NCBI GenBank assembly: GCA_965204725.1 | Contig: OZ242005.1 | Span: 64,001 to 128,000 of the forward strand | Source: Candidatus Latescibacterota bacterium | GTDB taxonomy: Bacteria; Latescibacterota; UBA2968; UBA8231 | Length of the DNA: 64,000 nucleotides | Reading direction: 5' to 3' | Shown: piece after piece, positions 1 to 64,000 of the stretch | Numbering within the stretch: position 1 is the stretch's first letter | Layout of the letters: every line of letters starts with the position of its first letter | Translations under genes and position numbers: made by a program | The notes under the pieces: generated by a model | The model's database searches: none | Seen by the model: the letters and a program-made list of their open reading frames with translations, nothing else | Told to the model about the DNA's origin: nothing

Positions 1-762
1 AACCTGCAAAAGCTGTTCCTGTACGACAACGCGATTACAGATGTAAGTCCGTTGGCCAGCCTAACCAATCTGCGCGATCTGTATCTGTACGACAACGCGA
101 TTACAGATGTAAGTCCGTTGGCTAGCCTAACCAATCTGCGCGATCTGTATCTGTTCGAAAACGCGATTACAGATGTAAGTCCGTTGGCCAGCCTAACCAA
201 TCTGCGAGGGCTGTTTCTGTACGACAACGCGATTACAGATGTAAGTCCGTTGGCTAGCCTAACCAACCTGCGAGGGCTCGGGCTGAACAACAATGCGATT
301 ACGGATGTGCAGCCGTTGGCTAGCCTGACCAACTTGCAAGTGCTGCAAGGGGACAACGCGATTACGGATGTGCAGCCGTTGGCTGGCCTAACCAACCTGA
401 TAGTGCTGTCGCTGGGCGACAACGCGATTACGGATGTGCAGCCGTTGGCTAGCCTAACCAACTTGGAAACGCTATGGCTGAACAACAACGCGATTACGGA
501 TGTGCAGCCGTTGGCTAGCCTAACCAACTTGGAAACGCTATGGCTGAACAACAACGCGATTACGGATGTGCAGCCGTTGGCTAGCCTAACAACCAACTTG
601 GGATGGCTATATCTGAGGAACAACGAAATTACGGATGTGAGTCCGTTGGTGGGCCTGACCAACCTGACCCACCTGTCGCTGGAAAACAATCCCCTCAGCG
701 CAGCATCAACCGGCACACACATCCCCGCCATGCAGGCAAACGGCGTCTCGGTAAGCTATTGA
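1..762 (+). CDS. Internalin-like leucine-rich repeat protein (5' end outside window)
   Basis: Frame open from base 1; 22-aa repeats LxxLxLxxNxITDVxPLAxLTN; C-terminal cap NNPLSAAS..THIPAMQANGVSVSY. Confidence 0.92.
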   Translation, partial: NLQKLFLYDNAITDVSPLASLTNLRDLYLYDNAITDVSPLASLTNLRDLYLFENAITDVSPLASLTNLRGLFLYDNAITDVSPLASLTNLRGLGLNNNAITDVQPLASLTNLQVLQGDNAITDVQPLAGLTNLIVLSLGDNAITDVQPLASLTNLETLWLNNNAITDVQPLASLTNLETLWLNNNAITDVQPLASLTTNLGWLYLRNNEITDVSPLVGLTNLTHLSLENNPLSAASTGTHIPAMQANGVSVSY

Positions 763-856
763 GGACATCAAGGCGATTCGCAAAGTTTTTAGTAGCCCTC
801 TGAAGTCTTTATCCGAGTTCTCATTTCCCCTAACCGCCGTAAAAAGGAGCAAAAAA

Positions 857-2449
857 ATGCCGTCGTTGAAACGAATAAAAATCAAGTCCGTGTTCATCCT
901 CTTAGGCGTCGTTGGTGCTTGGATTGGCTGCTCCGACGCCCCGCCGGTCGCCCCTCGTCCTGCGGGCAAAGCCACCTGTGCCTTGTGCGATTTCTTGGGC
1001 GACGAGAAATACACCGCAGCCGACGGGCAGGGGCCCACCGAAAGCCCCGACAGCACCCAGACCGAAGCCGAGGCCGCGACCGAAGCCGAAACCGATAGCA
1101 CCCAATCGGCCACCGTTTCGTTCGACGACGCCAATCTAGAGCGTGCGGTGCGGGAAGCACTGGACCGCCCGCAAGGAACCCTTACCACGGCGGATCTGGA
1201 TTCCCTGACCGTGCTCGACGCGAGCGATAGAGACATTCAGAGCTTGGCCGGTCTCGAACACGCAACGGCGTTGCGAGAGCTATATCTGCGGCGCAACGAA
1301 ATTACGGATGTCCAGCCGCTGGCCAGCCTGACCAACCTGCAATCGCTGTCGCTATGGGGCAATGAGATTGCGGATGTCCAGCCGTTGGCTAGCCTGACCA
1401 ATTTGCGAAAGCTGTCGCTATGGGGTAACGAGATTGCGGATGTCCAGCCGCTAGCCAGCCTAACGAACCTCCAATGGCTTCAGCTAGGGGACAACGAGAT
1501 CGCGGATGTAAGTCCGTTGGCCAGCCTAACGAACCTCTACTGGCTGGGCGTGGTGGACAACGCCCTCAGCGAACACGCCGTCAACGAACAGCTCTCCGAC
1601 TTGATGGAAGGGGGCATCCGCGTCCAAACGGAAGCGGAAACGGGAATGGCCGCCAGTTTGTTCGCCGACGCCAATCTAGAGCATGAAGTGCGGGTGGCAC
1701 TGGATCGCCCGCAAGGGACTCTTTACCCGGCAGATCTGGCTTCTCTGACCCAGCTCGACGCACGTAATAGAAACATTCGGAGCTTGGCCGGCCTCCAACA
1801 CGCTACGGCTCTGCAACGCCTGTGGCTGGCGGGTAACACGATTAAGAATGTGAGTCCGTTGGCAAGCCTGACCAACCTAGGGTTGCTACAGATAGAGGAA
1901 AACGCGATTGCGGACGTGAGTCCGTTGGCAGACCTAACCAGCTTATATTGGCTGTCGCTGTGGGACAACGCGATTACGGACATCAAGCCGTTGGCAAACC
2001 TGACCAACTTGAACTTGCTAGAGATAGGGGACAACGCGATTGCGGACGTAAGTCCATTGGCAGGCCTAACCAACTTGGATGGACTGGCTCTGAATCACAA
2101 CGCGATTACGGATGTGAGTCCGCTCGCCAGCCTGATCAACTTGGTATCGCTGCAGCTACAGTCCAACAAGATTACAGATGTGAGTCCATTGACCAACATG
2201 ACCGACCTGCGCGATCTGTATCTATCGGGCAACAAGATTACAGATGTGAGTCCATTGACCAGCATGACCAACTTGGGGACGCTGTCGCTGTCCTACAACG
2301 AAATTACGGATGTGAGTCCGTTGGTGAGCCTGACCAACTTGAGGACGCTACAGCTATACAACAATCCCCTCAGCGCAGCATCAATCAGCACACACATCCC
2401 CGCCATGCAAGCAAACGACGTCACGGTAAACTATGGGAATATTCCTTAG
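857..2449 (+). CDS. Internalin-like LRR lipoprotein with two LRR blocks
   Basis: AGGAG RBS; lipobox-like WIGC; two FxDANLExxVRxAL N-caps each followed by 22-aa LRRs; same C-cap as upstream paralog. Confidence 0.92.
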   Translation: MPSLKRIKIKSVFILLGVVGAWIGCSDAPPVAPRPAGKATCALCDFLGDEKYTAADGQGPTESPDSTQTEAEAATEAETDSTQSATVSFDDANLERAVREALDRPQGTLTTADLDSLTVLDASDRDIQSLAGLEHATALRELYLRRNEITDVQPLASLTNLQSLSLWGNEIADVQPLASLTNLRKLSLWGNEIADVQPLASLTNLQWLQLGDNEIADVSPLASLTNLYWLGVVDNALSEHAVNEQLSDLMEGGIRVQTEAETGMAASLFADANLEHEVRVALDRPQGTLYPADLASLTQLDARNRNIRSLAGLQHATALQRLWLAGNTIKNVSPLASLTNLGLLQIEENAIADVSPLADLTSLYWLSLWDNAITDIKPLANLTNLNLLEIGDNAIADVSPLAGLTNLDGLALNHNAITDVSPLASLINLVSLQLQSNKITDVSPLTNMTDLRDLYLSGNKITDVSPLTSMTNLGTLSLSYNEITDVSPLVSLTNLRTLQLYNNPLSAASISTHIPAMQANDVTVNYGNIP

Positions 2450-2466
2450 CCGAACACGCCTTTGGC

Positions 2467-2505
2467 ATCATAGAACGGCAGCATCCGACTTGGTGGGATT
2501 TATAG
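2467..2505 (+). pseudogene. Possible C-terminal remnant of a GIY-YIG (UPF0213-like) nuclease
   Basis: IIERQHPTWWDL* resembles the LIE..NP.W.DL tail of small GIY-YIG proteins and directly precedes the REP-like palindrome type often found beside them. Confidence 0.4.
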
Positions 2506-2520
2506 GAAGACACGGTTTGA

Positions 2521-2575
2521 CTGGATTCCCGCCCCGTGTCGGGGCACGGGGTGACGTTCTTGCGCGAGAATGACG
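2521..2575. repeat. REP-like palindromic element (CTGGATTCCCGC...GAATGACG type)
   Basis: ctggattcccgccccgtgtcggggcacggggtgacgttcttgcgcgagaatgacg; internal hairpin ccccgtg/cacgggg. Confidence 0.6.
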
Positions 2576-2611
2576 AAAAAATGCGTCGCCCAGATCAATC
2601 AATTTCGCGTC

Positions 2612-2908
2612 TTTCACCCACGTCCTCCACCCCAGCCCGCAACAACTCAGCCACGCTCCACGCTTGAGCGATGCAGCCGCGCGGCGCAAAAGGCGGCTCG
2701 GCGTCAAATATCTCCGAAACCGTGCCCAAGCCCGCTTCGTGCAGGTGTTCAGCAAAGCCGTCGAGGAGGGCGCGGGCCACGCTGACGATCCGCCCGGCCA
2801 TGACAACGACAGAGGGCGGTGATGTACGGCCCGATCAGCCATGCCCACACCGTGCCTTGGTGATACGCGCCATCGCGCTCCCAAGGGCCGCCCGCATATC
2901 GGGCGCAG
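2612..2908 (-). pseudogene. Diverged duplicate of the 3' end of the glycogen debranching enzyme gene
   Basis: Aligns by eye to 4382-4677 with 8 substitutions and a 1-bp frameshift insertion. Confidence 0.93.
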
Positions 2909-3298
2909 CTACCGCGCCCCCGCGATCAATTGCTTCAGGTTACTCCACGTCCACTCATAAACCTTGTCTGAGCGGCGTGCCATGGCAGGTTTATGACATA
3001 CCTTCTTGGGGCGTCCCCACAGCAAAAAATATGGCTTCTGTTCTTCTTGAGTGATGGTTAGCTCAGCAGCCACACCCTTTGCATCATGGGTATGTTCGCC
3101 GCAAATGACGATGGTAAGGTCTGTCTCACATATACGCTCTCTCACCTTATCCTTCCATTTTTCGGCGAATGGTTCCTGCAAGGAATAATCTACAATCTCG
3201 AATGGCGAATCAGGATTTTTCGCTTGGCCCACCAAAGCATCTCGTAGCTCTGCATCGTGGTCGAAGTCGAAACTGATAAAGGCGCGTTTTGTGCTCAT
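2909..3298 (-). CDS. Stand-alone TIR domain protein (MTH538/DUF1863, Thoeris ThsB-like)
   Basis: [10 protein letters not shown] start, [17 protein letters not shown] with putative catalytic Glu, YEWTWSNL end; AGGAG RBS. Confidence 0.85.
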
Positions 3299-3358
3299 TG
3301 TCTAGTCTCCTTATACACTGAGGTTGTAGTATCTGATTGATTACATTACTTCAGACAT

Positions 3359-4147
3359 TTAGCTAAGGCAAGATCGAACAGTTTCTTGAATCACATCAAT
3401 GGGAACTACCACTGCCAAACCCGAATTCTCTTGGAAAACCATTCTTCTTTGACCAGTTTGCTTGCTTATCGCAACATCTTCATAAGGGATGTATGAAGAA
3501 ACCATCCCGAGCAAAAGCGAGCTCATAATGGACTGTGTATTAGTGATACGAATTTGTTCTGGTTTGGTTACTACTGGTCCTCCACTGTTCCCCGGAAATA
3601 TAAAAGAATCAATCAGTATATTTGGGTTTCCCTGAAACCAATCTTGAATACGCGCTATAGTACCGTGACGAACGATTGTGTAATTTCGTTCCTCCCCAGC
3701 CAAACCCATTGGAAAGCCGAGGACAAAAACCCCATCGCCTTCACTGATTCGTTGGCTTGCTTCTTCCCGTAAAATTGCATCTTCATTTCCTCGAAAAACT
3801 TCAACCTCAATCCCATATTGCTCTAATATTTCTATAGGGATAGGTATAACTGCTACATCAGCATCTCTGGGGTGTGTAGTCCACCGTGCTGAGCCATCCT
3901 CTGCCTTTGATTCTATAGAGAATATCTGTGAAGGACTATTTAGGGGGCGATTAAAGCGAGCTACTATGACATCAGAACCTTCAACTACGTGGCGGTTTGT
4001 TACTAAGAAAACTTTGAAATTCTGCTCGCTATCGTTTAGCTCTTTTCTCAACAGGAAGCCTGTTGCTATATACTCAACCTCATTTTCTTCTATTGGGATT
4101 CCTAAAGCAACAACTGCGTTTAGATATTTGGGTGGGATGAGTGCCAT
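3359..4147 (-). CDS. Cytoplasmic trypsin-like (PA clan) serine protease
   Basis: ATGF, VTNRHV (His), DVAV (Asp), GFP, PGNSGGPV (Ser); no signal peptide; AT-richer than flanks. Confidence 0.88.
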   Translation of the reverse strand: MALIPPKYLNAVVALGIPIEENEVEYIATGFLLRKELNDSEQNFKVFLVTNRHVVEGSDVIVARFNRPLNSPSQIFSIESKAEDGSARWTTHPRDADVAVIPIPIEILEQYGIEVEVFRGNEDAILREEASQRISEGDGVFVLGFPMGLAGEERNYTIVRHGTIARIQDWFQGNPNILIDSFIFPGNSGGPVVTKPEQIRITNTQSIMSSLLLGMVSSYIPYEDVAISKQTGQRRMVFQENSGLAVVVPIDVIQETVRSCLS

Positions 4148-4364
4148 AGCGATTCCCCTGAATTTATCTGAAAACCTTCATGCCATAGCTTATTGATGAG
4201 TACGCCTAGCGAACAATATACCACCGCTAGGACCGCCACGCAATGGCATCTAATCGAATCGTTGCGGCCGCCGCTCACCTAGCAGCCGGGCGGTCCGAGA
4301 TCAACGATCTGCATGCGACCAGTCAAGCCCTTTATCAGATATAGGCCGATGCAGATACACAACG

Positions 4365-6314
4365 TTAGTTCCTAATTCCCTTTTCACCCACGTCCTCCAC
4401 CCCAGCCCGCAACAACTCAGCCACGCTCCACGCCTGAGCGATGCAGCCACGCGGCGCAAAAGGCGGCTCGGCGTCAAATATCTCCGAAACCGTGCCCAAG
4501 CCCGCTTCGTGCAGATGCTCAGCAAAGCCGTCGAGGAGGGCGCGGCCACGCTGGCGGCCCGCCCGGCCATGACAACGACAGAGGGCGGTGATGTACGGCC
4601 CGATCAGCCATGCCCACACCGTACCTTGGTGATACGCGCCATCGCGCTCCCAAGGGCCGCCCGCATATCGGGCGCAGTACGCCGGGTCGCTCGGCGAGAG
4701 GCTGCGGAGGCCGCGCGGGGTCAGCAAGTGTTGGTCGATCACGGATAAGACCCGCCGCGCCCGCTCGCCCTCGACGAGCGGAAAGGGCAGCGAGAGCGCG
4801 AACACTTGGTTCGGGCGGATCGCCCAGTCCGGCCCCTCGGGCGCGACCACGTCGCAGAGATACCCCCGGTCTTCGCACCAAAAGAGACGCTCAAAGGAAG
4901 CCCGCACCTCGGCCGCACGTTGCCCGTAATCGGCGCGGTGCCCAAACCTCTCGGCCAAGTGCTGCAAAATTCTGAGCGCATTGTACCAGAGGGCATTGAC
5001 CTCCACCGGCTTGCCCATGCGCGGCGTGACCACCCAATCGCCGACCTTGGCGTCCATCCACGTCAGTTGCACCCCCGGCTCGCCAGCCGCGAGCAGGCCA
5101 TCGGCATCCACCCGAATCCGATGGCGCGTACCGCGCACATGCCAAGCGGCTATGTCCGCTAGCGTGGGCCACAGCGTGCGGGCAAACTCGTAGTCTTGGG
5201 TGTATTGCAAATACTTGTAGAGCGCGACAAAAAACCACAACGTCGCGTCCACCGAGTGGTATTCAGGAATCGCCCCCGCGTCGGGAAAGCGGTTGGGGAT
5301 CATGCCCTCGCTGACGTGCGCGGCAAACGCCGCAAAAATGCCCCGCGCCTCGGCAAAGCGGCCGGTGACCAAGCAGAGGCCGGGCAGGGCAATCATGGTG
5401 TCGCGGCCCCAATCCGTAAACCAGTGATAGCCCGCGATAAGGGTGTGCAGGCCGTCTCCGCGCCGCACCAGAAACGAATGGGCCGCCCGCGCCAGCGACC
5501 CCAGCACCGGGTCGGCGGCCCAAGAAGCGCACACCTCCACCTGCTGACGACGACCGATCTCGCCAGCGAGCAGCGCGAGGGGATCGCGGCCAGCGGGCGG
5601 CTCAGTGGTCGCGAGTACGCCAACGATGGCCCCCGGGGCGAGCCGCAGGCGCAAGCGACCGGGCGTGAACAGATCCTCGCTGTGGTCGAGGCCGCGCTCT
5701 TCCTCACGCGGATATTGGAAGTTGTAGTACCAGTCTGGAGCGGCCTCCCAACACGCGCCTGGGGCGAGCAGGTGGGCGGTGGGTTGCTCTCGATAAGGGC
5801 GGTAGGCCAGCGCGTCCGCAGCCCAATCGGCCCCTAGAGCCACGTGCTCGTTGGCCTGCATCAAGTGGTGATAGTCCCGGCCGGCGAAAAAGGGGCGCAA
5901 TTCCAAACAAAGCGGGGCCGGCGCATTCACCAGCTCGTACGCGACGACCACGGCGTCCTCGCCCGCGAGCAAAGCCAGCCGCTTGCGCAACACCCACCCG
6001 TCGCCCGCGTACGTCCACGTCGGCACCGGCTCGGGCGCAAAGGCCGTCAGCCATTGGTCGCCCTGGGGGTGCATGACCCCGGGGAACATGCTGCAACTCA
6101 GCTCAACGCGGGCTTCGGGCAGGACCAAGGTCTCGTCGAGCCGCGAGAGCAGCACCACCCGGCCAACCGGCGGGCAGGTCGCCACCACCAGCAGACCGTG
6201 GTAGCGCCGGGTGTGTGCGCCGCTAACCGTGGAGGAGGCCCAGCCGCCCAAGCCATTGGTCTCCAGCCACTCGCTGTCCTGCGGCGGTCCGCGGTATCGA
6301 CGGTCCTTTGTCAT
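4365..6314 (-). CDS. Amylo-alpha-1,6-glucosidase / glycogen debranching enzyme
   Basis: [58 protein letters not shown]. Confidence 0.93.
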   Translation of the reverse strand: MTKDRRYRGPPQDSEWLETNGLGGWASSTVSGAHTRRYHGLLVVATCPPVGRVVLLSRLDETLVLPEARVELSCSMFPGVMHPQGDQWLTAFAPEPVPTWTYAGDGWVLRKRLALLAGEDAVVVAYELVNAPAPLCLELRPFFAGRDYHHLMQANEHVALGADWAADALAYRPYREQPTAHLLAPGACWEAAPDWYYNFQYPREEERGLDHSEDLFTPGRLRLRLAPGAIVGVLATTEPPAGRDPLALLAGEIGRRQQVEVCASWAADPVLGSLARAAHSFLVRRGDGLHTLIAGYHWFTDWGRDTMIALPGLCLVTGRFAEARGIFAAFAAHVSEGMIPNRFPDAGAIPEYHSVDATLWFFVALYKYLQYTQDYEFARTLWPTLADIAAWHVRGTRHRIRVDADGLLAAGEPGVQLTWMDAKVGDWVVTPRMGKPVEVNALWYNALRILQHLAERFGHRADYGQRAAEVRASFERLFWCEDRGYLCDVVAPEGPDWAIRPNQVFALSLPFPLVEGERARRVLSVIDQHLLTPRGLRSLSPSDPAYCARYAGGPWERDGAYHQGTVWAWLIGPYITALCRCHGRAGRQRGRALLDGFAEHLHEAGLGTVSEIFDAEPPFAPRGCIAQAWSVAELLRAGVEDVGEKGIRN

Positions 6315-6362
6315 CCAACCCTAAGTACTGAGTCACCTTTTCAGGTGTTGCCGCTGCGTCCG

Positions 6363-6408
6363 GGATCGAGGGCGTCCCGCCCTCGCGAGGGCAAGATGCC
6401 CTCGATCC
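6363..6408. repeat. Intergenic palindrome (REP-like)
   Basis: ggatcgagggc...gccctcgatcc outer arms with inner palindrome gccctcgcgagggc. Confidence 0.6.
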
Positions 6409-6432
6409 GGTCCGCGGTATCGGCGGAGCGGG

Positions 6433-8388
<1,956 letters not shown>

Positions 8389-8452
8389 GCGAGCTAACTC
8401 CTCATTAGGGGTGGAAATGGTCGTGCGTAGCGCAAACTAATAAGGCAGCCGC

Positions 8453-9391
8453 CTATTCGCCAAACCCCTCTATCACGTAAATCTCATCGTTGCCGTCGCG
8501 GTCAGAGCTAAAGGCGATGGAAAGACCATCCGGCGACCACGAAGGCGATCCGTCGGAGCCACTGTGGTACGTCAGGCGGCGCACGTTATCACCATTGGCA
8601 TCCATCACGTAAATATCATAGTCGCCGTCGCGATTGGAGTCGAAGGCGATGAAACGACCGTCGGGCGACCACTCAGGAGACCCGTCAATGCTACCGTCGT
8701 TGGTCAGGTTGCGCCGGTTGTCCCCATTGGCATCCATCACGTGAATCTCATGGTTGCCCGTGCCCCTAGAGTCGAAGGCGATAGAAAGACCATCCGGCGA
8801 CCATGCAGGCCCCAAATCATTGCCATAGTCGCCGCTCACTTTTTGCAGATTGCCCCCCGACAAATCCATCGTGTAAATTTTCCTAGCACCAATGACGCGG
8901 AGAGAGGTGAAAGCGATGGAAAGACCATCCGGCGACCACGCGGGAAACCAGTCGCTGCCACTGCTGTCGGTCAGGCGGCGCACATTATCTCCATTGGCAT
9001 CCATCACGTAAACCTCATAGTCGCCCTCATGGCGGTCGGAGTAGAAGGCGATGGAAAGACCATCCGGCGACCACGAAGGCTGCCCGTCCTTGCTATCGTC
9101 ATTGGTTAAGTTTCGCACGTTATCACCATTCGCATCCATCACGTAAATCTCCGTGTTGCCATCGCGATTGGAAGTGAAGGCGATAGAGCGACCATCGGGC
9201 GACCACGAAGGATCCCAGTCGCCGCCACTGGCGTCGGTCAAGCGGCGGATCTCATACCCGGCCTCATTGCTGATGCCAACGGGCGACGGCTCGGAATCAT
9301 CGCAGCCGCTGACCGCCAGTACGCAAAACGCTGAGACGGATTTCAGCACCGTCCACATCCGGCCCGAAAATACACGCTGTTCCTCGTTCAT
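8453..9391 (-). CDS. TolB-like PD40 beta-propeller lipoprotein
   Basis: Lipobox VSGC; six PxWSPDGxxIAF...EIYVMDANG repeats. Confidence 0.88.
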   Translation of the reverse strand: MNEEQRVFSGRMWTVLKSVSAFCVLAVSGCDDSEPSPVGISNEAGYEIRRLTDASGGDWDPSWSPDGRSIAFTSNRDGNTEIYVMDANGDNVRNLTNDDSKDGQPSWSPDGLSIAFYSDRHEGDYEVYVMDANGDNVRRLTDSSGSDWFPAWSPDGLSIAFTSLRVIGARKIYTMDLSGGNLQKVSGDYGNDLGPAWSPDGLSIAFDSRGTGNHEIHVMDANGDNRRNLTNDGSIDGSPEWSPDGRFIAFDSNRDGDYDIYVMDANGDNVRRLTYHSGSDGSPSWSPDGLSIAFSSDRDGNDEIYVIEGFGE

Positions 9392-9442
9392 CGTTTCCTC
9401 TCCTTCTGCGGTTATACCGCCTTATGTTGTATGGTACACGGA

Positions 9443-9498
9443 GCGGGAATCCACGCTGCAACCCCGCCCACTGGACGCCCGCTTACGCGGGCGTGACG
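9443..9498. repeat. Degenerate REP-like element
   Basis: gcgggaatcca ... ctggacgcccgcttacgcgggcgtgacg; similar to 2521-2575. Confidence 0.45.
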
Positions 9499-9564
9499 GC
9501 TATGAACTGGCAAGTGCTATGTGTCGTATGCCACAAGAGGACGCCCCTCGCACGGACGTGACTG

Positions 9565-10350
9565 CTACTTACCACCAGCCACCGGCGGCAAGGGCCACTC
9601 GTCTCCAGCCATGAAGCCGCCATCGACGTAAATGCACTGCCCGGTGACGTAATCCGAAGCGGGCGCGGCCAAGAAGACGGCCGTGCCGACCAAGTCTTCG
9701 GGCGTCCCCAAGCGATTGAGCGCGACCCGCCCTTCGCCCCAAGCGCGCATCGTGTCGTCGGCCCACATCTTCTCGGTGAGCGAGGTGAGCACAAAGCCCG
9801 GGCAGATGGCGTTTACTTGGATGTTGTGCGACCCGAACTCAATAGCCTGCCCCTTGGTGAGTTGGCCGACGGCCCCCTTAGTCGCGGTGTACACCGACAC
9901 TTTGGCAAGAGCGTAGCCCGTGGTCAGCGAGCCGATGTTGATGATCTTGCCGCCTTGGCCGCGCTCGATCATCTCGCGGCCGACCTTTTGGCTGAGGAAG
10001 TACAAGCCCTTGAGATTGACGGCCATGATCTGGTCGTAGTTTTCCTCCGAGACCTCGACGATGGGCTGGCGGATGTTCATGCCGGCGTTGTTGAACAGGA
10101 TGTCTATGGGGCCGCATTGCGCCAAGGCCGCGTCCATGCCCGCCAGATCGGCCATGTCCAATTCGACCGCACGGGCCTTGCCGCCAGCGGCCTCAATGGC
10201 GGCGACGGCTTCGTCGAGTTGACTGCGGGTGCGGGCGGCGCAGACGACCGTGGCACCGGCCGCCGCCATGCCCGCCGCCACGCCGCGACCAATGCCGCGA
10301 CTAGCGCCGGTGACGAGGGCAACTTTTCCCGCTAGCGAAAATAGATTCAC
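9565..10350 (-). CDS. SDR oxidoreductase (gluconate 5-dehydrogenase/KduD-like)
   Basis: TGASRGIG, NNAG, YTATK, DYVTGQCIYVDGG. Confidence 0.9.
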   Translation of the reverse strand: MNLFSLAGKVALVTGASRGIGRGVAAGMAAAGATVVCAARTRSQLDEAVAAIEAAGGKARAVELDMADLAGMDAALAQCGPIDILFNNAGMNIRQPIVEVSEENYDQIMAVNLKGLYFLSQKVGREMIERGQGGKIINIGSLTTGYALAKVSVYTATKGAVGQLTKGQAIEFGSHNIQVNAICPGFVLTSLTEKMWADDTMRAWGEGRVALNRLGTPEDLVGTAVFLAAPASDYVTGQCIYVDGGFMAGDEWPLPPVAGGK

Positions 10351-10417
10351 AATACACTCCTTCGTTGTGGTTGAGTTGGTTTAATGATAATCGGGGCTGG
10401 CGTTCCAGCAAGGCTTT

Positions 10418-11356
10418 TTACGTGGGTACGGAAGTGATTAGGTACTCCAATTTTTCGCTCCCCAGCGGCGCGACCTCGCAAGCGCGACCGGCCGGCACCA
10501 GCGCGGTCGCGCCCGTGCCCAAGCTGCACTCGCCCACGCGCGCCCGGCCGCGGACGACCGTCAGCGCCAAAAACGACTCTCCAGCCCGATGCTCGGCCCG
10601 GCCCCGGTCTAAGCCGCAGCCGCGCAGCACAAAGTGCTCGGATTCTACCAGCACTTGGCCCTCCAGCACGGGATACGGCACCGGCTTGGGCCGGCGTTGG
10701 GCAAAGTCAATGACCTCAAGGGCCTGCTCCCAGTGCAGGGCGCGCGGCCGGCCGTAGTCGTAAATGCGGAAGGTCAGGTCGCTCGCTTGCTGGACCTCGT
10801 ACAGGACAACCCCCCGGCACAGGGCGTGTACCGTGCCCGGCGGCAAAAAGAGCACATCCCCTTGCGCGACCGGGTAAAAGCGTACGACCTCGGCGACGCG
10901 GTCGGCGGCGTGTGCGGCGACAAACTCCGCGCGGCCCACGCCCTCGGCCAGCCCGCAAGCCACGCGGCCGCCGTCTGATTGCAGCACGTACCAAGCCTCC
11001 ATCTTGCCGCTGTCGGCCAATCCATGGCGTCGGGCGTACTCGTCGCTGGGATGCACTTGGATCGAGAGGTCTTGTTGAGCGTCGAGGAGCTTGACCAACA
11101 GGGGGAAGCACCCACCGTAGCGCACCCACACGGCCGCCCCGACCAAATCGGCGCGGTGCGTTTCCAGCAACGCGCCCAGCGAGCGACCATCCGCCGCCCG
11201 ACTCTCGCGGCCTTCGTACGCCGATAGCTCAAAGGACTCGCCAATGAGCGCGTCGTCTGGCAGGGCCTTGCCGTACAGCGCGGCTAAGCGGCGTCCACCC
11301 CACACCATCTCGCGGTAGTAGGGCGTCAAGGGAATGACATCGGGCAATGTATTCAT
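10418..11356 (-). CDS. manA: Mannose-6-phosphate isomerase type I (cupin)
   Basis: VWGG, FPLLVKLLDA, LSIQVHP, GKMEAWY, GTVHA, EVQQASDLTFRIYDY. Confidence 0.9.
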   Translation of the reverse strand: MNTLPDVIPLTPYYREMVWGGRRLAALYGKALPDDALIGESFELSAYEGRESRAADGRSLGALLETHRADLVGAAVWVRYGGCFPLLVKLLDAQQDLSIQVHPSDEYARRHGLADSGKMEAWYVLQSDGGRVACGLAEGVGRAEFVAAHAADRVAEVVRFYPVAQGDVLFLPPGTVHALCRGVVLYEVQQASDLTFRIYDYGRPRALHWEQALEVIDFAQRRPKPVPYPVLEGQVLVESEHFVLRGCGLDRGRAEHRAGESFLALTVVRGRARVGECSLGTGATALVPAGRACEVAPLGSEKLEYLITSVPT

Positions 11357-11455
11357 CGGCGATAGCTCGCCCCTAAAGTTATAGGACGACGAGGGCGAGA
11401 CAATACCGAGGCGAGATGCCGTTTTTAACCGGCTCGCAGTGACGCGCTCCCTAGC

Positions 11456-11941
11456 TTGACACCAAGCGCATCTTCTCGTTCAATCAAGTTTATCGAGAAA
11501 GCGGGCACTGGCATTCGCCGCATTCGGGACGAGGCACGGGAACAAGGCTGCCTAGAACCGGAATTCGAGTTTGACAACTTCACGCCCGTCACCTTCCGTC
11601 CCAATCCAGAGGTCCGGCCAGACGCAGATACAGAGGGCTATCGAGTCGCCGAGCAAGCGACCGGACAAGTCACCCCCCAAGATACCCCCCAAGATGCCGG
11701 AATAGCACGTCTATTAGAGGCCATATCGGGTGAGATGAACAGGAGACAACTCCAAAACGCCTTGGGCCTGAAGGATACCAAACACATCCGCAAGACCTAC
11801 CTACTCCCCGCCCTGCAAGCCGGCCTAATCGAAATGACCATCCCGGACAAGCCGCGCAGCAGCAAGCAGTGCTATCGCCTGACGCCGGCGGGACGCGACT
11901 ATTTGCACAAATCTAAAGGATGGGATCGTGGCAAAAACTGA
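11456..11941 (+). pseudogene. C-terminal fragment of a RecG-C-like ATP-binding / HTH protein
   Basis: Starts mid-domain (IEKAGTGIRRI); ends LIEMTIPDKPRSSKQCYRLT; no convincing start or RBS. Confidence 0.65.
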
Positions 11942-11993
11942 GCCTCACTACCTCGCGCTTGGAAAGAGGAGGGCCGACGCTGATGGCGGCCCG

Positions 11994-14900
11994 TTAGCCA
12001 CTACCTAGCCCCTGTGGTTGCTCCACCCCCGTCTCCCGCGCCAACTTCTCGCCCTCAATCAAGTATTCTTCCCGCATCTCGGGCGCAATCGTCCGCCAGA
12101 CCAAGAAGCGCTTGCGTAGCACGTTGAGGAAGCTGGTGTTGAGCCGCTGCCAACTCACCACATCGCCGCTTACGCGCTGCAAGTGCATCTCAATGCGGTA
12201 AATGCCCGGAATGTCGTCGGTCGGCAAGGTGCGTAAAAACACCCGCTGACTCACGCCCAAGTCGTAGGGCGCGAGCCATACCATCAGTTCCAGCAGATAG
12301 ACCGGCTGTGCGCCGCCCTGTTCCATGTGGAAATCCACGCCCTCGGTCATAAAGTCGCCCACCGATCCCTCGCCATAGGACGAGAAAACCCGGTGCAAGT
12401 ACGCGCACGATCCCAACGCATCGCCCTTGCCCAACGTAAAGGGAAAGTCAAAGCGCCAGTCGTCGCCATCGGGCGGGGGAAACTCCCAGCGCCGCGTCAC
12501 GTCGGGCACGGCCATGGCCGCGGCCTTGCGCGCCGGATACAGGGTCGAGAGCACCACCACCACCATCACGATCAAGGTCGAAAAAATCGCCGACAGCGAC
12601 GAGTAGTTGAGAAACATCCCGCCCAAGAGCGCGTAGTGCGCCAGCAGCAGCGTCGTCGTCTGTCCCACCAAATAGCCCAGCACCGCGCCGACAATGGCAA
12701 ACACGAGGGCCTCGGCAATGAAGAGCGAGGCAATGTGGCTCGGCGCCAGCCCCACCGACGAATACACCCCGATCTCGCCGGAGCGCTCGTACACCGCCCC
12801 GAGCATGGTGTTGAGCACAATGAGCGAGGCGATCAACAAGGGCACGAAGAGATTGCCAATCCCGGCTAAGGACGCCGACCCCATCGACGTGTACACCCGC
12901 ACGCGGTCGCCCGCCCCGACAAAGAGCGGCACGGCCACCCGCGACACAAATTCCTCCACCTCGGCGAGCAAGGTCTCCCGATCGGCAAAACCGGCGATGG
13001 CAATGGAGCGCAGCGTCCCCCCCAAATCGACGACCTGCTGGTACGGCAAGAACGCCACGTTGTTGGCCAGCAGGTGGGTAAAGGTCTCAATCGCGGCCGT
13101 GTCCATCAGGCGCGGGTCTAAGCCGGCCATTTCCTCCATCTTCTTGGCCTCGGCGACCGTATCGACCGGCATCGGACTCTCGTTGTCCAAGTCGCGCAGC
13201 CGGTCGATGGCCTCGCCGTCGATCAAGCCAATGACCCGATAGGACTGCCCCATCAGACCAATGTGGGCCGTGCCCACATCCTCCGGGCCGATGCCCAAGA
13301 TCGCCGCCATGGCGACCGGCAGGATGCACACGTCGCGCTCGCCGGCCGCAAACCAGCGGCTCGCCGGTCCCACCAACCGCTCTGCTAGCCCCATCAGCGC
13401 CCCCTCGCCCGGGGTCACCCCGAGGAGGGCCGAGGCAAAGCTCTTTTTTTGCGCCGACTTGTGTTCAATGTCGATATAGGCCCGCTCGCCAATGACCTTG
13501 GAGGTCACCCACGACCTCGGCAGCACCTGCGCTCGGTCGCCAAAGGCGCTCTCCGCATAATCGAGCACCGATAGCTGCAAGCCCTTCCAACCGCGGTCGC
13601 GCAGCAGGGCGCCCTCGTAGCTGGGCGCATTCGAGCGGGGGATCTGATAGAACTTGAGATAGCTCTGCACCGAGGTGAAGGCTTGGGCGGTAAAGGTCAA
13701 AAGCGTCAGGGTGATCACCGTCAGGGCGGTGCGCAACTTGCGCTTGCGGAGGTTGGAAATCCCCAGCGACGCGGCCGCGGCCGTGGCACTGAGGCGACCG
13801 ATGTCCGCTTCGTGGACGCCGGCTGCGGCCCGCTTGCGCTGACCAACGGCGCGGGTAAAGCGGCCCAGAATCATCAGCAGCGCGGTGCCGCCGATGGCGA
13901 AGATGACAAAGGCCAAAAAGATGATGTACGGCGACGAACTCAGCTTAAAGGCCGGGTGGATAAAGCGCATGACGAGGAAGATCGCCAAAAAGAAAAACGC
14001 CGCGCCGGCCACTTGCCGGCGGATGTCGGCAAAGCCGAAGAACAGCCGCTCGCAGCAAAACGAAAACGGCAGCAGCAGCGCGAAGTAAAAGATCACCCCA
14101 TAGACCGTATCGTCCGCGGTCGATTTGATGTCTGGGTAGCCCCGCCCTTCGAGGCCCCACGCCTTGCGCGTGGCCCGCTTGAACTCGCTGTACCGCCGCG
14201 CCTGCAAGTGCTCTTCGGCCTCCAACAAAGCCAAGCGCGCCTCTTCGTGCAGGCGCATGAACTTGTCGTTGCGCACCCCGTAGCGCGCCAACTGCTTGAT
14301 CCGCACGTCGTCGAGGACCCATAAGTCTTGCGCGGCCGCGTACCCAGGGCGCAAGACCACGCCTTGATCCACGAGATAGCCGCGCCCGAGGGCCTGCTTG
14401 ATGGTCTGCTCATCCACGTCGGCCGGGCGCACCGGCTCGGCCACCCATTCGGCCGGCGCGCCGCTCAGCAGGTAGCGCACGCCGAACAGGCTCGTGCTCA
14501 TCAGGGCTTTGACCCGAGTGCCGGGCCGGGCGTACACCACCGCAGCGAGGGTTACTTTGCCCTCCTCATTGCTCTGCTTTTCGACGAAATCGGCCCCCCA
14601 CGACTGGGGCACGCCGTCGCGCTCGTCGAGGACGGTCACGTGGTCCAAGACCGACAGGTAGCGCGAGTCCACGGTCTCAAACAGACTCAACGCTCGGCAT
14701 TCAAAGAGCACTTGCAGCATCTCGTTTTCCCACCAGCCCCACGGATGCACGGTCGGGTACGTCTCGTCGCCTTCTTGGCCCAAGTCCGGCGCGGAAATAA
14801 TCGCCCCGTAGGGATCGAGCTCGTACGCGCGGATGGTGTTGTCCAGCTTGTTGCGCATGATGTCGAAGTGGAAGCGGCCCGCGTCGTCGGCCTCTTGCGC

Positions 14901-16616
14901 GATCAAGGTGCGGACCCCGCCGACCGAGTTCGGCCCGAGCTGCTGATAGGTCACCAGCGCTTGCGGCACCGGCTTTTTGGGCACGGCAAAATTGACGTCG
15001 CGGTCAAACCAATAGATCGCGCCCGACAAGCTGTGACCGTAGTCTTCCAACTCCAACTTGGTCGGCTTGAGCAGCTCGGCGTCGCGGCCAGCCCACGCCA
15101 GCATGGCCGCGAGCGTCTGGATCTGCCGAGTGAGGTTGGCGGTATCTACGGCCTCCGGCAGGTCGAGCGGCGTGTCGATCCGCTCGCGCGCATCGTTGGC
15201 CGTCGCGAGGGCGAGGGCCTTGTAGCCGACGAAGGCGGCAGCCTCGCTGGCAAAGGCGAGCGGGATGGGCATGAAGTTTTTCCACGTGCGCTTGGGCGGG
15301 GCAATGCCCTCGTAGTGGCGCGTGGTGTCGCCAAAGGTCTCTTCAACCGCAAGGCTCAGCCGCTTGGAATAGGGCGTCAACATGTATTTGACGTAGTTGT
15401 CGGTGCGCCACTTGGGATTGTAGAAGGTGCCCATCCCAAAGCTGGCCGTGCGGTCGGCGTGGCTCGACAGGTCCAGCGATAGCATTAGGTCGAAGTCAAT
15501 GCGCTCGGCCGCGCTCATGCGCTCGCGGAAGTAGTCGCTGCGGCGGCTGTGCCGGTAGAGGAAATCGTTGATCCCGGACAGGCCCTCAAAGTGCCCGGAG
15601 GTCGCCAAAAAGAGCACCGAGTAGTGCGGGCGGTGCGCTTGGAGCAGCTCCACGAGCTGGAGCAGGGCGACGATCCCAGCCGCGTTTTCCGCGCCGGGGG
15701 CGAGGGCCGGCACGACCGAGATGGCGTCGTAATAGGCTTGGATGACGATGGTTTGGTCCTTCCACGCCTGCGGCTTTTCGCGGCTCTTGGCTGGCAGCAT
15801 CTGGGGCGACCCGGGCAGGTAGCCATACACGTTGTGCGCTTCCACGCCTTCCCAATCCATCCGCGCTTGGACGTGGACAGCGACCGGCCCGTCTTGGAGG
15901 CGCGCCAACAGGTCGAGCGCGTCTTGCCGCGCAAGCCAAAATCGCGGGATGTCAACCGGCACCTTGAGAAACTTGTCGGCGGCCTGCTCGCGGTTGACGC
16001 CGCCGTTGTCAAAGAAAACAATGGCCTTGGCTCCCAGCGATGCGGCGTGGAGGTAATTTTGGCCGCTGGCAAAGTCCAAGAGCACGACGCTGCCCTGCAC
16101 GGGCTGACCATCCAATGATTCAAGGACGCCTTGACTGCCGTAGATCAAGGGGCCGCGCACGCCGTCTGGCCCGAGTGAGGGTGTGCGTACGCCATTGGGC
16201 CACAAGCAGTAGAGCCGTTTGCGGTCGCCGCCTTGCACCACCAGTTCGCCGCCGCGATCGAGCGGCACGGCCACCTTAAATGCCTCGCTCTGTACGTCCT
16301 CCAGCCCTAGTGCCTCAAACCGCTGGCGCACGTAGTCGCGGGCCTGTCGCTCCCCGGCATAACCCGGCACCCGCGACCCAAAGGCCGCAAAGCGCTCGAT
16401 CTCAGCGGCAATGTCTGCCTCGTCCACGCCAGCGACTAGGGCGCGAAGCTGGGCGGCTTGGGCGGGATCCACCATCCGCGCTTCTACGGGCGGGTTGGGA
16501 GCCCAGCCAAAGAAATCGTTCACCGCCCGATTGACGGCACCCGGATCGCCCAAACCGACGACCGCAATCATGGCAGCGGCGAACAGCAAGAAAAACGCAT
16601 TGAGTAGTTTGGCCAT
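11994..16616 (-). CDS. Large membrane protein: M28-peptidase-like + FtsX/MacB-like permease fusion
   Basis: N-terminal SRVPGYAGE, PA-like insert and M28 fold motifs; NLRKRKLRTALT; ERSGEIGVYSSVGLAP and LYPARKAA (FtsX-type); multiple TM segments. Confidence 0.8.
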   Translation of the reverse strand: MAKLLNAFFLLFAAAMIAVVGLGDPGAVNRAVNDFFGWAPNPPVEARMVDPAQAAQLRALVAGVDEADIAAEIERFAAFGSRVPGYAGERQARDYVRQRFEALGLEDVQSEAFKVAVPLDRGGELVVQGGDRKRLYCLWPNGVRTPSLGPDGVRGPLIYGSQGVLESLDGQPVQGSVVLLDFASGQNYLHAASLGAKAIVFFDNGGVNREQAADKFLKVPVDIPRFWLARQDALDLLARLQDGPVAVHVQARMDWEGVEAHNVYGYLPGSPQMLPAKSREKPQAWKDQTIVIQAYYDAISVVPALAPGAENAAGIVALLQLVELLQAHRPHYSVLFLATSGHFEGLSGINDFLYRHSRRSDYFRERMSAAERIDFDLMLSLDLSSHADRTASFGMGTFYNPKWRTDNYVKYMLTPYSKRLSLAVEETFGDTTRHYEGIAPPKRTWKNFMPIPLAFASEAAAFVGYKALALATANDARERIDTPLDLPEAVDTANLTRQIQTLAAMLAWAGRDAELLKPTKLELEDYGHSLSGAIYWFDRDVNFAVPKKPVPQALVTYQQLGPNSVGGVRTLIAQEADDAGRFHFDIMRNKLDNTIRAYELDPYGAIISAPDLGQEGDETYPTVHPWGWWENEMLQVLFECRALSLFETVDSRYLSVLDHVTVLDERDGVPQSWGADFVEKQSNEEGKVTLAAVVYARPGTRVKALMSTSLFGVRYLLSGAPAEWVAEPVRPADVDEQTIKQALGRGYLVDQGVVLRPGYAAAQDLWVLDDVRIKQLARYGVRNDKFMRLHEEARLALLEAEEHLQARRYSEFKRATRKAWGLEGRGYPDIKSTADDTVYGVIFYFALLLPFSFCCERLFFGFADIRRQVAGAAFFFLAIFLVMRFIHPAFKLSSSPYIIFLAFVIFAIGGTALLMILGRFTRAVGQRKRAAAGVHEADIGRLSATAAAASLGISNLRKRKLRTALTVITLTLLTFTAQAFTSVQSYLKFYQIPRSNAPSYEGALLRDRGWKGLQLSVLDYAESAFGDRAQVLPRSWVTSKVIGERAYIDIEHKSAQKKSFASALLGVTPGEGALMGLAERLVGPASRWFAAGERDVCILPVAMAAILGIGPEDVGTAHIGLMGQSYRVIGLIDGEAIDRLRDLDNESPMPVDTVAEAKKMEEMAGLDPRLMDTAAIETFTHLLANNVAFLPYQQVVDLGGTLRSIAIAGFADRETLLAEVEEFVSRVAVPLFVGAGDRVRVYTSMGSASLAGIGNLFVPLLIASLIVLNTMLGAVYERSGEIGVYSSVGLAPSHIASLFIAEALVFAIVGAVLGYLVGQTTTLLLAHYALLGGMFLNYSSLSAIFSTLIVMVVVVLSTLYPARKAAAMAVPDVTRRWEFPPPDGDDWRFDFPFTLGKGDALGSCAYLHRVFSSYGEGSVGDFMTEGVDFHMEQGGAQPVYLLELMVWLAPYDLGVSQRVFLRTLPTDDIPGIYRIEMHLQRVSGDVVSWQRLNTSFLNVLRKRFLVWRTIAPEMREEYLIEGEKLARETGVEQPQGLGSG

Positions 16617-16743
16617 GGAATTCGCTTTGTCTATAGAAGGGACGAGCGGCTGTCAAGATATGGCATCGACGAGGGAGGTTCAAGCGCGGAAGAAGGCGCG
16701 GCCTTGGCTTGTGATAGCGACTCGACGGAGAAGCCTCTTTTTC

Positions 16744-16776
16744 TTGACATGTAGTATCATTATCGGTATCATACTA
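16744..16776 (+). promoter_or_regulatory. Sigma70-like promoter/operator of hicAB, probably leaderless
   Basis: TTGACA(16744)-17 bp-TATCAT(16767); tagtat/atacta inverted repeat; GTG start 6 nt after the -10 box. Confidence 0.6.
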
Positions 16777-16778
16777 TT

Positions 16779-17027
16779 GTGGCGAGCACGGCGGAAATCC
16801 TCAAAGCGATTCGCAATAATCCGCGAGGGGTGCGGTTTGCGGATCTCGCCAAGGTGTGCGACGCATACTTTGGAGAGCCGCGCCAGAATAGCACCAGCCA
16901 TCGAGTTTACCGAACACCGTGGCGAGGCGATCCACGAGTAAACATCCAAAATGCCAAGGGCATGGCTAAGTCATACCAAGTTCGCCAAGTCATCAAAGCA
17001 ATCGAGAAATTGGAGGACACGCGATGA
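16779..17027 (+). CDS. hicA: HicA-like toxin
   Basis: NPRGVRFADL, STSHRVY, AKSYQVRQV; overlaps hicB start. Confidence 0.82.
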   Translation: MASTAEILKAIRNNPRGVRFADLAKVCDAYFGEPRQNSTSHRVYRTPWRGDPRVNIQNAKGMAKSYQVRQVIKAIEKLEDTR

Positions 17028-17350
17028 GCAACCGCTACACCTATCGCATCACGTGGTCGGCTGAAGACGACGAACATGTGGGTCTATGCGCTGAATTTCC
17101 ATCGCTGAGTTGGCTCGCCCCTACGCCTGATGCGGCGTTGTCCGGCATCCAGCACCTTGTGCGCGAGTGCCTCGCAGACATGTACGCGACTGGAGAAGCC
17201 GCGCCGGAGCCAATAGCGGACCGCAACTATAGCGGGAAGTTCATGGTGCGTTTGCCGCCGGAATCGCACCGCGCCCTCGCCATCCAAGCGGCCGAGCAAG
17301 GGGTGAGCCTGAACCGGCTTGTGAGTGCGCGGATCGCAAACGCGACCTGA
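17024..17350 (+). CDS. hicB: HicB family antitoxin
   Basis: WSAEDDEHVGLCAEFPSLSW; YSGKFMVRLPPESHRALAIQAAEQGVSLN (RHH). Confidence 0.9.
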   Translation: MSNRYTYRITWSAEDDEHVGLCAEFPSLSWLAPTPDAALSGIQHLVRECLADMYATGEAAPEPIADRNYSGKFMVRLPPESHRALAIQAAEQGVSLNRLVSARIANAT

Positions 17351-17440
17351 CGATGCGTTGTATTTGCCGGATCGAAAACAACGGCTGGGAAACATCGAGA
17401 AACCCAGCGTTGGGCACTTGCCAAACAAAAGGAGAGAGAA

Positions 17441-18220
17441 ATGACCCGATTCAAGGTTTGTCTTAGTATGATTTGTCTTGCTGCTTGTATGAATAGTTAC
17501 GCAGAGTCGGGGAATGGGAATGCGTCATCCCATTCCGAACAGGCCGAATGGGGCTACGGCGTCGAGAATGGACCCGCCGTTTGGGGACAGCTTAGCCCCG
17601 AATATGCCCTTTGCGCTGTGGGGACGCACCAATCGCCTATCGATCTGGTGAATCCCACGTCGGCGGAGCTTCCTGCCATCGCCTTCAACTACCAGCCAAC
17701 AGCCCTGCGTATCCAAAACAACGGACACACCGTTGTCGTCGCGTCCTCGAAAGAAAACTGGATTGAGGTGGATAGTACGAGATACGAGTTGCTACAATTC
17801 CACTTTCACGCCCCGAGCGAGCACACCGTGGCCGGCCAGTCGTTTGCTATGGAGATGCACCTCGTTCATCAAAATAAGGATGGCGCGTTGGCGGTCATTG
17901 GGGTGCTCATGGAGCGCGGTAAGGACCACGCCGCATTCAACTCGCTCTGGGCACATCTACCAAGCACCATAGGGGCAGAACAACAGGTTGAGCAGGTTGC
18001 CGTGGAAGCGGACTCCTTGTTGCCGAGCGCAAGGTCTTACTATCGCTACGATGGCTCGTTGACGACTCCGCCCTGCTCAGAAGGGGTCAAATGGTTTGTG
18101 CTGACGACGCCCATTGAATTGTCCGAAGCGCAAATCGCCGCATTTGCCGCTATCGTCCATAGCAACAATCGGCCCGTGCAACCGCTAAATGGACGCCAAC
18201 TCCTCGTCAATGTCCAATGA
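17441..18220 (+). CDS. cah: Periplasmic alpha-carbonic anhydrase
   Basis: Signal peptide; QSPID, NNGHT, QFHFHAPSEH, EMHLVH, GSLTTPPCSEGV, NNRPVQPLN. Confidence 0.95.
   Translation: MTRFKVCLSMICLAACMNSYAESGNGNASSHSEQAEWGYGVENGPAVWGQLSPEYALCAVGTHQSPIDLVNPTSAELPAIAFNYQPTALRIQNNGHTVVVASSKENWIEVDSTRYELLQFHFHAPSEHTVAGQSFAMEMHLVHQNKDGALAVIGVLMERGKDHAAFNSLWAHLPSTIGAEQQVEQVAVEADSLLPSARSYYRYDGSLTTPPCSEGVKWFVLTTPIELSEAQIAAFAAIVHSNNRPVQPLNGRQLLVNVQ
18177..18213 (+). repeat. Direct repeat copy 1 (3' end of carbonic anhydrase gene)
   Basis: 37 bp, 2 mismatches to 19779-19815; last 28 bp identical. Confidence 0.88.
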
Positions 18221-18228
18221 GTAGTGTG

Positions 18229-18489
18229 TTACCTATATATGCTACTACGATGACCGACCTTCACGACATATACAATCAGGTCATCGTCCTCAATGGAGTA
18301 GATGATTCTATAGGCTCCTTGACGTACTCGGTATCTACCCAATCCAGCGAGTTTTTCAACTCCTCGTGGACGAGGATTTTCCGTTAAGGCACGAATCCGA
18401 GCAATGATACGCTGTCGTTGTTTCTTCTGAGGAATCGCTTCGATTTCCCGGACGGCAGAAGGCTTGATCCGAATTTTATAGCTTGCCAC
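18229..18489 (-). CDS. RelE/ParE family toxin
   Basis: ENPRPRGVEKLAG, YRVRQGAYRIIY, VKVGHR. Confidence 0.92.
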   Translation of the reverse strand: MASYKIRIKPSAVREIEAIPQKKQRQRIIARIRALTENPRPRGVEKLAGLGRYRVRQGAYRIIYSIEDDDLIVYVVKVGHRSSIYR

Positions 18490-18709
18490 TGCGCTTGAGA
18501 TCTTCGACGACTTCCTCGAACGACAGATTAGGTTCAGCCTCCCTCTCGTCGAAGGCCCTTAAATCCTCAAAGTCCTCAGTTAGAGCGAGCTTAACTGCAT
18601 CATTGACTAAGGCAGAGATTGACCTATCTGCTTCGGCAGCCTTCAACCGAAGGGCACGGTGAACCGCAGGGTCAAAGTAGATGGTACTTCGTTTGTTCGT
18701 ATTGCTCAT
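18476..18709 (-). CDS. CopG/RHH-type antitoxin
   Basis: RSTIYFDPAVHRALRLKAA...SISALVN; acidic tail; overlaps toxin start. Confidence 0.85.
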   Translation of the reverse strand: MSNTNKRSTIYFDPAVHRALRLKAAEADRSISALVNDAVKLALTEDFEDLRAFDEREAEPNLSFEEVVEDLKRSGKL

Positions 18710-18743
18710 AAAAAAACGATAACCTCACAGTGTTAAACCGAAG

Positions 18744-19409
18744 TCACTTTACTGTCCCTATCTGAATCTCCATCTGATTCATTAATTCCATTAAATTGAC
18801 AAACATATCGTGGGTAATGCACAGCGGCCCTGGGCAGAGGCCCCAATTGAGTTTATTCAGTCCCTTGTATTCGACGGAGATAACGGAATTTTTATGGACA
18901 ATACAATTGCGAATTTGGCGTATGTCTCCCATTAGATCGGCTTCGATCTTATTCTTGTCTGAAACATTTAATTCTTTAGCAATCTCACCGCGATATCGAT
19001 CTTCCCACAGTGCATAGATGGCCACAATCATCCACTTGGCGATCTGATTCGGGAAGTCGCCATCGGGCGCGGATCGATCGAGCACTTCCCCGATGGGCAA
19101 AGACGAGGGAAACGAGCCTTGATGCAAAGTTCCTGTTCCTACACTATATGGTTCACTTAACGGAACAGAGTGCTCTCTTACCAAATTTTTGATAAACTTT
19201 GATCCCTGTTGCAACCCCAAGTACGCTACCTTGTAACACATATAGATCTCTTGACATTCCTTCTGAAAGGAATGCAGGGCCTCAGATTTCAACCGAATAG
19301 ATCGCTCCCAGAAATTCTTCCGCTTAGGGCCAACCTTTCTCACCTGTAAGTTCTTTAAGTCGTACTCGGAACGAAGATCGTCGTCCATGGCGGTTTCAAT
19401 CTTCTTCAT
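18744..19409 (-). CDS. BrnA-like antitoxin N-terminus fused to a putative HEPN domain
   Basis: DDLRSEYDL..L.VRK.GP.R N-terminus overlapping the brnT stop; C-terminal part has IRNCIVH (Rx4H); start moved to ATG 19409. Confidence 0.6.
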   Translation of the reverse strand: MKKIETAMDDDLRSEYDLKNLQVRKVGPKRKNFWERSIRLKSEALHSFQKECQEIYMCYKVAYLGLQQGSKFIKNLVREHSVPLSEPYSVGTGTLHQGSFPSSLPIGEVLDRSAPDGDFPNQIAKWMIVAIYALWEDRYRGEIAKELNVSDKNKIEADLMGDIRQIRNCIVHKNSVISVEYKGLNKLNWGLCPGPLCITHDMFVNLMELMNQMEIQIGTVK

Positions 19410-19668
19410 AGTATTCTCTCTCCCTGCGGGTTGCTGCTCTCGCACTAATCAAACGAGTCTTATGTTCTCTTTCTGTATATGATACGATCAATAGGCGGCT
19501 TTGTTGGGACTCACCAATGATGATATAGCGATCCTCTCTGTCAGAATGGTCGGGATCGTAAAAGTCAATATAGAGTGGATCATTGAAAACGGTTTTTGCT
19601 TCGTCAAACGAAACCTCGTGCTTCAACAGATTAGATTCTGCCTTGGTTTTATCCCACTCGAATTCCAT
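19396..19668 (-). CDS. brnT: BrnT family toxin
   Basis: MEFEWDKTKAESNLLKHEVSF, DPDHS..EDRY, RLISARAAT..E. Confidence 0.92.
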   Translation of the reverse strand: MEFEWDKTKAESNLLKHEVSFDEAKTVFNDPLYIDFYDPDHSDREDRYIIIGESQQSRLLIVSYTEREHKTRLISARAATRREREYYEED

Positions 19669-19778
19669 AGGATAATATCAATAGTATATATACTTTTAAC
19701 CATTTAGTTCGGTCTCGGCCATACAAGCGGCCGGGCAAGTCTTGATATAGGATAGTGTACCGCAGCCACTTATACAAA

Positions 19779-19815
19779 TGCAGCCGATAAATGGACGCCA
19801 ACTCCTCGTCAATGT
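19779..19815 (+). repeat. Direct repeat copy 2 (diverged carbonic anhydrase 3' end)
   Basis: tgcagccgataaatggacgccaactcctcgtcaatgt. Confidence 0.88.
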
Positions 19816-19827
19816 GCCGAATGCTGC

Positions 19828-21732
19828 TCAACCGTGAAAATAAGCGTGGCCCTCGCCCATAAACCAGAAGATATCCACCAGATACGACACCCCAATCCCC
19901 AAGAAGTACCCGGCGATCAACCCCATAAAAAACGGCCGTGCTTGGCGGTACGCGGCAAGGCCCCCATAGCGCATAATCGCGCTCTTGGCCACCCACGCCA
20001 GCAAGACCGAAAACGCGATGAGGCGGGTCATCCACAGCGGGGCTATTGCAATGCCCACCGGATGCAGCGGCCACCAGTGGAAGCGATACTGGAGGAAGGC
20101 CAAAATTGAGTAGGCCCCCATGCCGATACCAAAGTAGGACAGCTTGTTCCAGTCGGTGGGCCAAGGATCGTTGAAGTGGCGAATCACCCCGTTGTACGCC
20201 ATGCCGCCCGCGCCGCCGCCAGCGATAAAATACCAAGAGCCGAAATTGCCCGCGCCGTATTGGTAGCACAGCGAGAGGACGAAGTAAAGACACGTGGTAA
20301 AGCCCACTACGGCGGCAAGGCCCAGTGCCCAAGCCATCGACCGGCGAACCCGGTACAGTTCGCCGAGCCTTGCGCCGTGCGCCGCGGCCGGCATAAAGAG
20401 CGATTGCACGTCCCCGAACCACGTATAGGAAATCCCCAGCGCCACCAAATTGTGCCCGCCGATCCCCGTGCCGGTTATCGCCAGCGCAAAGGCCTGAGCA
20501 CCCACCGGCGGCGTCAAGAAATAGACCCCGGCCTGCACCACCAGTCGCGTGATGCCGTAATAGGCGACCAACACGCCAAAAACAAAGAGCGCGGCGATGT
20601 GGAGATCCATTCCAGACCGCCACAGCCAGCCGAGGATATAGACCAACGCGGCCATGAAGCCGCAAACCGCCGTGCGATAGGAAACCATTTCCTCGCGGTC
20701 GTCTATAGTTCGCCGTCCCCACAGGGCTTGGCGCACGACCGCCCCTAAATGGCCCCGCGCCATCCACAAGCTCAACAGCACCATCGCCGTAAATCCGCCC
20801 CAAGCCTGCCAAGAAAGCGACTGCATCCCCCAGACAAAGGCGTCGGGCCGCGTCACATCGTAGCCGATGCGGTTGGTAATGCCCTCTTGCAAGACAGCCA
20901 CCAAGTAAAAGAACACGATGCTGAACGAGACGTTGGTACTGACCAAGTACATAAAGCCGATCACCGGGAAGTAGAGCATTAAGCTGATCGTGGGAAACTC
21001 CCGGCTCAGTTGCAGATTGACGGCGTGGTTGAAGTTGATTTTGGGAAAGCCGATGTAGAACGAGCCAATGATATTGAAGAGGATCATCCCCAGTGGAATG
21101 GCCGCGCCGATCCAAAACCCCTTAGAACGCACAATCGCCCGCCCGTCGTCGTCGATCAGCAGGCGCGGCATCTCCATCAGGGGAAAGACTAGGCGCTCGT
21201 TCTCGACCCACTGACGGCGAAAGATCACCACCAAACAGAAGCAGGCAAAGTACAAGGTCAGAATCAGGCTCAACAGCCAAAACAGCGGCCCGATCCAGAC
21301 CTCGAAGGGCAGGGCTTGGCCTTTGGGCAGCCCTTCGTAAAACCAGCGCATGGCGTCGCCGTCAGCGCGCGGCACAACCCAATCGGGCAGGTAGGGATGA
21401 ATGTTGCCCGCCCAGTCGTTTTCCGGGGTGGCACCGTAGTACGGCGACGAAACAATCGCCAGCAAGGTGCCGACGATGAAGGTCGGAATCCCGGTCGCGG
21501 CCAAGCCCATAATCACCAAGGTCGCCAGCTCGGCCGGCCGCAACCTCCACGTGGGCCGCAGCCGGCGCACCAGCGCATTGGCCAGCAGAATCACCACGAA
21601 GCAAAAGCCGGCGCTAGTCGGAAAATACGACCAAGTAATCTCCGAAGAGCGCACCATCCAAATCGAATAGGGCGCCCCCGTAACAATGGCCACCACGACC
21701 ACAATCCCCAGCACGGCCGAGCGCAAAGTCAT
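19828..21732 (-). CDS. Polytopic membrane protein, DUF6785/DUF6784 (OPT-like) family
   Basis: Many TM helices; RRQWVENERLVFPL, WWPLHPVG, RYGG...ARPFFMGLI. Confidence 0.75.
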   Translation of the reverse strand: MTLRSAVLGIVVVVAIVTGAPYSIWMVRSSEITWSYFPTSAGFCFVVILLANALVRRLRPTWRLRPAELATLVIMGLAATGIPTFIVGTLLAIVSSPYYGATPENDWAGNIHPYLPDWVVPRADGDAMRWFYEGLPKGQALPFEVWIGPLFWLLSLILTLYFACFCLVVIFRRQWVENERLVFPLMEMPRLLIDDDGRAIVRSKGFWIGAAIPLGMILFNIIGSFYIGFPKINFNHAVNLQLSREFPTISLMLYFPVIGFMYLVSTNVSFSIVFFYLVAVLQEGITNRIGYDVTRPDAFVWGMQSLSWQAWGGFTAMVLLSLWMARGHLGAVVRQALWGRRTIDDREEMVSYRTAVCGFMAALVYILGWLWRSGMDLHIAALFVFGVLVAYYGITRLVVQAGVYFLTPPVGAQAFALAITGTGIGGHNLVALGISYTWFGDVQSLFMPAAAHGARLGELYRVRRSMAWALGLAAVVGFTTCLYFVLSLCYQYGAGNFGSWYFIAGGGAGGMAYNGVIRHFNDPWPTDWNKLSYFGIGMGAYSILAFLQYRFHWWPLHPVGIAIAPLWMTRLIAFSVLLAWVAKSAIMRYGGLAAYRQARPFFMGLIAGYFLGIGVSYLVDIFWFMGEGHAYFHG

Positions 21733-21825
21733 GTTCTATCGCCCCGGTGCAATCGACAGTTTACATCGTTCATTTTTTGTATTTTGATAGGACGCATCGG
21801 CCTTACAAGGTGCATACCGTCCGTT

Positions 21826-21991
21826 ATATAGCCGTCCTACGTCCTTATGGCGTTTTGGGTATGAGATACTTCGCTGCGCTCAGTATGACAAGGTCTGGGG
21901 CACGAAGTCCCCGTCTCGGTGTCATGCTGAGCGTAGCGCAGCGAAGTCGAAGCATCTCTACATGCTTGCAAGTCATTTAGGACTGCTATAT
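21826..21991. mobile_element. MITE-like element with terminal inverted repeats and internal palindrome
   Basis: atatagccgtccta / taggactgctatat (13/14 inverted match); internal arms 21863-21890 and 21920-21958. Confidence 0.55.
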
Positions 21992-22016
21992 TTATATTAC
22001 TACCAACGCACTGACT

Positions 22017-23192
22017 ATGTACAACAACCACCTCCTGCCCCTCATCCTCGCCCTGCTGCTGACGGCTTGCTCCAAGAGCACCGGCCCGGCTAGCGACCCG
22101 CAAACCCGCTGCCCGGACGCGCCCGGCACCATCTGCACTTGGGCCGGCACGGGCGAAGCCGGCTTTAATGGCGACGGGCTGCCGCTCCTATCCTCCAACC
22201 TGTACTGGCCCGTCGATATTACCTTCGTTCCCTCGGACGCGACCCCCTACCTCCTCGACTGGAACAACCACCGCGTCCGCCGCGTGACCCCGGAGGGGAC
22301 TCTCGTCACCGTCATCGGCACGGACTTCGTCGGCGATGGGCCGTACGATGAATCCGACCAAGTGCCCCCGGGCGCGCCCGGCACTGAAGTCCACCTCAAC
22401 CACCCGACCCACCTCCTGCCGCTGGCCGACGGCACGCTGCTGCTAACGGCTTGGCACAACCACAAGCTGCGCCTCTACGACCCGCAGACCGGGCTCGTCC
22501 AAGTGATATGCGGCGCGGGTCCGGGGTTTGCCGGCGACGGCGGCCCGGCCACCGACGCGCTTTTGAGCCAGCCGCCGCAGACGGTCTTAGGCCCCGACGG
22601 CGGGTTGTACATCCTCGACCAGCGCAATCAACGGGTGCGAAAAATAGACCGCGACGGCATTATCACTACCGTCGTCGGCACGGGCGAGGCCGGGTTTGGC
22701 GGCGATGGCGGCAGCCCGCTCCACGCCCAGTTGCAGCTCCCGGCCGGGGCCAACCCGCCGCCAGCCGGGAGCTTGGCTTTTGACCCGCAGGGCCGGCTCT
22801 ACATCGCCGACACCCTTAACCACCGCATCCGCCGCGTTGACTTTGACCGCGACCGGATTGAAACGGTGGCGGGCACGGGCGCGGCGGATTTCTTTGGCGA
22901 CGGCGGCCCGGCCCGTAGCGCAGCCTTTAACAACCCACGCGATTTGGCCTTGGGCCCAGACGGCCGGCTCTACATCGCCGACGAATTCAACCACCGCATC
23001 CGCGTCCTCGACCTAGCGACCGGCATCATTGAGACCGTGGTCGGCAGCGGCGAGGAGGGCTTTGCTGGCGACAGCGGCCCGGCCGGCAGCGCGGCCCTCA
23101 ACCGCCCGGCCGGACTCGACTTCGACCCGCAGGGGCGGCTCTATATCGCCGACACGTACAATCACCGCATCCGCCGCGTCGTTTTGCCATGA
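22017..23192 (+). CDS. NHL-repeat (teneurin-like) lipoprotein
   Basis: Lipobox LTAC; repeated GTGxAGFxGDGGPA and LYIADxxNHRIR. Confidence 0.9.
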   Translation: MYNNHLLPLILALLLTACSKSTGPASDPQTRCPDAPGTICTWAGTGEAGFNGDGLPLLSSNLYWPVDITFVPSDATPYLLDWNNHRVRRVTPEGTLVTVIGTDFVGDGPYDESDQVPPGAPGTEVHLNHPTHLLPLADGTLLLTAWHNHKLRLYDPQTGLVQVICGAGPGFAGDGGPATDALLSQPPQTVLGPDGGLYILDQRNQRVRKIDRDGIITTVVGTGEAGFGGDGGSPLHAQLQLPAGANPPPAGSLAFDPQGRLYIADTLNHRIRRVDFDRDRIETVAGTGAADFFGDGGPARSAAFNNPRDLALGPDGRLYIADEFNHRIRVLDLATGIIETVVGSGEEGFAGDSGPAGSAALNRPAGLDFDPQGRLYIADTYNHRIRRVVLP

Positions 23193-24310
23193 TCTACGCC
23201 GCGTTCTTGCTCATCGCCCTATTCGCCTGCGGGGAAACGCCGACCAGCCCTAGCGACCCCTACGGACGCATCGAAACCTTTGCCGGCACCGGCGACGCGG
23301 GCAAAGGCCCGGAAGAAACGACGCCGCGGCAAGCGCACTTCTACCTGCCGCAAGACCTGACCTACGGCCCCGACGGGCGGCTCTACATCCTCGACTGGAA
23401 CAACCACCGCGTCCGCGTGGTCGCCGACGACCGCATCACCACCCTGATTGGCACCGGCGAACTCGGCGACGCCCCAGCCGGCCGGGCGCGTGAAATTGGT
23501 CTCAACCATCCGACGCACATCTCCTTTGACCCGCTCGGACGCCTGATCCTCTCGGCTTGGCACAACTCGCTCATCCTGCGCTACGACTTTGCCACCGACT
23601 ATATCGAGCCGATCTGTGGCACGGGCGAGCGCGACTATGGCGGCGATGGCGGCCCGGCCGCACGGGCGCAGATCAACCTGCCGAGCGCGACCGCCTTTGA
23701 CCCGCTCGGACGCATGTACATCTCCGACCAAGAAAACCAGCGCGTCCGCATGATCGACCTCGACGGCACGATCTCCACGGTCGTCGGCACCGGCCAGCCG
23801 GGGTTTGCCGGCGACGGCGGCCCGGCCACCGACGCCCAGATCTGGGCACCCGTAAGCCAAGCCGCGCCGCCCACCAGCCGCATCGCCATCGACGATTTGG
23901 GCAACCTCTACCTCGCCGATACCTTCAACAACCGCATCCGCAAGGTGGATGCAGCGACCGGCATCATCACCACCATCGCCGGCAATGGGGCCAGCCGCCC
24001 TGCGCCCAGCAGCGAAGAAGACGGGGCCGACGCGCTCGCGGTTTTTCTGTACTGGCCCTGCGACGTGGCCATTGACTCGGCGGGCCGCGTGTTCTTGGCC
24101 GACACCTTTAACCACTGCGTGCGCCGCATTGAACTCGACGGCACGATCTCCACGGTGGCCGGTCAGTGCGGCCAATCCGGCGACCACGGCGACGGCGGCC
24201 CGCCGCAATCGGCCCTGCTCAACCGCCCCTACGGCATTGAACTCGACCCGGACGACAACCTCTACATCGCCGATACGCGCAATCACCGCATCCGCCTCGT
24301 GCGAAAGTGA
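23189..24310 (+). CDS. NHL-repeat (teneurin-like) lipoprotein, paralog
   Basis: Lipobox LFAC; same repeats; ATGA overlap with upstream gene. Confidence 0.9.
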   Translation: MIYAAFLLIALFACGETPTSPSDPYGRIETFAGTGDAGKGPEETTPRQAHFYLPQDLTYGPDGRLYILDWNNHRVRVVADDRITTLIGTGELGDAPAGRAREIGLNHPTHISFDPLGRLILSAWHNSLILRYDFATDYIEPICGTGERDYGGDGGPAARAQINLPSATAFDPLGRMYISDQENQRVRMIDLDGTISTVVGTGQPGFAGDGGPATDAQIWAPVSQAAPPTSRIAIDDLGNLYLADTFNNRIRKVDAATGIITTIAGNGASRPAPSSEEDGADALAVFLYWPCDVAIDSAGRVFLADTFNHCVRRIELDGTISTVAGQCGQSGDHGDGGPPQSALLNRPYGIELDPDDNLYIADTRNHRIRLVRK

Positions 24311-24312
24311 AA

Positions 24313-25116
24313 TCAGGGGCCGGGGGACTCAGCGCCCAGATTGCCCTCGGCGATCACCGCCCCGGCAAATCCCTCCGCGACCATCCGCTCGGCAAATGCC
24401 TGCACCGCAGATTGGGGCAGCAGGGCGTTGTTGCTGATGATCAAATCTGCCCCCACGTGGCGGACGCCGCGCAACCCATCGAGGCTTTGCAACGCGCCGT
24501 TGCCGCTGACTTCCAAAAAGTCCCGCACCCTAGCTAAGTAGTGCAGGCCCTCTAGACTTTGCAGCGCGTCGTTGAACCAGATATCCACGCTGCCTTCGAT
24601 GGCCACGAGGTGCGACAGGTCCGTCAGCGACGCCAGCGCCTCATTGCGGACGAGCGCCAAACCCCCGCGGACCGCGGCCAAACTCTCCAGCCCTTTGAGC
24701 GAGCGCAGGGCCTTGTTTTCAAAGATCAACAGCCCTTCCACCACGTGCGCGGCTTTCCCGGCGGCCTCCGCCGGGCCTAGCCCCGCCCCGACGCTTTCCA
24801 GCCCTTCCAGCCCCGCGAGGCTTTCCAAGCGGTCGTTAAACCAAATCTCAACGCTGCCCTCAACGCGCCGCAGCCCTTCCAAGCCCGTCAGCGCGACCAA
24901 GTCGGTCCCGGCGATCTGCAAGTCGCCGTCGATTATATACGCGGCCCCCCCTCTGGCTCTCAGGGCCGCAATATCGGCCGACGACGCAATGACAACGCCT
25001 TCTTGCAGGGTGACCGGGGCCACCGGTTGCAAGATGACCGGGGCCACTGGGTCTTTGCCGCAGCCTGCCAGCGCGACGAGCAACAGCGCGATTACCCGCT
25101 CAAAAATCCCGCGCAC
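24313..25116 (-). CDS. Receptor-L-domain-like (LRR) lipoprotein
   Basis: Lipobox LAGC; repeats LxSLxGLxxLxxVxGxLxIxxN; start (GTG 25116) uncertain. Confidence 0.75.
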   Translation of the reverse strand: MRGIFERVIALLLVALAGCGKDPVAPVILQPVAPVTLQEGVVIASSADIAALRARGGAAYIIDGDLQIAGTDLVALTGLEGLRRVEGSVEIWFNDRLESLAGLEGLESVGAGLGPAEAAGKAAHVVEGLLIFENKALRSLKGLESLAAVRGGLALVRNEALASLTDLSHLVAIEGSVDIWFNDALQSLEGLHYLARVRDFLEVSGNGALQSLDGLRGVRHVGADLIISNNALLPQSAVQAFAERMVAEGFAGAVIAEGNLGAESPGP

Positions 25117-25930
25117 ACCGGAACCCAATGTCTATATCGGTTTCGAGCGGGCGATAGGCTTCCCGATTCGCTGCGGGCAGGGCCTCCTTCTCAAACCACC
25201 ACGACCCGCCCCGCAGCACCCCGAACTCGCCGCGCAACGGCCCCTGCGGATTGTCGCGGGGGCTTTCTGCGTAGTACGTGTCCCCGTACCAATCGGCGAC
25301 CCACTCCCACACATTGCCCGCCATGTCGTGTGCCCCATACGGCGACGCGCCAGCCGGGCGGCTGCCCACCGGCTCGGTCGTTCCAGCGATAAAGCGAAAG
25401 TTGGCCTCGTCGCCTGCGAGCTCGTAGCCCCAAGGATACGGGCGGCCGTCGGTTCCGCGCGCGGCCTTCTCCCACTCGGCCTCGGTCGGCAGCCGCAGGC
25501 CAGCCCACGCGCAATAGTCGATCGCGTATTGGCGGTTCACGCAGTTGATGGGATGGGTGTCGTCGGCAAAGCCGTCGTAGTTGCAGTTCGGAGCGTAGGC
25601 CGGCTCTTCGCAGGCATCGGCCTCCACGCAACGCCGATACCGCCCGACAGTGACCTCGAACTGGTCGATGTAGTACGCGGCCAGAAAAACTGGGTGCGGC
25701 GGCGCCTCGTCCGGGTCGCCGGCGTTCCAACCCATCACAAAGAGGCCCTCGGGCACGAGGACCATGGCGTGATCAACTTCGCTGATCGCGGGCGCGGCGG
25801 TGGGATCTTCAGAGGGAGGGGCCGCGCCGGATGGAGGGGGCGCGACCACGCGATCGCCGCTCGGTTGCCCGCGGTCCTTTGGGCCGCAACCCAGCGCCCA
25901 CAAGGCCATACACACCAGTGCAAAACGCAA
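25100..25930 (-). CDS. FGE-sulfatase/SUMF1-fold lipoprotein
   Basis: Lipobox ALGC; RLPTEAEWEKAARG, DMAGNVWEW, RGGSW, IGFRCA; start placed at TTG 25930 after GAGGGG. Confidence 0.85.
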   Translation of the reverse strand: MRFALVCMALWALGCGPKDRGQPSGDRVVAPPPSGAAPPSEDPTAAPAISEVDHAMVLVPEGLFVMGWNAGDPDEAPPHPVFLAAYYIDQFEVTVGRYRRCVEADACEEPAYAPNCNYDGFADDTHPINCVNRQYAIDYCAWAGLRLPTEAEWEKAARGTDGRPYPWGYELAGDEANFRFIAGTTEPVGSRPAGASPYGAHDMAGNVWEWVADWYGDTYYAESPRDNPQGPLRGEFGVLRGGSWWFEKEALPAANREAYRPLETDIDIGFRCARDF

Positions 25931-25941
25931 CGGGCAGCCCC

Positions 25942-27933
25942 TCAGAACACGACCTGCGACACGGCCTTGGAAATCAGCGCGACGGCAATGGACGTCATGC
26001 CGATTAGGCCCACGCCGCACGAGTACCCAGCCAGCACGATGGGCGCGTACGCGTACCAACGCTCGGGGCCAAAGCGCTTTTGCAAGTAGAAGCGGCCCAG
26101 CAGGGCGCCGACGAAGTTGAGGATGGCAAAGTGCGGCCAGCCGCCGAGGCCGGCGACAAAACCATAGAAGATCCCCAGCGGCGCACTCAGCGCACTCAGC
26201 AGCGCGTACAACGCGCCGCTAAAGACCAGCCCAACCCCGATGTAATCCCAGCGAATAATTTGCGTCACCAAGCTCTGGCCCGCGCCCGGCAGCGTTGACT
26301 TGGCCCAAAACGCCTGCATCGTGGCGTGGAAGGGCCACATCTTTTGCACGAATGGGTAGGCCGAGGAGGGAATCGGCCCGAGCTTCCAGATCAGCGACCA
26401 GAACAGGAAGCTACACGCGAACATGACGGCCAAGGTCAGGGCCGTCATCTTGACGATGCTGCCAAAGCGGGTGCGGGTTAGCTGGAGTTGCTTAAACACT
26501 TGCGCCTCGTAGCCCCACTGAAAGATCGGCACTGGCGCGAACCAAATCCCAGCCCCTTGGTAGCCAGACAAATAGAAGCTGGCCTCGCGCAGATAGGGGA
26601 ACGTAACGCCCTGCGGCGACCCGGTCAGGCCGATCATCCGCGTGCCGATGTACGAATAGATCGGCGTCCACACAAAGCCAAAGAGCGCGGTGATCCACCA
26701 AGGAAAATCGGGCACCAAATAGTACACCATCAGCACAAAGCCCAGCGTGCTCACCGCCCAAATTCCCAAAGCCGTGGCTATGCGGATGTCGCCGCGCTCG
26801 GGGGAGACCTCCTTGAGTGGGGCGCGCTCCTTGCCGGCCGCGAGCAAGACCTTGCCCGCCGTATAAAAGCCAATGGCCGCGACCACGATGGCCCCTCCCA
26901 GCGAAAAGCTCAGCCAGAAGTCGAAGGTATTGGCGATCTGGGTGGGAATCGACGACATGCCCGGCTCCCAAGTGTGCAGGATGCCGTAGGCATAGAGGAC
27001 GGGATTGGCGACCAAGTTCACCAAGATCGACGAGGAAAATACCCCGACTACGACCCAAAACGGCAGCACCAAGCCGAATAGCACGTGGATCAAATCCGTG
27101 GCCAAGCCGATGACTGCGGCAGGCAAAACCGCCTTGAGCGGCACTGTGAAGTCGATGAAGGGGATCGGCAAAATCGACACGGTTTCGGTCAAAAAAACCG
27201 ACGACAGCGTGGGCACCACCACGTAGAATACCCCCCACACGGCCCCGATAAAGGCCCCCGTGCTGAACACGTGCCAGCGCCAACCCTCCTGCTTGGCCGA
27301 GGTCTCGGCGAGGGCCGTCGCGCCGCCGGCCTGTACGTAGGCCATGGGAAAGGGCAAGCGCTCAATGTCGTGGGTGATGCGGAAGAGCACGTAGCCCAAC
27401 GACAGGGCATTGACGCGCTGCAGGGCAACGGCGCAGAGGAGGATGACGATGGGCTTGAGCCACGCGCCGGCGAGGAAGCTGCGCTCTAAGAGCGCGTCCG
27501 AACCCCGCGGGGGCACGACCCAAGTGGGAATGTGTTCGGCCAGCCCGTCGGCCTGGGGCGATTGGATCAGATATTGATCCCAGATCAACACGCCAAATGG
27601 GCCGCCGAACAGGTCGGCCCCCGTGCCCAGCTTGCCGCCCATGATCACCAAGCCCCCGGCCACCCAGTAGAGGATGATGATCTCTTGGGTCCGCAGGGTC
27701 ACAAAGGTGCGCTTGGCCATTTCGATAAAGAGAATCAAGGTGACCCATTCGGCACCCCCGGCCATGCTCATCCCCGTCACCAGCCCGAGGTAAATCGCGC
27801 CCGGCAGCATCACGAAGCCGACGAAGAGCGCGGCCCACAGGGTCTTTGCATTAAAGCCCGGTTCAAACGGGGCGTCGGCGGGCATAACCGCGAAGCGCTC
27901 TGGGGCGTTGGCCGACGACAAAGACAAAATCAC
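25942..27933 (-). CDS. OPT-like (oligopeptide transporter-related) membrane protein
   Basis: Many TM helices; DIERLPFPMA, PIPSSAYP; start uncertain (GTG 27933 or ATG 27885). Confidence 0.7.
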   Translation of the reverse strand: MILSLSSANAPERFAVMPADAPFEPGFNAKTLWAALFVGFVMLPGAIYLGLVTGMSMAGGAEWVTLILFIEMAKRTFVTLRTQEIIILYWVAGGLVIMGGKLGTGADLFGGPFGVLIWDQYLIQSPQADGLAEHIPTWVVPPRGSDALLERSFLAGAWLKPIVILLCAVALQRVNALSLGYVLFRITHDIERLPFPMAYVQAGGATALAETSAKQEGWRWHVFSTGAFIGAVWGVFYVVVPTLSSVFLTETVSILPIPFIDFTVPLKAVLPAAVIGLATDLIHVLFGLVLPFWVVVGVFSSSILVNLVANPVLYAYGILHTWEPGMSSIPTQIANTFDFWLSFSLGGAIVVAAIGFYTAGKVLLAAGKERAPLKEVSPERGDIRIATALGIWAVSTLGFVLMVYYLVPDFPWWITALFGFVWTPIYSYIGTRMIGLTGSPQGVTFPYLREASFYLSGYQGAGIWFAPVPIFQWGYEAQVFKQLQLTRTRFGSIVKMTALTLAVMFACSFLFWSLIWKLGPIPSSAYPFVQKMWPFHATMQAFWAKSTLPGAGQSLVTQIIRWDYIGVGLVFSGALYALLSALSAPLGIFYGFVAGLGGWPHFAILNFVGALLGRFYLQKRFGPERWYAYAPIVLAGYSCGVGLIGMTSIAVALISKAVSQVVF

Positions 27934-27946
27934 TCCCCTCGCTTGC

Positions 27947-29599
27947 TCAGTTCTGCACCGACTCGTCGGCCAAGTACCGCAGGTGCTCTTCATACACCTC
28001 AATCTGCGCGGCGTATTTTTCGTGCAAATCCCGCAGGTAGCGATTGAAGAACGCCCGCTCGACGCGCTCCCGCACATCCCGCACCACCGCATTCCGCACC
28101 CTCTCAAGGTCTAGGCCGTGATAAATCTCTGGGTATCGTGCGATCACCCGGAAGATCGAATAGCCTCCTCTCGTTTGGATCGGCCCTTGGAGTTGGTCTA
28201 ACTCGGCGTTCATCACCGCGTTCATCCAAGCCTCCCCCAAAAAGGGGGCCTGTGACTCGGAGACGTATAGGAGACCATCTTCGGCGTTGCGGCGGCGACT
28301 GTGGGCGCGAGCCAGCGCCGACCACTCGGCCCCCGCCTCAATCTGCGCGGCGATTTGTCGCGCCTCGCTTGGGGTTTCGAGCAAAATCTCCTCTAATTGG
28401 GCGTGGGGCGGGCTGCGGAAGCGGCGCTTGTGCTCCTCGTAGAAGGCCCGTAGCTCGTCCTCGGTCGGCTCGGGGGCCTCTGTCAAAATTTGCTCGCGCA
28501 GCTTTATCAACATCAAGTTGCCCAACGCCAAAGCATGAGACCGCGCAAAAGCCTCGGTTTTATCGAGGCCCTTGCGCCGAGCGTCGTGGGCCATCAGGCG
28601 GGTGGGGAAGTGGTTCTCCGATAGTTTCTCGTTGACCGCGTCGGCGCTGGCTTCCGGCCACCGTTGGCCCGAGGGCCGCACGGCCTCTACGACCTCGGCC
28701 ACATCCATAAGCAAGCCCTCAAAAGCATAGACCGGCTGCTGGCGCTGCGCCTCGTCCAAGTCGGCATAGTCTAACGCGCCCTGTAAGACAGCTACGACCA
28801 CATCCATGCCCTCGGCGTCAAACACCGTGTCCAAATCCCACTTGAGGTGCCGCAGGTACGATTCGCGCAGTTGCTTTTGCTGCTCGTCGCGCAGTGCTTG
28901 GCGGATGCCTTCCTCGACCTCGGCCAAATCAACGCGGTCGCGCTCGGCCACCTTGGCGATGACGAATCCTCCGTGCAAGGGGAGCGGCTCGGTCACGCCG
29001 CCGACGGGCAGGGCGAAAACGGCTTGGGCTAGGTCGCGGGGGCTGTCGAAGGGCGAATAGGCCAGCCGCCGGATTTCGCCGGTGTGCATGCCGTAGTAAG
29101 GGTCGGCCGCGAATTGACGACCGGCTTCCGCAAAGTCCGCGCCCTGCGCCAAAAGCCCTTGCACCTGCCGCGCCTGCTGCCGACTGGGGACAAAAATCTC
29201 CAGCGCGACGACTTTTTCTCCCCACCCCGGCCGCGTGTAGGCCGCTGCGACGTCGTCCTCATCAACCGCGACCTTGGCCGCGACATTGCGCTGCATCATC
29301 ACGTCGGCGAGGGCCTTGGTTTCGCGCTGGGCGAGTTCGGCCAAGACCGCTTCATCGCGCTGCAACCCCCGGTGGTTGGCCTCCAAAAGCAATACCTCGC
29401 GGTCTATGAGCGTCTGCAAGTTGGCCCGGTGCTGGGCGCGCTGGGCCGCCGTTTTGAGGCTGTTCTCGAAAGTGTGCAGATCGGCCACGGTAATTTCGAC
29501 CTCCCCGACCTGAGCCAGCAGCGAGGCGTTGTCCGGCCGCTCGTCGCCGCAGCCAATACAGGCTCCGACTAGCAGGCAGGCTAACGGCAATTTGTGCAT
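27947..29599 (-). CDS. Parvulin-type peptidyl-prolyl isomerase / SurA-PrsA-like lipoprotein with two PPIase-like modules
   Basis: Lipobox CIGC; LQTLIDREVLL, GADFAEAG, GAEWSALARAHS, GPIQTRGGYSIF. Confidence 0.78.
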   Translation of the reverse strand: MHKLPLACLLVGACIGCGDERPDNASLLAQVGEVEITVADLHTFENSLKTAAQRAQHRANLQTLIDREVLLLEANHRGLQRDEAVLAELAQRETKALADVMMQRNVAAKVAVDEDDVAAAYTRPGWGEKVVALEIFVPSRQQARQVQGLLAQGADFAEAGRQFAADPYYGMHTGEIRRLAYSPFDSPRDLAQAVFALPVGGVTEPLPLHGGFVIAKVAERDRVDLAEVEEGIRQALRDEQQKQLRESYLRHLKWDLDTVFDAEGMDVVVAVLQGALDYADLDEAQRQQPVYAFEGLLMDVAEVVEAVRPSGQRWPEASADAVNEKLSENHFPTRLMAHDARRKGLDKTEAFARSHALALGNLMLIKLREQILTEAPEPTEDELRAFYEEHKRRFRSPPHAQLEEILLETPSEARQIAAQIEAGAEWSALARAHSRRRNAEDGLLYVSESQAPFLGEAWMNAVMNAELDQLQGPIQTRGGYSIFRVIARYPEIYHGLDLERVRNAVVRDVRERVERAFFNRYLRDLHEKYAAQIEVYEEHLRYLADESVQN

Positions 29600-29675
29600 A
29601 AAAAGAGGAGCTAGACGGAAGGTCCAGCTCCTCGCAACGAGCCATCCTGCCATACGCGCTACCAGTGCCGGGGCC

Positions 29676-30443
29676 TCAACTCGTCCCATCCGCTGGGGCT
29701 TTTTCCCTCGTGCCTTGGTCCACTGCAAAGCGGAACTCGACGTCGATGGTCTCTTCGGGGTTGCCGCTGGCGTCGAACGAAAGCACAAATTCGCGGAAGG
29801 TCAGCAGCAATTCGTCGTTTTCTGGCAGCAACGGGTCGAAAACCAACATGCCTTTTTGGCTGCTATCGCGGAAGATGGGGCGATGGCGGTGAAAAACCGT
29901 CTTGTAGATAATGCCCATGCGCTCCAAGTTGATTTCGCGCTCATTGCCCGAAGTTCCCAGCTCCATTTTGTAGTACTTGGTGAAGCTGTTGGCCCCCAAC
30001 ACGATGGCCCCCTCGCGCCCGGGATCGTAGTAGCGATAGGTCTCGCCGCCCGATTCCATGGTCGCCTTGGCCGGGTCGAATTCAATTTTGGCATAGGTCA
30101 GGTTTACGACCTCGACCTCAAAGACTGTGAACTGCGGCGGGATATAGCCCTTTTCGGGATCAATAGTGCCCCGGGTGTAGGGGTTCACGTGGCGACCGTC
30201 GTACAGGGGCGGGAAGCGCTCGTTGAGCTCGGGGTCGCTCAGATGCCGCACCTTGATCAAAAGCCCCTCTTTGCTAAATACCATCGAGCTGTCGTCCGGG
30301 TCGATGGTGTAATCGCCGCGGCCCTCGGGCAGGACGGGCATCACGTGTAGATCGTACACGCGCTGCGGCGGAATTAGCCCGCCGCAGCTCCAGACTAGCC
30401 CGAGCGCCACGAAGCCGAGGAGCACCATGTACCTCGTTCTCAT
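29676..30443 (-). CDS. Uncharacterised lipoprotein (paralog of 41472-42254)
   Basis: Lipobox VWSC; GGGAG RBS; shared motifs with paralog. Confidence 0.78.
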   Translation of the reverse strand: MRTRYMVLLGFVALGLVWSCGGLIPPQRVYDLHVMPVLPEGRGDYTIDPDDSSMVFSKEGLLIKVRHLSDPELNERFPPLYDGRHVNPYTRGTIDPEKGYIPPQFTVFEVEVVNLTYAKIEFDPAKATMESGGETYRYYDPGREGAIVLGANSFTKYYKMELGTSGNEREINLERMGIIYKTVFHRHRPIFRDSSQKGMLVFDPLLPENDELLLTFREFVLSFDASGNPEETIDVEFRFAVDQGTREKAPADGTS

Positions 30444-30478
30444 AAATGCAACTCCCTTTTTGCTCGTTCTCGTTGTTG

Positions 30479-30898
30479 TCACTGGGTTGGTTCCTCGGTT
30501 TCAACGTCGATCTGCTCGACGCCGGCCATGGTGGCCGTTTCCATTGCGTCAATGATATGGCCGTGTGCTGCATCGGCGTCCGCGGTGATGATCAACGTCG
30601 CTGAGCCGGTGCGGACCTTCTCGCGCTCTAGCCAGCTTGCGAGCTGGCCCATGGCCACGAGCTGCCCGTTGATTTCGAGCTGGCCCTCGCTCGAGATGCG
30701 TAGGTTCAGCTTCTTCTCGGACTTGAGCTGGTCGTAGTGAACCGAGTCGGGCAACTCAATTTTGAGCTGAGTCGCCTTGACAAAGACCGTGGTGGTCATA
30801 AAGAAGATCAGGAGCAGGAACACCGCGTCTATCATCGGCGTCAGGTTCAGTTCAAATTCGCCGGCCTTGTCGGCCAGCGACTGTCTCCGTTTAGCCAT
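30479..30898 (-). CDS. exbD: ExbD/TolR family protein
   Basis: LNLTPMIDAVFLLLIFFM with conserved Asp; ADADAAHG. Confidence 0.92.
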   Translation of the reverse strand: MAKRRQSLADKAGEFELNLTPMIDAVFLLLIFFMTTTVFVKATQLKIELPDSVHYDQLKSEKKLNLRISSEGQLEINGQLVAMGQLASWLEREKVRTGSATLIITADADAAHGHIIDAMETATMAGVEQIDVETEEPTQ

Positions 30899-30903
30899 GA
30901 CGC

Positions 30904-31323
30904 TTATCCTTCTCCGCTCTTGGCAAAGGCAATGGCTTCAATGCCCTCGCCGCGGGCGATGTCCATGACCTGCACCACGTAGGCGTGTGGCACGGAGCGC
31001 GCGGACTCCAGGATCACGTTCTTGGTGTTGTCGGCTGCGATGACCTGACGGATCTTTTCCGCCAACCGCGCCTTGTCGGTGATCTCGCCGTTGACTTGGA
31101 TCGTCTGATCCGGGTCAATCACGATGTTCATGTCCTTGGTCGCTCTCGACTCGCCTTCGCCGCCCGGCAGATCGACGCTCAGGCCCTTGGGGTTGACGAA
31201 AGTGGTCGCCACCATAAAGAAAACCAACAGCAAGAACATGCAGTTGATGAGCGGAGTCAGGTCTGGATTCTCCGAGGTCTTGAAGGCACTTTGGCCGAAC
31301 CCGCTCTTTCGTCGCTGCCGCAT
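30904..31323 (-). CDS. exbD: ExbD/TolR family protein (TM Asp replaced by Asn)
   Basis: PDLTPLINCMFLLLVFFMV; VVQVMD. Confidence 0.88.
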   Translation of the reverse strand: MRQRRKSGFGQSAFKTSENPDLTPLINCMFLLLVFFMVATTFVNPKGLSVDLPGGEGESRATKDMNIVIDPDQTIQVNGEITDKARLAEKIRQVIAADNTKNVILESARSVPHAYVVQVMDIARGEGIEAIAFAKSGEG

Positions 31324-31341
31324 CGCAGGGCCTCTTTCTGC

Positions 31342-32016
31342 CTAGCTAGCCTCTTGTTGGCTGGCCTGAAAGCGCACCAGCAGGGTGTTGGCGAAGGCGT
31401 GGCAGTACAGCTCCACGCTCTTAAAGACCTTTTCCGCCCGCCCGGAGAGGTAGCGGTGGAAAACGATGGTCGGAATGGCGACGATGAGGCCACTGGCCGT
31501 CGTAATTAGGGCCTCGGAGATGCCGCTGGCCACGGCCGCCGGATCGCCGGCCCCGGCGCGCGCAATGGCGTCAAAGGCGTGAATCATGCCCATGATCGTC
31601 CCCAACAACCCCATCAGCGGGGAAAGGACGCCAATGGTGCCGAGCGCGTTGAGCAGGCGGCCGAGGTACATCTCGCCGGCTTCCTCCGTCGCCAAGATCA
31701 ACTCTTGGCGCATGTCCTCTAAGTCGGTGCGATTTTCCAGCACCAAGGTATCGTAGCGCTTGACCAAGGCGGCGAAGATGAAGTTGAGGACGCCGCTGCC
31801 CTGCCGGAACAGCTCGATGGCCCCGCCTTCGCCTTGGTTTTTGAGCACGTCCTCGGCCTCGTTGAGCTGCTGCTCGGCCTCCTGTTCGCCCGGGACCATC
31901 AGCAGCCGCCACAGCCGTTCGATGATGATGGCCAGAGCGATCAGCAAGCAGAGCAACATGGGCCACATCATAGGGCCGCCTTTGAAAAACTGGTCAACTA
32001 AAAAATTCTGCTCCAT
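31342..32016 (-). CDS. exbB: MotA/TolQ/ExbB proton channel protein
   Basis: KGGPMMWPM, PLMGLLGTIMGMI, GISEALITTASGLIVAIP; GGAGG RBS before ATG 32016. Confidence 0.93.
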   Translation of the reverse strand: MEQNFLVDQFFKGGPMMWPMLLCLLIALAIIIERLWRLLMVPGEQEAEQQLNEAEDVLKNQGEGGAIELFRQGSGVLNFIFAALVKRYDTLVLENRTDLEDMRQELILATEEAGEMYLGRLLNALGTIGVLSPLMGLLGTIMGMIHAFDAIARAGAGDPAAVASGISEALITTASGLIVAIPTIVFHRYLSGRAEKVFKSVELYCHAFANTLLVRFQASQQEAS

Positions 32017-32056
32017 TACAAACAACCTCCCGGTATTGCGTTGCGTTGAAAGCTCG

Positions 32057-35000
32057 CTAGAGCCGGTTTTCCACGATCCATGCTCGGTGCAGCTTGGCAA
32101 AGCTGACCACGTCGGCGTTTTCCGGCTTGTCCCCCCCCTTTTCTTCCACTACCTGATAGTTTTCTACGGCCTGCGACCACTGGCGCGTGATTTCATAGAC
32201 CAGCCCCAAGTTGCAGTACGCGGCCAACTCGGTATAGGTGCCGGGGTAATCGCGGATGATCCCCTGTAGGGCCGGCACGGCCCGGTCGTAGTCTTTGGCC
32301 TCAAACAGCTTCATGGCCTCGTTGTAGCTAAAGCTCGCTTGGATCTCGCTGAGCTCTTCCACTAGGGCTGTGGCCCTCGACGCCTCCTCAGAGCTGGGAT
32401 ATAGATCGGTTACTCGCTTGTACGCGGCCATGGCCTCGTCGTAAGACTGGATATTGTAGTAGTAGTCGCCAATGGTAAACTGCGCTTTGGGGGCGAACTC
32501 GCTCTTGGGGTACTGGGCGACTAGGTCTTGCATCGCGCCGACGGCTTGCTCCATCTGCTCTTGTTCGACAAAGGACCACGCCAACGCGTACTGGGCCGAG
32601 CCGCCGTATTGGCCTTGGGGATATTTAGCCAAGAGCGCTTGATAGGCCGGCACGGCTTCGGCAAAGGCCTGCTCGTTGTAGTGGTTTTCGCCAATGAGGA
32701 AAAGTGCTTCCTCCTCGTATTGGGACTGGGGATAGCGCTCGACGAGCGCGGCAAAAGCGGCCGCGGCCTCCTCAAACTGGGTCAGGGCCTGAAGGCTGTG
32801 GGCCAGATAGTACTGGCCGTGAATGCGGTTGGCATTGCGCGGGTATTTTTTGACAAAGGCCCTGAAGCTCTCGGCTGCGGTGGCGTAGTCGCCGTAGCTG
32901 ATTTCGGCAAAGCCCTTGGAGAACGCCAAGTTGCCGCTCTCGCCCGAATTTGGATAGCGCTTGAGACCTTGGGCAAAGATGCGGGCGGATTCCTCGTAGC
33001 GCTGCTGCTGGAGCAGCGCGTTGCCGATGATGGAATAGGCGCGTTCTTTGCGGTAGTACCCGGCTTGGTCGTCGTCTGCAAACTCCATGTCGAGGAGCTG
33101 GCGGGCGAATTTTTCGGCTTGGACGAAGTCCTGCTGGTCGTAGTACAGCTCGGTGAGGAGCATGCGAAAGGTCGCCTGCTCTTGGGGGTCGGCCGACGCG
33201 GCGATGAGCTCTTGGTAGTAGTTGGCCGCCTCTTCTTGCCGCCCCAAGCGAATCATGCCCGCCCCCAGCGTGCGGAAGGCGCTGTCTTTGATCTGGGGCG
33301 CGGGGTCGCTTTCGAGCAGGGCCTTCATATCCTCTAGCGATGCCTCATAGCTCAGGCGCGCTTGGGCCGTGTCGCCGACCGCGTCTTGTTGTTTGGCGAC
33401 CTCGTAGTACGCACCGCCGCGCGCCAGCAGCGAATTTTGCAAGATGTGCGCGGGCGGATTGAGCGCGATGGCCTGCCCCCAAGAGCCGATTGCACCCGCG
33501 AAATTGTCCTCGGCAAAATGCACCCGGGCCAAGGTGTAGTGCATCTGGCCTCGCAGGGTGTCGTCGCCCGCTCGATCCAAGGCGCGCGACAGGGCTTGGC
33601 CAGCCTTTGCGTACGCTTGCTCGCCCATGTATAGCTCGGCCAACTCGACCTGCACGGTGGGCCACTTGTCCCAATCCTCTTCCACCAGCTCATAAGCGGC
33701 AATGGCGCGGTCTGTATCCTGTAGGCGCTTGTACGCAAGGCCCAACTCCATCCGCGCCGTATTGCACAGCTCCGAGTCTGGGAAGCGGCTGAGGAAGGAC
33801 GCATAGATCGCTTCGGCCCGGTTGAATTCGGCGGCGGAGTATGCGATGCGAGCCAACTGCAAAAGCCCGTTGGGAGCGGCCGGATGGTCCGCGTATCGAT
33901 CGACTAATCGCTGGTACAGGGGCTGCGCCGCTTGGTCTTTGGCGAGGAGCTGGTTGGCAAAGCCGGCGTTAAAAAGCACGTCTGGGATCAGGGCATTGTC
34001 CTCGCGCTGGCGCAAGAGTTGGTCGTAGCTTTTGAGCGCCTTGGCGATTTCCGCGTCCGCGCGCGCTGGGTCCTCGCTACGGAGCTGCCGCCCGTATTCT
34101 TGGTGGCACTGGGCAATGCGAAAGAGAACCTTGTAGCGGTCGAAGCCAATGCGCTGCGCCACATCGCCGTAGGCATTGAGGTATATCTCGTATTCTTGCG
34201 CCGACTTGAGGTATTCGCTTTGGTCGAAAAGCATCAGGGCGACCGTGAGCTGCGTCCGGGCTTGAAAGAGCCGGTCCTCGACCTTTTCGATGGCGTCCTT
34301 GTACGCGGCGATGGCCGCGGTCGTGCCCTGCTCCTTCTGCACCAACTCGGCGATGCGGATATAGCTGTTTTGCACCAAGACCGGCTCGGCCTCGTATTCG
34401 GCCGGGAGCACGGCATAAGCGGCGAGGGCCTTTTCGACCTCGCCGTTGCCGGCGTAGATGTCGCCCTTTTTCAGATGGGCCTTGGCCACGAGCTCGCGCG
34501 CGGTCTCCTTGACCAAGCCCTTGAGCTTGAGGGTGGTCATCTCGATGATCTCTTCCTCGGTCATCTGCGCGAAGTCGTAGCGGGCGATGAGGCGGTCGAG
34601 GTAAGCGAGCGCGTCTTCGTACTGCCCTAGCTTGTCGTAGCTCTCGGCGATCTGGAAGAGCGAGCGGTCGGCGTTGGAGCCGCGGGGGGCCAAGACCAAG
34701 ACCTGCTTGAAGCTGGCGATGGCCTCGTCGTAGCGCGCCAATTCAAAGTAGGACCACGCTCGGTCGTAGTGAACGGACGCCTCGTAGAGGCTGTGGGGGA
34801 ATCGGCGCAACAGCGCGTCCCCTTCCTCAATGACCTGCTCGTAGTCCTTGAGCTGGTAACTCGTCTGGATCATCTGGTACTGCGCCATCACCCGGGTGCG
34901 ATTATCGACGCTTTCGTCCTCAGCGAGGCTGCGAAAGAAGTCGCGGCTCTTGTTGAGATCGCGCAGTGCTTCTTCGTAGCGCGTGTCGGCCGCACCTTCC

Positions 35001-35329
35001 TTTTTTTCTGAGCGCAAAAACTGCGAGCGCTGCAACTTTTCCAGCCCGAGCTTGTTGTAGGTGTTGCCGAGCTGGTACGTAGCGCCCACGCGCACCGGCA
35101 GGATGAACTCATCGACCGCCACGGTTACATCCTCCACGTTGATCATGGCGTTGCTTTCGGTGGAGAGAATAACCTCGTAGCGCTCAATGGCTTTGTCGTA
35201 GTCGCCGAGCGCGTAGAGCTTCTGCCCTTCCTCAAAGCGGTCTTGCAATTCCACCGGCGAGAAGAAGCGCGTGCTCAGGCTGGCGGCCGCGCCGACCGCT
35301 GCGATGAGCAGCAGATTTACCAGAATCAT
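32057..35329 (-). CDS. Large exported TPR protein (BamD/CpoB-like repeats)
   Basis: Signal-like N-terminus; many TPRs with xxYPxS turns; GAGGAG RBS. Confidence 0.88.
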   Translation of the reverse strand: MILVNLLLIAAVGAAASLSTRFFSPVELQDRFEEGQKLYALGDYDKAIERYEVILSTESNAMINVEDVTVAVDEFILPVRVGATYQLGNTYNKLGLEKLQRSQFLRSEKKEGAADTRYEEALRDLNKSRDFFRSLAEDESVDNRTRVMAQYQMIQTSYQLKDYEQVIEEGDALLRRFPHSLYEASVHYDRAWSYFELARYDEAIASFKQVLVLAPRGSNADRSLFQIAESYDKLGQYEDALAYLDRLIARYDFAQMTEEEIIEMTTLKLKGLVKETARELVAKAHLKKGDIYAGNGEVEKALAAYAVLPAEYEAEPVLVQNSYIRIAELVQKEQGTTAAIAAYKDAIEKVEDRLFQARTQLTVALMLFDQSEYLKSAQEYEIYLNAYGDVAQRIGFDRYKVLFRIAQCHQEYGRQLRSEDPARADAEIAKALKSYDQLLRQREDNALIPDVLFNAGFANQLLAKDQAAQPLYQRLVDRYADHPAAPNGLLQLARIAYSAAEFNRAEAIYASFLSRFPDSELCNTARMELGLAYKRLQDTDRAIAAYELVEEDWDKWPTVQVELAELYMGEQAYAKAGQALSRALDRAGDDTLRGQMHYTLARVHFAEDNFAGAIGSWGQAIALNPPAHILQNSLLARGGAYYEVAKQQDAVGDTAQARLSYEASLEDMKALLESDPAPQIKDSAFRTLGAGMIRLGRQEEAANYYQELIAASADPQEQATFRMLLTELYYDQQDFVQAEKFARQLLDMEFADDDQAGYYRKERAYSIIGNALLQQQRYEESARIFAQGLKRYPNSGESGNLAFSKGFAEISYGDYATAAESFRAFVKKYPRNANRIHGQYYLAHSLQALTQFEEAAAAFAALVERYPQSQYEEEALFLIGENHYNEQAFAEAVPAYQALLAKYPQGQYGGSAQYALAWSFVEQEQMEQAVGAMQDLVAQYPKSEFAPKAQFTIGDYYYNIQSYDEAMAAYKRVTDLYPSSEEASRATALVEELSEIQASFSYNEAMKLFEAKDYDRAVPALQGIIRDYPGTYTELAAYCNLGLVYEITRQWSQAVENYQVVEEKGGDKPENADVVSFAKLHRAWIVENRL

Positions 35330-35346
35330 GGTGTCAATCTCCTCGG

Positions 35347-38268
35347 CTAGAACCCGGCCACAATATCGAAGAAGAGGCGCGAGTTGTCGAAGCTATCGGA
35401 AGCGCGCGTGGGATCGTCGTACTCCCGGCTGGTGCGGATAAAGCCGAACTGGGAGGCGAGGTTGTAGCCGTAGTGATCCGAGCGATTGCTCATCATCAGC
35501 ACCAGCGTCCACTCCTTAAAATCGTTGCTCTCTTCTACCCGGTCTAGGTTGGTGTGCCGCCAGAATGGGAAGCCTTGGAAGCCCAGTTGCAGATTGGACT
35601 TGGCCGTCAAGTCGAAGCGGGTCCTGACGATCGGGGCGTAAATCGAAAACGAGCGAATGCTGCCCTCGCCCGTGGCGTCTTCGAGGACGCTCGAATGCTC
35701 GCGCAACAACAGGTGCTTGAACATCGGGCGGATGTTTAGGTTGCCGGCGTTGATCGTGTAGTCAAGCCGGTTGACCATCGCAAAGGTCGAGAGCACCCCG
35801 GCTTCCTGTTGGGTGCCGTCGTCGAACTCGTCCTCGGCTTGGCTGTTGCGGATCCATTGGATGCTGTTGATGACGTTGAGGTTGGAAAACTGCCGAAAGG
35901 TCGAGCTGATGAACAAGGTATTGACCAAGCTGTTGCGCATGTTCAGGGGATCGACATCCGGCGGAAAAATCTGCGAATTGATATCCCGCGCCTCAATCAT
36001 TGGCCCCTTCAAGTGCGGAACGGGGCTGGGTATCCGCTGGGTAAAACCCACGTCTTCCCAGATGTACACGTCGTCGCGAATGCCGTCTTGGACCTGCTTG
36101 ATGTCCTCGTTGATGCGAATTTTGCCCAGATAGGGCGAGGTGAAGTTGTGCTCGTAGCGGGCGTAGAAGGCCCGCGCCTCGCCGCCGCCGGCCGGCTCCT
36201 CCATGGTGTAGTACCCGACCGAGGCCCATTTGCCCCAGCGCCCCAAGCCTTTCTTGGTGGCGACCAAGTGGACTCCGCGGCGGTCCCGGGGGTAGGGATA
36301 GTCGGGCAGGGCGTCGTTTTCGCGGTAATCGACGACGCCGTTGTTGTTGAAGTCGATGCCGTAGATGAAGTCCGGCGGGTCCGCGTCGTAAAAGAGGATC
36401 GGCTCAGTCCAATCGGGAATGCCGTTGAAGTTTTGGTCGCTGTCCGGGATGAGGTCGTTGTTCTCGTCCAAGCCGGGGAAAATGCCCGAATCCGCCTTCT
36501 CCGCACTGGGCAGCTCGTTGAGCATTTCGTCCGGCCACTGGTCGTTGTCGTCGTTGTCGGTCATAACGGACATTTCCTGCATCTGCGGACACACGAAGCA
36601 GTCGTCGCTAAAGAAGGCCACGCCGCCGCGGTCGCTGTCGTAGTTGCCGCTGTAATCCGGGTCTAGGTTGAAAATTTCACCCCCGAGCTCGATCGGGCCT
36701 ACCTCCTTTTGCGCGGTGAGGAAATAGCCGAGGGCCTGCTTGTCAAAGCGCTTGCCGGCGTTGCTGCCCACCGGGAAGAGGAAGTATTGGGGATTGGCGG
36801 CCAACTCGCCCCGTACCTTAAGCCCTTTGAAGTCTAAGTCCCAGTCCAATCCGTAGAGCGCCTGACCCGTGGGGATGCCGTAGTCAAATTCGACCACCTT
36901 GCGGCCCGAGTTGCTGCCGTCGGAGCGTGCGACCGTATAGCCTACTCGGGTGGGGTCGAGCAGATCCCACTTGTATTGCAAAAACGGCGACGCTTGGGTC
37001 GTGCCCGGGTCCGGCTGCACCGGCCACTGCTTGAAGGCTTCGGGATTTTCGGCTAGGACCTCTGCGAGCGGTTTGATGGCATCGTCGCCCTTCAGCCCGG
37101 TAAAAGGATTGACGTAGCTCCTGCCGCCCGGCGCGTACCGGTCGTCCCCATCGGCCACTTTATCTACGTTCTTTTGGTGTGCCCGCTGGTCGAAGAACAA
37201 GTGCTGTTGGCGCACCAAAATGCGATAGTCGCCCTCGACATCGGCCAAGAAGCGCACGGATTTCATCGTCAGCCCCGGAGCGAATCCGTCGGGATCGGCC
37301 GAATAGTCGGCCGCGTCCGGCAGGTTGAATTGCGGCATTTGGAAGCGGAAGACCGCTTGCTCGCTGCCGGCGATTGACAGCCCGCCGTCGGCCCCGCCGA
37401 CCGGATCGATCATCTTGAGGCTGGAGTCGTATTCGGGATCGCCTTCAATGCTGGTCAGGCGCACTCGCTGCCCCTGCGACTCGCCGATGATGACCACATC
37501 TATGTCATAGACGGTGGCCGCCCGGCCCATATCGTCGGGCGAATCGTCTTCGACAATGACTTCGATAAAAGAGGGCGGCAGCATGCTGTATGGGGTATCG
37601 CCCTTGAGAAAGGAGCCGTTTTCGTCGGCCGTGTTGGCCATGTGCTGGTTGAAGTACGTGGCCCCCATGCGCAGCACGTTGCCCAACTTGGTCTCCCAGT
37701 GGCCGCCAAAGATCAACACCGGCGAGGTCTCCCGAGTCGCTTTGAAGGTCGAAAACTTGGCGGCGTTCAACAGGTCGCCGCCTTGGCTCAGCATCAGGGT
37801 GAATTTGTTGTCCGAGGAAGCGCCGTCGAGCAGGATGCCGAAGAAGCGCGGGTCGCTAAAGGTCAGATCGGAGAACTTGGCGCGGATGTCCTCGCCCAAG
37901 GTCACTCGGTAGTTCCAGCCCTTGTACGAGTCGTTGAGCATCACCAAGTTGGCGAACCACCCCAAGTACTGGGCCGTGCGGGTGTTGATATTGCTTTCCC
38001 CGGGGCGAGAAAATTCCCAAGTAAAGACATTGAAGCCGCGCGACAGGTAATTGCCCAAGCGGTCGTAGCGATTGCGCGCATTGATCACCGAAGGATAGGG
38101 ATCGTACTCCTTGCGCCCGTAGTTCAAATACGGCTCGGGATGGCCGAGGTTGAGGAAATCCCGGTTGCGCAGAAAGGTCTGCGCTTGGGCTTCGGCGGCC
38201 AGCATACCCAACCCAACAGACGCTAGGAGCGCGGTCCTCACCAGACGTTTTCTCGCATTACTACTCAT
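35347..38268 (-). CDS. Uncharacterised ~973 aa exported protein, putative outer-membrane barrel
   Basis: Signal ending AEAQA; amphipathic beta-like segments; terminal Phe (FFDIVAGF); Asp/Asn-rich loops; start moved to ATG 38268. Confidence 0.7.
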   Translation of the reverse strand: MSSNARKRLVRTALLASVGLGMLAAEAQAQTFLRNRDFLNLGHPEPYLNYGRKEYDPYPSVINARNRYDRLGNYLSRGFNVFTWEFSRPGESNINTRTAQYLGWFANLVMLNDSYKGWNYRVTLGEDIRAKFSDLTFSDPRFFGILLDGASSDNKFTLMLSQGGDLLNAAKFSTFKATRETSPVLIFGGHWETKLGNVLRMGATYFNQHMANTADENGSFLKGDTPYSMLPPSFIEVIVEDDSPDDMGRAATVYDIDVVIIGESQGQRVRLTSIEGDPEYDSSLKMIDPVGGADGGLSIAGSEQAVFRFQMPQFNLPDAADYSADPDGFAPGLTMKSVRFLADVEGDYRILVRQQHLFFDQRAHQKNVDKVADGDDRYAPGGRSYVNPFTGLKGDDAIKPLAEVLAENPEAFKQWPVQPDPGTTQASPFLQYKWDLLDPTRVGYTVARSDGSNSGRKVVEFDYGIPTGQALYGLDWDLDFKGLKVRGELAANPQYFLFPVGSNAGKRFDKQALGYFLTAQKEVGPIELGGEIFNLDPDYSGNYDSDRGGVAFFSDDCFVCPQMQEMSVMTDNDDNDQWPDEMLNELPSAEKADSGIFPGLDENNDLIPDSDQNFNGIPDWTEPILFYDADPPDFIYGIDFNNNGVVDYRENDALPDYPYPRDRRGVHLVATKKGLGRWGKWASVGYYTMEEPAGGGEARAFYARYEHNFTSPYLGKIRINEDIKQVQDGIRDDVYIWEDVGFTQRIPSPVPHLKGPMIEARDINSQIFPPDVDPLNMRNSLVNTLFISSTFRQFSNLNVINSIQWIRNSQAEDEFDDGTQQEAGVLSTFAMVNRLDYTINAGNLNIRPMFKHLLLREHSSVLEDATGEGSIRSFSIYAPIVRTRFDLTAKSNLQLGFQGFPFWRHTNLDRVEESNDFKEWTLVLMMSNRSDHYGYNLASQFGFIRTSREYDDPTRASDSFDNSRLFFDIVAGF

Positions 38269-38320
38269 GGCAGTTATCCTCATGCAGTGTAGAGATTCGG
38301 TCTTCTGTCGCCATTCCAAC

Positions 38321-39181
38321 TCAGCGCTGGCGATACCCAACGCTGAACCAATGCACACCGCCATAGCCGGACAGGTGCAGTGGGTAGGAATAAGCGTAAT
38401 CGAAATGCCATTGCTTATAGTTGTGGCCAAGCCCCACGTTGAGCTCCCTATCGTCAAAACCCGTGCCCACTGCGGCCCCGCCCATGCGGAACCGAGCGCC
38501 GTTGAGGCTCACCGTCCGCGTCTCGAACCCAACCCTAAACTCGGTCTGCCCATCGCGGCACTCCACGTCGAGCAGGATTTCCCGCCCCGCCCAGTTGAGC
38601 GCGGCCGCCGCGACTACGGCCGGCTGTTGCTCGCCCGCGGCTTGGCCGCCGGCGGCGATGTTCGCGCCGGTTAGGCCCTGAGCGACCAACGCCAAGCGCA
38701 GGTACGCCCGCGGGTGAACGAAACCCACTTCCCAAGTGGCCCCTACGTCGAGGTGCCAAGCCCGATGCCCCAGATCGCCCGCTTTCCAAGTGCTGGTGCG
38801 CAAGCCGCCGCCCAAGGCAAAGCGCTCGTGCAACGGCCGCCCATAGCCCAAGGCAATCACTTCTTCGCGCCAGCCATCGGCCCCTAAAAACGAAAGGCCC
38901 AGTTGGAAGCCGCCGCCCCGCAAGGGGCCGGCCACGGATAAGCCGTTTAGGGCTGGGCTTTGGTCCAGCCCGGGGTAAAGCAGCGCGTGGGTCGTGCCCG
39001 CCCGCCATTTTTGCTGCTGGGCGTTGCCGGCCGGATTGAACCAAACGGCCTCAGCCGTCTGCGTACTGGCGGCGAAAGCCCCGCCCAATGCCGTGCTCTG
39101 CGCCCCCTGCCCGGCAAATTCAAAAGCAGCACCGCACGGGGAGCCGAGAGCCAGCACTAGGGCGCTAGTACGCCACCACAA
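38321..39181 (-). CDS. PorV/PorQ-like (FadL-type) outer-membrane barrel
   Basis: GAQSTALGGAF, AVWFNPAG, FDYAY, HWFSVGY. Confidence 0.7.
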   Translation of the reverse strand: MWWRTSALVLALGSPCGAAFEFAGQGAQSTALGGAFAASTQTAEAVWFNPAGNAQQQKWRAGTTHALLYPGLDQSPALNGLSVAGPLRGGGFQLGLSFLGADGWREEVIALGYGRPLHERFALGGGLRTSTWKAGDLGHRAWHLDVGATWEVGFVHPRAYLRLALVAQGLTGANIAAGGQAAGEQQPAVVAAAALNWAGREILLDVECRDGQTEFRVGFETRTVSLNGARFRMGGAAVGTGFDDRELNVGLGHNYKQWHFDYAYSYPLHLSGYGGVHWFSVGYRQR

Positions 39182-40823
39182 AAGTGCCTCGGCGCGCCTT
39201 GCCGCTTTCTTCTATCCCAACCTCGTACAGATAGAGCCCCGGCTCGACGACGCGACCGCTGCTATCGCGGCCGTCCCACTCAAACTGATAGGTGCGGGCG
39301 CTGCCAGTTTGCGCCAACTGGCGAATTGGCCGGCCGGTCAAATTGTAAATTTTTAGCACCACTTCCCGGCCCGCTTCGATGTTGCCGACGACCAAGGCAA
39401 AGCGCGCATACTCGTCGGCAAACGGCGAGAACGGGCGCGGCTGCACCTGCACTTGGCTCAAAAGCTGCAACGGCGTCCCCGCTGCCAGTACCGTCCACGT
39501 GGTGCCCGGCTTTTCTCGCCCCTGCTGCCAGTTCACGTACCCGTCGCGGTCGCCTTGGGCCTTGTTGCCCGCGGCAAAGCGCAGGGCGGTCTTGTCGCGC
39601 ACAAAGAGTGCCGGCCCCTCAATTTCGACCGTGGCCAGCGCGTTGATCCGCTCGTTGGGGGCCAGCTCTACCCGCATCCCCTCCCGGTCTGACGTCGGCC
39701 CCCAAGTGTAGCCGACGCCGGGCGCGAGTTCTCGGCCATCGACGCGCACGACCGTTACGCTGAGCAAGGGGCCTTGGACTCGTAAGAGATCGACCCCGTA
39801 ATCATCGACGCCCGCCGCGATTTCCACTCGGCAGCTCAGGGGCACTTCCTCGCCCTTGCGCAGGGAATCGGACGCGACCACCTCGGCCCAGATCTGTTGG
39901 GCGACCAAGACGGGGTCGTAGTCAACGGCGATGCGCTTGAGCACCGGGCTGACAAAGGGGGCCGAGTTCGTCAGGCGGGCGCGGTATGCCAGCCGCTCGA
40001 CCGGCTCGTCCCCGCTGTAGAAAAATTCTCCGACCGCGTGTGCTGCAACGCTTTCCCAAGGCTCCTCAACGCCCTCGGCCGGGACGCCGCGCACCTGCAA
40101 CTCAATACCCGTGCGCTCCGGGCGGTCCGCTTGCCAGCGAATCTGCCCTACGTTGACCGGCAGGTTCGGAGCGAAGCTATCCTCTATAAAGCCTTCGTTG
40201 CCGTAGCCCACGCCGAACACTTCGATTTCTCCGATGGCGACCCAGTTGCTGCGGTCTTGGCGGATGAGCGTCAGCCGCACGAAGCGCCCCGCGCGCGGGA
40301 TGGCCTCACCGCGCTCGTCGGTCGCGGCCCAAGTAGAATCCGCGCTCGTATCTACATTGAGGACGAAATTGTCCGGCTGTTCCGCCAAGAGCTGCCAGAC
40401 TTGCGGCGCCGCTTGGGTGGCGGTTTCGAGCCTGTACCCGCGCACGAAGTACTCGGGCTGGTTCAGCGCGGTCTCACCGGCGAGCACCCGCACCCGCTTG
40501 ATCGCCCGGTCCAGCCCGAGATCGACTGTAAACTGCTTGTCGAACACGTGGTTGGTGCCCGAGATCCACTCGCTCCGCACGAGGTCAATCGCGCCGTCCG
40601 TTAGGGGCACGGGCTTGTCAAAATCGTCTATCACCGATCGTCCTAAGGCCACGTTTACACCTTCGTCCAACTGCGCCAGTATGACGAGGCTATCGGGATG
40701 CACCTGTACGCCTTGGGTCGCTCCCAAGGCAAATGTCTCGACCGCGTCCACCACCCAAGTCTTTAATTCGGCACGACACGGAATGAATGAAAGCAACAGC
40801 AAAAGTGCGCCCAGCCTCAGCAC
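39165..40823 (-). CDS. Exported protein with discoidin-like N-terminal domain and C-terminal FlgD-Ig (T9SS-CTD-like) domain
   Basis: FTVDLG, IGEIEVFG; PRPFSPF...IYNLTGRPIRQL...WDGRDSSGRVVEPGLYLY. Confidence 0.75.
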   Translation of the reverse strand: MLRLGALLLLLSFIPCRAELKTWVVDAVETFALGATQGVQVHPDSLVILAQLDEGVNVALGRSVIDDFDKPVPLTDGAIDLVRSEWISGTNHVFDKQFTVDLGLDRAIKRVRVLAGETALNQPEYFVRGYRLETATQAAPQVWQLLAEQPDNFVLNVDTSADSTWAATDERGEAIPRAGRFVRLTLIRQDRSNWVAIGEIEVFGVGYGNEGFIEDSFAPNLPVNVGQIRWQADRPERTGIELQVRGVPAEGVEEPWESVAAHAVGEFFYSGDEPVERLAYRARLTNSAPFVSPVLKRIAVDYDPVLVAQQIWAEVVASDSLRKGEEVPLSCRVEIAAGVDDYGVDLLRVQGPLLSVTVVRVDGRELAPGVGYTWGPTSDREGMRVELAPNERINALATVEIEGPALFVRDKTALRFAAGNKAQGDRDGYVNWQQGREKPGTTWTVLAAGTPLQLLSQVQVQPRPFSPFADEYARFALVVGNIEAGREVVLKIYNLTGRPIRQLAQTGSARTYQFEWDGRDSSGRVVEPGLYLYEVGIEESGKARRGTFVVAY

Positions 40824-40824
40824 T

Positions 40825-41475
40825 TCAGAATAGCAATCGCTGGGTCAGGCTGGTCACCACCGCGATGGCGAGCGCCTCCTCCAACTCCCTCGAGTTGAAG
40901 GTCATGACAATGCCGGCATCCACCGGGCTTTTCTTGCTCACTTTGCCAGTCTTGAGATCCTTCACTGAGACCTCGACCTGCACCCGTTGCGTTTGCGGCG
41001 AGAATACTTTGCGCACCCGCTGACTGGTGATCACAGCCGTGCCGCTGATTTCCAAGTCGGCCTCGTCCGAGTCCTCGGCCACGAGCGCAAAGGGATTGCT
41101 CACTTGCCGCACGCTGTCTTCGTCGAGCACCTCAACCCGATCGGTCTGCATAAAGACCCGCACCCGCTGCTTGCGAAGTTCGCGCAACAAGGCCCCGGAC
41201 AAATCCTCAATGCGCGAGGGCCGAGTAATCTGCAACAGCCTATTTCCGTGGCTGGCGAGGGCGTTCGTGCTGTAATGAGCTCCTTGATCCGCAACCGAAT
41301 TGGCACTCCGCGGATCGATCACATTGGCTTTGCTCTCCACCGGGAATTCCTTGACGTATATTTTGACCGGCATCGCCGGCGGGTTGGTCAAACTGGTGTC
41401 CTTGAGTGCCTCGTACTTCAAGGAGCAGGCTGTCGCGCCGACGAGCAGCATCGCGCCGACATATATCTTTTTCAT
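40825..41475 (-). CDS. Uncharacterised lipoprotein
   Basis: Lipobox ATAC; overlaps upstream stop. Confidence 0.75.
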   Translation of the reverse strand: MKKIYVGAMLLVGATACSLKYEALKDTSLTNPPAMPVKIYVKEFPVESKANVIDPRSANSVADQGAHYSTNALASHGNRLLQITRPSRIEDLSGALLRELRKQRVRVFMQTDRVEVLDEDSVRQVSNPFALVAEDSDEADLEISGTAVITSQRVRKVFSPQTQRVQVEVSVKDLKTGKVSKKSPVDAGIVMTFNSRELEEALAIAVVTSLTQRLLF

Positions 41476-42254
41476 TGGCTATTCTCCACCCAACGCACGC
41501 CGTGATCGACATTGAAGTGGAACTTCAGGTCGGTAAATTCCGTTGGATTGCCGTACCCCACTTGAAAGCGATCAAAGGCCAGAATGAAGTCGTTTACTTC
41601 GAGGGTGAACGACCCAACCTCTGCGGGCAGCGGCGGAAAGGTCAGCTTGCCGCTGTATATGGAGCCTTTGCGCACGGGCTTTTCCCGGCTGTACTCGCTT
41701 CGGCTCCAGATCGGGTCGCGGTCCAAGCTAGCGTGATACCTCACATTGCCTTCTTGCCCGCCCCACTTCAAATAGGAATAGTCGAAGAACTCGTCTTGGT
41801 CGTACCAATTGCCCGCCCCTTGGCGGCAGAGCAGGCGGCGGCCGTCGTCCAAGCGCAGAATGGCCTGCGTGGGATCGAGCTCCACCCGCTCCCGAGTGCG
41901 GTTGATCACGGTCACGTCAAAAACGGTCCACAGCGGCGGCGTATAATCCAACCCGGGGATTTCAACGCCCGTGAGCGTATAGGGCGTGAAGCGGGTGCCG
42001 TATTCGGCGTCGAGCATGGCATCGTCGTAGAACTGGACCTTGACTTGCACCCCTTGCTCGCTCCACACGACCGAGCTGTCGATGGGATCGATGTAATAGG
42101 TATCCCCAGCGGGCAGGACCGGCTCCAGCTCGATGACGTACTCGCGCTGGGCCTGCGATTCGAGGGAGCGGAGGGTCGCGCATCCCCCGGCGGCCAACGC
42201 CACGCACAGCAGGACGCGAAGGTGTTTTGCGATGGGTGTCATCTGCGTTCGCAT
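41472..42254 (-). CDS. Uncharacterised lipoprotein (paralog of 29676-30443)
   Basis: Lipobox AGGC; IDPIDSS, TVFDVTVINRT, FNVDHG. Confidence 0.78.
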   Translation of the reverse strand: MRTQMTPIAKHLRVLLCVALAAGGCATLRSLESQAQREYVIELEPVLPAGDTYYIDPIDSSVVWSEQGVQVKVQFYDDAMLDAEYGTRFTPYTLTGVEIPGLDYTPPLWTVFDVTVINRTRERVELDPTQAILRLDDGRRLLCRQGAGNWYDQDEFFDYSYLKWGGQEGNVRYHASLDRDPIWSRSEYSREKPVRKGSIYSGKLTFPPLPAEVGSFTLEVNDFILAFDRFQVGYGNPTEFTDLKFHFNVDHGVRWVENSQ

Positions 42255-42256
42255 CG

Positions 42257-45226
42257 TTAGAAGGGGGATATCAGCTCCACGAAGAGGATGCCTTGCTTGG
42301 AATCGGGCCGCCCTGCATGGCTAAAGTCGCGCCGCGTGCGCTGATAGCCGAAGAATATCGAATTGTCGCGGATGCCAAAGTAGTCTGCGGTGATGCTCAG
42401 CATGGCTAGATAATCGGTCTGGCTGTACGTCTCGTCCTCAAAGGCGCGATCCCAGTGCTTAAACGGCAGCAAGGGCAGCCCTTGGACGCCCAACTGAAAG
42501 CTGGTCTTGGGCGTGAGCTTGTACCGCCCCATGACGATGGGGATGAAGTCGCTGTACGATTTTCGCGGCCCCTCTTCGCTATCGACCTGCTCAAAGATCG
42601 TCCGATGCTTGAGCTTGGGCGTGATGCTGAAGGCACCCCAGCTATGGGTATAGTCGATCTTGTTGATAATGGAAAAGCGCGAGCGCACGTCTTGGGGCTG
42701 CAACAGCCCGCTGCCGTCTTTGAGCTCAATTTCGGCTTGACTGTTGCGCTGCCACAGGAAGCCGTTTTCAATGTTGAAGCCGCGAAAGCCCTGATAGGTG
42801 CTGTCGAAAAAGAGGAGATGCACAAAGCTGTCGCGCATCAACAACTCGTCCGGCGTTGCTGGCCGCCAAAAGCCGGCGCGTTCGGGCGGGCCGTCCGGCT
42901 CGTTAAACCAGCTAATGACCTCTATATCGTCAATGGGCACTTGGTACACGTACGTGTGATCCGGGATGTCGTCTTTGACCTGCTTGGCGTCGAAATTGAT
43001 TTTCAGGGCGCCGACGCCGCGCTTTTCCACCGAGTATGCGTAGCGGAAGTACATCCCCTCGGACTTACCCGGGCCGGCGATCTGGCTGTTGTCGTAGCGG
43101 CCTATGCTAATGAACTCGCCCCAGCGCCCCAAGCGGTCGTAGCGGAGGAAGATGTGATTGCCCCTTTGGTCGCGCGGGTAGGGGTAGTCTGGCTTATCGT
43201 CGTTTTCGCGGAAGTCGGGCACGTTGTTGTTGTTGAAGTCGATGCCATAGACAAATTCGGGCGGCTCTGAATCGTAGGTCAGAAACGCCTCTTCCCAATC
43301 GACGATGAAGTTTTCGTTGCGGTCCATGTCCGGGATGTTATCGACGTTCTCGTCGAGGCCCGGATACACTTGGGCATTAGGAAAGCCCGGATATAGCGTA
43401 CGCGGCTCGGCGACAGCCGTATCACTAACGTGTTCGTCGGGGAAACGGTCGTGATCGTCGTTGTCCTCGTGGAGGGGAAACTCCTCGGTGACCATAGCGA
43501 CTCTCTCGCCGGGCGCAGGCTGTCCATCGTAGTGGAAGGCCATGCCGCCGCGGTAGCTGTCGTACCCGCCACCGTAGTCGGGCTCCATGCGGTAGATCTC
43601 GCCACCCACTGCCAAGCCGCCGACTATATCCTTGACGCCCTTGAGCCACCACGCCAAGGCGCGTTCACTACTGCGCTCGCCCTCGTTATTGCCGATCGGG
43701 AACATGAAATTTTGCAGGTTGTGCGCCACTTCGCCGCTGACTTCCAGCCCTACCAAATCGACCTGATAGTTGATCGAGGCCAAGCTCTGCCCGGTGGGAA
43801 TGCCGTAGTCAAAAGACACCATCCGCCGGTTGGCACCCGTGCCGTCGCTGCCATCAGCGCGGACGATGGTGTAGTAGAGTTCCTCGTCTTCGTCTGTGTA
43901 CCACTTGAACGGACGCCTTATGGCTCGCTCACCGGCACTGGCGATGGGGGCGGGCCAAGCTGACTCAGTGATCGTCGCGTTGCGTTGGCGATTGATACTG
44001 AAAAAGTCGTGGGTCTGGCTGACGCCGATCCGGTAGTCGCCGGCCACATCGGCGACAAAACGCGCCGAGCGCACCGTTACTTCCGGCGGAAGGACGAAGG
44101 TGTACACCACCGGCACCTTACCCTCGGCCTCGCGCCCGCCGCCCGCTTGGAAGGCCCCACCTTCGGGCGGCCCGGCTTCTATGGACGGATCGTAGTCCGG
44201 GTCGTCGTCGAGGCTGGTCAGGCGCACCGGCTCTCCGTTGCGCTCGCCTTCAAGGACGATGTCCACGCCATAGACTAGGGCATTGGCTCGGGCGTCGTCG
44301 GGCGAGTCGTCGGCCACAAAGACGCGAATGGTCTTGGGGCCAAGCATCTCATAGGGTAAGTCGCCGCGCCAAGCACTGGTGCGCGACACCGCTGGCGAAG
44401 CCATAATCTGGTTGACCAGCGTCCCGCCAACGCTGGCGAAGCTACCTACTTCGTGCTGCCAGTGGCCGCCAAAGAGCAGCACCGGTGAGTTGTCCCAAGC
44501 GTCGTCGCCTTCTTGGCCAATCGCCCATTTGGAGAATAGCTGGGCACCGGAGTGATCGCCGCCGCGCGAGTAGAGGAGCGTCGCCCGGTCGCGCTCCTTG
44601 TAGTTGATGTCCATGCGCAACGCACTCATCTTGCTGTTGACCAGTGTGAGCGGCGTGAAGATGGTACGAATATCCGTAGCACCGCCTTGTGTGCCCACGT
44701 TGCCCAATGTGGCGGTCCAGTGCAAATCCTTGTGCGTGTAGTGGCCGACCCGAAACGCCCGATACTTGTGGTCAATGTAGCTATACCCACTAAAGTCGTT
44801 GCCGCTGCGCGACTCTTCTATCGTCAGGAGCCGCCGATAGCCGCTGCCCATGTAGTTACCCATCCGATCCCAACCCACATTGCGGGTTTTCAGAGGACGC
44901 CCCGAAGGGGTGGCCCAAGGAACCGTCTCGCGCTCGTACGCAATGTACTTTTCGTCGGCGTAGTTGAGATAGGGGACATTGACTGCGGCGTTGAGGAAGG
45001 CCCTCCCTAGCCCTCGGTCATAGCGATCTTGGGGACCGCGCAGGAAGGGAGGGCGCTTTTTCCACGGGGGATCCTTTGGAGTACCGGGAGAAGGATCGTA
45101 ATAGGGCAGCGGGCCAGCAGATTCGGGGTGGCGCTGCGCCTCCGTCGGCGCGGACAATCCAGTACCAACCAGTGCGGACAAGACCACCCAGCACTTAACC
45201 ACACGGCATTTTAGAAAACACAGCAT
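42257..45226 (-). CDS. Uncharacterised ~989 aa exported protein, putative outer-membrane barrel (paralog of 35347-38268)
   Basis: Signal ending TEA; terminal Phe (LFVELISPF); many motifs shared with paralog; start moved to ATG 45226. Confidence 0.7.
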   Translation of the reverse strand: MLCFLKCRVVKCWVVLSALVGTGLSAPTEAQRHPESAGPLPYYDPSPGTPKDPPWKKRPPFLRGPQDRYDRGLGRAFLNAAVNVPYLNYADEKYIAYERETVPWATPSGRPLKTRNVGWDRMGNYMGSGYRRLLTIEESRSGNDFSGYSYIDHKYRAFRVGHYTHKDLHWTATLGNVGTQGGATDIRTIFTPLTLVNSKMSALRMDINYKERDRATLLYSRGGDHSGAQLFSKWAIGQEGDDAWDNSPVLLFGGHWQHEVGSFASVGGTLVNQIMASPAVSRTSAWRGDLPYEMLGPKTIRVFVADDSPDDARANALVYGVDIVLEGERNGEPVRLTSLDDDPDYDPSIEAGPPEGGAFQAGGGREAEGKVPVVYTFVLPPEVTVRSARFVADVAGDYRIGVSQTHDFFSINRQRNATITESAWPAPIASAGERAIRRPFKWYTDEDEELYYTIVRADGSDGTGANRRMVSFDYGIPTGQSLASINYQVDLVGLEVSGEVAHNLQNFMFPIGNNEGERSSERALAWWLKGVKDIVGGLAVGGEIYRMEPDYGGGYDSYRGGMAFHYDGQPAPGERVAMVTEEFPLHEDNDDHDRFPDEHVSDTAVAEPRTLYPGFPNAQVYPGLDENVDNIPDMDRNENFIVDWEEAFLTYDSEPPEFVYGIDFNNNNVPDFRENDDKPDYPYPRDQRGNHIFLRYDRLGRWGEFISIGRYDNSQIAGPGKSEGMYFRYAYSVEKRGVGALKINFDAKQVKDDIPDHTYVYQVPIDDIEVISWFNEPDGPPERAGFWRPATPDELLMRDSFVHLLFFDSTYQGFRGFNIENGFLWQRNSQAEIELKDGSGLLQPQDVRSRFSIINKIDYTHSWGAFSITPKLKHRTIFEQVDSEEGPRKSYSDFIPIVMGRYKLTPKTSFQLGVQGLPLLPFKHWDRAFEDETYSQTDYLAMLSITADYFGIRDNSIFFGYQRTRRDFSHAGRPDSKQGILFVELISPF

Positions 45227-45311
45227 GAAAACCCCTCGCGGGTCACTTACGTATTGAGCAACTGAAAAGCAACGGGCGAAAACATAGGCTTGCCAAATCT
45301 CGCGGGTCAAG

Positions 45312-45350
45312 AAAAAAAAACGGGAAGCAGGCGTCAAGCCCACTTCCCGT
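45312..45350 (-). terminator. Intrinsic terminator after the CBM9-like gene
   Basis: acgggaag...cttcccgt stem followed by a T run on the minus strand. Confidence 0.75.
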
Positions 45351-45379
45351 CTTTGTATAACCTATCCAAAGGCCATTGA

Positions 45380-46336
45380 CTACTGGATGAAGGTCTCCTT
45401 TACGCGGCCCCAAGAATCTTCCTCGACCGAGGTGCCTCCTTGCGGGCCAGCCGGGTCATCCACAAAGACCCAGTTGGCGAACTCGGACTGGTTACCACCC
45501 GCCCAAGCCACGCACTGGATCTGGCCACCATAGGCGTCTTCGCCATCGGCGTCAACCAACAGCCAAGTGAAGCCCATCTCAGAACCAGCAGTGGGGGCTT
45601 CAAAGAGGTTGCCATTGCGCAGGAAGGTATCCCACTCCATCCGTCCCTCGATCACGTAGTCGGCATCGCCTTCGTCGCCAAACTCATCGCCGGCGTCACG
45701 GAAGCCATACTCAAAACCCTCAATTGCGTCGGGGTCGTGGACGTCCACGCGCTGGTTCTGCACGGTGGTGATGTAGCAGACGGACAGTTCGTTCGAGCCA
45801 AAAGGCACGGCCATGAAGTTGACCACATTCAGGTTGACGTACTCGCTGGTCGGGTCACCACCGGGGTGATCTTCGTTGTTCAGGTCGAGGTAAAGAGACA
45901 TGCTGTCGCGCTCCCACCAAGCCCGGGCCTCACCGCCGCCCTCAGTGTCGCGGACGTTATCGCTAACCTCGGTAATGTAGTACAGGGCATCGTCGTCCCA
46001 TGCCTGCAAAATCACCGAAGAGACATCGGCGTCAGTGCGGCCTTCACCAGCTACTTCGGTCTCGCCGTTTTCGTTAAGCTGGTTGGTGCTGACTTCACTG
46101 GACTGCTGCTCGATATTGCGCCAGCCATACTCTTGACCGTCGAGCTGAATTTGGCTCGGCGAGCAGTTGAATTCCAGCGCACCAGCCCACTCGTCAGCAA
46201 CGGTTTCGCGGTCGCCATCGAGCGTGGGGGGCTGGGTGAACTTGGGCAAGTCGAAGTAACGCACCGGTGGCTGGGCACTGGCTAGCGTCGTAAAACAAAG
46301 GGCCGCAATAGCGACCAAAAGAGTCAACTTCTTCAT
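45380..46336 (-). CDS. Exported CBM9/DOMON-like protein with C-terminal SWGxxK motif
   Basis: Signal ending ASA; PTLDG, AWDDDALY, WERDSMSLYLD, YVIEGRM; ends TSVEEDSWGRVKETFIQ; AAGGAG RBS. Confidence 0.7.
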   Translation of the reverse strand: MKKLTLLVAIAALCFTTLASAQPPVRYFDLPKFTQPPTLDGDRETVADEWAGALEFNCSPSQIQLDGQEYGWRNIEQQSSEVSTNQLNENGETEVAGEGRTDADVSSVILQAWDDDALYYITEVSDNVRDTEGGGEARAWWERDSMSLYLDLNNEDHPGGDPTSEYVNLNVVNFMAVPFGSNELSVCYITTVQNQRVDVHDPDAIEGFEYGFRDAGDEFGDEGDADYVIEGRMEWDTFLRNGNLFEAPTAGSEMGFTWLLVDADGEDAYGGQIQCVAWAGGNQSEFANWVFVDDPAGPQGGTSVEEDSWGRVKETFIQ

Positions 46337-46385
46337 TACTGCATCTCCTTAGCTGTGAGAAGTGGACGAAAAATTTGAATGGTGC

Positions 46386-46414
46386 ATAATAAATTCTCGC
46401 CAAAAGGCTGTCAA
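46386..46414 (-). promoter_or_regulatory. Sigma70-like promoter heading the envelope locus
   Basis: TTGACA-17 bp-TATTAT on the minus strand, about 50 nt above the ATG at 46336. Confidence 0.65.
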
Positions 46415-46498
46415 GAAAAAAGTTGCTCTACTAGCCCCTTCTACATTCGTCTGCGCCCCCTATCGTTTGTAGCCAATAAGGCCAGCGGGGGGCGGTAA

Positions 46499-46861
46499 TC
46501 AACCTTTCAACAAGATGCTCACAAGCAAGCCAACCAGCGCGACAAACGTTCCGATCTGGATGCCAATAAGCCAGTCAATGCGCCGGTTGACGGCAGCGAT
46601 GCGGCTATCGACAGAGGCGATGCGGCTATCGACAGAGGCAAAGCGACTATCGACAGAGGCGAAGCGGCTATCGACAGAGGCGAATCCTCGCTGCATGTCC
46701 TGTCGCAGCGCGGCAATCTCCTGTCGTAGCGAGGCAGTGTCCTCGCGGTGGTGAGTCTCGACCCGCTCCAAGTGACGCTCAATGGAGTCAAGCCGCTTGG
46801 ATAGCTCGGCGGCGACGCCGGGCAGCGGATCGGGTTTTAGTTCAGGAGGGGAGGTCGTCAT
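46499..46861 (-). CDS. Small coiled-coil protein with C-terminal membrane anchor (DUF1640/CCDC90-like), copy A
   Basis: AGGAG RBS; heptads incl. four (F/I)ASVDSR; hydrophobic tail WLIGIQIGTFVALVGLLVSILLKG. Confidence 0.75.
   Translation of the reverse strand: MTTSPPELKPDPLPGVAAELSKRLDSIERHLERVETHHREDTASLRQEIAALRQDMQRGFASVDSRFASVDSRFASVDSRIASVDSRIAAVNRRIDWLIGIQIGTFVALVGLLVSILLKG
46596..46679. repeat. 4 x 21-bp in-frame tandem repeat
   Basis: gcgatgcggctatcgacagag and variants. Confidence 0.9.
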
Positions 46862-46914
46862 GGTCTGCAACTCCTATCGTTTGTGGCCAATAAGGCCAGC
46901 AGGGTGGGTGGTAA

Positions 46915-47103
46915 TCAGCCTTTCAATAAGATGCTTACAAGCAAGCCGACCAGCACGACAAACGTTCCGATTTGAATGCCAATAAGCCAATCGAGGCGCC
47001 GGTTGATGGCGGCGAATCCTCGCTGCATGTCCTCTCGCAGCGCGGCAAGGTCCTCTCGTTGGCGAGTCTCGATCCGGTCCAAGCGACGCTCAATGGAGTC
47101 TTG
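46915..47103 (-). pseudogene. 3' part of coiled-coil gene copy B, separated from its 5' part by an insertion
   Basis: QDSIERRLDRIE...SILLKG*, collinear with copy A from residue 24 onward. Confidence 0.88.
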
Positions 47104-47271
47104 ACCCACAAAACAAGGAGCATCGCAAAAAAACCATCGCGGCGTTCCGGCAACTCGACAGGGATGGCGTCATTGACTTGCACCACGAGGGAGGCGCAAA
47201 GACGGGGCGTTGGCAGATATTCGCGCCGCCCAAATTCCGCGATGCCAATGCCGTTGAGCAAGCCTAATCCA

Positions 47272-47337
47272 CGACAAGCGGCCCCCCATTACTCGACAAG
47301 CGGCCCCCCATTGTTCGACAAGCGGCCCCCCATTGTT
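47272..47337. repeat. Three 22-bp direct repeats (iteron-like)
   Basis: cgacaagcggccccccatt(act/gtt/gtt). Confidence 0.85.
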
Positions 47338-47410
47338 GACCGCAAAATCGCCGCAAGTGAACAGGTGACAGGAACTTACAGCGATTTTCGCTGACTCCCC
47401 CCCTTACAAC

Positions 47411-47488
47411 CCCTTACTGCCCCAGAGCAGTAAGGGTGGTAGGAAGGGCTATGCCCGGGCCGCTGACGCTGGCATAGCCCTTCCTACC
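47411..47488. repeat. Two adjacent perfect inverted repeats (10-bp and 18-bp stems)
   Basis: cccttactgc/gcagtaaggg; ggtaggaagggctatgcc/ggcatagcccttcctacc. Confidence 0.85.
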
Positions 47489-47744
47489 CTCTATCCTTCT
47501 CCCAACGCTCACACGCGCAACACAGCGGCTAATCAGCGGTTTTTATCAGGGGGGCGGCGCGAAAGCCTCGCCAAGAGCGGCGAGTTTTTCGTACACTCTC
47601 TAAAAACCCGGACCGCGCGGTACTCGGCTTGCTCTTTTGCGGCGTGGGTGGACGAGCGGGCGGTACTTGGTCAATGACCCTCAGAACCGCTCAAAACGCT
47701 TAGGAGGCGTTACAGGGCGTTTAACGCGATGGAGGCAAAAAACG

Positions 47745-48461
47745 ATGCGTGGTAGGCCAATGAGGATGACGACGGCGCGGCTGAAAGCGATTGGGGAGCA
47801 TCTCGAGGAGGGCGACGACCTAATGGGCGCGTGCCACAAGGAGGGCGTAACGTTGTCCCTCTATAAGCGTGCCTACCGCAGGCTCAAGGCGAAGGACAAG
47901 GCGCAACGCAAGCCCACAGCACGGCTACGAGCGGCTTGGAAACAAACCCTTACGCCTATACGTGCGCGTATCGCGCCTACGCGAGGCGCAGGTAATCCGC
48001 GAGTGCGGACCGGCCCCAAGCAAGGCAAGCAAGGGCGCGAGGTCGTAGCCACAGCGGATAAGGTCCTTGAGGTTTTACAGGGCTTGACCTACGGCTATAC
48101 GTTGGCGGTGTCGTGCTCGATGGCAGGCTTGGCCGTTGGCACGTTCAAAAGCCGCAGATATGCTCTCCAGCGGATTGCGCCCGAACACTTGACGGACTGG
48201 GAACGCTTGACGCTCATGGCCTACGAGGCTTGCACGGAGGCGATCTATTCAGAGGAACGCCCCGACAACCCGCTCCAGCGCGTGGAGCGAGCCGTCCGAC
48301 ACTTCGAGGAGCGAGAGTGGCTTAACGGCCGTATCCTCAAATTCACGGAGCGGCAGTGGGGGCGCAACGATGGCTTACGCGCAGGGATGGCCGCGAACAA
48401 GGCGCGGATGCGTTCCGCGCTTTGGCAAGCGGGCGAGCACGAGCAGGCTCGCGGCGTATAG
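47745..48461 (+). CDS. Double-HTH protein resembling a phage terminase small subunit
   Basis: GGAGG RBS; MRGRP start; two GxxLxxxCxxxG(V/L)-type HTH units; WLNGR...ERQWGRND tail. Confidence 0.5.
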   Translation: MRGRPMRMTTARLKAIGEHLEEGDDLMGACHKEGVTLSLYKRAYRRLKAKDKAQRKPTARLRAAWKQTLTPIRARIAPTRGAGNPRVRTGPKQGKQGREVVATADKVLEVLQGLTYGYTLAVSCSMAGLAVGTFKSRRYALQRIAPEHLTDWERLTLMAYEACTEAIYSEERPDNPLQRVERAVRHFEEREWLNGRILKFTERQWGRNDGLRAGMAANKARMRSALWQAGEHEQARGV

Positions 48462-48495
48462 CCGTTATTCTAAGCAAGAGGGATAGGAGGTTGCT

Positions 48496-48885
48496 ATGGG
48501 CAAGATTACGACGGCGGTTTCAATGTGCTTGTCGCTGGCGTTGTATTGGCATTATTCGGCGGCGTTGGCAGAGGTCGAGGGAGAGCGAGACAAGGCGTTG
48601 GCGCACGTGGCAACGGTGCAGGCTCAGTTGACAGCGGCTATTGAGGAGCGAGACGAGCACAAGGCGATGAGGGACAGTGCAGGGGCGTCGGCGTGGCGCG
48701 AGGTGGTTCGGGCCGATGAGTTGCGGCAGGTGCTAAAGCAGATGCTGGAGGATAGGTGGCTATCCGCACAACGGGCCGCTCAGTTGTGCAGCGGTTGGAA
48801 CTGTGGTAAGCTGCGGGTGGAGGCTGAATTGTGGAAAGGTCGTTTTGAGGATTTTAACTATCGACGGCGCATTTTTTTTGATTAA
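48496..48885 (+). CDS. Hypothetical N-anchored coiled-coil protein
   Basis: GGAGG RBS; hydrophobic N-terminus; ERD-containing heptads. Confidence 0.6.
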   Translation: MGKITTAVSMCLSLALYWHYSAALAEVEGERDKALAHVATVQAQLTAAIEERDEHKAMRDSAGASAWREVVRADELRQVLKQMLEDRWLSAQRAAQLCSGWNCGKLRVEAELWKGRFEDFNYRRRIFFD

Positions 48886-49166
48886 AAGTCATTATTGATA
48901 AAACGGCATAATTATCGGCTGTTTTTCCATCGACGATCCTCGATCTACCGCGAATCGGCCCTTTTTCGGCATAATTATCAAGTTTTTGTGGTAAGCCAGC
49001 GGCGTTGCGGCTTGTGAACCTACTCTGCGGCTCCCTATATTGCCCGGCGCCGCGGCAACGCCCTGCTTGGAGCAAGGAAAGGCTAAGGTATGGTGCTCGG
49101 TTAGGAACGTGTTTATGTTGTGGTTCTATCGTATCTCAATAATCTTACACAAAAAGGAGTGTTGCG

Positions 49167-50411
49167 ATGAAATCGCTATTGGGATTTTTGGCGTGTCTGT
49201 TGGTGTTGGTGGCCGGTTGCGGAGAGGATACGAAGCGGTCAGTGGGGCCGTCAGCGGCGAAGGTGGCAAGTTCGACGCCTGAAACGGTGTGGACGGGTCT
49301 GAAGGCCGATGGCAAGTACACTACCGCAGGTTCGCCACTTGCGGCGTTTATAATGGCGGCTGGCGCGGGCGATCTGGCGGCGGTCAAGTTGTTTGTACAG
49401 GCGGAGGTCGATAAAGAGGGGCAAGCTATTGTCCACCTAGCGGGTATTGGTCGGTCACGGACTGCCCTTCATGCGGCGGCTCGTGGCGGTCATCGCGCAG
49501 TGGTTACGTACCTTCTCGGTCAGAGTGCGAGCGTCAGCAGTACGGACGGGAATGGGGACACGCCGCTACATGCGGCGGTTGAGGCAGGAAATCTTTTGAT
49601 GGTGCGGGAGCTTGTCGGTCAAGGGGCGAGTGTCGATGCTAAGAACACAGCAAGCGAGACGCCGTTGCATTTCGCGGTGACCCTAGGGCACTTGCTGATT
49701 GTGAAGTATCTGGAAGGGCAAGGAGCCGATCTTACGATCATCTCCACTGACGGCTTGACGCCCTGGGCGTTGGCGAAACTTTTTGGTAGTACGGCGATAG
49801 TGACGTTCTTGGATTCGACGACGGCGCGGGCTTTTGTTGATTCGGCTGGCGCGGGCAACTTAGAAGTTGTCAAGTCATTGGTAGCGGCGGGTATGCCGGT
49901 TGAGACTAAGGTCGAATACGATGGCGGGCGCGGTCCTAATTTTAATCCAAGCTGGACGGCACTGCTTAGGGCGGCGGGGAAGGGTCATCTGGCGGTGGTT
50001 GAGTATCTGATCGAGCAGGAGGCGGATGTGGATGCGGCGACCGCGATCTTCATAAACGATTTTCCTCTTAGTTTGTATTATGGCGAGACGGCTCTGTACT
50101 TGGCTGCGGGTGCTGGTCATGCGGCGGTGGTGAAGGTGTTGTTGGCAGCGGGTGCGACGGTGGATGCTAGGAACTATTATGCCTATACGCCTTTGCACCG
50201 GGCGGCGTTGTTTGGTCATCTGGCTATCGTCCAGTATCTGATTAGTTACGGGGCGGATGTGAATGCTGTGGCCGGCGTCAACGGTTCGGTTCGTTACTTG
50301 GCGGGGAGATGCGCCGAGAGGATTGATGCGGATCTATTTCCCGAAAAAATTGCCCGTTGCCGGTCGGTGGTGGCTTATTTAGACTTGCTGCCCGATGACG
50401 CTGACGAGTAG
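49167..50411 (+). CDS. Ankyrin-repeat lipoprotein
   Basis: AAGGAG RBS; lipobox VAGC; repeated TPLHxA/TALxxAA...GHxxxVxxL...GAxV. Confidence 0.93.
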   Translation: MKSLLGFLACLLVLVAGCGEDTKRSVGPSAAKVASSTPETVWTGLKADGKYTTAGSPLAAFIMAAGAGDLAAVKLFVQAEVDKEGQAIVHLAGIGRSRTALHAAARGGHRAVVTYLLGQSASVSSTDGNGDTPLHAAVEAGNLLMVRELVGQGASVDAKNTASETPLHFAVTLGHLLIVKYLEGQGADLTIISTDGLTPWALAKLFGSTAIVTFLDSTTARAFVDSAGAGNLEVVKSLVAAGMPVETKVEYDGGRGPNFNPSWTALLRAAGKGHLAVVEYLIEQEADVDAATAIFINDFPLSLYYGETALYLAAGAGHAAVVKVLLAAGATVDARNYYAYTPLHRAALFGHLAIVQYLISYGADVNAVAGVNGSVRYLAGRCAERIDADLFPEKIARCRSVVAYLDLLPDDADE

Positions 50412-50475
50412 GTTAGTCTGTCTTATTCGTTGGTAGGTTCGTAGCGGCCGTAGCGACCGCAGCGAATAGCTTGAC

Positions 50476-50509
50476 GCCCCGTAGCCCATACAGTGGCTAC
50501 GGGGCTTTT
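50476..50509 (+). terminator. Intrinsic terminator after the ankyrin gene
   Basis: gccccgtagcc/ggctacggggc stem + tttt. Confidence 0.75.
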
Positions 50510-50621
50510 CTCTGCCGCTTGACCGCCCCTAACGCACGGAACGATATTGAGCAATCCTTGTAAGGTGAACCACGTCGCGGCTGAACCACTGGCAACGTAA
50601 ACCGGGCGCGGCAAGTGAAGG

Positions 50622-50703
50622 AGCGGCGTTGGTTGGGCCGATTGCGTAAGCGCGGCCACCGGGCCGGTTTTCCCGGTTAGAGCGGCCAACGCCGCTTTTT
50701 TTT
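50622..50703 (+). other. Branched stem-loop ending in a T tract at the element's right end (possible sRNA or terminator)
   Basis: agcggcgttgg/ccaacgccgct closing stem, internal hairpins, followed by a T run. Confidence 0.5.
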
Positions 50704-50709
50704 ATGGGG

Positions 50710-50782
50710 CTTGCCGCTTGAATAGCTCGGCAACGACGCCGGGCAGCGGATCGGGTTTTAGTTCAGGAGGGGAGGTCGTCAT
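50710..50782 (-). pseudogene. 5' part of coiled-coil gene copy B
   Basis: MTTSPPELKPDPLPGVVAELFKR, near-identical to the N-terminus of copy A; GGGAG RBS. Confidence 0.88.
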
Positions 50783-51043
50783 GGTCTGCAACTCCCAATT
50801 TTTAACATAGCTGATAGATTAAAGATATAGACAAAATGCTTAGTACACGATAGTCACCCAAAGGACGTTACGCATATTTTCGCGCTGTGTGCTTGCCGAG
50901 CGGCGGCGAGAGGACGGACAGTTCTTGCATTGCCGTTTTCTTCCTCGTATCCTTCATGCAAAGTCGCCGGCCTTATCGCGCTTGCCCGCTGAGTTCCTCC
51001 CGCTAGTCGGCCTCGTCGCCGCGGAGATCGCACATTCAATCCC

Positions 51044-52072
51044 GTGAACCGTCTCTTCCTCATCGGATGGGCCGCCATCCTATTCGGCAACCAGCCAGCC
51101 AACGCCCAGCCGCACCTCTACACCATCGGCCTAGCCTTTACCGATCTCGTCGATCAAGAGGCCCTGCCCGTCCACCTCGCCGATCAACACCCCCTCTTAA
51201 TGCGGGAAATTGAGCGCACACTCAGCGACATCTTTGCCGACATAGGCCGCTTTCGCGCCGTGCGCTTGCGAAGCATGGGCGAGGCCCGCGATCCTAATCA
51301 AGGGGAAGAATCCGTCGATTACATCGCCCACTTCATGCTCAACAAGGCTTATAAAACATACCACAACAAGGTCATTCACTACGAGAACTTGGGCCTATTC
51401 GACGACGGAAGGCCGAGCGAAGACCGCTCTTATGAAGTGATTTCCCTGCCCGCCATCGTCGCCCAACTCGAAGTCAAGCTGGAGGACCCGCGCCGAGACA
51501 GAATTTTTTGGTCGGACTTGCGCGACTCGTCGGCCGTGATACCTTATGACAAACAACTATACCTTTATAATAGTTGGAAGTATCCGGGCGCGTCACATCC
51601 TAGTTTGACGCGCGCTTTCCTAGCCGACCTTCTCCGTTTGCAAATGGCCAATCCCTCCACAGAACGCGCCCTGAATGTCGCCGAACGCTGGTTTATCTCC
51701 AATCCCAGTAGCGACCTCGCCGTTGCCCGAGGGGTGTTAAAGGGCCTAGCGAGCAATCTAGCGCCCGACCTAGACGCGAATTTGCCGCTAGAGGGCCGCA
51801 TAGCAGCCCTATTACCCGCACGGAAAGGCAAACCCCACGTCCGGCTAAACATCGGCGCTCGGCACGGGTTGCTAAAGCGAATGCGGTTCGACGTGTGGCG
51901 GCCTAGGCCATCGCAGCAGAAAGTCGGGCAAATAGAGGTGGTCGAGATGGATTCCACTACGGCCATTGCTCGGCTGCGAAAACTCGACAAGGAACTCAAA
52001 AAACGCGGCGATAGCCTACAAATCCAAGACCGAGTCATTTCCCCCAAACGCCCTTTGAGGAGATCATTATGA
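51044..52072 (+). CDS. Exported protein with FlgT-like C-terminal domain
   Basis: Signal ending ANA; VRLNIGARHGL...FDV...VGQIEV...A. Confidence 0.6.
   Translation: MNRLFLIGWAAILFGNQPANAQPHLYTIGLAFTDLVDQEALPVHLADQHPLLMREIERTLSDIFADIGRFRAVRLRSMGEARDPNQGEESVDYIAHFMLNKAYKTYHNKVIHYENLGLFDDGRPSEDRSYEVISLPAIVAQLEVKLEDPRRDRIFWSDLRDSSAVIPYDKQLYLYNSWKYPGASHPSLTRAFLADLLRLQMANPSTERALNVAERWFISNPSSDLAVARGVLKGLASNLAPDLDANLPLEGRIAALLPARKGKPHVRLNIGARHGLLKRMRFDVWRPRPSQQKVGQIEVVEMDSTTAIARLRKLDKELKKRGDSLQIQDRVISPKRPLRRSL
52041..52072 (+). repeat. 32-bp direct repeat copy 1 (gene end + RBS + ATGA)
   Basis: cccccaaacgccctttgaggagatcattatga; 2 mismatches to 52396-52427. Confidence 0.9.
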
Positions 52073-52392
52073 CCGAACTGACCGAACACCCGCATCCGCA
52101 GCTTGAACGCGATCAAGGCCGCGCAGAAGGCATCCTAGAGCAGATGATAGCCCGGCTGGATCGCTTGGAGGACGCCCACCGGCAAGAGATGACCGCTTTG
52201 CGGCAGGCGATGACTGCCTTAGATCTCGCCCACCGGCAAGAGATGACCGCCTTGCGGCAGGAGATGACTGCCTTAAGCCAACACCTCGACCGCCGCCTCG
52301 ACGCTCAATTGCGCTGGATTATTGGTATCATCATAGGCGTAGCCAGCCTACAAGTAGCTGTTGTATCCATCCTGTTGAAGGTATTGACCTAA
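52069..52392 (+). CDS. Small coiled-coil protein with C-terminal membrane anchor (DUF1640/CCDC90-like), copy C
   Basis: Internal repeat AHRQEMTALRQxMTAL x2; tail WIIGIIIGVASLQVAVVSILLK. Confidence 0.75.
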   Translation: MTELTEHPHPQLERDQGRAEGILEQMIARLDRLEDAHRQEMTALRQAMTALDLAHRQEMTALRQEMTALSQHLDRRLDAQLRWIIGIIIGVASLQVAVVSILLKVLT

Positions 52393-52395
52393 CCG

Positions 52396-52427
52396 CCCCC
52401 AAACGCCCTTTGAGGAGGTCACTATGA
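52396..52427 (+). repeat. 32-bp direct repeat copy 2
   Basis: cccccaaacgccctttgaggaggtcactatga. Confidence 0.9.
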
Positions 52428-53638
52428 GTAAGAAATGGGTCTCCACGCGCTTCGACTCGCCCGCTCAGGACTTCGACCTCGACAGTCTGGTCCGCCGCCT
52501 GCGCCGGGGCTTTTTTATCGCCCTAGCCTCGGCTGCGGCCCTCCTGCTCGTCGTCGTTGCGATCAACCCCTTTAAGGAGGACGAGAAGAAGGCACCTCGC
52601 CCCCTAACGACCAAGTTTATCAAGCGCGAGCCGCGCCTGACCAAGCCGCTGGAGTTGCGCAAAATCCCCCAGCCCAAGCGTCAGCTCGCCCGCCGCGAAG
52701 TCCAGCTAGCGCAAGCGCGCATGGACCAAGTACAGGCCACGGCCTCGTTCAACACCCGCAGCCTAATCGCCGGAGTCAGCGGCTCGGGGATTCGCCTGTC
52801 TGGGCAATCCGCCTTCAGTCCGACGAGTACCATGACCATTGAGCCTAAGCTGACGGCCGCAGCCGTGACCAGCACCCGCACCTCCGAGCACAAAATCGAC
52901 ATGGGCCTGGAGATGCTCGATGTCAACGACATGGACACGGGTCGCTACCGCGCCATTATAGTCCAAGACGCCACGGACAAGCAGGCCATCAAGGGCTTTG
53001 TCAAGATGGCCCAAGTCATGTCCTCGCGGGCACTGGCTGGCGGCACCTCCGGCTACGGCACGGTTACGCTCCGCGTCAAAACTATCGATAGAATACGCGA
53101 CGTGCTTAACGAGTACACCGGCCTCAAGGCCGAATTCCTCGGCTTTATAACATTTGACGACCCGCGCTTGGCAGAAGTACCCATCATTCTGCCCCAGGGT
53201 AATCCCAACGAAACCGAAATGGCCAACCTAGCCCAGTACCTCATGTCGGGTGGTTTTACCTTCAACGGAATCTATGAAGAAGCCCTAGAAAAGTACGGCG
53301 GCCTAATCCGCGGCAAGGACTTCTGGTCCGAGCGTCTGCCGGAAGATCACCCCGTCTATACCGCCTTCTTTGACCTGAGTGGAGGCATGCCTTTTGGCTA
53401 CTCTCCCTCGCTAGGGCAGGGCAAGTCGGGCGTCAAGACCTGGAACTATCTGCGCGGCCATTATATCAAAGGTAGGCTAGCAAGCGTCACGCCCGGCGAC
53501 ACCGGCGGCTGGGGCTGGGAAAACGACGAGCGCGGCGGCGACTCGACGCGCCAGCTACAACTGGCGGTCAACATCATCATCTACGCCCTGACGCAGGAAG
53601 GGTCCATTACCCAACGCCTCATGCAGATGGTCAACTAG
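52424..53638 (+). CDS. Membrane-anchored protein with C-terminal DUF4159-like domain
   Basis: Single TM, Pro/Lys/Arg-rich linker; NLAQYLMSGGF, LPEDHPVYTAFFD, LAVNIIIYALT. Confidence 0.7.
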   Translation: MSKKWVSTRFDSPAQDFDLDSLVRRLRRGFFIALASAAALLLVVVAINPFKEDEKKAPRPLTTKFIKREPRLTKPLELRKIPQPKRQLARREVQLAQARMDQVQATASFNTRSLIAGVSGSGIRLSGQSAFSPTSTMTIEPKLTAAAVTSTRTSEHKIDMGLEMLDVNDMDTGRYRAIIVQDATDKQAIKGFVKMAQVMSSRALAGGTSGYGTVTLRVKTIDRIRDVLNEYTGLKAEFLGFITFDDPRLAEVPIILPQGNPNETEMANLAQYLMSGGFTFNGIYEEALEKYGGLIRGKDFWSERLPEDHPVYTAFFDLSGGMPFGYSPSLGQGKSGVKTWNYLRGHYIKGRLASVTPGDTGGWGWENDERGGDSTRQLQLAVNIIIYALTQEGSITQRLMQMVN

Positions 53639-53639
53639 C

Positions 53640-53750
53640 CCATCTATGGTTCGCCCTTCACCCCTTTTGTGCCTTTTGTGCCTCTTGTGGCCATCTACGG
53701 TCTCCCCTTCACCCCCTTTGTGCCTTTTGTGCCTCTTGTGGCCATCTACG
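53640..53750. repeat. Tandem 51-bp intergenic repeat (2 units plus a partial)
   Basis: ccatcta(t/c)ggt...cccttcacccc...ttgtgccttttgtgcctcttgtgg. Confidence 0.85.
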
Positions 53751-53782
53751 CCAACTCAAAGCAGCCCTCAGCCCCTTTGCCC

Positions 53783-54601
53783 ATGTCCAAGCTCGCCCTA
53801 GCAAGCCTGTGCGTCGCCCTAGTAAGCTGCGCCGCACAACAGGCCGAGTACTACATCGACCAACTCGCCGACCCACGGCGTCAAGTCCGCCTCGACGCCA
53901 GCCACGCCTTAGTGCAACTAGGCGGCGCAGCCATCGATCCTCTGATGGACCGCGCGACCGCTGGCAGCGACACCCTGCGCTACATTGCCGCCCAAGTCCT
54001 CGGCCAAATCGGCGACCACCGCTCCACCCCCTTCCTCAAATCGCTCCTCCGCGATGAAAACCACCATGTCCGCGAACAAGCCGTCCGCGCCCTCGGCCAA
54101 CTCGACGATTCCCGTCTCCACCCAACCCTAGCCGGCGTCCTCGCCAGCGACTCAGTTCCAGAGGTGCGCGGCGCGGCTGCGTGGAGCTTGGGCAACCTCC
54201 GCGACACCACGGCCGTGCCCTCTCTGGTGCGCGCCTTGGCCGATACCGTGCCCTCGGTGCGCCGCCAAGCCCTCGCCGCGCTTCAGTTTCTGTGGACATC
54301 CGAGGCCGAAGCAGCGGCCCTCGCTGCACTCGGCGACCGCGACGCCAACGTGCGCTACGTGGCCGCGCAGCTATTGGGGCATCACCAGACGCACCGCGCC
54401 CTCGACGCGCTGTGCCTCGCCTTGACCGACGACAACATCTGGGTCCGCGTGGAGAGCGCCCGTACCCTCGGCCGCATCGGCGACACCACGGCCGTGGCCC
54501 CGCTAGAGCGCGTATTCGCCGAGCGCGAAGGCCCCGACCACGAGGCAGCAAAAGAGGCACTGCAACTACTCACGGGCCTGAACTACGCGGTCGCCCCTTA
54601 G
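53783..54601 (+). CDS. HEAT-repeat lipoprotein
   Basis: Lipobox LVSC; VRxxAxxALGxxGD repeats; start moved to ATG 53783. Confidence 0.85.
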   Translation: MSKLALASLCVALVSCAAQQAEYYIDQLADPRRQVRLDASHALVQLGGAAIDPLMDRATAGSDTLRYIAAQVLGQIGDHRSTPFLKSLLRDENHHVREQAVRALGQLDDSRLHPTLAGVLASDSVPEVRGAAAWSLGNLRDTTAVPSLVRALADTVPSVRRQALAALQFLWTSEAEAAALAALGDRDANVRYVAAQLLGHHQTHRALDALCLALTDDNIWVRVESARTLGRIGDTTAVAPLERVFAEREGPDHEAAKEALQLLTGLNYAVAP

Positions 54602-54603
54602 CC

Positions 54604-56280
54604 TTGCGCCTCTCGCCCCTGTTTTGCGCCGCGCTGCTATGCGTCCCCCCCCTACACGCCCAGCCCCAATTTAGCGACCAAACCGAGGCCGCTGGCATCA
54701 CTTACCGCAATGTATTCGGCGGGCCAGAGAAACTGTACATCCTCGAGTCCCACGGCAGCGGCGCGGCCTTCTTCGACCACGACTCCGACGGCGACCTCGA
54801 CCTCTACATAGTCAACGGAGCCACCTTTGCCACGTACCGCGACCGCTCAGGGCCGGGCAACGCGCTCTACCGCAACCGCGGCGACGGCACGTTTGGGGAA
54901 ATCACCCGCGAAGCCGGAGTTGGCGACGCCGGTTGGGGCGGGGGCGTGGCCGTAGGCGACATCGACAACGACGGCCGCCCAGACCTCTATGTGACCAACT
55001 ATGGGGCCAACGTGCTCTACCGCAATCGCGGCGACCGCTTTGCCGATGCGACCCGAGCAGCCGGCGTTGCTGGCGATCAATACAGCGCCAGCGCGGCCTT
55101 CTTCGACTACGACCGCGACGGCGATATAGACCTCTATGTCGCCAACTACGTCGTCTTCGATGCCGAGCGCCGGCCGGCCACGCCTGAGCTATGCACCTTT
55201 TTCGGCGGTCTGAGCGTCTATTGCGGTCCCAAAGGCTTAGTCGGCGCACCGGATGTGCTCTACCGCAACGAGGGCGACGGCGCGTTTACCGACGTCACCC
55301 AAGCGTCCGGCGTGGCAGCCGCCAATCGCTACTACGGCTTGGGCGTGGTTCCGGCCGATTACGATTCCGATGGCGACAGCGACCTCTTTGTCGCCAACGA
55401 CGAGACCCCTAACGTGCTCTTCCAAAACCAAGGCGACGGCACCTTCCAAGACATTGCCCTCATCGCGGGTGTGGCGTACAACGGCGATGGCGACGTCGAA
55501 GCGGGTATGGGCGCGGACTTTGGCGACTACGATCAGGACGGCGACCCCGATCTGTACGTAACCCACTTTTTTACCGAGACCAACACGCTCTACCGCAACG
55601 AGGGCGGCGTGCGTTTCTCCGACGTCACGAGCACGGCCGGCCTCGCCGCGCCCACAGTCGAGTTGTTGGGCTGGGGAACGCGCTTTTTCGACTACGACAA
55701 CGACGGTCGCCTCGATATCTTCGTCGCCAACGGCCACGTATATCCGCAGGTTGACCGGGCCACAACCGGCGCCACGTACCGCCAGCCCAACCAACTCTTC
55801 CGCAACGACGGCGGCACTCGCTTCGTCCCCGTACCAGCCGGCCCCGGGCTAGCCCAAGCCAAAGTCAGCCGCGGCACTAGCGTTGGCGACTACGACGACG
55901 ACGGCGATATAGACCTCTTCGTCGTCGAGCTCAACGACGCGCCGACGCTGTTGCGCAACGATGGGGGGAATGCGGGAAATTACCTCGTGGTGCAGGTCTT
56001 GGGCCGCGCGGACAACCGCGATGGGCTCGGCACTCGCATCGGCCTGCAAGCGGCCGGCCAGCACCAGTGGCGCACGGTCAACGGCGCGGGCAGCTATCTG
56101 TCGCACAGCGACTTGCGCGCCCACTTTGGCTTGGGCGCAACGCGAGCCATTGACCGCGTGGAAATCGCCTTTCCCAACGGCAGCACCTATGCGGTCGAGA
56201 ACGTGCCCGCGAACAAGCTCTTAGTCGTCCGCCAAGGGCAGGGGCACGCCGTCCTCGAACTAGGCGCGAATCCTTTTTGA
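54604..56280 (+). CDS. CRTAC1-like protein (FG-GAP/VCBS repeats + ASPIC/UnbV)
   Basis: DxDxDGxxDL(Y/F)V repeats, LYRNxGDG, SYLSHSD..AHFGLG; start (TTG 54604) approximate. Confidence 0.88.
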   Translation: MRLSPLFCAALLCVPPLHAQPQFSDQTEAAGITYRNVFGGPEKLYILESHGSGAAFFDHDSDGDLDLYIVNGATFATYRDRSGPGNALYRNRGDGTFGEITREAGVGDAGWGGGVAVGDIDNDGRPDLYVTNYGANVLYRNRGDRFADATRAAGVAGDQYSASAAFFDYDRDGDIDLYVANYVVFDAERRPATPELCTFFGGLSVYCGPKGLVGAPDVLYRNEGDGAFTDVTQASGVAAANRYYGLGVVPADYDSDGDSDLFVANDETPNVLFQNQGDGTFQDIALIAGVAYNGDGDVEAGMGADFGDYDQDGDPDLYVTHFFTETNTLYRNEGGVRFSDVTSTAGLAAPTVELLGWGTRFFDYDNDGRLDIFVANGHVYPQVDRATTGATYRQPNQLFRNDGGTRFVPVPAGPGLAQAKVSRGTSVGDYDDDGDIDLFVVELNDAPTLLRNDGGNAGNYLVVQVLGRADNRDGLGTRIGLQAAGQHQWRTVNGAGSYLSHSDLRAHFGLGATRAIDRVEIAFPNGSTYAVENVPANKLLVVRQGQGHAVLELGANPF

Positions 56281-56360
56281 CCCCCTCCCCCGGCCCCTCC
56301 CCCGAGGCGGGGGAGGGGAGTCATGCGGGCCTCTTGCTTGTAGGAAGGGGGGAGGGGTTG
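56280..56360. repeat. C/G-tract palindromic intergenic repeat between convergent genes
   Basis: cccctcccccg aggc gggggagggg hairpin plus a second partial arm. Confidence 0.55.
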
Positions 56361-56369
56361 GGTTGGTTA

Positions 56370-57596
56370 CTAGTCTGCGCGGTGTGCGGATCGGACCCGC
56401 TCGATTTCGGCGAGTCGATCCTGTGCGGCGGAGAATTTGGGGTGGAGTTTGAGGAGTTGCTTAAAGGCCGCGGCTGCCTTGTTGACGTAACCGAACTCTA
56501 GGTGGAGTAGCCCCACGTTGTAAGCGGCCTCTGGGGAGCGCGGCGACCGGCTCGCGGCCCGTTTGAGGCTGGCGAGTCGGCCCTCGTATTCCTTGAGCTT
56601 GGTGAAGACCTGCATGAGTTCGCGGCCCTCGTCGCTGCGGCCCTGCTTGAAGTAGAGCTGGGCCAAGCTGTAGTGGGCACCCGCGTGGCCGGGGTCGCGC
56701 TTTATGGCCTCCAAGTAGTAAGTGGCGGCCTGTTCCTCGTGCCCCAGCTTGGCCGTCACCGCGCCTAAGCGGTGATAGGAACCGGCGTGGGCCGCGTCCT
56801 TGAGCAGGGCTTGGTGAAAGTAGCTCCGCGCCGCTTCGAGCTTGCCTTCCTGCTCGCTGATAACGCCGAGGTCGTAAAACGCGCCGGCCCGCTCAACGCC
56901 GAGTTCTACCGCTCGCCGATAGGCCGCCCGCGCCTCCTCGTATTGGCTCAAGGCCATGTAACTCTCGCCCAAGCGGACATGCACGAGTCCTTCGTCCGGG
57001 TGGTCGGCGAGGGCGCGCTGGTACTCGGCAATGGCTTGGCCCGGGCGGTGCTGCTGGTGATAGACCCAGCCCAAATTAGCCCGGGCTTGCAGAAAGTTCG
57101 GCACCAAGCGCACGGCTTCCTCGTACTGAGCAGCGGCCTCTGCGTACAGGCCCTGTTGCTGGTAGAGATAGCCGAGGTTGTAGTAGATCGCCCCAAACTC
57201 GGGCCGGAGCGCGAGCGCCTGCTTATAGCTGTCTTCGGCGGCTAAAAAACGGCCCAATCCATCGAGCGAAACCGCGAGACCAATCCGCGCCTCAAAGTGC
57301 GCTGGGGCCAGCGCCAGTGCCTGTTCAAAGTGGGGGATCGCAACGTCAAAGCGTTCTAGCGCCGCCTGCGTCACGCCTAGATTGCTATGCGCTTGGGCGA
57401 GGTCGGGCGACAACTCAACGGCCTGCTGGTAATAGCGGGCCGCTTCCTCCATCTGGCCTTGGGCGCGCAAGCGGTCGCCTTGCTCAACGGCTTGTTGCGC
57501 GGCGTTTGCCCGGTACTGCGAGTACCAGTACGAGCCGCCCACGCCGAGGGCTATCGCCAGCGCGGCGGCTCCTATGTAAAAGAGGCGACGCGGCAC
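56370..57596 (-). CDS. Membrane-anchored TPR protein
   Basis: N-terminal TM; about 10 TPRs (AxxNLG). Confidence 0.9.
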   Translation of the reverse strand: MPRRLFYIGAAALAIALGVGGSYWYSQYRANAAQQAVEQGDRLRAQGQMEEAARYYQQAVELSPDLAQAHSNLGVTQAALERFDVAIPHFEQALALAPAHFEARIGLAVSLDGLGRFLAAEDSYKQALALRPEFGAIYYNLGYLYQQQGLYAEAAAQYEEAVRLVPNFLQARANLGWVYHQQHRPGQAIAEYQRALADHPDEGLVHVRLGESYMALSQYEEARAAYRRAVELGVERAGAFYDLGVISEQEGKLEAARSYFHQALLKDAAHAGSYHRLGAVTAKLGHEEQAATYYLEAIKRDPGHAGAHYSLAQLYFKQGRSDEGRELMQVFTKLKEYEGRLASLKRAASRSPRSPEAAYNVGLLHLEFGYVNKAAAAFKQLLKLHPKFSAAQDRLAEIERVRSAHRAD

Positions 57597-57624
57597 GTGC
57601 TCGCGGTGGGGGGGGTTGTATGCA

Positions 57625-58077
57625 CTACTGCCGGACGACCTCTATCGCGGTCATGATCTGGTCTTGGCCCCAAGTTCCTCCGAGGCGGAGCGAACTCGTC
57701 GCGATGGAGCCGGTGATCGCGTCGCCTTCTTTGGTGAGGGCATAGACCGTCTTGGCATTGAGGTAGCGCGGCTCTATGGTGATTTGCTCGGGATCGTCGG
57801 GCTGGAGAATGTCGATTGCCTGAATGAAGTCGTTGCGGCCCGCGCCATAAGTCAACTTGGCAGACACAGTAACTTGCTTGGGGGAAACCCGCACAATGTT
57901 TATGGAAACCGGGCGATCTTGCCCGCTGACGCCATTGGACAGGGCGAAATCCCCGCTGCCTTCGTATTCGCCGACCCACGCATCGGCGTAATCGGGCGTC
58001 GATTGAACGGCTTCCTCCGAGCCGCAGCTCAAAATCGTCAACAGGCCCGCCAGGGCCAACCACGTCCATTGTTTCAT
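57625..58077 (-). CDS. Hypothetical lipoprotein
   Basis: GGAGG RBS, MKQWTWLALAGLLTILSC lipobox. Confidence 0.72.
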   Translation of the reverse strand: MKQWTWLALAGLLTILSCGSEEAVQSTPDYADAWVGEYEGSGDFALSNGVSGQDRPVSINIVRVSPKQVTVSAKLTYGAGRNDFIQAIDILQPDDPEQITIEPRYLNAKTVYALTKEGDAITGSIATSSLRLGGTWGQDQIMTAIEVVRQ

Positions 58078-58189
58078 CGGGTGTACCTCCGCAGAGTTTT
58101 TATTCGGCAAAAGTATAGCGCACAACCCGCGGCGAATCAACCGCCTCGGGCCGCGGCCACTCGCCAACGCCCCCCTCAATTCGTACACT

Positions 58190-60469
58190 ATGCGCTGCAA
58201 AATGTATCCACTGCCAAAGACGCCCACGCGCCTCAGTATCGCGCTCGCCGCTTGGTTGGGCTGCGCCTCCGAGCCGCCCCTTCCCGCCCAGAGCGCCCAG
58301 CGCTACGAACAGGCTCGCCAACACTTAGCGGCCGGCCGGTTGGACTCGGCGGCCCACGTCCTCGAAGCCCTCGTCCGGCGCGATACCCTGCACTACGAGG
58401 CCGCGCTCGCGCTCGGGGAAATCTACCTGCGGCAACGGCACTACCAACGCGCCTTGCCGCCGCTCGCCCGCGCCCAAAAGCTCGCGCCCGAGCGCATTGA
58501 GGCCCGGTTGCAGTTGGCCCAAACCCTCAGCAAACTCGGGCGTCAACCCGAGGCCCGCGCCCTTTTTGACGCCCTCGTCGCGGCCTTCCCGGGCAACGCG
58601 GTCGCCTGCATGGCTTACGCCGACCTCCTGATGACGCAAGACCAACCCGACGCGGCCGGGGCCCTCGCCCAGTACGAAGCCATCCTCGCCGTCGATCCCA
58701 CGCACTACCGCGCCCGTGCGGGCAAGGCCGCCTCCCTGTTGCGCTTGGGCGATTTTGCCGGCGCGGCCGACCGCCTCAGCCGCTTGCTCGCCGAGCGGCC
58801 GACCGACGTGTATCTATCCTTCCTGTTGGGCGCGGCCCACCACCACTTGCGCCAATATCCCGAGGCCGTGGCCGCGTACAAGCGAGCCATCGACGTCCTG
58901 CCGCCGGCCTCGCCGCAGCGCACCGTGCGCCAGTGGAATCTGCGGCTGGCCTATATCGAGGGATACGGCGCGTACCCGGGCGACCTCGAACCGGCCTATC
59001 AGCTTGGATTGGCGCCGCTGGCCGAGGCGTCGCCCGTGCGCTTTACCGATGTGGCCGCAGCGACCGGCGTCGGCAAGCGCGACCGGGGGCGCGGCGTGGC
59101 GTGGCTCGACTACGACACCGACGGCGACCCGGACCTCTTTGCCGCGGGCATCCAAGCTCCGCATGCACTCTACCGCAACGACGGCGATGGAACCTTTGCC
59201 GACGTATCGGCCGCAGCCAACCTCCTAGATCCGCGCGGCGGCTGGGCGGCCATTGCCGCAGACTACGATGGCGACGGCCACCCAGACCTCTTTGCCACCC
59301 GCGAGGCTTGGGAGGGCCGCGCGCCCAACTCGCTCTACCGCAATCGGGGCGACGGCACCTTTGCCGAGGTCGCGCCCCAAGCCGGAGTCGCTGGCACGGA
59401 CGACAGCTTCATGGCCGTCTGGACCGACTACGACAACGACGGCCTGCCCGATCTGTACGTGGCCTCGGGCATCACCGGCAGCGGGCGGCCCAATCGCCTG
59501 TACCACAACCAAGGGGACGGCACCTTTGCCGATCGCGGCGTCCGAGCCGGCGTGGCCTATCGCGGCAAAACCCTCGGCGTGACGTGTGGCGACTACGACA
59601 GCGACGGCGACAGCGACCTCTACGCCATTGACGTGGCCGCCCCCAACCACCTCTACCGCAACGATGGGGCCACCTTCCGCGACGTCACCGCCGAGGCCGG
59701 CGTGGCCAAACCGGGCGAGGGCAGCTACGTGGGGTTTTTTATTGACAGCGATGGCGACGGCGACCGCGACCTCTTTGTCTCGGCCATGAACTTCTACGAA
59801 GACATCGTGCAGTCGCAGGTCACCGGGCTGGCCTTGCGCCCGACCCGCGCCTATTTGTACCGCAACGACGGGGCCACCTTCCGCGACATCGCCCGTCCGC
59901 AGGGGCTGGCCCGCTCCTTTGGTTCGATGGGCGCGGGCTACGGCGACGTGGATTACGACGGTCTGATCGACCTCTACCTGACCAACGGCGGCCCCTTAAT
60001 GACGCGCTTTGAGCCTAACGCGCTGTTCCACAACCGCGGCGACCGCTTTGCCGACATCACGGCCGCGGCCGGCGTCGGCAATCCGGGCAAGGGGCACGGC
60101 GTGGGGTTTGCCGACTACGACCTCGACGGCGATCTCGACCTCTACACAGCGGTCGGCGGGCACTACCCTGGCGACCTGTGGGCCAACAGCCTGTACCGCA
60201 ACGAGGGGCACCGCAACCACTTCCTCGGCGTGGATTTGGGGCCGCGAGCCATTGGCGCGCAGTTGCGTTGGCGCGCCCAAGATCTGCTCGGGGTCGCAGA
60301 AGTCAGCAGCGGCCCGGGATTCGGGTCGTCCAATAGCTTGGCTCCGGCCCTCGGCTTGGGGGCGCGCACCCGGGTTGACACCCTCGAAATCCGCTGGCCC
60401 ACCGGCGAGCAGCAAGTGCATGCCGACTTGGAAATCGACCGCTTCCACCGCTTTGTCGAGCAGCCCTGA
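58190..60469 (+). CDS. TPR + FG-GAP/ASPIC (CRTAC1-like) lipoprotein
   Basis: Lipobox WLGC; N-terminal TPRs then DYDxDGxxDL repeats; start could be 58202. Confidence 0.88.
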   Translation: MRCKMYPLPKTPTRLSIALAAWLGCASEPPLPAQSAQRYEQARQHLAAGRLDSAAHVLEALVRRDTLHYEAALALGEIYLRQRHYQRALPPLARAQKLAPERIEARLQLAQTLSKLGRQPEARALFDALVAAFPGNAVACMAYADLLMTQDQPDAAGALAQYEAILAVDPTHYRARAGKAASLLRLGDFAGAADRLSRLLAERPTDVYLSFLLGAAHHHLRQYPEAVAAYKRAIDVLPPASPQRTVRQWNLRLAYIEGYGAYPGDLEPAYQLGLAPLAEASPVRFTDVAAATGVGKRDRGRGVAWLDYDTDGDPDLFAAGIQAPHALYRNDGDGTFADVSAAANLLDPRGGWAAIAADYDGDGHPDLFATREAWEGRAPNSLYRNRGDGTFAEVAPQAGVAGTDDSFMAVWTDYDNDGLPDLYVASGITGSGRPNRLYHNQGDGTFADRGVRAGVAYRGKTLGVTCGDYDSDGDSDLYAIDVAAPNHLYRNDGATFRDVTAEAGVAKPGEGSYVGFFIDSDGDGDRDLFVSAMNFYEDIVQSQVTGLALRPTRAYLYRNDGATFRDIARPQGLARSFGSMGAGYGDVDYDGLIDLYLTNGGPLMTRFEPNALFHNRGDRFADITAAAGVGNPGKGHGVGFADYDLDGDLDLYTAVGGHYPGDLWANSLYRNEGHRNHFLGVDLGPRAIGAQLRWRAQDLLGVAEVSSGPGFGSSNSLAPALGLGARTRVDTLEIRWPTGEQQVHADLEIDRFHRFVEQP

Positions 60470-60470
60470 G

Positions 60471-61664
60471 ATGATGGGGCGACTGATCGGCGCGGCCTGT
60501 GCGCTCGCCGCCTGCGCCTCCGAGCCGCCGCCAGTGCCCGTCAATCACCTCGACCGCGCCCGCGCTCACTTTGCGGCGACCCGCTTTGAACAAGCGACCG
60601 CAGCCGCCCGCGCCGGGCTAGCCCTCGATTCGACCAACGCCGACCTCCACAACGTGCTGGCCTCGTCCCACGCGGCTCAGGGCCGCTATGCCCTCGCCAT
60701 TGAATCCCTCGAAATAACCGTCCGCCTCCAGCCCGACTACGCCATGGGCTTTGTGAACCTCGGCGGGATCTACACCAAGCTGGGCCAGTACGATCGCGCC
60801 GCGACCTATCTCCAGCGCGCCGTCCAGCTCCACTCCGACAACTCGCCGGTGCGCCGGCGCTTGGGCGAGCTATACTTGGCCACCGGACGCTATGCCGAGG
60901 CCACCCGCGAGTTGCGCGAAGCCCTGCGCCTGTTTCCCAACGACGCCACTCTTTACTACTACCTCGGCCAAAGCCTCGCGGCCGAGAACCGATCGGCCGA
61001 AGCCCTAGCGGCCTTTCAGCGCGCCACTGTGCTCGACATCGGCTTTGCCGACGCCTTCTATCGCCTCGCCACCCTCGCCCGCCAAGCCGGTCGCGGCCCC
61101 TTGGCCCAGCAGGCCCTAGCGAGTTTTGAGCACCTTCAAGCACTCAGTGGCAAGGAGGTCAAGCGGCTGCGCGCAGCCATCCTCAACGCGCCCGAAGAAG
61201 CGGCCCATCACTACAACCTCGGCCTGTTCTTCGTCCGGCACGGGTACTTTGCCCAAGCCGAGAACAAATTCGACCGGGCCGTCGCCTTGCGCTCTGGGGA
61301 CCTCGCCCTGCTCAACCGCCTCGCCAGCGACCTGATAAAGCTGCAACAGCCCGAAGCTGCGCTCCGCTACTTGCAGATAGCCCTCGACCAAGACCCCACG
61401 CATTTTCCCTCCTTGCTCAGTGCCGGGCACATCGCCGGCCAGCTCGGGCGCTACGACGAGGCCGTAGCTCACTGCCGCCGAGCGACTGCGGTGCGCCCAG
61501 ACGACGCCGAGGGCTGGTATCTCCTCGGCTTGGGCCTGTTCAGCAAGGGGGAACGCGCGGACGCCGAACAAGCGTTGCGCCGCAGCCTAGCGCTCAGCGC
61601 GGACGCCGAGGAGCTGCGCCCCAAGGTCCAGCAACTGCTCAACACCCTGCAACAACACCCTTAA
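60471..61664 (+). CDS. TPR lipoprotein
   Basis: Lipobox LAAC; TPR repeats; start moved to ATG 60471. Confidence 0.85.
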   Translation: MMGRLIGAACALAACASEPPPVPVNHLDRARAHFAATRFEQATAAARAGLALDSTNADLHNVLASSHAAQGRYALAIESLEITVRLQPDYAMGFVNLGGIYTKLGQYDRAATYLQRAVQLHSDNSPVRRRLGELYLATGRYAEATRELREALRLFPNDATLYYYLGQSLAAENRSAEALAAFQRATVLDIGFADAFYRLATLARQAGRGPLAQQALASFEHLQALSGKEVKRLRAAILNAPEEAAHHYNLGLFFVRHGYFAQAENKFDRAVALRSGDLALLNRLASDLIKLQQPEAALRYLQIALDQDPTHFPSLLSAGHIAGQLGRYDEAVAHCRRATAVRPDDAEGWYLLGLGLFSKGERADAEQALRRSLALSADAEELRPKVQQLLNTLQQHP

Positions 61665-61697
61665 ACGCCGCGACTGGCCCACAAGAGGAGTCCATTT

Positions 61698-62699
61698 ATG
61701 AATCGCCCCCCCGCAGAGTTCAAACGCATTGCCGCCGCCGACCTCAGAGCCTTTGGCACGGCCTGCCTGCGCGCCGCCGGCCTGTCCGCGGCCCACGCCG
61801 CCCAGTTGGCCGACCTACTCACTAACTCAGATTTGCGCGGCGTACGCTCGCACGGCACCCGCGCCCTGTACGGGTATTGCTGTACGCTCCGCGACAAAAA
61901 GGCCAACCCCGCCCCCGACATTCGCGTCCTGCGCGAAAGCGACACCCACGTCTTTGTCGATGGCGATGGCAGCCTCGGGTACGCGCCGACCATGCTGGCT
62001 GCGGAACGGGCCATTGCCAAGGCCAAGGAAAAGGGGCTCGCCGTCGGCGCGGCCTGCCACATTGGGCACTACGGCTCGGCCGGGCACTACGTGCGCCGCG
62101 CCATGGCGGAAAATTGCGTGGGCTTTTCAGTGCAAGCGGCGTACCCTCAGTTCTACCCCAGCAACGAAGGCAAGCGCGCCGCCCACTACGGCAACCCGCC
62201 CCTGTGCTTTGGCCTGCCCGGGCAAGAAGGGCCAGCGGTGGTCCTCGACGTGGCGACCTGCATCCTCGCCGACTACCAGCGCGGCGAGCCTATCGAAGCC
62301 ATTGAAGAGCTGATCCCGGCGGCCTTCTTCAAGTCCATGGGGTACACTGCCATCGCTACCCTGCTCGGCGGGGCCTTTGTCGGCCAAGGGGACGACCGCG
62401 CCCGCGAGATCGCCGCGCAGTGGCCGGCCGCGCGCATGGGCAGCTTAATCCTCGTGCTCGACTTGGGCCTTTTCGCGCCCGCGCCGCAAGTGCGCCGTGG
62501 CGTCGATGAACTCGTGCGCCTAGCGGGTGAGCAGCTCATTCCCCTGCGCGGGTACGACGAAGTCACCCTGCCGGGCACTCCCGAACACCGCAACGAAGAA
62601 GCGTATGCACGCGACGGCGTACCCGTCGGCGTAGAGGATGTCGAGCGCCTAGCCGAATGCGGCCGGGCCTTTGGCGTCGCCCCGCCGTGGCTGGACTAA
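61698..62699 (+). CDS. Ldh_2 family (malate/L-lactate/sulfolactate dehydrogenase-like) oxidoreductase
   Basis: DLRGVRSHG, VDGDGSLG, GHYGSAG, GNPP, LDVAT, LPG..E. Confidence 0.85.
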   Translation: MNRPPAEFKRIAAADLRAFGTACLRAAGLSAAHAAQLADLLTNSDLRGVRSHGTRALYGYCCTLRDKKANPAPDIRVLRESDTHVFVDGDGSLGYAPTMLAAERAIAKAKEKGLAVGAACHIGHYGSAGHYVRRAMAENCVGFSVQAAYPQFYPSNEGKRAAHYGNPPLCFGLPGQEGPAVVLDVATCILADYQRGEPIEAIEELIPAAFFKSMGYTAIATLLGGAFVGQGDDRAREIAAQWPAARMGSLILVLDLGLFAPAPQVRRGVDELVRLAGEQLIPLRGYDEVTLPGTPEHRNEEAYARDGVPVGVEDVERLAECGRAFGVAPPWLD

Positions 62700-62741
62700 C
62701 GCCGCGCCGGTTTCTACCTTACGGCTAAAAAGGAGAACGCT

Positions 62742-63608
62742 ATGAGCCTGACGCCGGCGCGCCACGCCGAGCTAAAACGCCATGCCATCCACCTGCGCCG
62801 CCTAGTCGTCGAGTCGGTACACCGCGCTGGGGCTGGGCACCTAGGCGGCCCCATGTCCGCGGCCGAGTTGCTCATCGCCTTGTATTTCGCCGAGCTAAAC
62901 ATCGACCCGGCCCGGCCCCGCGCTGAAGGCCGCGACCGCTTCATCCTGTCCAAGGGGCACTCGTCAATCGGCCTGTACGCGGCTTTGGCCCTGCGCGGCT
63001 TTCTGCCCATCGAAGAGCTCGCCACCTTTGACGCTATTGACTCCCGCCTCCAAGGCCACCCGGACATGAGCGTCCTCCCCGGCCTCGACATGTCCACCGG
63101 CTCGCTGGGCCAAGGTCTGTCGCCCGGCCTCGGCATGGCCCTCGCCGCCCGGCTCAAGGGGCAGAACTTTCGCACTTGGGTGATGATCGGCGACGGCGAC
63201 TCGCAGGAGGGGCAAATATGGGAGGCGGCCTTTGTCGCCGCGCGCTACGGCCTCGACCATCTCACCGCCATCCTCGACTGGAACGGCCTCCAGCAATACG
63301 GCTGGGCCACCGCAAAGGGCTACGGCGTGCTCGACCGCTTGGCCGCGCAGGAAAATCCGCTCAGCCGCTGGCGCGCCTTTGGCTGGAACGCCATCGAGAC
63401 CGACGGGCACGACTTTCCCGCCATTTTCTCGGCCTTTGCCGCGGCCAAAGCCCACCGCGGGCAACCCACCATCATCGTCGCCCGCACGGTCAAGGGCAAA
63501 GGAATATCCTACATGGAAAACGACTTCAACTGGCACTCCAAGCCCGTGACCGACCAAGACCTCACACGAGCGCAGGACGAACTCGCCGCGCAGGAGGCCG
63601 CCCTGTGA
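62742..63608 (+). CDS. Transketolase, N-terminal (TPP-binding) subunit
   Basis: GHLGG, RDRFILSKGH, LQGHP, STGSLGQGL, GDGDSQEGQIWE, TVKGKG. Confidence 0.93.
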   Translation: MSLTPARHAELKRHAIHLRRLVVESVHRAGAGHLGGPMSAAELLIALYFAELNIDPARPRAEGRDRFILSKGHSSIGLYAALALRGFLPIEELATFDAIDSRLQGHPDMSVLPGLDMSTGSLGQGLSPGLGMALAARLKGQNFRTWVMIGDGDSQEGQIWEAAFVAARYGLDHLTAILDWNGLQQYGWATAKGYGVLDRLAAQENPLSRWRAFGWNAIETDGHDFPAIFSAFAAAKAHRGQPTIIVARTVKGKGISYMENDFNWHSKPVTDQDLTRAQDELAAQEAAL

Positions 63609-64000
63609 ACCTCTCCATCACCAGCGATATGCTGGCCCAGCGCGACGCTTTTGGCGACGCGCTCATCGAACTCATAGACCGCGACGCCCGCGTGTACGTG
63701 CTCGACGGCGACTTGGCCAACTCGACCAAGGCCGACAAAGTCTCCCGCGAGCGGCCCGACCGCTTCCTCGAAATGGGCATTGCCGAGCAAAACATGATGG
63801 GCGTCGCCGCTGGCATGGCCACCTGCGGCCTCGTGCCGTGGCTGAGTAGCTTCGCCTGCTTCATCGTCAACCGCGACCTCGATCAGCTCCGCGTCGTCGT
63901 CGCCCAGCCCAACTTACCGGTCAAGCTCTGCGGCGCGTACTCGGGCCTGTTGACCGGCAAAACGGGCAAAACCCATCAAGAAGTCGCCGACATCGCCGTC
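63605..64000 (+). CDS. Transketolase, C-terminal subunit (runs off the window)
   Basis: GTGA overlap; own translation: QRDAFGDAL, DGDLANST, EMGIAEQNMMGVAAG, GKTHQ. Confidence 0.9.
   Translation, partial: MNLSITSDMLAQRDAFGDALIELIDRDARVYVLDGDLANSTKADKVSRERPDRFLEMGIAEQNMMGVAAGMATCGLVPWLSSFACFIVNRDLDQLRVVVAQPNLPVKLCGAYSGLLTGKTGKTHQEVADIAV

Follow-up and report, generated by a model that had tools for sequence, protein, structure and literature searches.

Small foreign gene sets, mostly toxin-antitoxin or anti-phage genes, adjoin the ends of ordinary genes in a metagenome-derived sponge-symbiont genome of Candidatus Latescibacterota (G000 among the genomes compared here), and a second copy of the gene end then follows. 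We analysed a 64,000-nt stretch of this genome (the window, to whose positions all coordinates refer), together with the rest of the genome and with same-genus relatives, also Candidatus Latescibacterota from sponges (G001 and so on). Based on these comparisons, we propose, with a probability of roughly 0.6, that each cargo moves with a donor allele of its neighbour gene's end and is brought in by host recombination, through either one homologous crossover and a non-homologous join or a Campbell-type circle. The cassettes are best explained as strain-variable DNA lying directly behind conserved genes, not as autonomous mobile elements. Defence and toxin-antitoxin genes turn over fast, yet many of them reside in genomes without visible mobile-element machinery, and G000 with its genus supplies about 20 dated, comparable cases, with empty, repeat-free, single and stacked states among closed genomes of related species.

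Four repeat-flanked cassettes in the window

Self-comparison of the window recovered three repeats of 297, 37 and 32 bp at the positions given in an earlier note on this DNA, and most of the gene labels proposed there agree with Pfam. The statement that the upstream gene stays intact holds for the open frames and the complete domains, but the last 5 codons in cassette 1 and the last 2 in cassette 2 differ from the distal copy, which in both cassettes ends in its own in-frame stop. The GC content of cargos 1 and 2 is 40-49% vs 55-71% in the flanks, and the composition of cargo 3 is ordinary. The window contains no tRNA gene and no Rfam match, and its own cargo ORFs have no Pfam match to integrase or recombinase families.

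The host gene of cassette 1 encodes a glycogen debranching enzyme (4365..6314, minus strand; 649 aa, intact frame; Pfam GDE_N 1e-69 and GDE_C 1e-126, residues 15-636), whose orthologues in same-genus genomes are 84-90% identical. The proximal repeat copy (4382..4677, minus; 296 nt) lies within the 3′ end of this gene and is 97.0% identical to the distal copy (2612-2908, minus; 297 nt), with one 1-nt indel (297 bp, E 1e-144). A 5-codon tail and stop (4365-4381, minus) follow the proximal copy; relatives also have this type of tail, through which G046 remains colinear. The spacer separating the cargo from the host stop (4148..4364, minus) is common to G046 and absent from G014, and includes a 104-nt element (4194-4297) that belongs to no Rfam family and is multi-copy in relatives, at several places in G001, G011, G012 and G023. 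The cargo consists of a low-GC (0.40-0.44) trypsin-like serine protease gene (3359..4147, minus; 262 aa; Pfam Trypsin_2 1e-12), which matches the PADLOC candidate defence family PDC-S45 (1.7e-31), and a gene for a ThsB-type TIR-domain protein (2909..3298, minus; 129 aa; Pfam ThsB_TIR 4.8e-8), whose stop codon is the final triplet of the cargo. Behind it, the distal copy with its own 5-codon tail and stop forms an orphan gene end carrying one inserted nucleotide (2595..2908, minus), the extra base at 2774 being missing from a contig of sequencing run X16. Measured against relatives, the derived changes are five substitutions and the indel in the distal copy, and three in the proximal copy. In G046 and G014 the same cargo stands behind the debranching-enzyme gene without the repeat, and neither genome has a long repeat at this gene; homology to G046 extends 8 nt beyond the TIR stop and homology to G014 ends at the stop, with different sequence thereafter in each. 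No empty site with the G000-type tail was found in the relatives, and the repeat at this gene measures 297 bp in G000 and at least about 415 bp in G008, where it flanks a different, 14-kb cargo.

Cassette 2 follows an alpha-type carbonic anhydrase gene (17441..18220, plus strand; 259 aa; Pfam Carb_anhydrase 1e-49) and is bounded by a 37-bp repeat (18177-18213 vs 19779-19815; 94.6%, E 1.4e-8), of which the proximal copy (18177-18213, plus) runs into a 2-codon tail and stop, a type also present in G046. Its low-GC cargo (18229..19668, minus; 0.42-0.49) comprises a ParE toxin gene (18229..18489, minus; Pfam ParE_toxin 1e-13) and a 77-aa partner ORF (18476..18709, minus), a 233-aa ORF with only a sub-threshold HEPN match in Pfam (18744..19445, minus), and a BrnT toxin gene (19396..19668, minus; Pfam BrnT_toxin 1.5e-28); the ParE module (18230-18740) recurs as a discrete unit at other places in at least eight same-genus genomes. 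The distal copy continues into the ancestral 7-codon carbonic anhydrase tail and stop (19779..19837, plus), and empty sites with this distal-type tail occur in G045 and G022; when the G045 site is aligned with the cassette, the two aligned pieces overlap by 37 nt. The whole cassette, both repeats included, lies within one 2821-nt contig of run X16, which comes from a different study and carries 41 differences. Among the joints listed for cassettes 1 and 2 (assembled contigs, public runs), none goes back on itself as a circle would and none joins an empty site.

The host gene of cassette 3 (51044..52072, plus; 342 aa) matches no Pfam family at E <= 0.01, and its previous label, 'FlgT-like', was not confirmed. 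The 32-bp repeat (52041-52072 vs 52396-52427; 93.8%, 2 differences, E 1.4e-5) has a proximal copy (52041-52072, plus) that carries a ribosome-binding site and an ATGA stop/start overlap, within which lies the start ATG of the cargo gene (52069..52392, plus), encoding a 107-aa coiled-coil protein with a C-terminal membrane helix. This protein has seven further matches in the genome (31-42% identity). The distal copy (52396..52427, plus) carries the ribosome-binding site and start of a downstream DUF4159 gene (52424..53638). Empty sites were found in 11 of 11 aligned relatives, and their single copy equals the distal copy in seven and differs from it at 1-2 positions in the other four. Homologous small ORFs lie behind the same gene in G005 and, in degenerate form, in G007, G043 and G004, and in four genomes the host gene end and the small ORF form a contiguous unit without a repeat. 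At both variable positions of the repeat the proximal copy has the base of these four repeat-free genomes and the distal copy the usual empty-site base, neither being strictly diagnostic.

A fourth cassette (46792..50795, minus) is anchored on a gene start. Its 83-bp repeat (46792-46874 / 50713-50795, 96%) covers the ribosome-binding site and first codons of a coiled-coil gene (46499..46870), and the 3.9-kb insert holds two ORFs and an ankyrin-repeat gene (49167..50411).

Recurrence in the genome and states in relatives

The earlier note's expectation that the pattern would exceed chance across the genome was borne out, as 17 of 51 low-GC repeat-flanked loci are anchored on a gene 3′ end and five on a gene start, vs means of 1.57 (maximum 6) and 1.62 in 1000 random placements; these counts rest on a crude custom gene caller, and eight further loci are ambiguous, their far copy lying inside a called ORF. 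The pattern is present at about 20 further gene ends of G000, with inserts of 0.3-8.4 kb and, at nine loci, repeats of only 27-43 bp. Cassettes are stacked at an AcrB-family gene in both G019 and G000. The anticipated enrichment of the cargo was also seen: defence or toxin-antitoxin genes occur at 14 of 22 loci, and the cargo also includes SIR2/Dsr1-like and Lamassu-like genes. Restriction-type cargo among the 22 loci comprises a type IIG restriction-modification gene (L001) and an Mrr-type nuclease gene (L015), and the three end-anchored window cassettes contain no restriction-modification gene.

As had been claimed, neither a recombinase nor a common border site accompanies the cassettes. 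None of 103 cargo ORFs at 20 loci matches an integrase or recombinase family, no integrase was found beside any locus, and no 7-mer is common to four or more of the 22 loci at either cargo border. Genome-wide, serine recombinases are absent and the three tyrosine recombinases all lie outside the cassettes. Identical 271-aa IS4/5 transposase ORFs, which read as secondary insertion-sequence copies, are present in three of 20 loci and missing from the window cassettes. Integron gene cassettes were considered and, on comparison of primary sequence, rejected, because the cargo ends have no common sequence and no integrase adjoins any locus. A ComEC homologue is encoded in the genome, which alone is no proof of competence, and no Ku homologue was found there.

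The differences between repeat copies are mostly silent, in agreement with the earlier description: cassette 1 has seven synonymous changes, one non-synonymous change and one indel, and 21 repeat pairs genome-wide have 56 synonymous and 28 non-synonymous differences (56/84; 14/12/58 at codon positions 1/2/3), a synonymous excess over the 25% under uniform mutation (binomial p = 2e-15). Therefore both copies descend from working alleles, although the bias alone does not prove how the first duplication arose, or that a foreign allele took part in the first event. Distal copies retain stop codons, with a different stop codon at two loci. In cassettes 1 and 2 and at L014, a separate in-frame tail and stop follow the proximal copy, unlike the ancestral tail behind the distal copy, and this, together with the allele-like differences, would point to a gene end brought by a donor and not to a copy made of the target.

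Further loci present the same range of states in relatives. Empty sites with the distal-type end were found in 20 of 30 genomes at L014 and in at least 10 genomes at L017, and the cargo stands behind the same gene without a repeat at L008 (G046, G002) and L001 (G044). G046 also carries the proximal-type tails of cassette 2 and L014, and appears to share G000's insertion at both. The two copies of L014 in G046 are identical over 98 nt though 1.37 Mb apart, which suggests that gene conversion or later recombination reshapes copies. Analogous structures occur in other species (G008, G019, G046). Junctions were compared with a repeat-free genome holding the same cargo at cassette 1 and L008 only: at cassette 1, six of the 8 nt past the cargo stop in G046 agree with the opening 8 nt of the G000 repeat, the overlap at L008 is 2-4 nt, and such short, GC-rich microhomologies could be chance matches in a genome of 60% GC.

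A proposed route: host recombination with the gene end as homology arm

Starting from the observed geometry, its recurrence, the lack of recombinases and shared sites, the empty and repeat-free states and the allele-like differences, we infer the recombination steps, the form of the incoming DNA and its route of entry as follows. The host's own recombination would move cassettes between related strains, with the 3′ end of a conserved gene serving as homology arm. First, an incoming piece consisting of the donor gene end and the cargo would pair with the resident gene and cross over there. The far side, having no matching flank, would then be joined non-homologously upstream of the resident stop, probably at a microhomology of a few bases; in an equivalent variant, the piece would close into a circle and be integrated by a single Campbell-type crossover. 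Either way, the predicted product reads gene, cargo-linked gene end, cargo and displaced resident gene end. The repeat would have its 3′ border at the stop codon because strains are no longer homologous beyond it, and the 5′ border would be an accidental join and its length would therefore vary. Selection may retain only those outcomes that leave a working gene, favouring gene ends over starts and removing mid-gene events. Anchoring at gene ends is probably not targeting; gene starts are used too, at five loci, one of them in the window. An established cassette could pass to strains with an empty site through ordinary double crossover, and newcomers may stack in front of it. The interpretation in the earlier note is partly supported: the data agree with a general, recombinase-free route, and the circle suggested there becomes one of two workable variants. 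The circle is strained at the nine loci with repeats of 27-43 bp, where a crossover restricted to the repeat would have little sequence to work on and a long linear anchor fits better. If host recombination is the route, genes could commonly be acquired without an integrase in any population whose strains exchange DNA, and displaced gene ends could be used as markers of the arrival time and source lineage of defence genes.

Tentatively, and with a clearly minor share of the probability, the cassettes might instead be self-propagating mobile DNA without an enzyme of its own, in which the gene end serves as an address label. A circle of one gene end and the cargo would be freed when the host recombines the two copies, and this circle or a linear copy would re-enter related genomes through the same gene. 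If so, defence and toxin-antitoxin genes would travel through the symbiont population and pile up behind housekeeping genes without integrases, transposases or plasmids.

It is unlikely that the cassettes are true insertions with long target duplication, wherein the cargo enters a break and comes to lie between two copies of recipient DNA, made for instance when repair synthesis fills in widely staggered ends, with no donor end involved and the allele-like differences arising later by recombination with other strains. The geometry fits the class published for repeats of 46-423 bp without mobility genes, in which two Haemophilus cases, as described there, overlap gene 3′ ends (PMC2853133); the identical 98-nt copies of L014 in G046 and the mere two differences in the 32 bp of cassette 3 point the same way. 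However, the own tails and stops of the proximal copies in cassettes 1, 2 and L014 are unlike the ancestral tail, the end of host gene 3 and its small ORF already form a contiguous repeat-free unit in four genomes, and the published proposal that DNA cutting by the cargo itself brings about insertion is inapplicable to toxin-antitoxin, protease/TIR and membrane-protein cargo.

It is improbable that the cassettes derive from site-specific integrative elements as remnants or satellites without an integrase, with the recombinase encoded elsewhere and a replacement gene end in the attachment site. Three tyrosine recombinases are at hand in the genome, and elements of this kind are classically recognized by a replacement end of their own whose differences are mostly silent, a point in line with the earlier note; yet about 20 different target genes have no sequence in common, the genome has no more than these three tyrosine recombinases and no serine recombinase, no recombinase lies in or beside any cassette, and the repeat borders at the debranching-enzyme gene vary from 297 bp to at least about 415 bp to none. 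An assembly artefact or chance repeats, for which the metagenome origin with 10% estimated contamination and the breaking of short-read contigs at repeats might speak, are hardly credible, given an assembly of two contigs, the independent X16 contig spanning the entire cassette 2, like structures in the genomes of other species, and repeat E-values and a placement test that exclude chance.

Comparison with known systems

Site-specific elements that restore the 3′ end of their target gene include e14 and phage 21 in icd and the cis-mobilizable elements. The cassettes resemble them in that the displaced native end lies on the far side of the insert and a replacement end, whose differences are mostly silent, precedes it. 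They differ in lacking a recombinase, a common core and a fixed repeat border, and in occupying many unrelated targets within a single genome.

In homology-facilitated illegitimate recombination (de Vries and Wackernagel, 2002; Prudhomme et al., 2002; Meier and Wackernagel, 2003; as cited in PMC5361080 and PMC3240628), one homologous anchor likewise brings in foreign DNA whose other end is joined without homology, and no enzyme encoded by an element is required. The outcome described in these accounts is a deletion in the recipient, whereas here the anchor stretch is duplicated, which needs a join upstream of the crossover, for example on the sister chromosome, or a circular intermediate. Such duplication is known from an Escherichia coli plasmid with one-sided homology, where a single crossover yielded duplications of 109-950 bp in 56 of 60 clones (Amarir-Bouhram et al., 2011, PMC3240628). 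This Campbell-type integration resembles the cassettes in leaving the homologous segment as a direct repeat on either side of the insert (109-950 bp in 14 sequenced clones) and, as reported, in using host functions only, but the 27-43 bp repeats at nine loci are short for such a crossover. In the orphan arrays behind T6SS effector, Rhs and CDI genes (Kirchberger et al., 2017, PMC5361080), new modules also enter at a conserved gene end via a conserved anchor and push older modules and 3′-end remnants downstream; those arrays, in the account given there, involve one gene family whose variable 3′ end is the toxin, whereas the anchors here are unrelated housekeeping genes and the cargo genes are separate.

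The closest geometry has already been published for restriction-modification units, as insertion with long target duplication, while the cargo here is mostly other genes. Nobusato and colleagues reportedly described such insertions of restriction-modification units in 2000. In the later account of Furuta, Abe and Kobayashi (2010, PMC2853133), foreign genes of less than 20 kb, often of lower GC, are flanked by direct repeats of variable length above 30 bp, present as one copy in the empty genome, with no transposase or integrase, and two of the cases reported there overlap a gene 3′ end. Likewise, repeats longer than 30 bp align here to one empty-site copy (cassettes 2, 3, L014 and L017), the inserts are below 20 kb without a mobility gene, and L001 has a type IIG gene; the joint presence of restriction and modification genes in the insert does not extend to the present set, most of whose cargo is not of this kind, and therefore DNA cutting by the cargo itself cannot be the cause. 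The present set also differs in placing about 20 loci in one genome with a measured 3′-end bias. Taken together, these cases argue that insertion with long target duplication is not tied to restriction enzymes, and point instead to host recombination with the conserved gene end as homology arm.

Gene-end repeats and cargo in the window

The genome under study comprises 5.43 Mb in two contigs with a GC content of 60%, and the stretch analysed here, positions 64001-128000 of contig C1, is present in sponge and marine metagenome runs (18 public runs listed). Self-comparison of the window exactly reproduced the positions of the three direct repeats described in an earlier note, namely 2612-2908 versus 4382-4677 (297 bp, 97.0% identity, one 1-nt indel), 18177-18213 versus 19779-19815 (37 bp, 94.6%) and 52041-52072 versus 52396-52427 (32 bp, 93.8%). 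In each cassette, a host gene bearing the proximal copy is followed by cargo and then by the distal copy. The gene labels of the earlier note mostly held: by Pfam, a Trypsin_2 protease and a ThsB-type TIR protein lie behind a glycogen debranching enzyme in cassette 1, and in cassette 2 an alpha-type carbonic anhydrase precedes the toxins ParE and BrnT and their partner ORFs, but the label "FlgT-like" for the host gene of cassette 3 is unconfirmed, because this 342-aa gene, which precedes a 107-aa coiled-coil ORF, matches no Pfam family. The GC content is 40-49% in cargos 1 and 2, versus 55-71% in the flanks.

At the joint of cassette 1, the two copies diverge 5 codons ahead of the stop, each ending with 5 unlike codons and a stop of its own, while in cassette 2 the proximal copy stops 2 codons on and the distal copy 7 codons on. 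The repeat of cassette 3 consists of a ribosome-binding site and an ATGA stop/start overlap, wherein the ATG of the proximal copy starts the cargo ORF and that of the distal copy starts the downstream DUF4159 gene. A gene-start counterpart of these gene-end cassettes is also found in the window: an 83-bp direct repeat (46792-46874 and 50713-50795, 96%) extends over the ribosome-binding site and the opening codons of the coiled-coil gene 46499..46870(-), and encloses 3.9 kb with an ankyrin-repeat protein gene (49167..50411) and two ORFs without a family.

Several further features surround the cassettes. The small coiled-coil protein of cassette 3 (52069-52392) belongs to a family with a C-terminal membrane helix and is matched at seven other places in the genome with 31-42% identity (contig C1, positions 306893, 1687024, 1780727, 2766332, 2767775, 3137114 and 3137918). 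A 104-nt spacer stretch between the debranching-enzyme and protease genes (4194-4297) has multiple matches at 71-76% in each of four same-genus genomes (G001, G011, G012 and G023), and corresponds to no Rfam family. Two ORFs built of 66-bp (22-residue) tandem repeats form a block of roughly 4 kb (window 1-2449 and, upstream, C1 62612-64000), which is an additional strain-specific insert, because it separates the orphan debranching-enzyme end from the region that comes straight after the cargo in the closest relative, G046. A diversity-generating retroelement, with template and variable repeat at the 3′ end of a gene, was considered for cassette 1 and dropped because a reverse transcriptase is absent.

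Recurrence across the genome

A genome-wide scan, a check that the earlier note had proposed, covered direct repeats 60-12,000 bp apart and used gene calls from a crude caller of our own. After multi-copy, intragenic and tandem-paralogue pairs had been filtered out, 36 pairs had one copy at a gene stop and the second further downstream, and 24 pairs showed the mirror-image layout at a gene start. A second filter, requiring cargo at least 6 GC points lower than the flanks, gave 105 pairs at 51 loci, comprising 17 end-anchored, 5 start-anchored, 8 ambiguous (end-anchored, with the far copy within a called ORF), 13 other and 8 intragenic loci. Gene-end anchoring is thus above chance, as 1000 random placements of the 43 non-intragenic pairs yielded on average 1.57 end-anchored pairs (at most 6) and 1.62 start-anchored pairs (at most 7); the excess of end over start anchoring, 17 to 5, has a binomial p of 0.017. 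One candidate locus, L013, was discarded as tandem paralogues. A virus-like life cycle with tandem amplification has been published for restriction-modification units; candidate tandem amplifications of cassettes at C1 3.507 Mb and 1.770 Mb were rejected, being tandem small-gene paralogues or one diverged duplicate and not repeat-cargo-repeat arrays.

The proposed enrichment of the cargo in toxin-antitoxin and defence functions found support, with such genes in 14 of 22 loci (Pfam and PADLOC). Beyond the window cassettes, the cargo named by these tools includes a type IIG restriction-modification enzyme, PIN/RHH pairs, a second PDC-S45-type protease, PDC-M19A/B, a split Dsr1-like SIR2 protein, an LmuA-like protein, an Mrr-type nuclease, and helicase, ATPase and PLD genes. 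The Dsr1-like gene (L018:3234-7562) seems to be divided between two ORFs, one of 546 aa with the SIR2 domain and one of 895 aa for the C-terminal part.

Relatives and differences between the copies

The genus comprises at least 30 further species genomes, many of them closed. For cassette 3, the site is empty in all 11 aligned relatives, and four other genomes show a second, repeat-free arrangement, in which the same stop/start overlap connects the gene end to a homologous small ORF (full length in G005, degenerate in G007, G043 and G004) and a hairpin and a separate ribosome-binding site lie behind that ORF. Where the two copies of the studied genome differ, at two positions, the proximal base is that of most of these four genomes and the distal base that of most empty sites, neither position being strictly diagnostic. 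Cassette 3 offers the clearest case of a primary event, in which DNA of the second arrangement would have entered a genome of the first, empty-site arrangement.

An empty site of cassette 2 is found in G045 and G022, where the carbonic anhydrase gene has the distal-type copy and tail; in G045, the gene end directly adjoins a convergent DUF6785 gene, and the two pieces of the query share exactly 37 nt. In the closest relative, G046, about 92% identical here, a piece of the same antitoxin gene comes after the proximal-type tail, and a piece of the distal copy persists together with the ancestral tail next to DUF6785, 100 kb off; because both are kept, this genome probably shares the insertion. 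The ParE/antitoxin module (18230-18740) is also found as a self-contained unit of about 510 bp at other places in at least eight same-genus genomes (82-91% identity), and directly adjoins the DUF6785 gene in G011 and G002. In run X1, from another study, contig depth is about 2 over the part of cargo 2 with the 233-aa ORF and BrnT (18659-19892) versus about 20 around it, and one contig includes the carbonic anhydrase gene and the ParE module and then continues into unlike sequence, so that a related strain may have a shorter cargo 2.

For cassette 1, the debranching-enzyme gene, its tail, the spacer and both the protease and the TIR gene align colinearly with G046 (90.4% identity over 4139 nt), but beyond the TIR stop that genome keeps no more than about a dozen bases of the ancestral gene end, and a long repeat is missing. 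The 8 nt past this stop match the first 8 nt of the repeat in the studied genome at 6 positions, a possible microhomology. The same two cargo genes are followed by a longer gene-end remnant in G014. In G008, the same gene is followed by a different 14-kb low-GC cargo and an orphan end 95-100% identical to that genome's own gene, starting about 125 nt further upstream than the window repeat and containing an internal deletion. Three or four distinct joins are thus seen at this one gene end. Behind the locus in G046 and G014 (L058:5260-5450 and L031:640-800) lies a sequence that, by motif, we take to be cobalamin-riboswitch-like.

Other loci add further states. At L008, the cargo lacks a distal copy in G046 and G002, and in G019 a new 1.8-kb insert is followed by an orphan repeat fragment and the older cargo, that is, stacking. 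At L001, G044 holds restriction-modification cargo without a distal copy. L017 is empty in at least 10 genomes, its PIN/RHH module being found at other places in relatives, and the Lpd cassette (L014) is empty, with the distal-type tail, in 20 of 30 genomes. In G046 (loci L035, L087, L096 and L097), where the halves of cassette 2 are 100 kb apart, those of the Lpd cassette lie 1.37 Mb apart in opposite orientation; large rearrangements in that genome have breakpoints within cassettes.

The differences between copies are mostly silent, as first noted for the window: 21 repeat pairs hold 56 synonymous and 28 non-synonymous differences (14, 12 and 58 at codon positions 1, 2 and 3), against 25% synonymous expected under uniform mutation (p = 2e-15) and only about 38%, by rough estimate rather than computation, if one copy were free and the other selected. 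L015 was excluded because its repeat is mostly non-coding. The distal copies retain stop codons, the codon itself differing in two loci. Derived changes in cassette 1 number 3 in the proximal copy and 5, plus a frameshift, in the distal one; a contig of run X16, from another study, lacks the extra base of that frameshift.

This bias was at first taken as proof of a foreign allele at the first event, a reading withdrawn upon comparison of L014. There, G046 has the same cargo-to-repeat junction as the studied genome, and its two copies, although far apart, show no difference over 98 nt, whereas the distal copy of the studied genome has several unique third-position changes. This contrast implies that gene conversion and recombination with working alleles of other strains reshape the copies; for example, double crossover could carry a finished cassette into an empty site, the distal copy serving as its right arm. 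The bias therefore shows the two copies to derive from alleles that were functional in different lineages, the origin of the first duplication being outside what it shows.

Origin of the cassettes and known systems

We propose recombinase-free acquisition, with the conserved gene end serving as a homology arm, as the best-supported account (probability about 0.6). The cargo could enter by one homologous crossover at the conserved gene end, combined either with a join made without homology at a point upstream of the resident stop or with Campbell-type integration as a circle, and selection would retain the outcomes with a working gene. Among the covered parts of cassettes 1 and 2 in contigs of runs X13, X15, X16 and X1, no circle or empty-site joint is listed. 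Work on one-sided homology in E. coli describes, among its results, such duplications in 56 of 60 clones, with lengths of 109-950 bp in 14 sequenced clones (PMC3240628), and anchor-driven insertion with displaced remnants is among the proposals made for T6SS, Rhs and CDI loci (PMC5361080).

True duplication of the target, which the shared geometry discussed below would suggest, is unlikely as an alternative. A recombinase acting in trans is more doubtful still: the genome encodes three tyrosine recombinases, all outside the cassettes, and a search of it found no serine recombinase. In agreement with the earlier note, which had seen neither an integrase nor a shared attachment sequence, none of 103 cargo ORFs in 20 fetched loci matches an integrase or recombinase family, and no 7-mer is common to at least four of 22 loci at either cargo border. 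An identical IS4/5 transposase in three of the 20 loci reads as a secondary insertion, and within the window there is no tRNA gene, no tRNA or tmRNA attachment site and no Rfam match. A palindromic multi-copy element was rejected as a hidden recombination site, being near only 2 of 22 loci; it lies at 2519-2576 and about 6336-6390, has 46 pattern matches in the genome and very high contig depth, and occurs in many copies (85-98% identity) in same-genus genomes. The same genome search found no Ku homologue and one ComEC homologue. An assembly artefact is scarcely credible, and is excluded for cassette 2, all of which is spanned by a 2821-nt contig of another study (run X16).

Beside the recombinase-free account favoured here stands a published geometry, "insertion with long target duplication" of restriction-modification units, whose mechanism is given in that source as unknown and tentatively linked to DNA breakage by the cargo (PMC2853133). 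Our literature search found no report of this geometry with toxin-antitoxin cargo or in Latescibacterota, which is not proof of absence. What this work adds is a gene-end bias measured genome-wide in one genome, and one genus in which empty, repeat-free, single and stacked states occur together. Although the geometry is the same as in insertion with long target duplication, the cargo here is mostly not restriction-modification, and the proximal copies have tails and stops of their own.

Follow-up and report, generated by a model that had tools for sequence, protein, structure and literature searches.

At the locus studied here, a gene for a trypsin-like protease and the stand-alone TIR gene directly downstream of it may form a single anti-phage system or be neighbours by circumstance. 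In the window, by which we mean the whole 64,000-nt stretch of DNA that was analysed, these genes had been picked out as a co-oriented pair 60 bp apart in an AT-richer cassette, and the original prediction took them for a candidate Thoeris-like defence module with the protease as effector. The layout is borne out by the list of open reading frames, which gives two intact, co-oriented genes on the minus strand with a 60-nt spacer, and by base composition, the GC fraction being 0.42-0.47 over positions 3001-4400 and 0.61-0.69 in the windows either side. The spacer (3299..3358, minus strand) runs from the protease stop codon to the TIR start and holds an AAGGAG ahead of the TIR ATG. A promoter/terminator scan found no terminator-like site in 2500-4500, spacer included; its promoter search, which is confined to sigma-70-type sites, gave none on the minus strand, and no Rfam family matched within 2300-4800, even with E values as high as 0.1 admitted. 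The non-coding leader 5' of the protease (4148..4364, minus strand) is mostly conserved in an alignment with L001, a same-genus MAG labelled Candidatus Latescibacterota, and is presumed to be a putative promoter region.

The upstream gene (3359..4147, minus strand) encodes 262 amino acids and, from its ORF, Pfam and PADLOC matches and structural model, a putative cytoplasmic-type trypsin-fold serine protease. Among Pfam profiles, Trypsin_2 (E 1.1e-12, 49.3 bits, cut-off 27.6) and Trypsin recognise the product, which is fitted far better by the PADLOC profile PDC-S45 (E 1.7e-31, 107.2 bits, residues 22-223 against profile positions 33-241 of 293). PDC-S45 is a PADLOC-DB v2 candidate for phage defence that is modelled as a single gene. 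The His/Asp/Ser triad that had been read as intact corresponds to H53, D97 and S188 (the last within GNSGGP), and these three residues are unchanged in all 30 homologues of the alignment. AlphaFold models the protein (pLDDT 76.9) as a plain chymotrypsin fold, for which Foldseek gave a probability of 1.00 to the protease domains of thrombin, DegS, MucD, Spl and HtrA at generic TM values of 0.46-0.56. Alignment and model together identify the product as a predicted PA-clan (chymotrypsin-fold) serine protease with its triad in order. The N-terminus (MALIPP.YLN) is conserved among homologues and modelled within the protease fold. No further domain and no signal-binding domain was detected, Pfam giving Trypsin_2 and Trypsin alone and the model a single fold, which agrees with the earlier caveat that the protease has no obvious ligand sensor. 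It is possible that a signal pocket lies inside the protease fold itself.

The downstream gene (2909-3298, minus strand) is predicted from its ORF, its Pfam match and a TIR-fold model to encode a short ThsB-type TIR protein of 129 aa. The Thoeris-like character ascribed to it holds up, in that the Pfam ThsB_TIR match (E 4.8e-8, 33.8 bits) exceeds the cut-off of 21.2 and the model (pLDDT 80.9) has the Bacillus cereus TIR 8fz9 as its closest fold (TM 0.71, 24-25% identity), followed by ThsB structures (EcThsB, ThsB-Tad3). The Glu in GVAAEL that had been proposed as catalytic is likewise retained: this residue, E79, is the same in all 34 homologues compared and aligns with a Glu of 8fz9, the sole PDB sequence match. 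We take a Glu of this type to be the catalytic residue in TIR domains. Homologues 73-79% identical to the window TIR occur in bacteria named under several phyla (MAGs labelled Dehalococcoidia, Alphaproteobacteria, Nitrospirales and Binatia), nearly all of them 127-131 aa long, and by this measure the window TIR is a member of a very conserved short-TIR family.

What usually stands beside such a TIR bears directly on whether the protease is its partner. A scan of the genome collection gave 207 confirmed TIR-encoding stretches, and the counts that follow refer to the best 80 of these 207. An 8xMP gene (Pfam PF24838) was found by tblastn on the same strand as the TIR at 68 of the 80 loci, where it mostly starts less than 40 nt from the TIR stop codon and lies upstream of the TIR in 3 of the 68. 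A Peptidase_C14 caspase gene lies downstream of the TIR at five, and the remaining seven, three of which are from the window's genus, have neither partner. Within positions 1-12000 of the window, tblastn gave no match to 8xMP and none to the caspase, for which three partners from L066, L076 and L080 were used as queries. TIR relatives beside caspase-like genes are 57-59% identical to the window TIR in genomes and 47-58% identical on plasmids, where the adjoining gene is either a 'caspase family' gene or one for a 183-aa hypothetical protein. All nine long ORFs tested downstream of TIR-8xMP loci (1,050-1,212 aa) proved to be HsdR of type I restriction. The genes upstream of the TIR are highly varied, with HsdS at 10 of the 74 loci scanned and, at others, KAP NTPase, DUF2806, SIR2_2, PIN_4, KwaB, Mrr, Vsr or a second TIR. 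These neighbourhoods indicate a short-TIR family that appears to swap 8xMP and caspase partners and to reside mainly within type I restriction operons. In the DNA ahead of the TIR, compared across 14 loci, only the ribosome-binding site is conserved, which bears on neither a coupled nor an uncoupled reading of the pair.

A Trypsin_2 gene precedes the TIR at 4 of these best 80 of 207 loci (L001, L004, L018 and L021). L001 belongs to the window's genus and has the genes at the same site, and the protease of L021 is distant (28% identical), which leaves L004 and L018. Beyond the genus, a protease homologue (E 1e-15 or better) is present in 6 of 76 TIR-bearing genomes and adjacent to the TIR in two, again L004 and L018, where the order is protease, TIR, 8xMP and then a type I restriction R-subunit gene.

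Viewed from the side of the protease, the association is no closer. Neither a TIR nor an 8xMP gene lies beside the protease at any of 80 metagenome loci (40-50% identity), 63 of which extend at least 450 nt downstream, and neither occurs within 1.5 kb of it in nine newly found Chloroflexota genomes, which came from a sample of 401 genomes from the phylum to which the genome of L004 belongs and 401 from its order. The 72 scanned ORFs that neighbour the protease share no common family and include no TIR. A second protease paralogue in the window genome is solo; of the six weak loci that a protease alignment search gave in viral contigs, the one near full length (43%) is without a TIR; and plasmids, searched by tblastn with a limit of E 1e-10, gave no protease match. 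These neighbourhood counts stand apart from the roughly 110 closest protease homologues of the protein search (P0009-P0120). Co-occurrence of both families elsewhere, the point on which the original prediction was to stand or fall, is thus mostly missing, and the functional coupling that it proposed is for this reason mostly not supported. The interpretation as a whole is supported in part.

The few adjacent cases can be accounted for in another way. In L227, L238, L241 and L242 a solo protease is the next gene after HsdS, with the order HsdS-protease-HsdR in L238. Because solo proteases also use the restriction-operon slot of the TIR-8xMP pairs, a common landing slot can explain, on present gene orders, why a protease and a TIR are now and then found side by side. 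In a FastTree phylogeny the TIR-linked proteases fall into two clades, that of the window and that of L004 and L018. Most rows of these clades come without a gene context, and the tree thus speaks neither for nor against an old linkage of the two genes.

These data allow us to weigh the possibility that the two genes are a true Thoeris-like pair, in which the nucleotide signal of the TIR would activate the adjacent trypsin-fold protease and lead to protein cleavage and abortive infection. The signal would then have to bind within the protease fold, the protease would be the serine-protease counterpart of the type IV Thoeris effector, and L004 and L018 would be operons with two effectors, protease plus 8xMP. 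Such operons have been reported for types VII and VIII in the available part of a recent survey (10.64898/2025.12.03.692087). In keeping with this possibility are the interchangeable effectors of the same TIR family in genomes and on plasmids, the recurrence of the order protease then TIR on one strand both in the genus of the window and in L004 and L018, the lack of a terminator-like site in the spacer and the strong purifying selection, described below, on an effector-less TIR beside a protease. Against it, the greater part of the protease family is found away from any TIR and the greater part of the TIRs away from any protease, and proteases about as close as that of L004 (50-55% identity; L222, L227 and L238-L241) are solo. 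The protease is also bare, whereas the caspase of type IV has a C-terminal domain (10.1101/2024.10.24.620036, as far as the source was available), and the restriction-operon slot accounts for the adjacency. We therefore regard a Thoeris-like pair as unlikely, though worth keeping in mind: if true, it would supply the first serine-protease Thoeris effector and a case of a minimal chymotrypsin-fold enzyme that is switched on by a nucleotide.

How the two genes came to lie together in the window can be read from their flanks. The islet is bordered by a direct repeat of 297/296 nt (2612-2908 and 4382-4677) in which the adjacent gene for glycogen debranching (GDE) has its 3' end duplicated. That gene (4365-6314, minus strand; Pfam GDE_C and GDE_N) is intact. 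Repeat copy B (4382..4677, minus strand) is its in-frame 3' portion, which is followed by a new 17-nt 3' tail with stop (..EKGIRN*; 4365..4381, minus strand). Copy A (2612..2908, minus strand), which starts immediately past the TIR stop codon, is a displaced partial GDE 3' end that retains the old tail, ..ERREID*, after it. The copies differ by eight mismatches and one indel, a 1-nt insertion in copy A is absent from every relative, and copy A is, from its sequence, apparently a decaying duplicate. Since the GDE genes of relatives match either copy at no more than 91% identity, the duplication arose inside this lineage. The layout is as would be expected from a single crossover of a circular molecule made up of a GDE 3' end and the islet. 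Between the repeats no recombinase or transposase was found, the sole ORFs longer than 100 aa there being the protease and the TIR, and no inverted repeats were found at the islet; it thus has no recombinase or transposase of its own by which it could count as a self-mobile integrative element.

We rejected an assembly artefact, as public contigs span the islet junctions. One contig of 585 nt covers 2612-3196, from repeat copy A into the TIR, and public contigs together cover 2879-4411, that is, the islet and 30 nt of repeat at both ends; these contigs may stem from the source sample and, being short, are also compatible with an admixed circular form.

The same site is used in other members of the genus. 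Close copies of the protease occur in 4 of 31 genomes, the window genome counted, and in all four lie directly after GDE. In L001 the islet starts about 16 nt past the GDE stop codon and is without the duplication. Protease and TIR share a contig in the window and in L001, and lie at contig ends in the other two genomes. In the 16 relatives that are complete at this site, what follows GDE is a TonB-dependent receptor gene in eight (in one of them preceded by two small ORFs), a gene for a 1927-aa Ig-domain protein in one, and in seven a different three-gene island of about 52% GC that includes a 350-aa Trypsin_2 protein; of these seven islands, that of L204 was scanned and the other six were assigned by matching ORF sizes and GC. 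The site after GDE is, by these comparisons, a variable hotspot, and the islet appears to be foreign-looking cargo in it.

Whether this cargo still has a role can be judged from its substitution pattern. Between the window and same-genus copies, dN/dS is 0.07-0.09 for the TIR (dS 0.30-0.77), 0.27 for the protease (dS 0.20) and 0.16 for the flanking GDE (dS 0.28). Both islet genes are under purifying selection, and the TIR is more constrained than GDE. The low dN/dS of the TIR indicates that it is maintained in the islet without an effector, and a constraint stronger than that on GDE, with no effector adjoining, suggests that it has a job there. The sole conserved neighbour of the islet TIR is the protease.

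These values weigh against the idea that the islet is a hitch-hiking remnant without present role, its TIR having lost its function when a protease-TIR-8xMP locus was truncated. Several features could be taken in that sense: the end of the islet coincides with the TIR stop codon, the point at which 8xMP starts in other loci; the window protease lacks four residues (YGHP-like) that are present in the other 29 aligned homologues, among them two positions conserved at 90% or above; and repeat copy A is decaying. A remnant would hardly retain such low dN/dS in both genes over a synonymous divergence of 0.2-0.77, however, and the TIR ORF is intact in 4 of 4 islet-bearing genomes, in all of which the protease match is also free of internal stops (though in G125 and G123 the end of the contig cuts it short). 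We consider this reading very improbable.

The retention of both genes at the site after GDE throughout the islet-bearing members of the genus, together with their close spacing on one strand, could instead reflect a contact-based regulatory or toxin-antitoxin-like pair, in which the protease would process the TIR, or the TIR restrain the protease, until infection releases it. Trypsin-like proteases of other defence systems do cleave and thereby activate a proenzyme, according to the available parts of two reports (PMC12799240; 10.1101/2025.09.03.673762). Both families function apart nearly everywhere, however, and the TIR is extremely conserved irrespective of the gene upstream of it, which makes such an arrangement doubtful and, in our judgement, rather improbable. 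A complex prediction for protease and TIR scored 0.00, which is no answer and counts neither way.

The explanation that we favour, with about an even chance of being correct, is that the islet consists of two independent passengers of a defence island, one of them an effector-less but functional TIR. It is built on the gene layout, the families to which the genes belong, the neighbourhood counts, the structure of the insertion and the purifying selection described above, and its biochemical steps, each of which we infer, would run as follows. Both anti-phage-type genes would have arrived together without being a dedicated two-gene system, on a fragment that had the TIR stop codon as its precise end and landed in the hotspot after GDE. 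This end point would be the reason why the 8xMP or caspase effector is missing. The protease, which in other genomes is nearly always solo and is often lodged between hsdS and hsdR of type I restriction operons, would act alone and be triggered by infection. The TIR would sense infection, and by homology its conserved Glu could convert NAD+ into a signal derived from ADP-ribose, or else consume NAD+. Because it is kept by selection, the TIR most probably functions with no effector linked to it, and could thus be an additional sensor for effectors encoded elsewhere in the genome or a stand-alone NADase. With regard to the original prediction, then, there is support for a ThsB-type TIR with its Glu, for relatives of this TIR beside caspase-like proteases, for a protease of an anti-phage candidate family and for a foreign-looking pair in a variable hotspot; the protease as paired effector is mostly not supported.

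Candidates for effectors in trans exist in the window genome, which has two complete TIR/8xMP loci elsewhere (G000:C1, 4.15 Mb and 4.76 Mb). Their TIRs belong to another subfamily (FISHSW type, as against FISFDFDHD in the islet), and no 8xMP match was found in the islet-bearing relative G125, which is 93% complete. It is therefore possible, as far as gene content goes, that an 8xMP protein encoded elsewhere serves the islet TIR. One of the two loci, inspected by eye, also has a SLATT-like membrane protein.

If the two genes are juxtaposed and nothing more, the locus carries a caution, namely that adjacency in defence hotspots and in the guest slots of restriction operons easily mimics a 'system'. 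It would also be a clean example of a Thoeris-type TIR retained by selection without a linked effector, and one would have to ask whether a TIR sensor may function by itself or work with effectors in trans. On either reading, the locus exposes a very conserved short-TIR family.

Set beside known systems, the islet resembles several of them in part. Its protease agrees with PDC-S45 over most of the profile's length. Members of that family occur singly, in variable surroundings or among defence genes, from which the islet copy differs in being followed by a TIR gene; in the available text of one study it is merely listed in prophages (PMC12429752), and in the literature accessible to us we found no experimental test of it. 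With the Hachiman, AVAST or Canu-type systems, in which trypsin-like proteases cleave and activate a partner proenzyme according to the same two reports (PMC12799240; 10.1101/2025.09.03.673762), the islet shares a trypsin-fold protease in an anti-phage context. The proteases described in the available parts of those reports are paired with a nuclease or an MBL, whereas the islet has neither. The accessible literature on Thoeris or TIR proteins with trypsin-like or serine proteases yielded no described pair of a TIR and a trypsin-fold protease.

Among the closest described arrangements is type IV Thoeris, which in the available part of its description joins a short TIR, ThsB, to a caspase-like protease through the signal N7-cADPR (Rousset et al., 10.1101/2024.10.24.620036); the C-terminal domain of this caspase is the signal binder proposed by its authors. 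The islet likewise has a short stand-alone TIR and a protease gene on one strand. Unlike type IV, its protease has a PA-clan trypsin fold and not a caspase fold, lies upstream of the TIR and is without an additional C-terminal domain, and the two families do not regularly co-occur. The Peptidase_C14 effector by which type IV is recognised beside a short TIR is absent, the only neighbour being Trypsin_2, and this protease does not show the regular co-occurrence with the TIR family that marks an adjacent Thoeris effector.

The context in which TIRs of this family are most often found, by a wide margin, is the TIR-8xMP module (PF08937 ThsB_TIR with PF24838), for which searches of the literature with '8xMP' and 'octameric membrane protein' together with TIR returned nothing relevant. 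The TIRs of this module are 60-77% identical to that of the window; the islet differs from it in having no 8xMP, the TIR stop codon abutting the GDE repeat instead. Beyond single types, the survey of Yirmiya et al. (10.64898/2025.12.03.692087) describes, in the part available, types V-XI of Thoeris as well as 29 putative ones. Its main text nowhere uses the word 'trypsin', and its Figure 1C or Table S1 may list a serine protease or 8xMP. The same text reports TIR clusters that swap effectors, membrane proteins included, and genomes with several ThsB proteins (10.64898/2025.12.03.692087). It is this logic of exchangeable effectors around a conserved TIR that the islet has in common with the Thoeris types described there.

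At the variable site that follows the glycogen-debranching gene, seven of the 16 complete genomes of the same genus carry a different three-gene island of approximately 52% GC (L204:263-4208, with the same site occupied in L205, L206, L211, L212, L214 and L218). This island encodes proteins of 426 and 548 amino acids together with a 350-amino-acid Trypsin_2 protease, and family scans, which covered L204 and parts of L205, returned no Pfam match for the two former proteins. In L205, the neighbourhood of the island also includes Tubulin_2 and DDE transposase genes. The protease-TIR islet itself occurs in two assemblies of the genus built from short reads, and in both of them contigs break within or right beside it (L002:97-483, L003:245-631, L171 and L172), with the TIR gene where a contig begins and the protease gene where one ends. 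Such breaks are consistent with strain heterogeneity or with repeats at this hotspot.

The islet is convergent with two plus-strand genes (1-762 and 857-2449) for leucine-rich-repeat proteins (LRR_4, E 7.8e-62), a eukaryote-like type of repeat protein, here built of numerous near-identical NAITDVSPLASLTNL repeats. Sequencing runs labelled sponge metagenome contain this stretch. Just outside repeat copy A (2612-2908), which adjoins the islet, lies a GC-rich interspersed repeat of approximately 57 nt (2519-2575). A first look yielded 105 genome candidates for it, and all 40 that were scored matched at 90-98% identity; contig depth in public runs rises approximately 20- to 150-fold at the repeat, with numerous loose ends, and its fold energy is ordinary (z -0.31).

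Two protease homologues in genomes of a Dehalococcoidia order (L228, G638:C46:47136-47705; L242, G888:C1:2261557-2262348) are probably pseudogenes, because a stop codon (TAG in one, TAA in the other) lies within each coding sequence.

The window's genome also holds two multi-gene TIR loci away from the islet. One is ordered TIR, a 176-amino-acid two-TM SLATT-like protein, TIR and the membrane protein 8xMP (L167, G000:C1:4152077-4155346), and the other TIR, 8xMP, TIR and TIR (L166, G000:C1:4755409-4758675); their TIRs, which have a FISHSW motif, belong to another subfamily than that of the islet. Among the best 80 of 207 TIR loci in the genome collection, 68 have a short TIR gene followed directly by 8xMP, a strongly conserved two-gene module (range L004-L079; for example, L004:6001-10044 and L036:4624-10028) on which a literature search found no publication. 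Its TIR is mostly 127-131 amino acids long and 60-77% identical to that of the window, and its hosts are metagenome-assembled genomes labelled under numerous bacterial phyla and one labelled Thaumarchaeota. As a separate observation, the 1212-amino-acid type I restriction protein HsdR at L034:6876-10511 has an inserted Peptidase_S24-like stretch (residues 346-465) that separates its N-terminal nuclease from the ATPase part. The TIR-8xMP module is usually inserted in a type I restriction operon, with hsdS on one side and hsdR on the other.

Follow-up and report, generated by a model that had tools for sequence, protein, structure and literature searches.

Genes and features of the locus

The window (the whole stretch of 64,000 nucleotides of Latescibacterota DNA that was analysed) carries on its minus strand, from 46336 to 24313, sixteen co-oriented open reading frames with successive gaps, by best starts, of 153, 2, -4, 1, -17, 52, 17, 40, 18, 5, 35, 76, 61, 32 and -29 nt, a clustering that is far beyond chance. 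The sequence-only reading had described sixteen co-oriented genes under a near-consensus promoter, and the reading frames, their spacing and a promoter match at 11 of 12 positions bear this out; four promoter-like sites were counted in 44800-47700, against 1.1 +/- 1.0 in shuffles. Hairpins with T-runs stand after g01 and g12 and may divide the run into separate transcripts. The genes for DUF6785, M28-FtsX, PMI (manA) and SDR proteins, proposed to continue the run, do lie on the same strand, but two plus-strand NHL-repeat genes (22017-24310) are interposed. The features of the run and of a divergent unit beside it are the following.

46414-46386, minus strand: sigma-70-like promoter TTGACA-17-TATTAT
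45380..46336, minus strand: g01, secreted CBM9-like protein of 318 aa with Sec signal peptide (CBM9_1, E 1.4e-9)
45354-45316, minus strand: 17-bp hairpin and T-run 3' of g01
45310-45281, minus strand: promoter-like TTGACC-18-TATGTT after the g01 hairpin
42257..45226, minus strand: g02, predicted giant outer-membrane barrel 1, 989 aa (36% identity to g07 over 989 aa; member of alignment A1)
41472..42254, minus strand: g03, lipoprotein, lipoA copy 1 (34% identity to g12; invariant lipobox Cys)
40825..41475, minus strand: g04, lipoprotein (lipoB) with lipobox
39165..40823, minus strand: g05, candidate surface protein with discoidin-like N-terminal part and T9SS-type C-terminal domain (FlgD_ig, E 1e-6)
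38321..39181, minus strand: g06, small barrel of the PorV/PorQ/PorP kind (NF033709)
35347..38268, minus strand: g07, predicted giant outer-membrane barrel 2, 973 aa (AF2 model, fold matches)
32057..35329, minus strand: g08, TPR protein of 1090 aa with N-terminal hydrophobic helix (TPR families)
31342..32016, minus strand: g09, ExbB/TolQ-type proton channel (PF01618, MotA_ExbB, E 5.7e-29)
30904..31323, minus strand: g10, ExbD/TolR paralog 1, transmembrane Asp replaced by Asn (PF02472, E 4.2e-26)
30479..30898, minus strand: g11, ExbD/TolR paralog 2, transmembrane Asp retained (PF02472, E 6.2e-29)
29676..30443, minus strand: g12, lipoprotein, lipoA copy 2, Ig-like beta-sandwich (AF2 model; invariant Cys)
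29633-29605, minus strand: 12-bp hairpin and T-run 3' of g12
27947..29599, minus strand: g13, SurA/PrsA-like lipoprotein with two parvulin domains, PPIC rotamases (Rotamase_2, E 5e-24)
25942..27885, minus strand: g14, polytopic inner-membrane permease, OPT-like through homologues
25100..25909, minus strand: g15, lipoprotein of FGE-sulfatase fold (PF03781, E 4e-52)
24313..25128, minus strand: g16, LRR-like lipoprotein (weak Recep_L and LRR matches)
51044..52072, plus strand: u342, secreted protein, first gene of a conserved divergent unit (20 related loci, 32-93% identity)
52424..53638, plus strand: DUF4159 protein of TonB-like layout, candidate force transducer (PF13709, E 1.6e-9)
53669..54601, plus strand: HEAT-repeat lipoprotein 3' of the DUF4159 gene (kept in L030, L031 and L042)

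The AF2 model of g07 (pLDDT 73.3) is a barrel of about 30 strands, and on this modelling g02 and g07 would be very large outer-membrane barrels of a family not described before; the C-terminal residue of g02 is F. The top fold match of the g07 model is Deinococcus SlpA (Foldseek E 1.2e-9; VIA Z 13.7 over 395 residues), with further matches to MtrB (Foldseek E 1.5e-8), SprA (E 8.9e-6) and TonB-dependent transporters (Foldseek E of at least 1.2e-4, TM of at most 0.23), all with low TM-scores (0.13-0.23) that make the likeness no closer than "large barrel" and count against a Ton-like reading. TonB-dependent transporters have an N-terminal Plug domain and a 22-strand barrel. The Plug model (PF07715), which gives 20 genes elsewhere in the same genome, found nothing in g02 or g07 at E <= 0.01, nor in four homologues at E <= 1; the two proteins had no Pfam match to TonB_dep_Rec (PF00593), no SprA_N match in the profile search and no sequence relative among solved chains in the PDB (best E 0.98). 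Two of the four homologues match SlpA_C weakly (22.7 and 25.1 bits; cut-off 35), and no SLH domain occurs among the 16 cluster proteins. Given the domain searches and the barrel model, TonB-dependent receptors, SprA and soluble enzymes were rejected as identities of g02 and g07, in agreement with the sequence-only reading. The genome holds 38 such barrel paralogs in 30 loci, 29 of them without a motor, as against 3 ExbB loci. Conservation among the 38 paralogs peaks twice, in an N-terminal and in an acidic segment; the most conserved segments outside the barrel are one of 70 residues at the N-terminus and one that is acidic and rich in Asp/Asn.

Both Pfam families of a Ton-type motor, ExbB (PF01618) and ExbD (PF02472), are present, and the NCBIfam equivalog models are not reached: the best such model for g09 is TolQ (86.9 bits against a cut-off of 221), and g10 and g11 both score best on TolR (57.2 and 60.0 bits against 127.3). 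The g10 motif reads LINC here and in most of the close relatives shown and LIDC in L024, L055 and distant families; the loss of the transmembrane Asp speaks against a Ton-like reading. In g08 the YbgF-type TPR model TIGR02795 recurs in six stretches and scores 221 bits, over its cut-off of 90.1, a CpoB/YbgF match at the level of the domain. Its N-terminal helix is conserved, and since no positive residue precedes it the topology is ambiguous, another point against a Ton-like reading.

The domain calls made earlier for CBM9, FlgD-Ig, PorV-like, TPR, ExbB, two ExbD, PPIase and lipoprotein genes were upheld by profile matches, the PorV-like one below its curated cut-off, or by lipoboxes, which are present in g03, g04, g13, g15 and g16, with an invariant Cys in g12. 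The call of an OPT-like permease stands through homologues of g14 that carry precomputed PF03169 (source name "peptide transporter"), g14 itself having no Pfam match. The g12 model (pLDDT 88.1) is closest to YcdA/YjhA-type sandwiches (Z 8.8 and 7.9), g04 matched neither Pfam nor NCBIfam, and g13, for which PrsA/CBF2 was matched in the PDB, is one of 26 matches in the genome. The C-terminal domain of g05 scores 29 bits against 27 on FlgD_ig, 16 against 23 on TIGR04183 and 18.1 against 27 on CHU_C (E 0.003), and along its whole length the protein shares 34% identity with a paralog that has F5_F8_type_C. A g06 paralog in L069 reaches 77.8 bits on the PorV/PorQ model and also matches PorP/SprF. 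Paralogous barrel loci combine barrels with lectin-like C-terminal-domain proteins and a SurA-like PPIase lipoprotein, and a family of about 310 aa related to g01, which includes the CBM9_1-positive copy of L069, recurs in them; g01 itself falls outside this family (F3) at the thresholds used. DUF6785 permeases were seen in 4 of the 12 loci scanned, as well as near the window cluster. None of 158 open reading frames scanned in other loci, by crude calling, is a glycoside hydrolase, unlike classical polysaccharide-utilisation loci, which weighs against a Ton-like reading.

No TonB_C domain was found in the 16 cluster proteins, and the genome has two matches, at C1:3.17 Mb and C1:2.46 Mb. The earlier statement that the system has no TonB therefore holds by homology, yet a TonB-like candidate transducer that belongs to the system lies outside the 16-gene run. 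The DUF4159 protein has a cytoplasmic N-terminus, one transmembrane helix, a basic Pro-rich linker and a globular C-terminal domain, and a single sequence relative stands in the PDB, the uncharacterised protein 4i66 (E 6.5e-20). Its gene is divergent. In 16 loci it is found 1.2-1.7 kb upstream of the gene for the CBM9-like protein, and in the window 6.1 kb upstream of the cluster, outside the operon; it adjoins homologues of u342, which matched no known family, in 20 related loci. It lies between ExbD2 and lipoA in three of five distant clusters (L092, L094 and L097, His present in the helix) and between TPR and lipoA in L098, L099 and L062, and a comparison of rows by hand gave at least 20 directly adjacent DUF4159-lipoA pairs in 16 genomes. 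Families with barrels have 2-33 copies of the DUF4159 gene, those without barrels 1-2. A His stands in the transmembrane helix in 12 of 16 reading frames read and in six of the eight copies that this genome has. The window's copy, outside the operon, is without this His, and the interval from ExbD2 to lipoA is free of a DUF4159 gene in L090 and L093; both observations count against a Ton-like reading. As the genome's own canonical operon runs TPR-ExbB-ExbD-ExbD-TonB, the DUF4159 and lipoA genes occupy the place of TonB, and by its layout the DUF4159 protein is a candidate for the missing TonB.

Conservation of the gene set

Gene order is kept in 32 related loci, with g01-g12 in the window's order in 18 of the 63 loci fetched and truncated parts of it in 14 more, and in other genomes the order is retained down to about 50% identity. 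ExbB-ExbD-ExbD lies within the stretch from TPR to the second lipoA in 22 of the 24 loci that span it; L016 and L017 keep TPR and lipoA2 with no motor genes between, which argues against a Ton-like reading. In most loci the permease g14 is conserved better than any other gene of the cluster. It was found in 19 orthologous loci, at 85-97% identity apart from L016, L017 and L027 with 77-79%, against about 60% for barrel 2 in the more distant of these loci.

The series OMP-TPR-ExbB-ExbD-ExbD-lipoA is kept in 5 of 10 stretches around lipoA matches, all five from families other than the window's, which share only 22-37% identity in barrels and lipoA. Of the others, L098 and L099, from the window's own family, have OMP-TPR-lipoA without a motor, L095 and L096 have neither TPR nor motor, and L091 has PorV-like barrels without a giant barrel. 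Of 81 phylum genomes, 45 have barrels and 44 have lipoA, in the same families, and families f2, f3 and f7 (36 of the 81) have neither. LipoA in distant genomes is single-copy beside the motor and barrels are multi-copy, as in G003 with 20 barrel matches and one lipoA. The shared order and this co-occurrence support, from sequence comparison, a gene set conserved together as one system, as had been proposed. The phylum-wide core consists of a PorV-like barrel, one or two giant barrels, a TPR protein of about 1,090 aa, ExbB, two ExbD and lipoA. The idea of one 16-gene machine holds for this core and not for g13-g16, g04 and g01, which were not found in distant-family stretches (tblastn, E 1e-4, at which diverged CBM9-like genes may be missed); g04 is retained only in orthologous loci. 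That the PPIase, the permease, g04, g15-g16 and g01 are missing there counts against a Ton-like reading.

A proposed energised import system and its rivals

The cluster, conserved within a phylum that is uncultured, probably couples a proton-driven inner-membrane motor to giant barrels and probably offers a new route for large molecules across the outer membrane. Our tentative reading, close to an even call, is that it is the motor-bearing core of a Latescibacterota-specific, TonB-like import system energised by the proton-motive force and built with different outer-membrane parts. Of the new trans-envelope system first proposed, the conserved set and the barrels distinct from TonB-dependent receptors and SprA stand; "no TonB" is corrected, and so is the lone machine, which is instead the motor-bearing member of some 30 paralogous barrel loci in the genome. 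With 38 barrels in 30 loci and three ExbB loci, one motor would serve many clients, which suggests a Ton-like arrangement. ExbB with an ExbD1/ExbD2 heterodimer would turn proton flow into force, the DUF4159 protein, with its TonB-like helix anchor and basic Pro-rich linker, would convey it across the periplasm, with the TPR protein and lipoA scaffolding the contact, and the force would gate the giant barrels, probably through the 70-residue N-terminal and the acidic Asp/Asn-rich segments. At the surface, lectin-like proteins, CBM9-like and discoidin-type, the latter with candidate T9SS C-terminal domains and held by PorV/PorP-like barrels, would catch the substrate. The direction is taken as import, of large glycosylated or peptide substrates, on the combination of lectin-like proteins, barrels and PPIase lipoprotein in paralogous loci, on DUF6785 permeases in or near the loci together with the strong conservation of g14, and on the presence in the genome of SprA, PorU and PorV for export. 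Once imported, the substrate would pass to the SurA-like lipoprotein and then cross by way of OPT-like or DUF6785 permeases, the whole being an analogue of SusC/SusD or TonB-dependent uptake loci.

We think it unlikely that the cluster is instead a T9SS-like platform for secretion or surface display, where the giant barrels would translocate or anchor the neighbouring C-terminal-domain proteins and the PorV-like barrel would be the carrier, the TPR protein, PPIase and FGE lipoprotein being the counterparts of SprE/PorW, the translocon PPI and GldK, with ExbBD in place of GldLM. To our knowledge, 38 translocons in one genome would be unprecedented. The parts do match one for one the extended translocon (SprA, PorV, PPI, TPR lipoprotein SprE, motor) described in the portion of PMC10994853 available to us, and the available portion of PMC9143113 describes pairs of cargo and dedicated barrel, the type B C-terminal-domain proteins and PorP/SprF. 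The fold matches include SprA, and g08 scores on PorW/SprE (116 bits), g15 on GldK (79 bits) and g06 on the PorV/PorQ family NF033709 (PorV_fam, 42.8 bits, E 4.9e-11), although all remain under the curated cut-offs of 250, 350 and 90. Searches for GldL, GldM and GldN in the genome, and for GldM_1st in the 81 phylum genomes, gave no match, which could mean a T9SS here without recognisable motor; but no control genome gave a match to the Gld models either, so that such genes may have been missed. The genome has its own SprA (C1:3035234), PorU and PorV outside the cluster, and SprA is single-copy in 78 of 81 genomes, among them the 36 of f2, f3 and f7 that are without barrels and lipoA, so T9SS export does not need the barrel system.

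It is improbable that the system works in the manner of Tol-Pal, its motor, TPR protein and lipoprotein tethering or reshaping the outer membrane and the barrels being abundant structural proteins like SlpA. The best scores of ExbB on TolQ and of both ExbD on TolR, the six YbgF/CpoB-type TPR units of g08, SlpA as top fold match and the weak SlpA_C matches are consistent with it, and classical Tol-Pal may be missing, since TolB_N had no match in the genome (94% complete; the controls E. coli and Caulobacter were positive). The TolQ and TolR scores are nevertheless far under their equivalog cut-offs, no Pal/OmpA-family or SLH domain was found among the 16 cluster proteins, the system is absent from 36 of 81 phylum genomes, unlike a housekeeping envelope function, and 30 barrel loci with variable lectin-like proteins resemble substrate diversity.

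Still less probable is propulsion of surface adhesins or gliding of the Agl-Glt type, with a TolQR-like motor moving lectin-like adhesins. Two ExbD paralogs with one ExbB, a large TPR protein, barrels, adhesin-like surface proteins and a weak GltC match (E 0.0016) would suit it, and the authors of PMC12204202 suggest a role in gliding for their motor-linked transducers; but no Glt or Agl family reaches its cut-off among the cluster proteins, genes for a cytoplasmic track or regulators are absent from the cluster, and the permease and PPIase have no place in a gliding model. That a canonical Ton or Tol motor merely sits beside unrelated outer-membrane protein genes is very improbable: L016 and L017 lack motor genes inside the cluster and 29 of the 30 barrel loci have none, yet the order is held at 22-37% identity, barrels and lipoA coincide in their phyletic patterns, and the canonical TPR-ExbB-ExbD-ExbD-TonB operon and the 20 Plug-domain receptors sit elsewhere in the genome.

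The energised import system could be more distinct still. It is conceivable, though we hold it doubtful, that it represents a third class of energised outer-membrane transporter, in which barrels of about 30 strands, without a plug domain, are gated by DUF4159 through ExbB-ExbD1/ExbD2, TPR protein and lipoA and import oversize substrates. If true, this class would stand beside TonB-dependent transporters and T9SS in Latescibacterota, and the phylum would have in its roughly 30 loci per genome a counterpart of its own to polysaccharide-utilisation loci. Every locus would then bring separate lectin-like surface proteins and a separate SurA-like periplasmic receiver, and the substrates would be entire glycopeptides or unfolded polypeptides of a size that no 22-strand transporter could pass. 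No published system of like kind was found in the literature searched.

Comparison with known systems

With Ton and SusCD systems the cluster shares the ExbB and ExbD motor, few motors for many paralogous barrels, barrels encoded beside surface binding proteins and a candidate transducer in three parts (helix with His, Pro/Lys-rich linker, globular end), and its order matches the canonical Ton operon of the genome. It differs from Ton in having no TonB_C, Plug or TonB_dep_Rec, about 30 modelled strands instead of 22, a candidate transducer that ends in DUF4159, and lipoA, a giant TPR protein and a PorV-like barrel as extra obligatory parts; unlike SusC/SusD, its surface proteins carry candidate T9SS C-terminal domains and are not SusD-type lipoproteins.

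A class with the order TPR-tolQ-tolR-tolR-transducer has been described (PMC12204202), in which the transducer has a helix with a conserved His, a disordered linker and an end of vWA fold, and the co-occurring TPR gene is uncharacterised. The order of TPR, tolQ-like and two tolR-like genes is that of g08-g09-g10-g11, and a TonB-like helix and linker with a different globular end recurs in the candidate DUF4159 protein. The His-bearing transducer stands beside ExbD2 in L092, L094 and L097, whereas the window's copy, without His, is divergent and 6.1 kb upstream. The end is described as vWA there and is assigned to the sequence family DUF4159 here. The main text of PMC12204202, in the portion available to us, does not name DUF4159 and names no outer-membrane partner, whereas giant barrels, lipoA and a PorV-like barrel are identifiable here.

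The extended T9SS translocon (SprA-PorV-PPI-SprE with GldLM; PMC10994853, in the portion available) resembles the cluster in combining a giant and a small barrel, PorV-type there and PorV-like here, with a prolyl isomerase, a TPR protein, a motor powered by protons and proteins that bear C-terminal sorting domains, candidate ones here. It differs in that the cluster proteins stay below the curated PorW/SprE, GldK and PorV/PorQ cut-offs, the motor is of ExbBD type, the barrels are multi-copy and the genome's SprA, PorU and PorV lie elsewhere. The very large barrel fold modelled here is shared with SlpA, MtrB and LptD; SlpA differs in that the cluster barrels have no SLH domain. A lipoprotein gene adjacent to the barrel recalls LptD-LptE, but lipoA is single-copy in many genomes that have many barrels, and is thus not a one-to-one plug.

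The gene run and its giant barrels

All 16 co-oriented genes that the sequence-only reading had grouped into a candidate new PMF-driven trans-envelope machine were recovered as minus-strand ORFs between 46336 and 24313, and the promoter proposed for them, TTGACA-17-TATTAT, lies at 46414-46386 with 11 of 12 positions matching. Successive gaps are 153, 2, -4, 1, -17, 52, 17, 40, 18, 5, 35, 76, 61, 32 and -29 nt, values that rest on starts chosen to give signal peptides or lipoboxes. Because a 17-bp hairpin with a T-run and then a second promoter-like site lie 3' of g01, and a 12-bp hairpin with a T-run lies 3' of g12, the run may consist of partly separate transcripts (g01, g02-g12 and g13-g16). 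Pfam and NCBIfam upheld the earlier domain calls for g01, g05, g06, g08-g11, g13, g15 and g16, the PorV/PorQ match of g06 being below cut-off, and gave no family match for g02, g03, g04, g07, g12 and g14; against PDB sequences, g06 and g14 had no match. Paralog pairs within the cluster are g02/g07 (36%), g03/g12 (34%) and g10/g11 (27%).

Genes of the run (minus strand, 46336 to 24313), with Pfam/NCBIfam assignments where a family matched
g01: CBM9-like protein
g02: giant outer-membrane barrel
g03: lipoprotein lipoA, copy 1
g04: no family match
g05: candidate C-terminal-domain (CTD) surface protein with FlgD-Ig/CHU_C tail
g06: small barrel, PorV/PorQ-like, under cut-off
g07: giant outer-membrane barrel
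g08: 1090-aa TPR protein, six YbgF-type units
g09: ExbB
g10 (30904-31323): ExbD1
g11: ExbD2
g12: lipoprotein lipoA, copy 2
g13: lipoprotein with two parvulin domains (PPIase)
g14 (25942-27885): permease
g15: FGE-sulfatase-fold lipoprotein
g16: LRR-like lipoprotein, weak match

The further genes said to continue on the same strand (DUF6785 permease, M28-FtsX, manA and SDR) all exist, but they are not contiguous with the run, since two plus-strand NHL genes intervene. One of them, at 11994-16616 (minus), encodes a 1540-aa fusion of PA, M28 peptidase and FtsX-like permease domains, and the DUF6785/DUF6784 permease (19828-21732, minus) shows weak local similarity to g14 (26% over 116 aa, pairwise E 7e-4), with an ERLxFP motif in both. 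The window is also rich in eukaryote-like LRR, NHL, ankyrin and HEAT repeat proteins (857-2449, 22017-24310, 49167-50411, 53669-54601).

The models put the large proteins in none of the three classes that would have counted against the proposed machine, namely TonB-dependent receptors, SprA and soluble enzymes. The AF2 model of g07, built on a 38-sequence alignment (mean pLDDT 73.3, pTM 0.73), is almost entirely beta and has some 30 long strands. Its Foldseek matches, with TM-scores all of 0.13-0.23, were led by Deinococcus SlpA (E 1.2e-9 to 7.6e-9), MtrB (E 1.5e-8) and SprA (E 8.9e-6), with TonB-dependent transporters and LptD at E 1e-4 and above; a structure search independent of Foldseek again placed SlpA first (Z 13.7, rmsd 9.2, 395 residues), with porins crowding at Z 10-12. 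A sequence-level domain search of the giant barrels detected none of Plug, TonB_dep_Rec and SprA_N, SlpA_C being sub-threshold in two of four homologues; among PDB sequences, neither the barrel profile nor that of lipoA matched anything better than E 0.9. Because of the roughly 30-strand model and the lack of these domains and of a PDB profile match, the large proteins form a family of their own among very large outer-membrane barrels; at E <= 1e-3 it has only 752 representatives in 1.84 billion. The g07 homologues are labelled Latescibacteria or Latescibacterota, and every one is annotated 'hypothetical'.

Conservation within the genome and across the phylum

Across its 5.43 Mb (2 contigs, 94% complete) the genome carries 38 barrel paralogs, spread over 30 loci, along with 13 lipoA matches, 26 matches of the PPIase lipoprotein and 19 of g05-like proteins, the query gene itself being counted in each of the latter two. 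Conservation across the 38 paralogs is low in the barrel strands (column identity about 0.4-0.5) and peaks in two segments, some 70 N-terminal residues at 0.64-0.69 and, at 0.70-0.81, an acidic stretch rich in Asp/Asn that resembles calcium-binding repeats. These segments mostly overlap low-confidence regions of the model, and they are obvious candidates for contact with shared partners. Twelve of the other barrel loci were scanned, and their 158 crudely called ORFs were clustered. The recurrent unit comprises a CBM9-like protein of about 310 aa, one to four F5/8-type-C (discoidin) proteins with FlgD-Ig/CHU_C tails, one or two barrels, the PPIase lipoprotein and sometimes lipoA; the DUF6785/DUF6784 permease occurs in 4 of the 12 loci. 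There were no glycoside hydrolases among these crude ORFs, which include two peptidases (M20, M19), sugar-acid-type enzymes and GDSL esterases. FG-GAP/ASPIC (UnbV) genes, many of them TPR-paired, are very frequent near barrel loci (family F4, with 7 members in the 12 loci), and two lie in the window at 54181-56280 and 58190-60469.

The genes are conserved together. In 63 loci fetched around g07 relatives, g01-g12 keep the order of the window in 18, and truncated parts keep it in 14 more; the remaining 31 are paralogous mini-clusters, such as CTD protein-barrel-TPR-lipoA or three barrels-TPR-lipoA-CBM9-like. ExbB-ExbD-ExbD lies between the TPR gene and the second lipoA in 22 of the 24 loci spanning both, the exceptions being L016 and L017. 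A second sample comprised 10 stretches flanking lipoA matches; other families of the phylum supplied 8 of them. The core barrel(s)-TPR-ExbB-ExbD-ExbD-lipoA is kept in five (L090, L092, L093, L094 and L097), and a PorV-like barrel and a CTD protein often come before it; L098 and L099, both in genomes of the family to which the window belongs, retain barrel-TPR-lipoA, and L091, from another family, has lipoA-PorV-like-TPR-ExbB-ExbD. The PPIase, the permease, g04, g15-g16 and, by tblastn, g01 were not found in these 10 stretches, and would be either additions of the window's lineage or genes diverged beyond detection. Of 81 genomes sampled across the phylum, all with a completeness of 80% or more, 45 have the barrel family and 44 have lipoA; the two occur in the same families and are both missing from f2, f3 and f7, and the sole discordant genome is 89% complete.

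Motors, lipoA and a TonB-like candidate

Three ExbB loci were found in the genome. Besides the cluster, there is a canonical operon at C1:3.17 Mb (TPR-ExbB-ExbD-ExbD-TonB), in a genome with 20 Plug-domain receptors, and a locus with a single ExbD, L069 (C1:243318-251800; CBM9-like-lipoA-PorV-like-TPR of 1081 aa-ExbB-ExbD-DUF4159). L069 is a second paralogous module, barrel-less, and its layout recurs in L091; its PorV-like protein scores 77.8 bits on PorV_fam and also matches PorP/SprF.

DUF4159 proteins of this kind share one layout: the N-terminus is cytoplasmic, a single transmembrane helix follows, then a linker that is basic, Pro-rich and marked by the conserved motif K-R-x-P-R-L/M-T-K-P-F-E-F-R/K-K, and finally the DUF4159 domain, whose sole solved relative, 4i66, is uncharacterised. 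The helix usually carries a His at the fourth residue past a Ser, an arrangement shared with the TonB of this genome. Of 16 DUF4159 ORFs from related loci, 12 have this His, as do 6 of the 8 copies of this kind in the genome and the copy in L069; a paralog at C1:28414 has Asn at this position. The gene separates ExbD2 from lipoA in L092, L094 (two copies) and L097, and lies between TPR and lipoA in L098, L099, L062, L064, L066 and L068, with none between ExbD2 and lipoA in L090 and L093. By eye, from row lists, we counted at least 20 directly adjacent DUF4159-lipoA pairs in 16 genomes. DUF4159 is present in all 81 genomes, in 1-2 copies without barrels and 2-33 with them.

The DUF4159 gene has moved in the window's lineage. 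In 16 loci the CBM9-like gene has, 1.2-1.7 kb upstream, a divergent unit made of u342 (a secreted protein of no family, found in 20 loci), DUF4159 and a HEAT-repeat lipoprotein; an insertion of about 4.6 kb has widened this distance to 6.1 kb in the window.

Features upstream of the cluster
46499-46870 (minus): small coiled-coil protein, C-terminal membrane helix, tandem ASVDSR(F/I) repeats
46935-47261 (minus): small coiled-coil protein, C-terminal membrane helix
47637-48461: ORF, no family
48496-48885: ORF, no family
49167-50411: ankyrin-repeat lipoprotein
51044-52072 (plus): u342
52069-52392 (plus): small coiled-coil protein, C-terminal membrane helix
52424-53638 (plus): DUF4159 protein
53669-54601 (plus): HEAT-repeat lipoprotein

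None of the 16 related loci has this insert (about 46420-51040) between its divergent units. It holds the ankyrin-repeat gene, the two ORFs of no family and two of the small coiled-coil genes. The three coiled-coil copies flank the inserted DNA; they have weak XhlA and DUF7310 matches and also occur in L008 and L029. The window's DUF4159 copy is without the helix His, and in this lineage Asn replaces the proton-binding Asp of ExbD1, ExbD2 keeping its Asp. More distant relatives keep both the ExbD1 Asp and the DUF4159 helix His.

The lipoA model resembles nothing but generic Ig-like sandwiches (YcdA Z 8.8, YjhA Z 7.9; best Foldseek E 4.9e-3), and a TonB- or LptE-like fold was accordingly dropped; in the Atlas it falls in unnamed clusters only. 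A one-to-one plug for each barrel was rejected, as many genomes have one lipoA and 8-20 barrels; this single copy in several distant genomes argues instead that lipoA would be part of a shared energising module. In the complex model of the DUF4159 end (160-404) with lipoA (21-255), both scores were 0.00, where the mark is 0.32; this counts neither for nor against binding.

Transport direction and relation to known systems

The cluster is a Ton-like layout with exchanged parts. A 5:2-type motor would power it, the transducer would be TonB-like with a different head, the TPR protein and lipoA would act as scaffold, and many client barrels would each have their own surface binding proteins; force would reach the barrel, and from there on we infer the steps. 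Import is the direction that we tentatively favour, because one motor would serve many barrels, the surface proteins are lectin-like and non-enzymatic, permeases are co-located, and export has an independent route. The genome encodes SprA (C1:3035234), PorV and PorU (C1:346157-350497) and at least 51 CTD matches, so that the CTD proteins are most simply read as cargo of its ordinary T9SS, which the neighbouring PorV/PorP-like barrel would hold at the surface; in the available part of PMC9143113, type B cargo is shown to be held by PorP/SprF.

A T9SS-like platform for export or display is a distinctly less probable reading. The functional parallel is real, as the available part of PMC10994853 includes a giant barrel, a PorV-like barrel, a PPIase, a TPR protein, a motor and an FGE-fold lipoprotein, but all T9SS model scores fall under their cut-offs. 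SprA, present in 78 of the 81 genomes, including families without barrels and lipoA, is independent of the cluster's system, which weakens the idea that the cluster powers the T9SS. Model searches without a positive control did not find GldL, GldM or GldN in this genome, where GldK is far below cut-off, nor GldM_1st in any of the 81; if this absence is real, the T9SS of the phylum would be driven by an unknown motor. A Tol-Pal-like envelope function is improbable and a gliding apparatus more so, and mere adjacency of the genes is hardly credible.

Only a handful of outer-membrane processes are known to be powered by ExbBD/TolQR-type motors. The cluster gives concrete, conserved candidate targets, namely the giant-barrel family, an Ig-like lipoprotein of the same phyletic pattern and a PorV-like barrel, linked to about 30 loci per genome that resemble nutrient-capture units. 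The role of orphan motors and transducers thus becomes a testable question, and such a system would explain large-substrate acquisition by an abundant uncultured phylum. The literature searched yielded no account of the barrel family, of lipoA or of the cluster, nothing on Latescibacter together with type IX secretion, and DUF4159 only in the Pfam database paper; the available part of the 2015 Latescibacteria genome paper (PMC4454575) describes only generic porins and TonB transport, not this system. A 2025 survey (PMC12204202), from the main text of which DUF4159 is absent, proposed non-TonB transducers, naming neither outer-membrane targets nor a role; its section 8 is the nearest printed description, with the function unknown and the outer-membrane partner unnamed. 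The Fibrobacter TPR-OmpA-ExbB-ExbD-ExbD-TonB cluster, as presented in the available part of PMC6851124, is the canonical FCB Ton arrangement, from which the present system differs. We file the cluster with the motor-driven, Ton/Tol-like trans-envelope systems, with outer-membrane component families hitherto undescribed.
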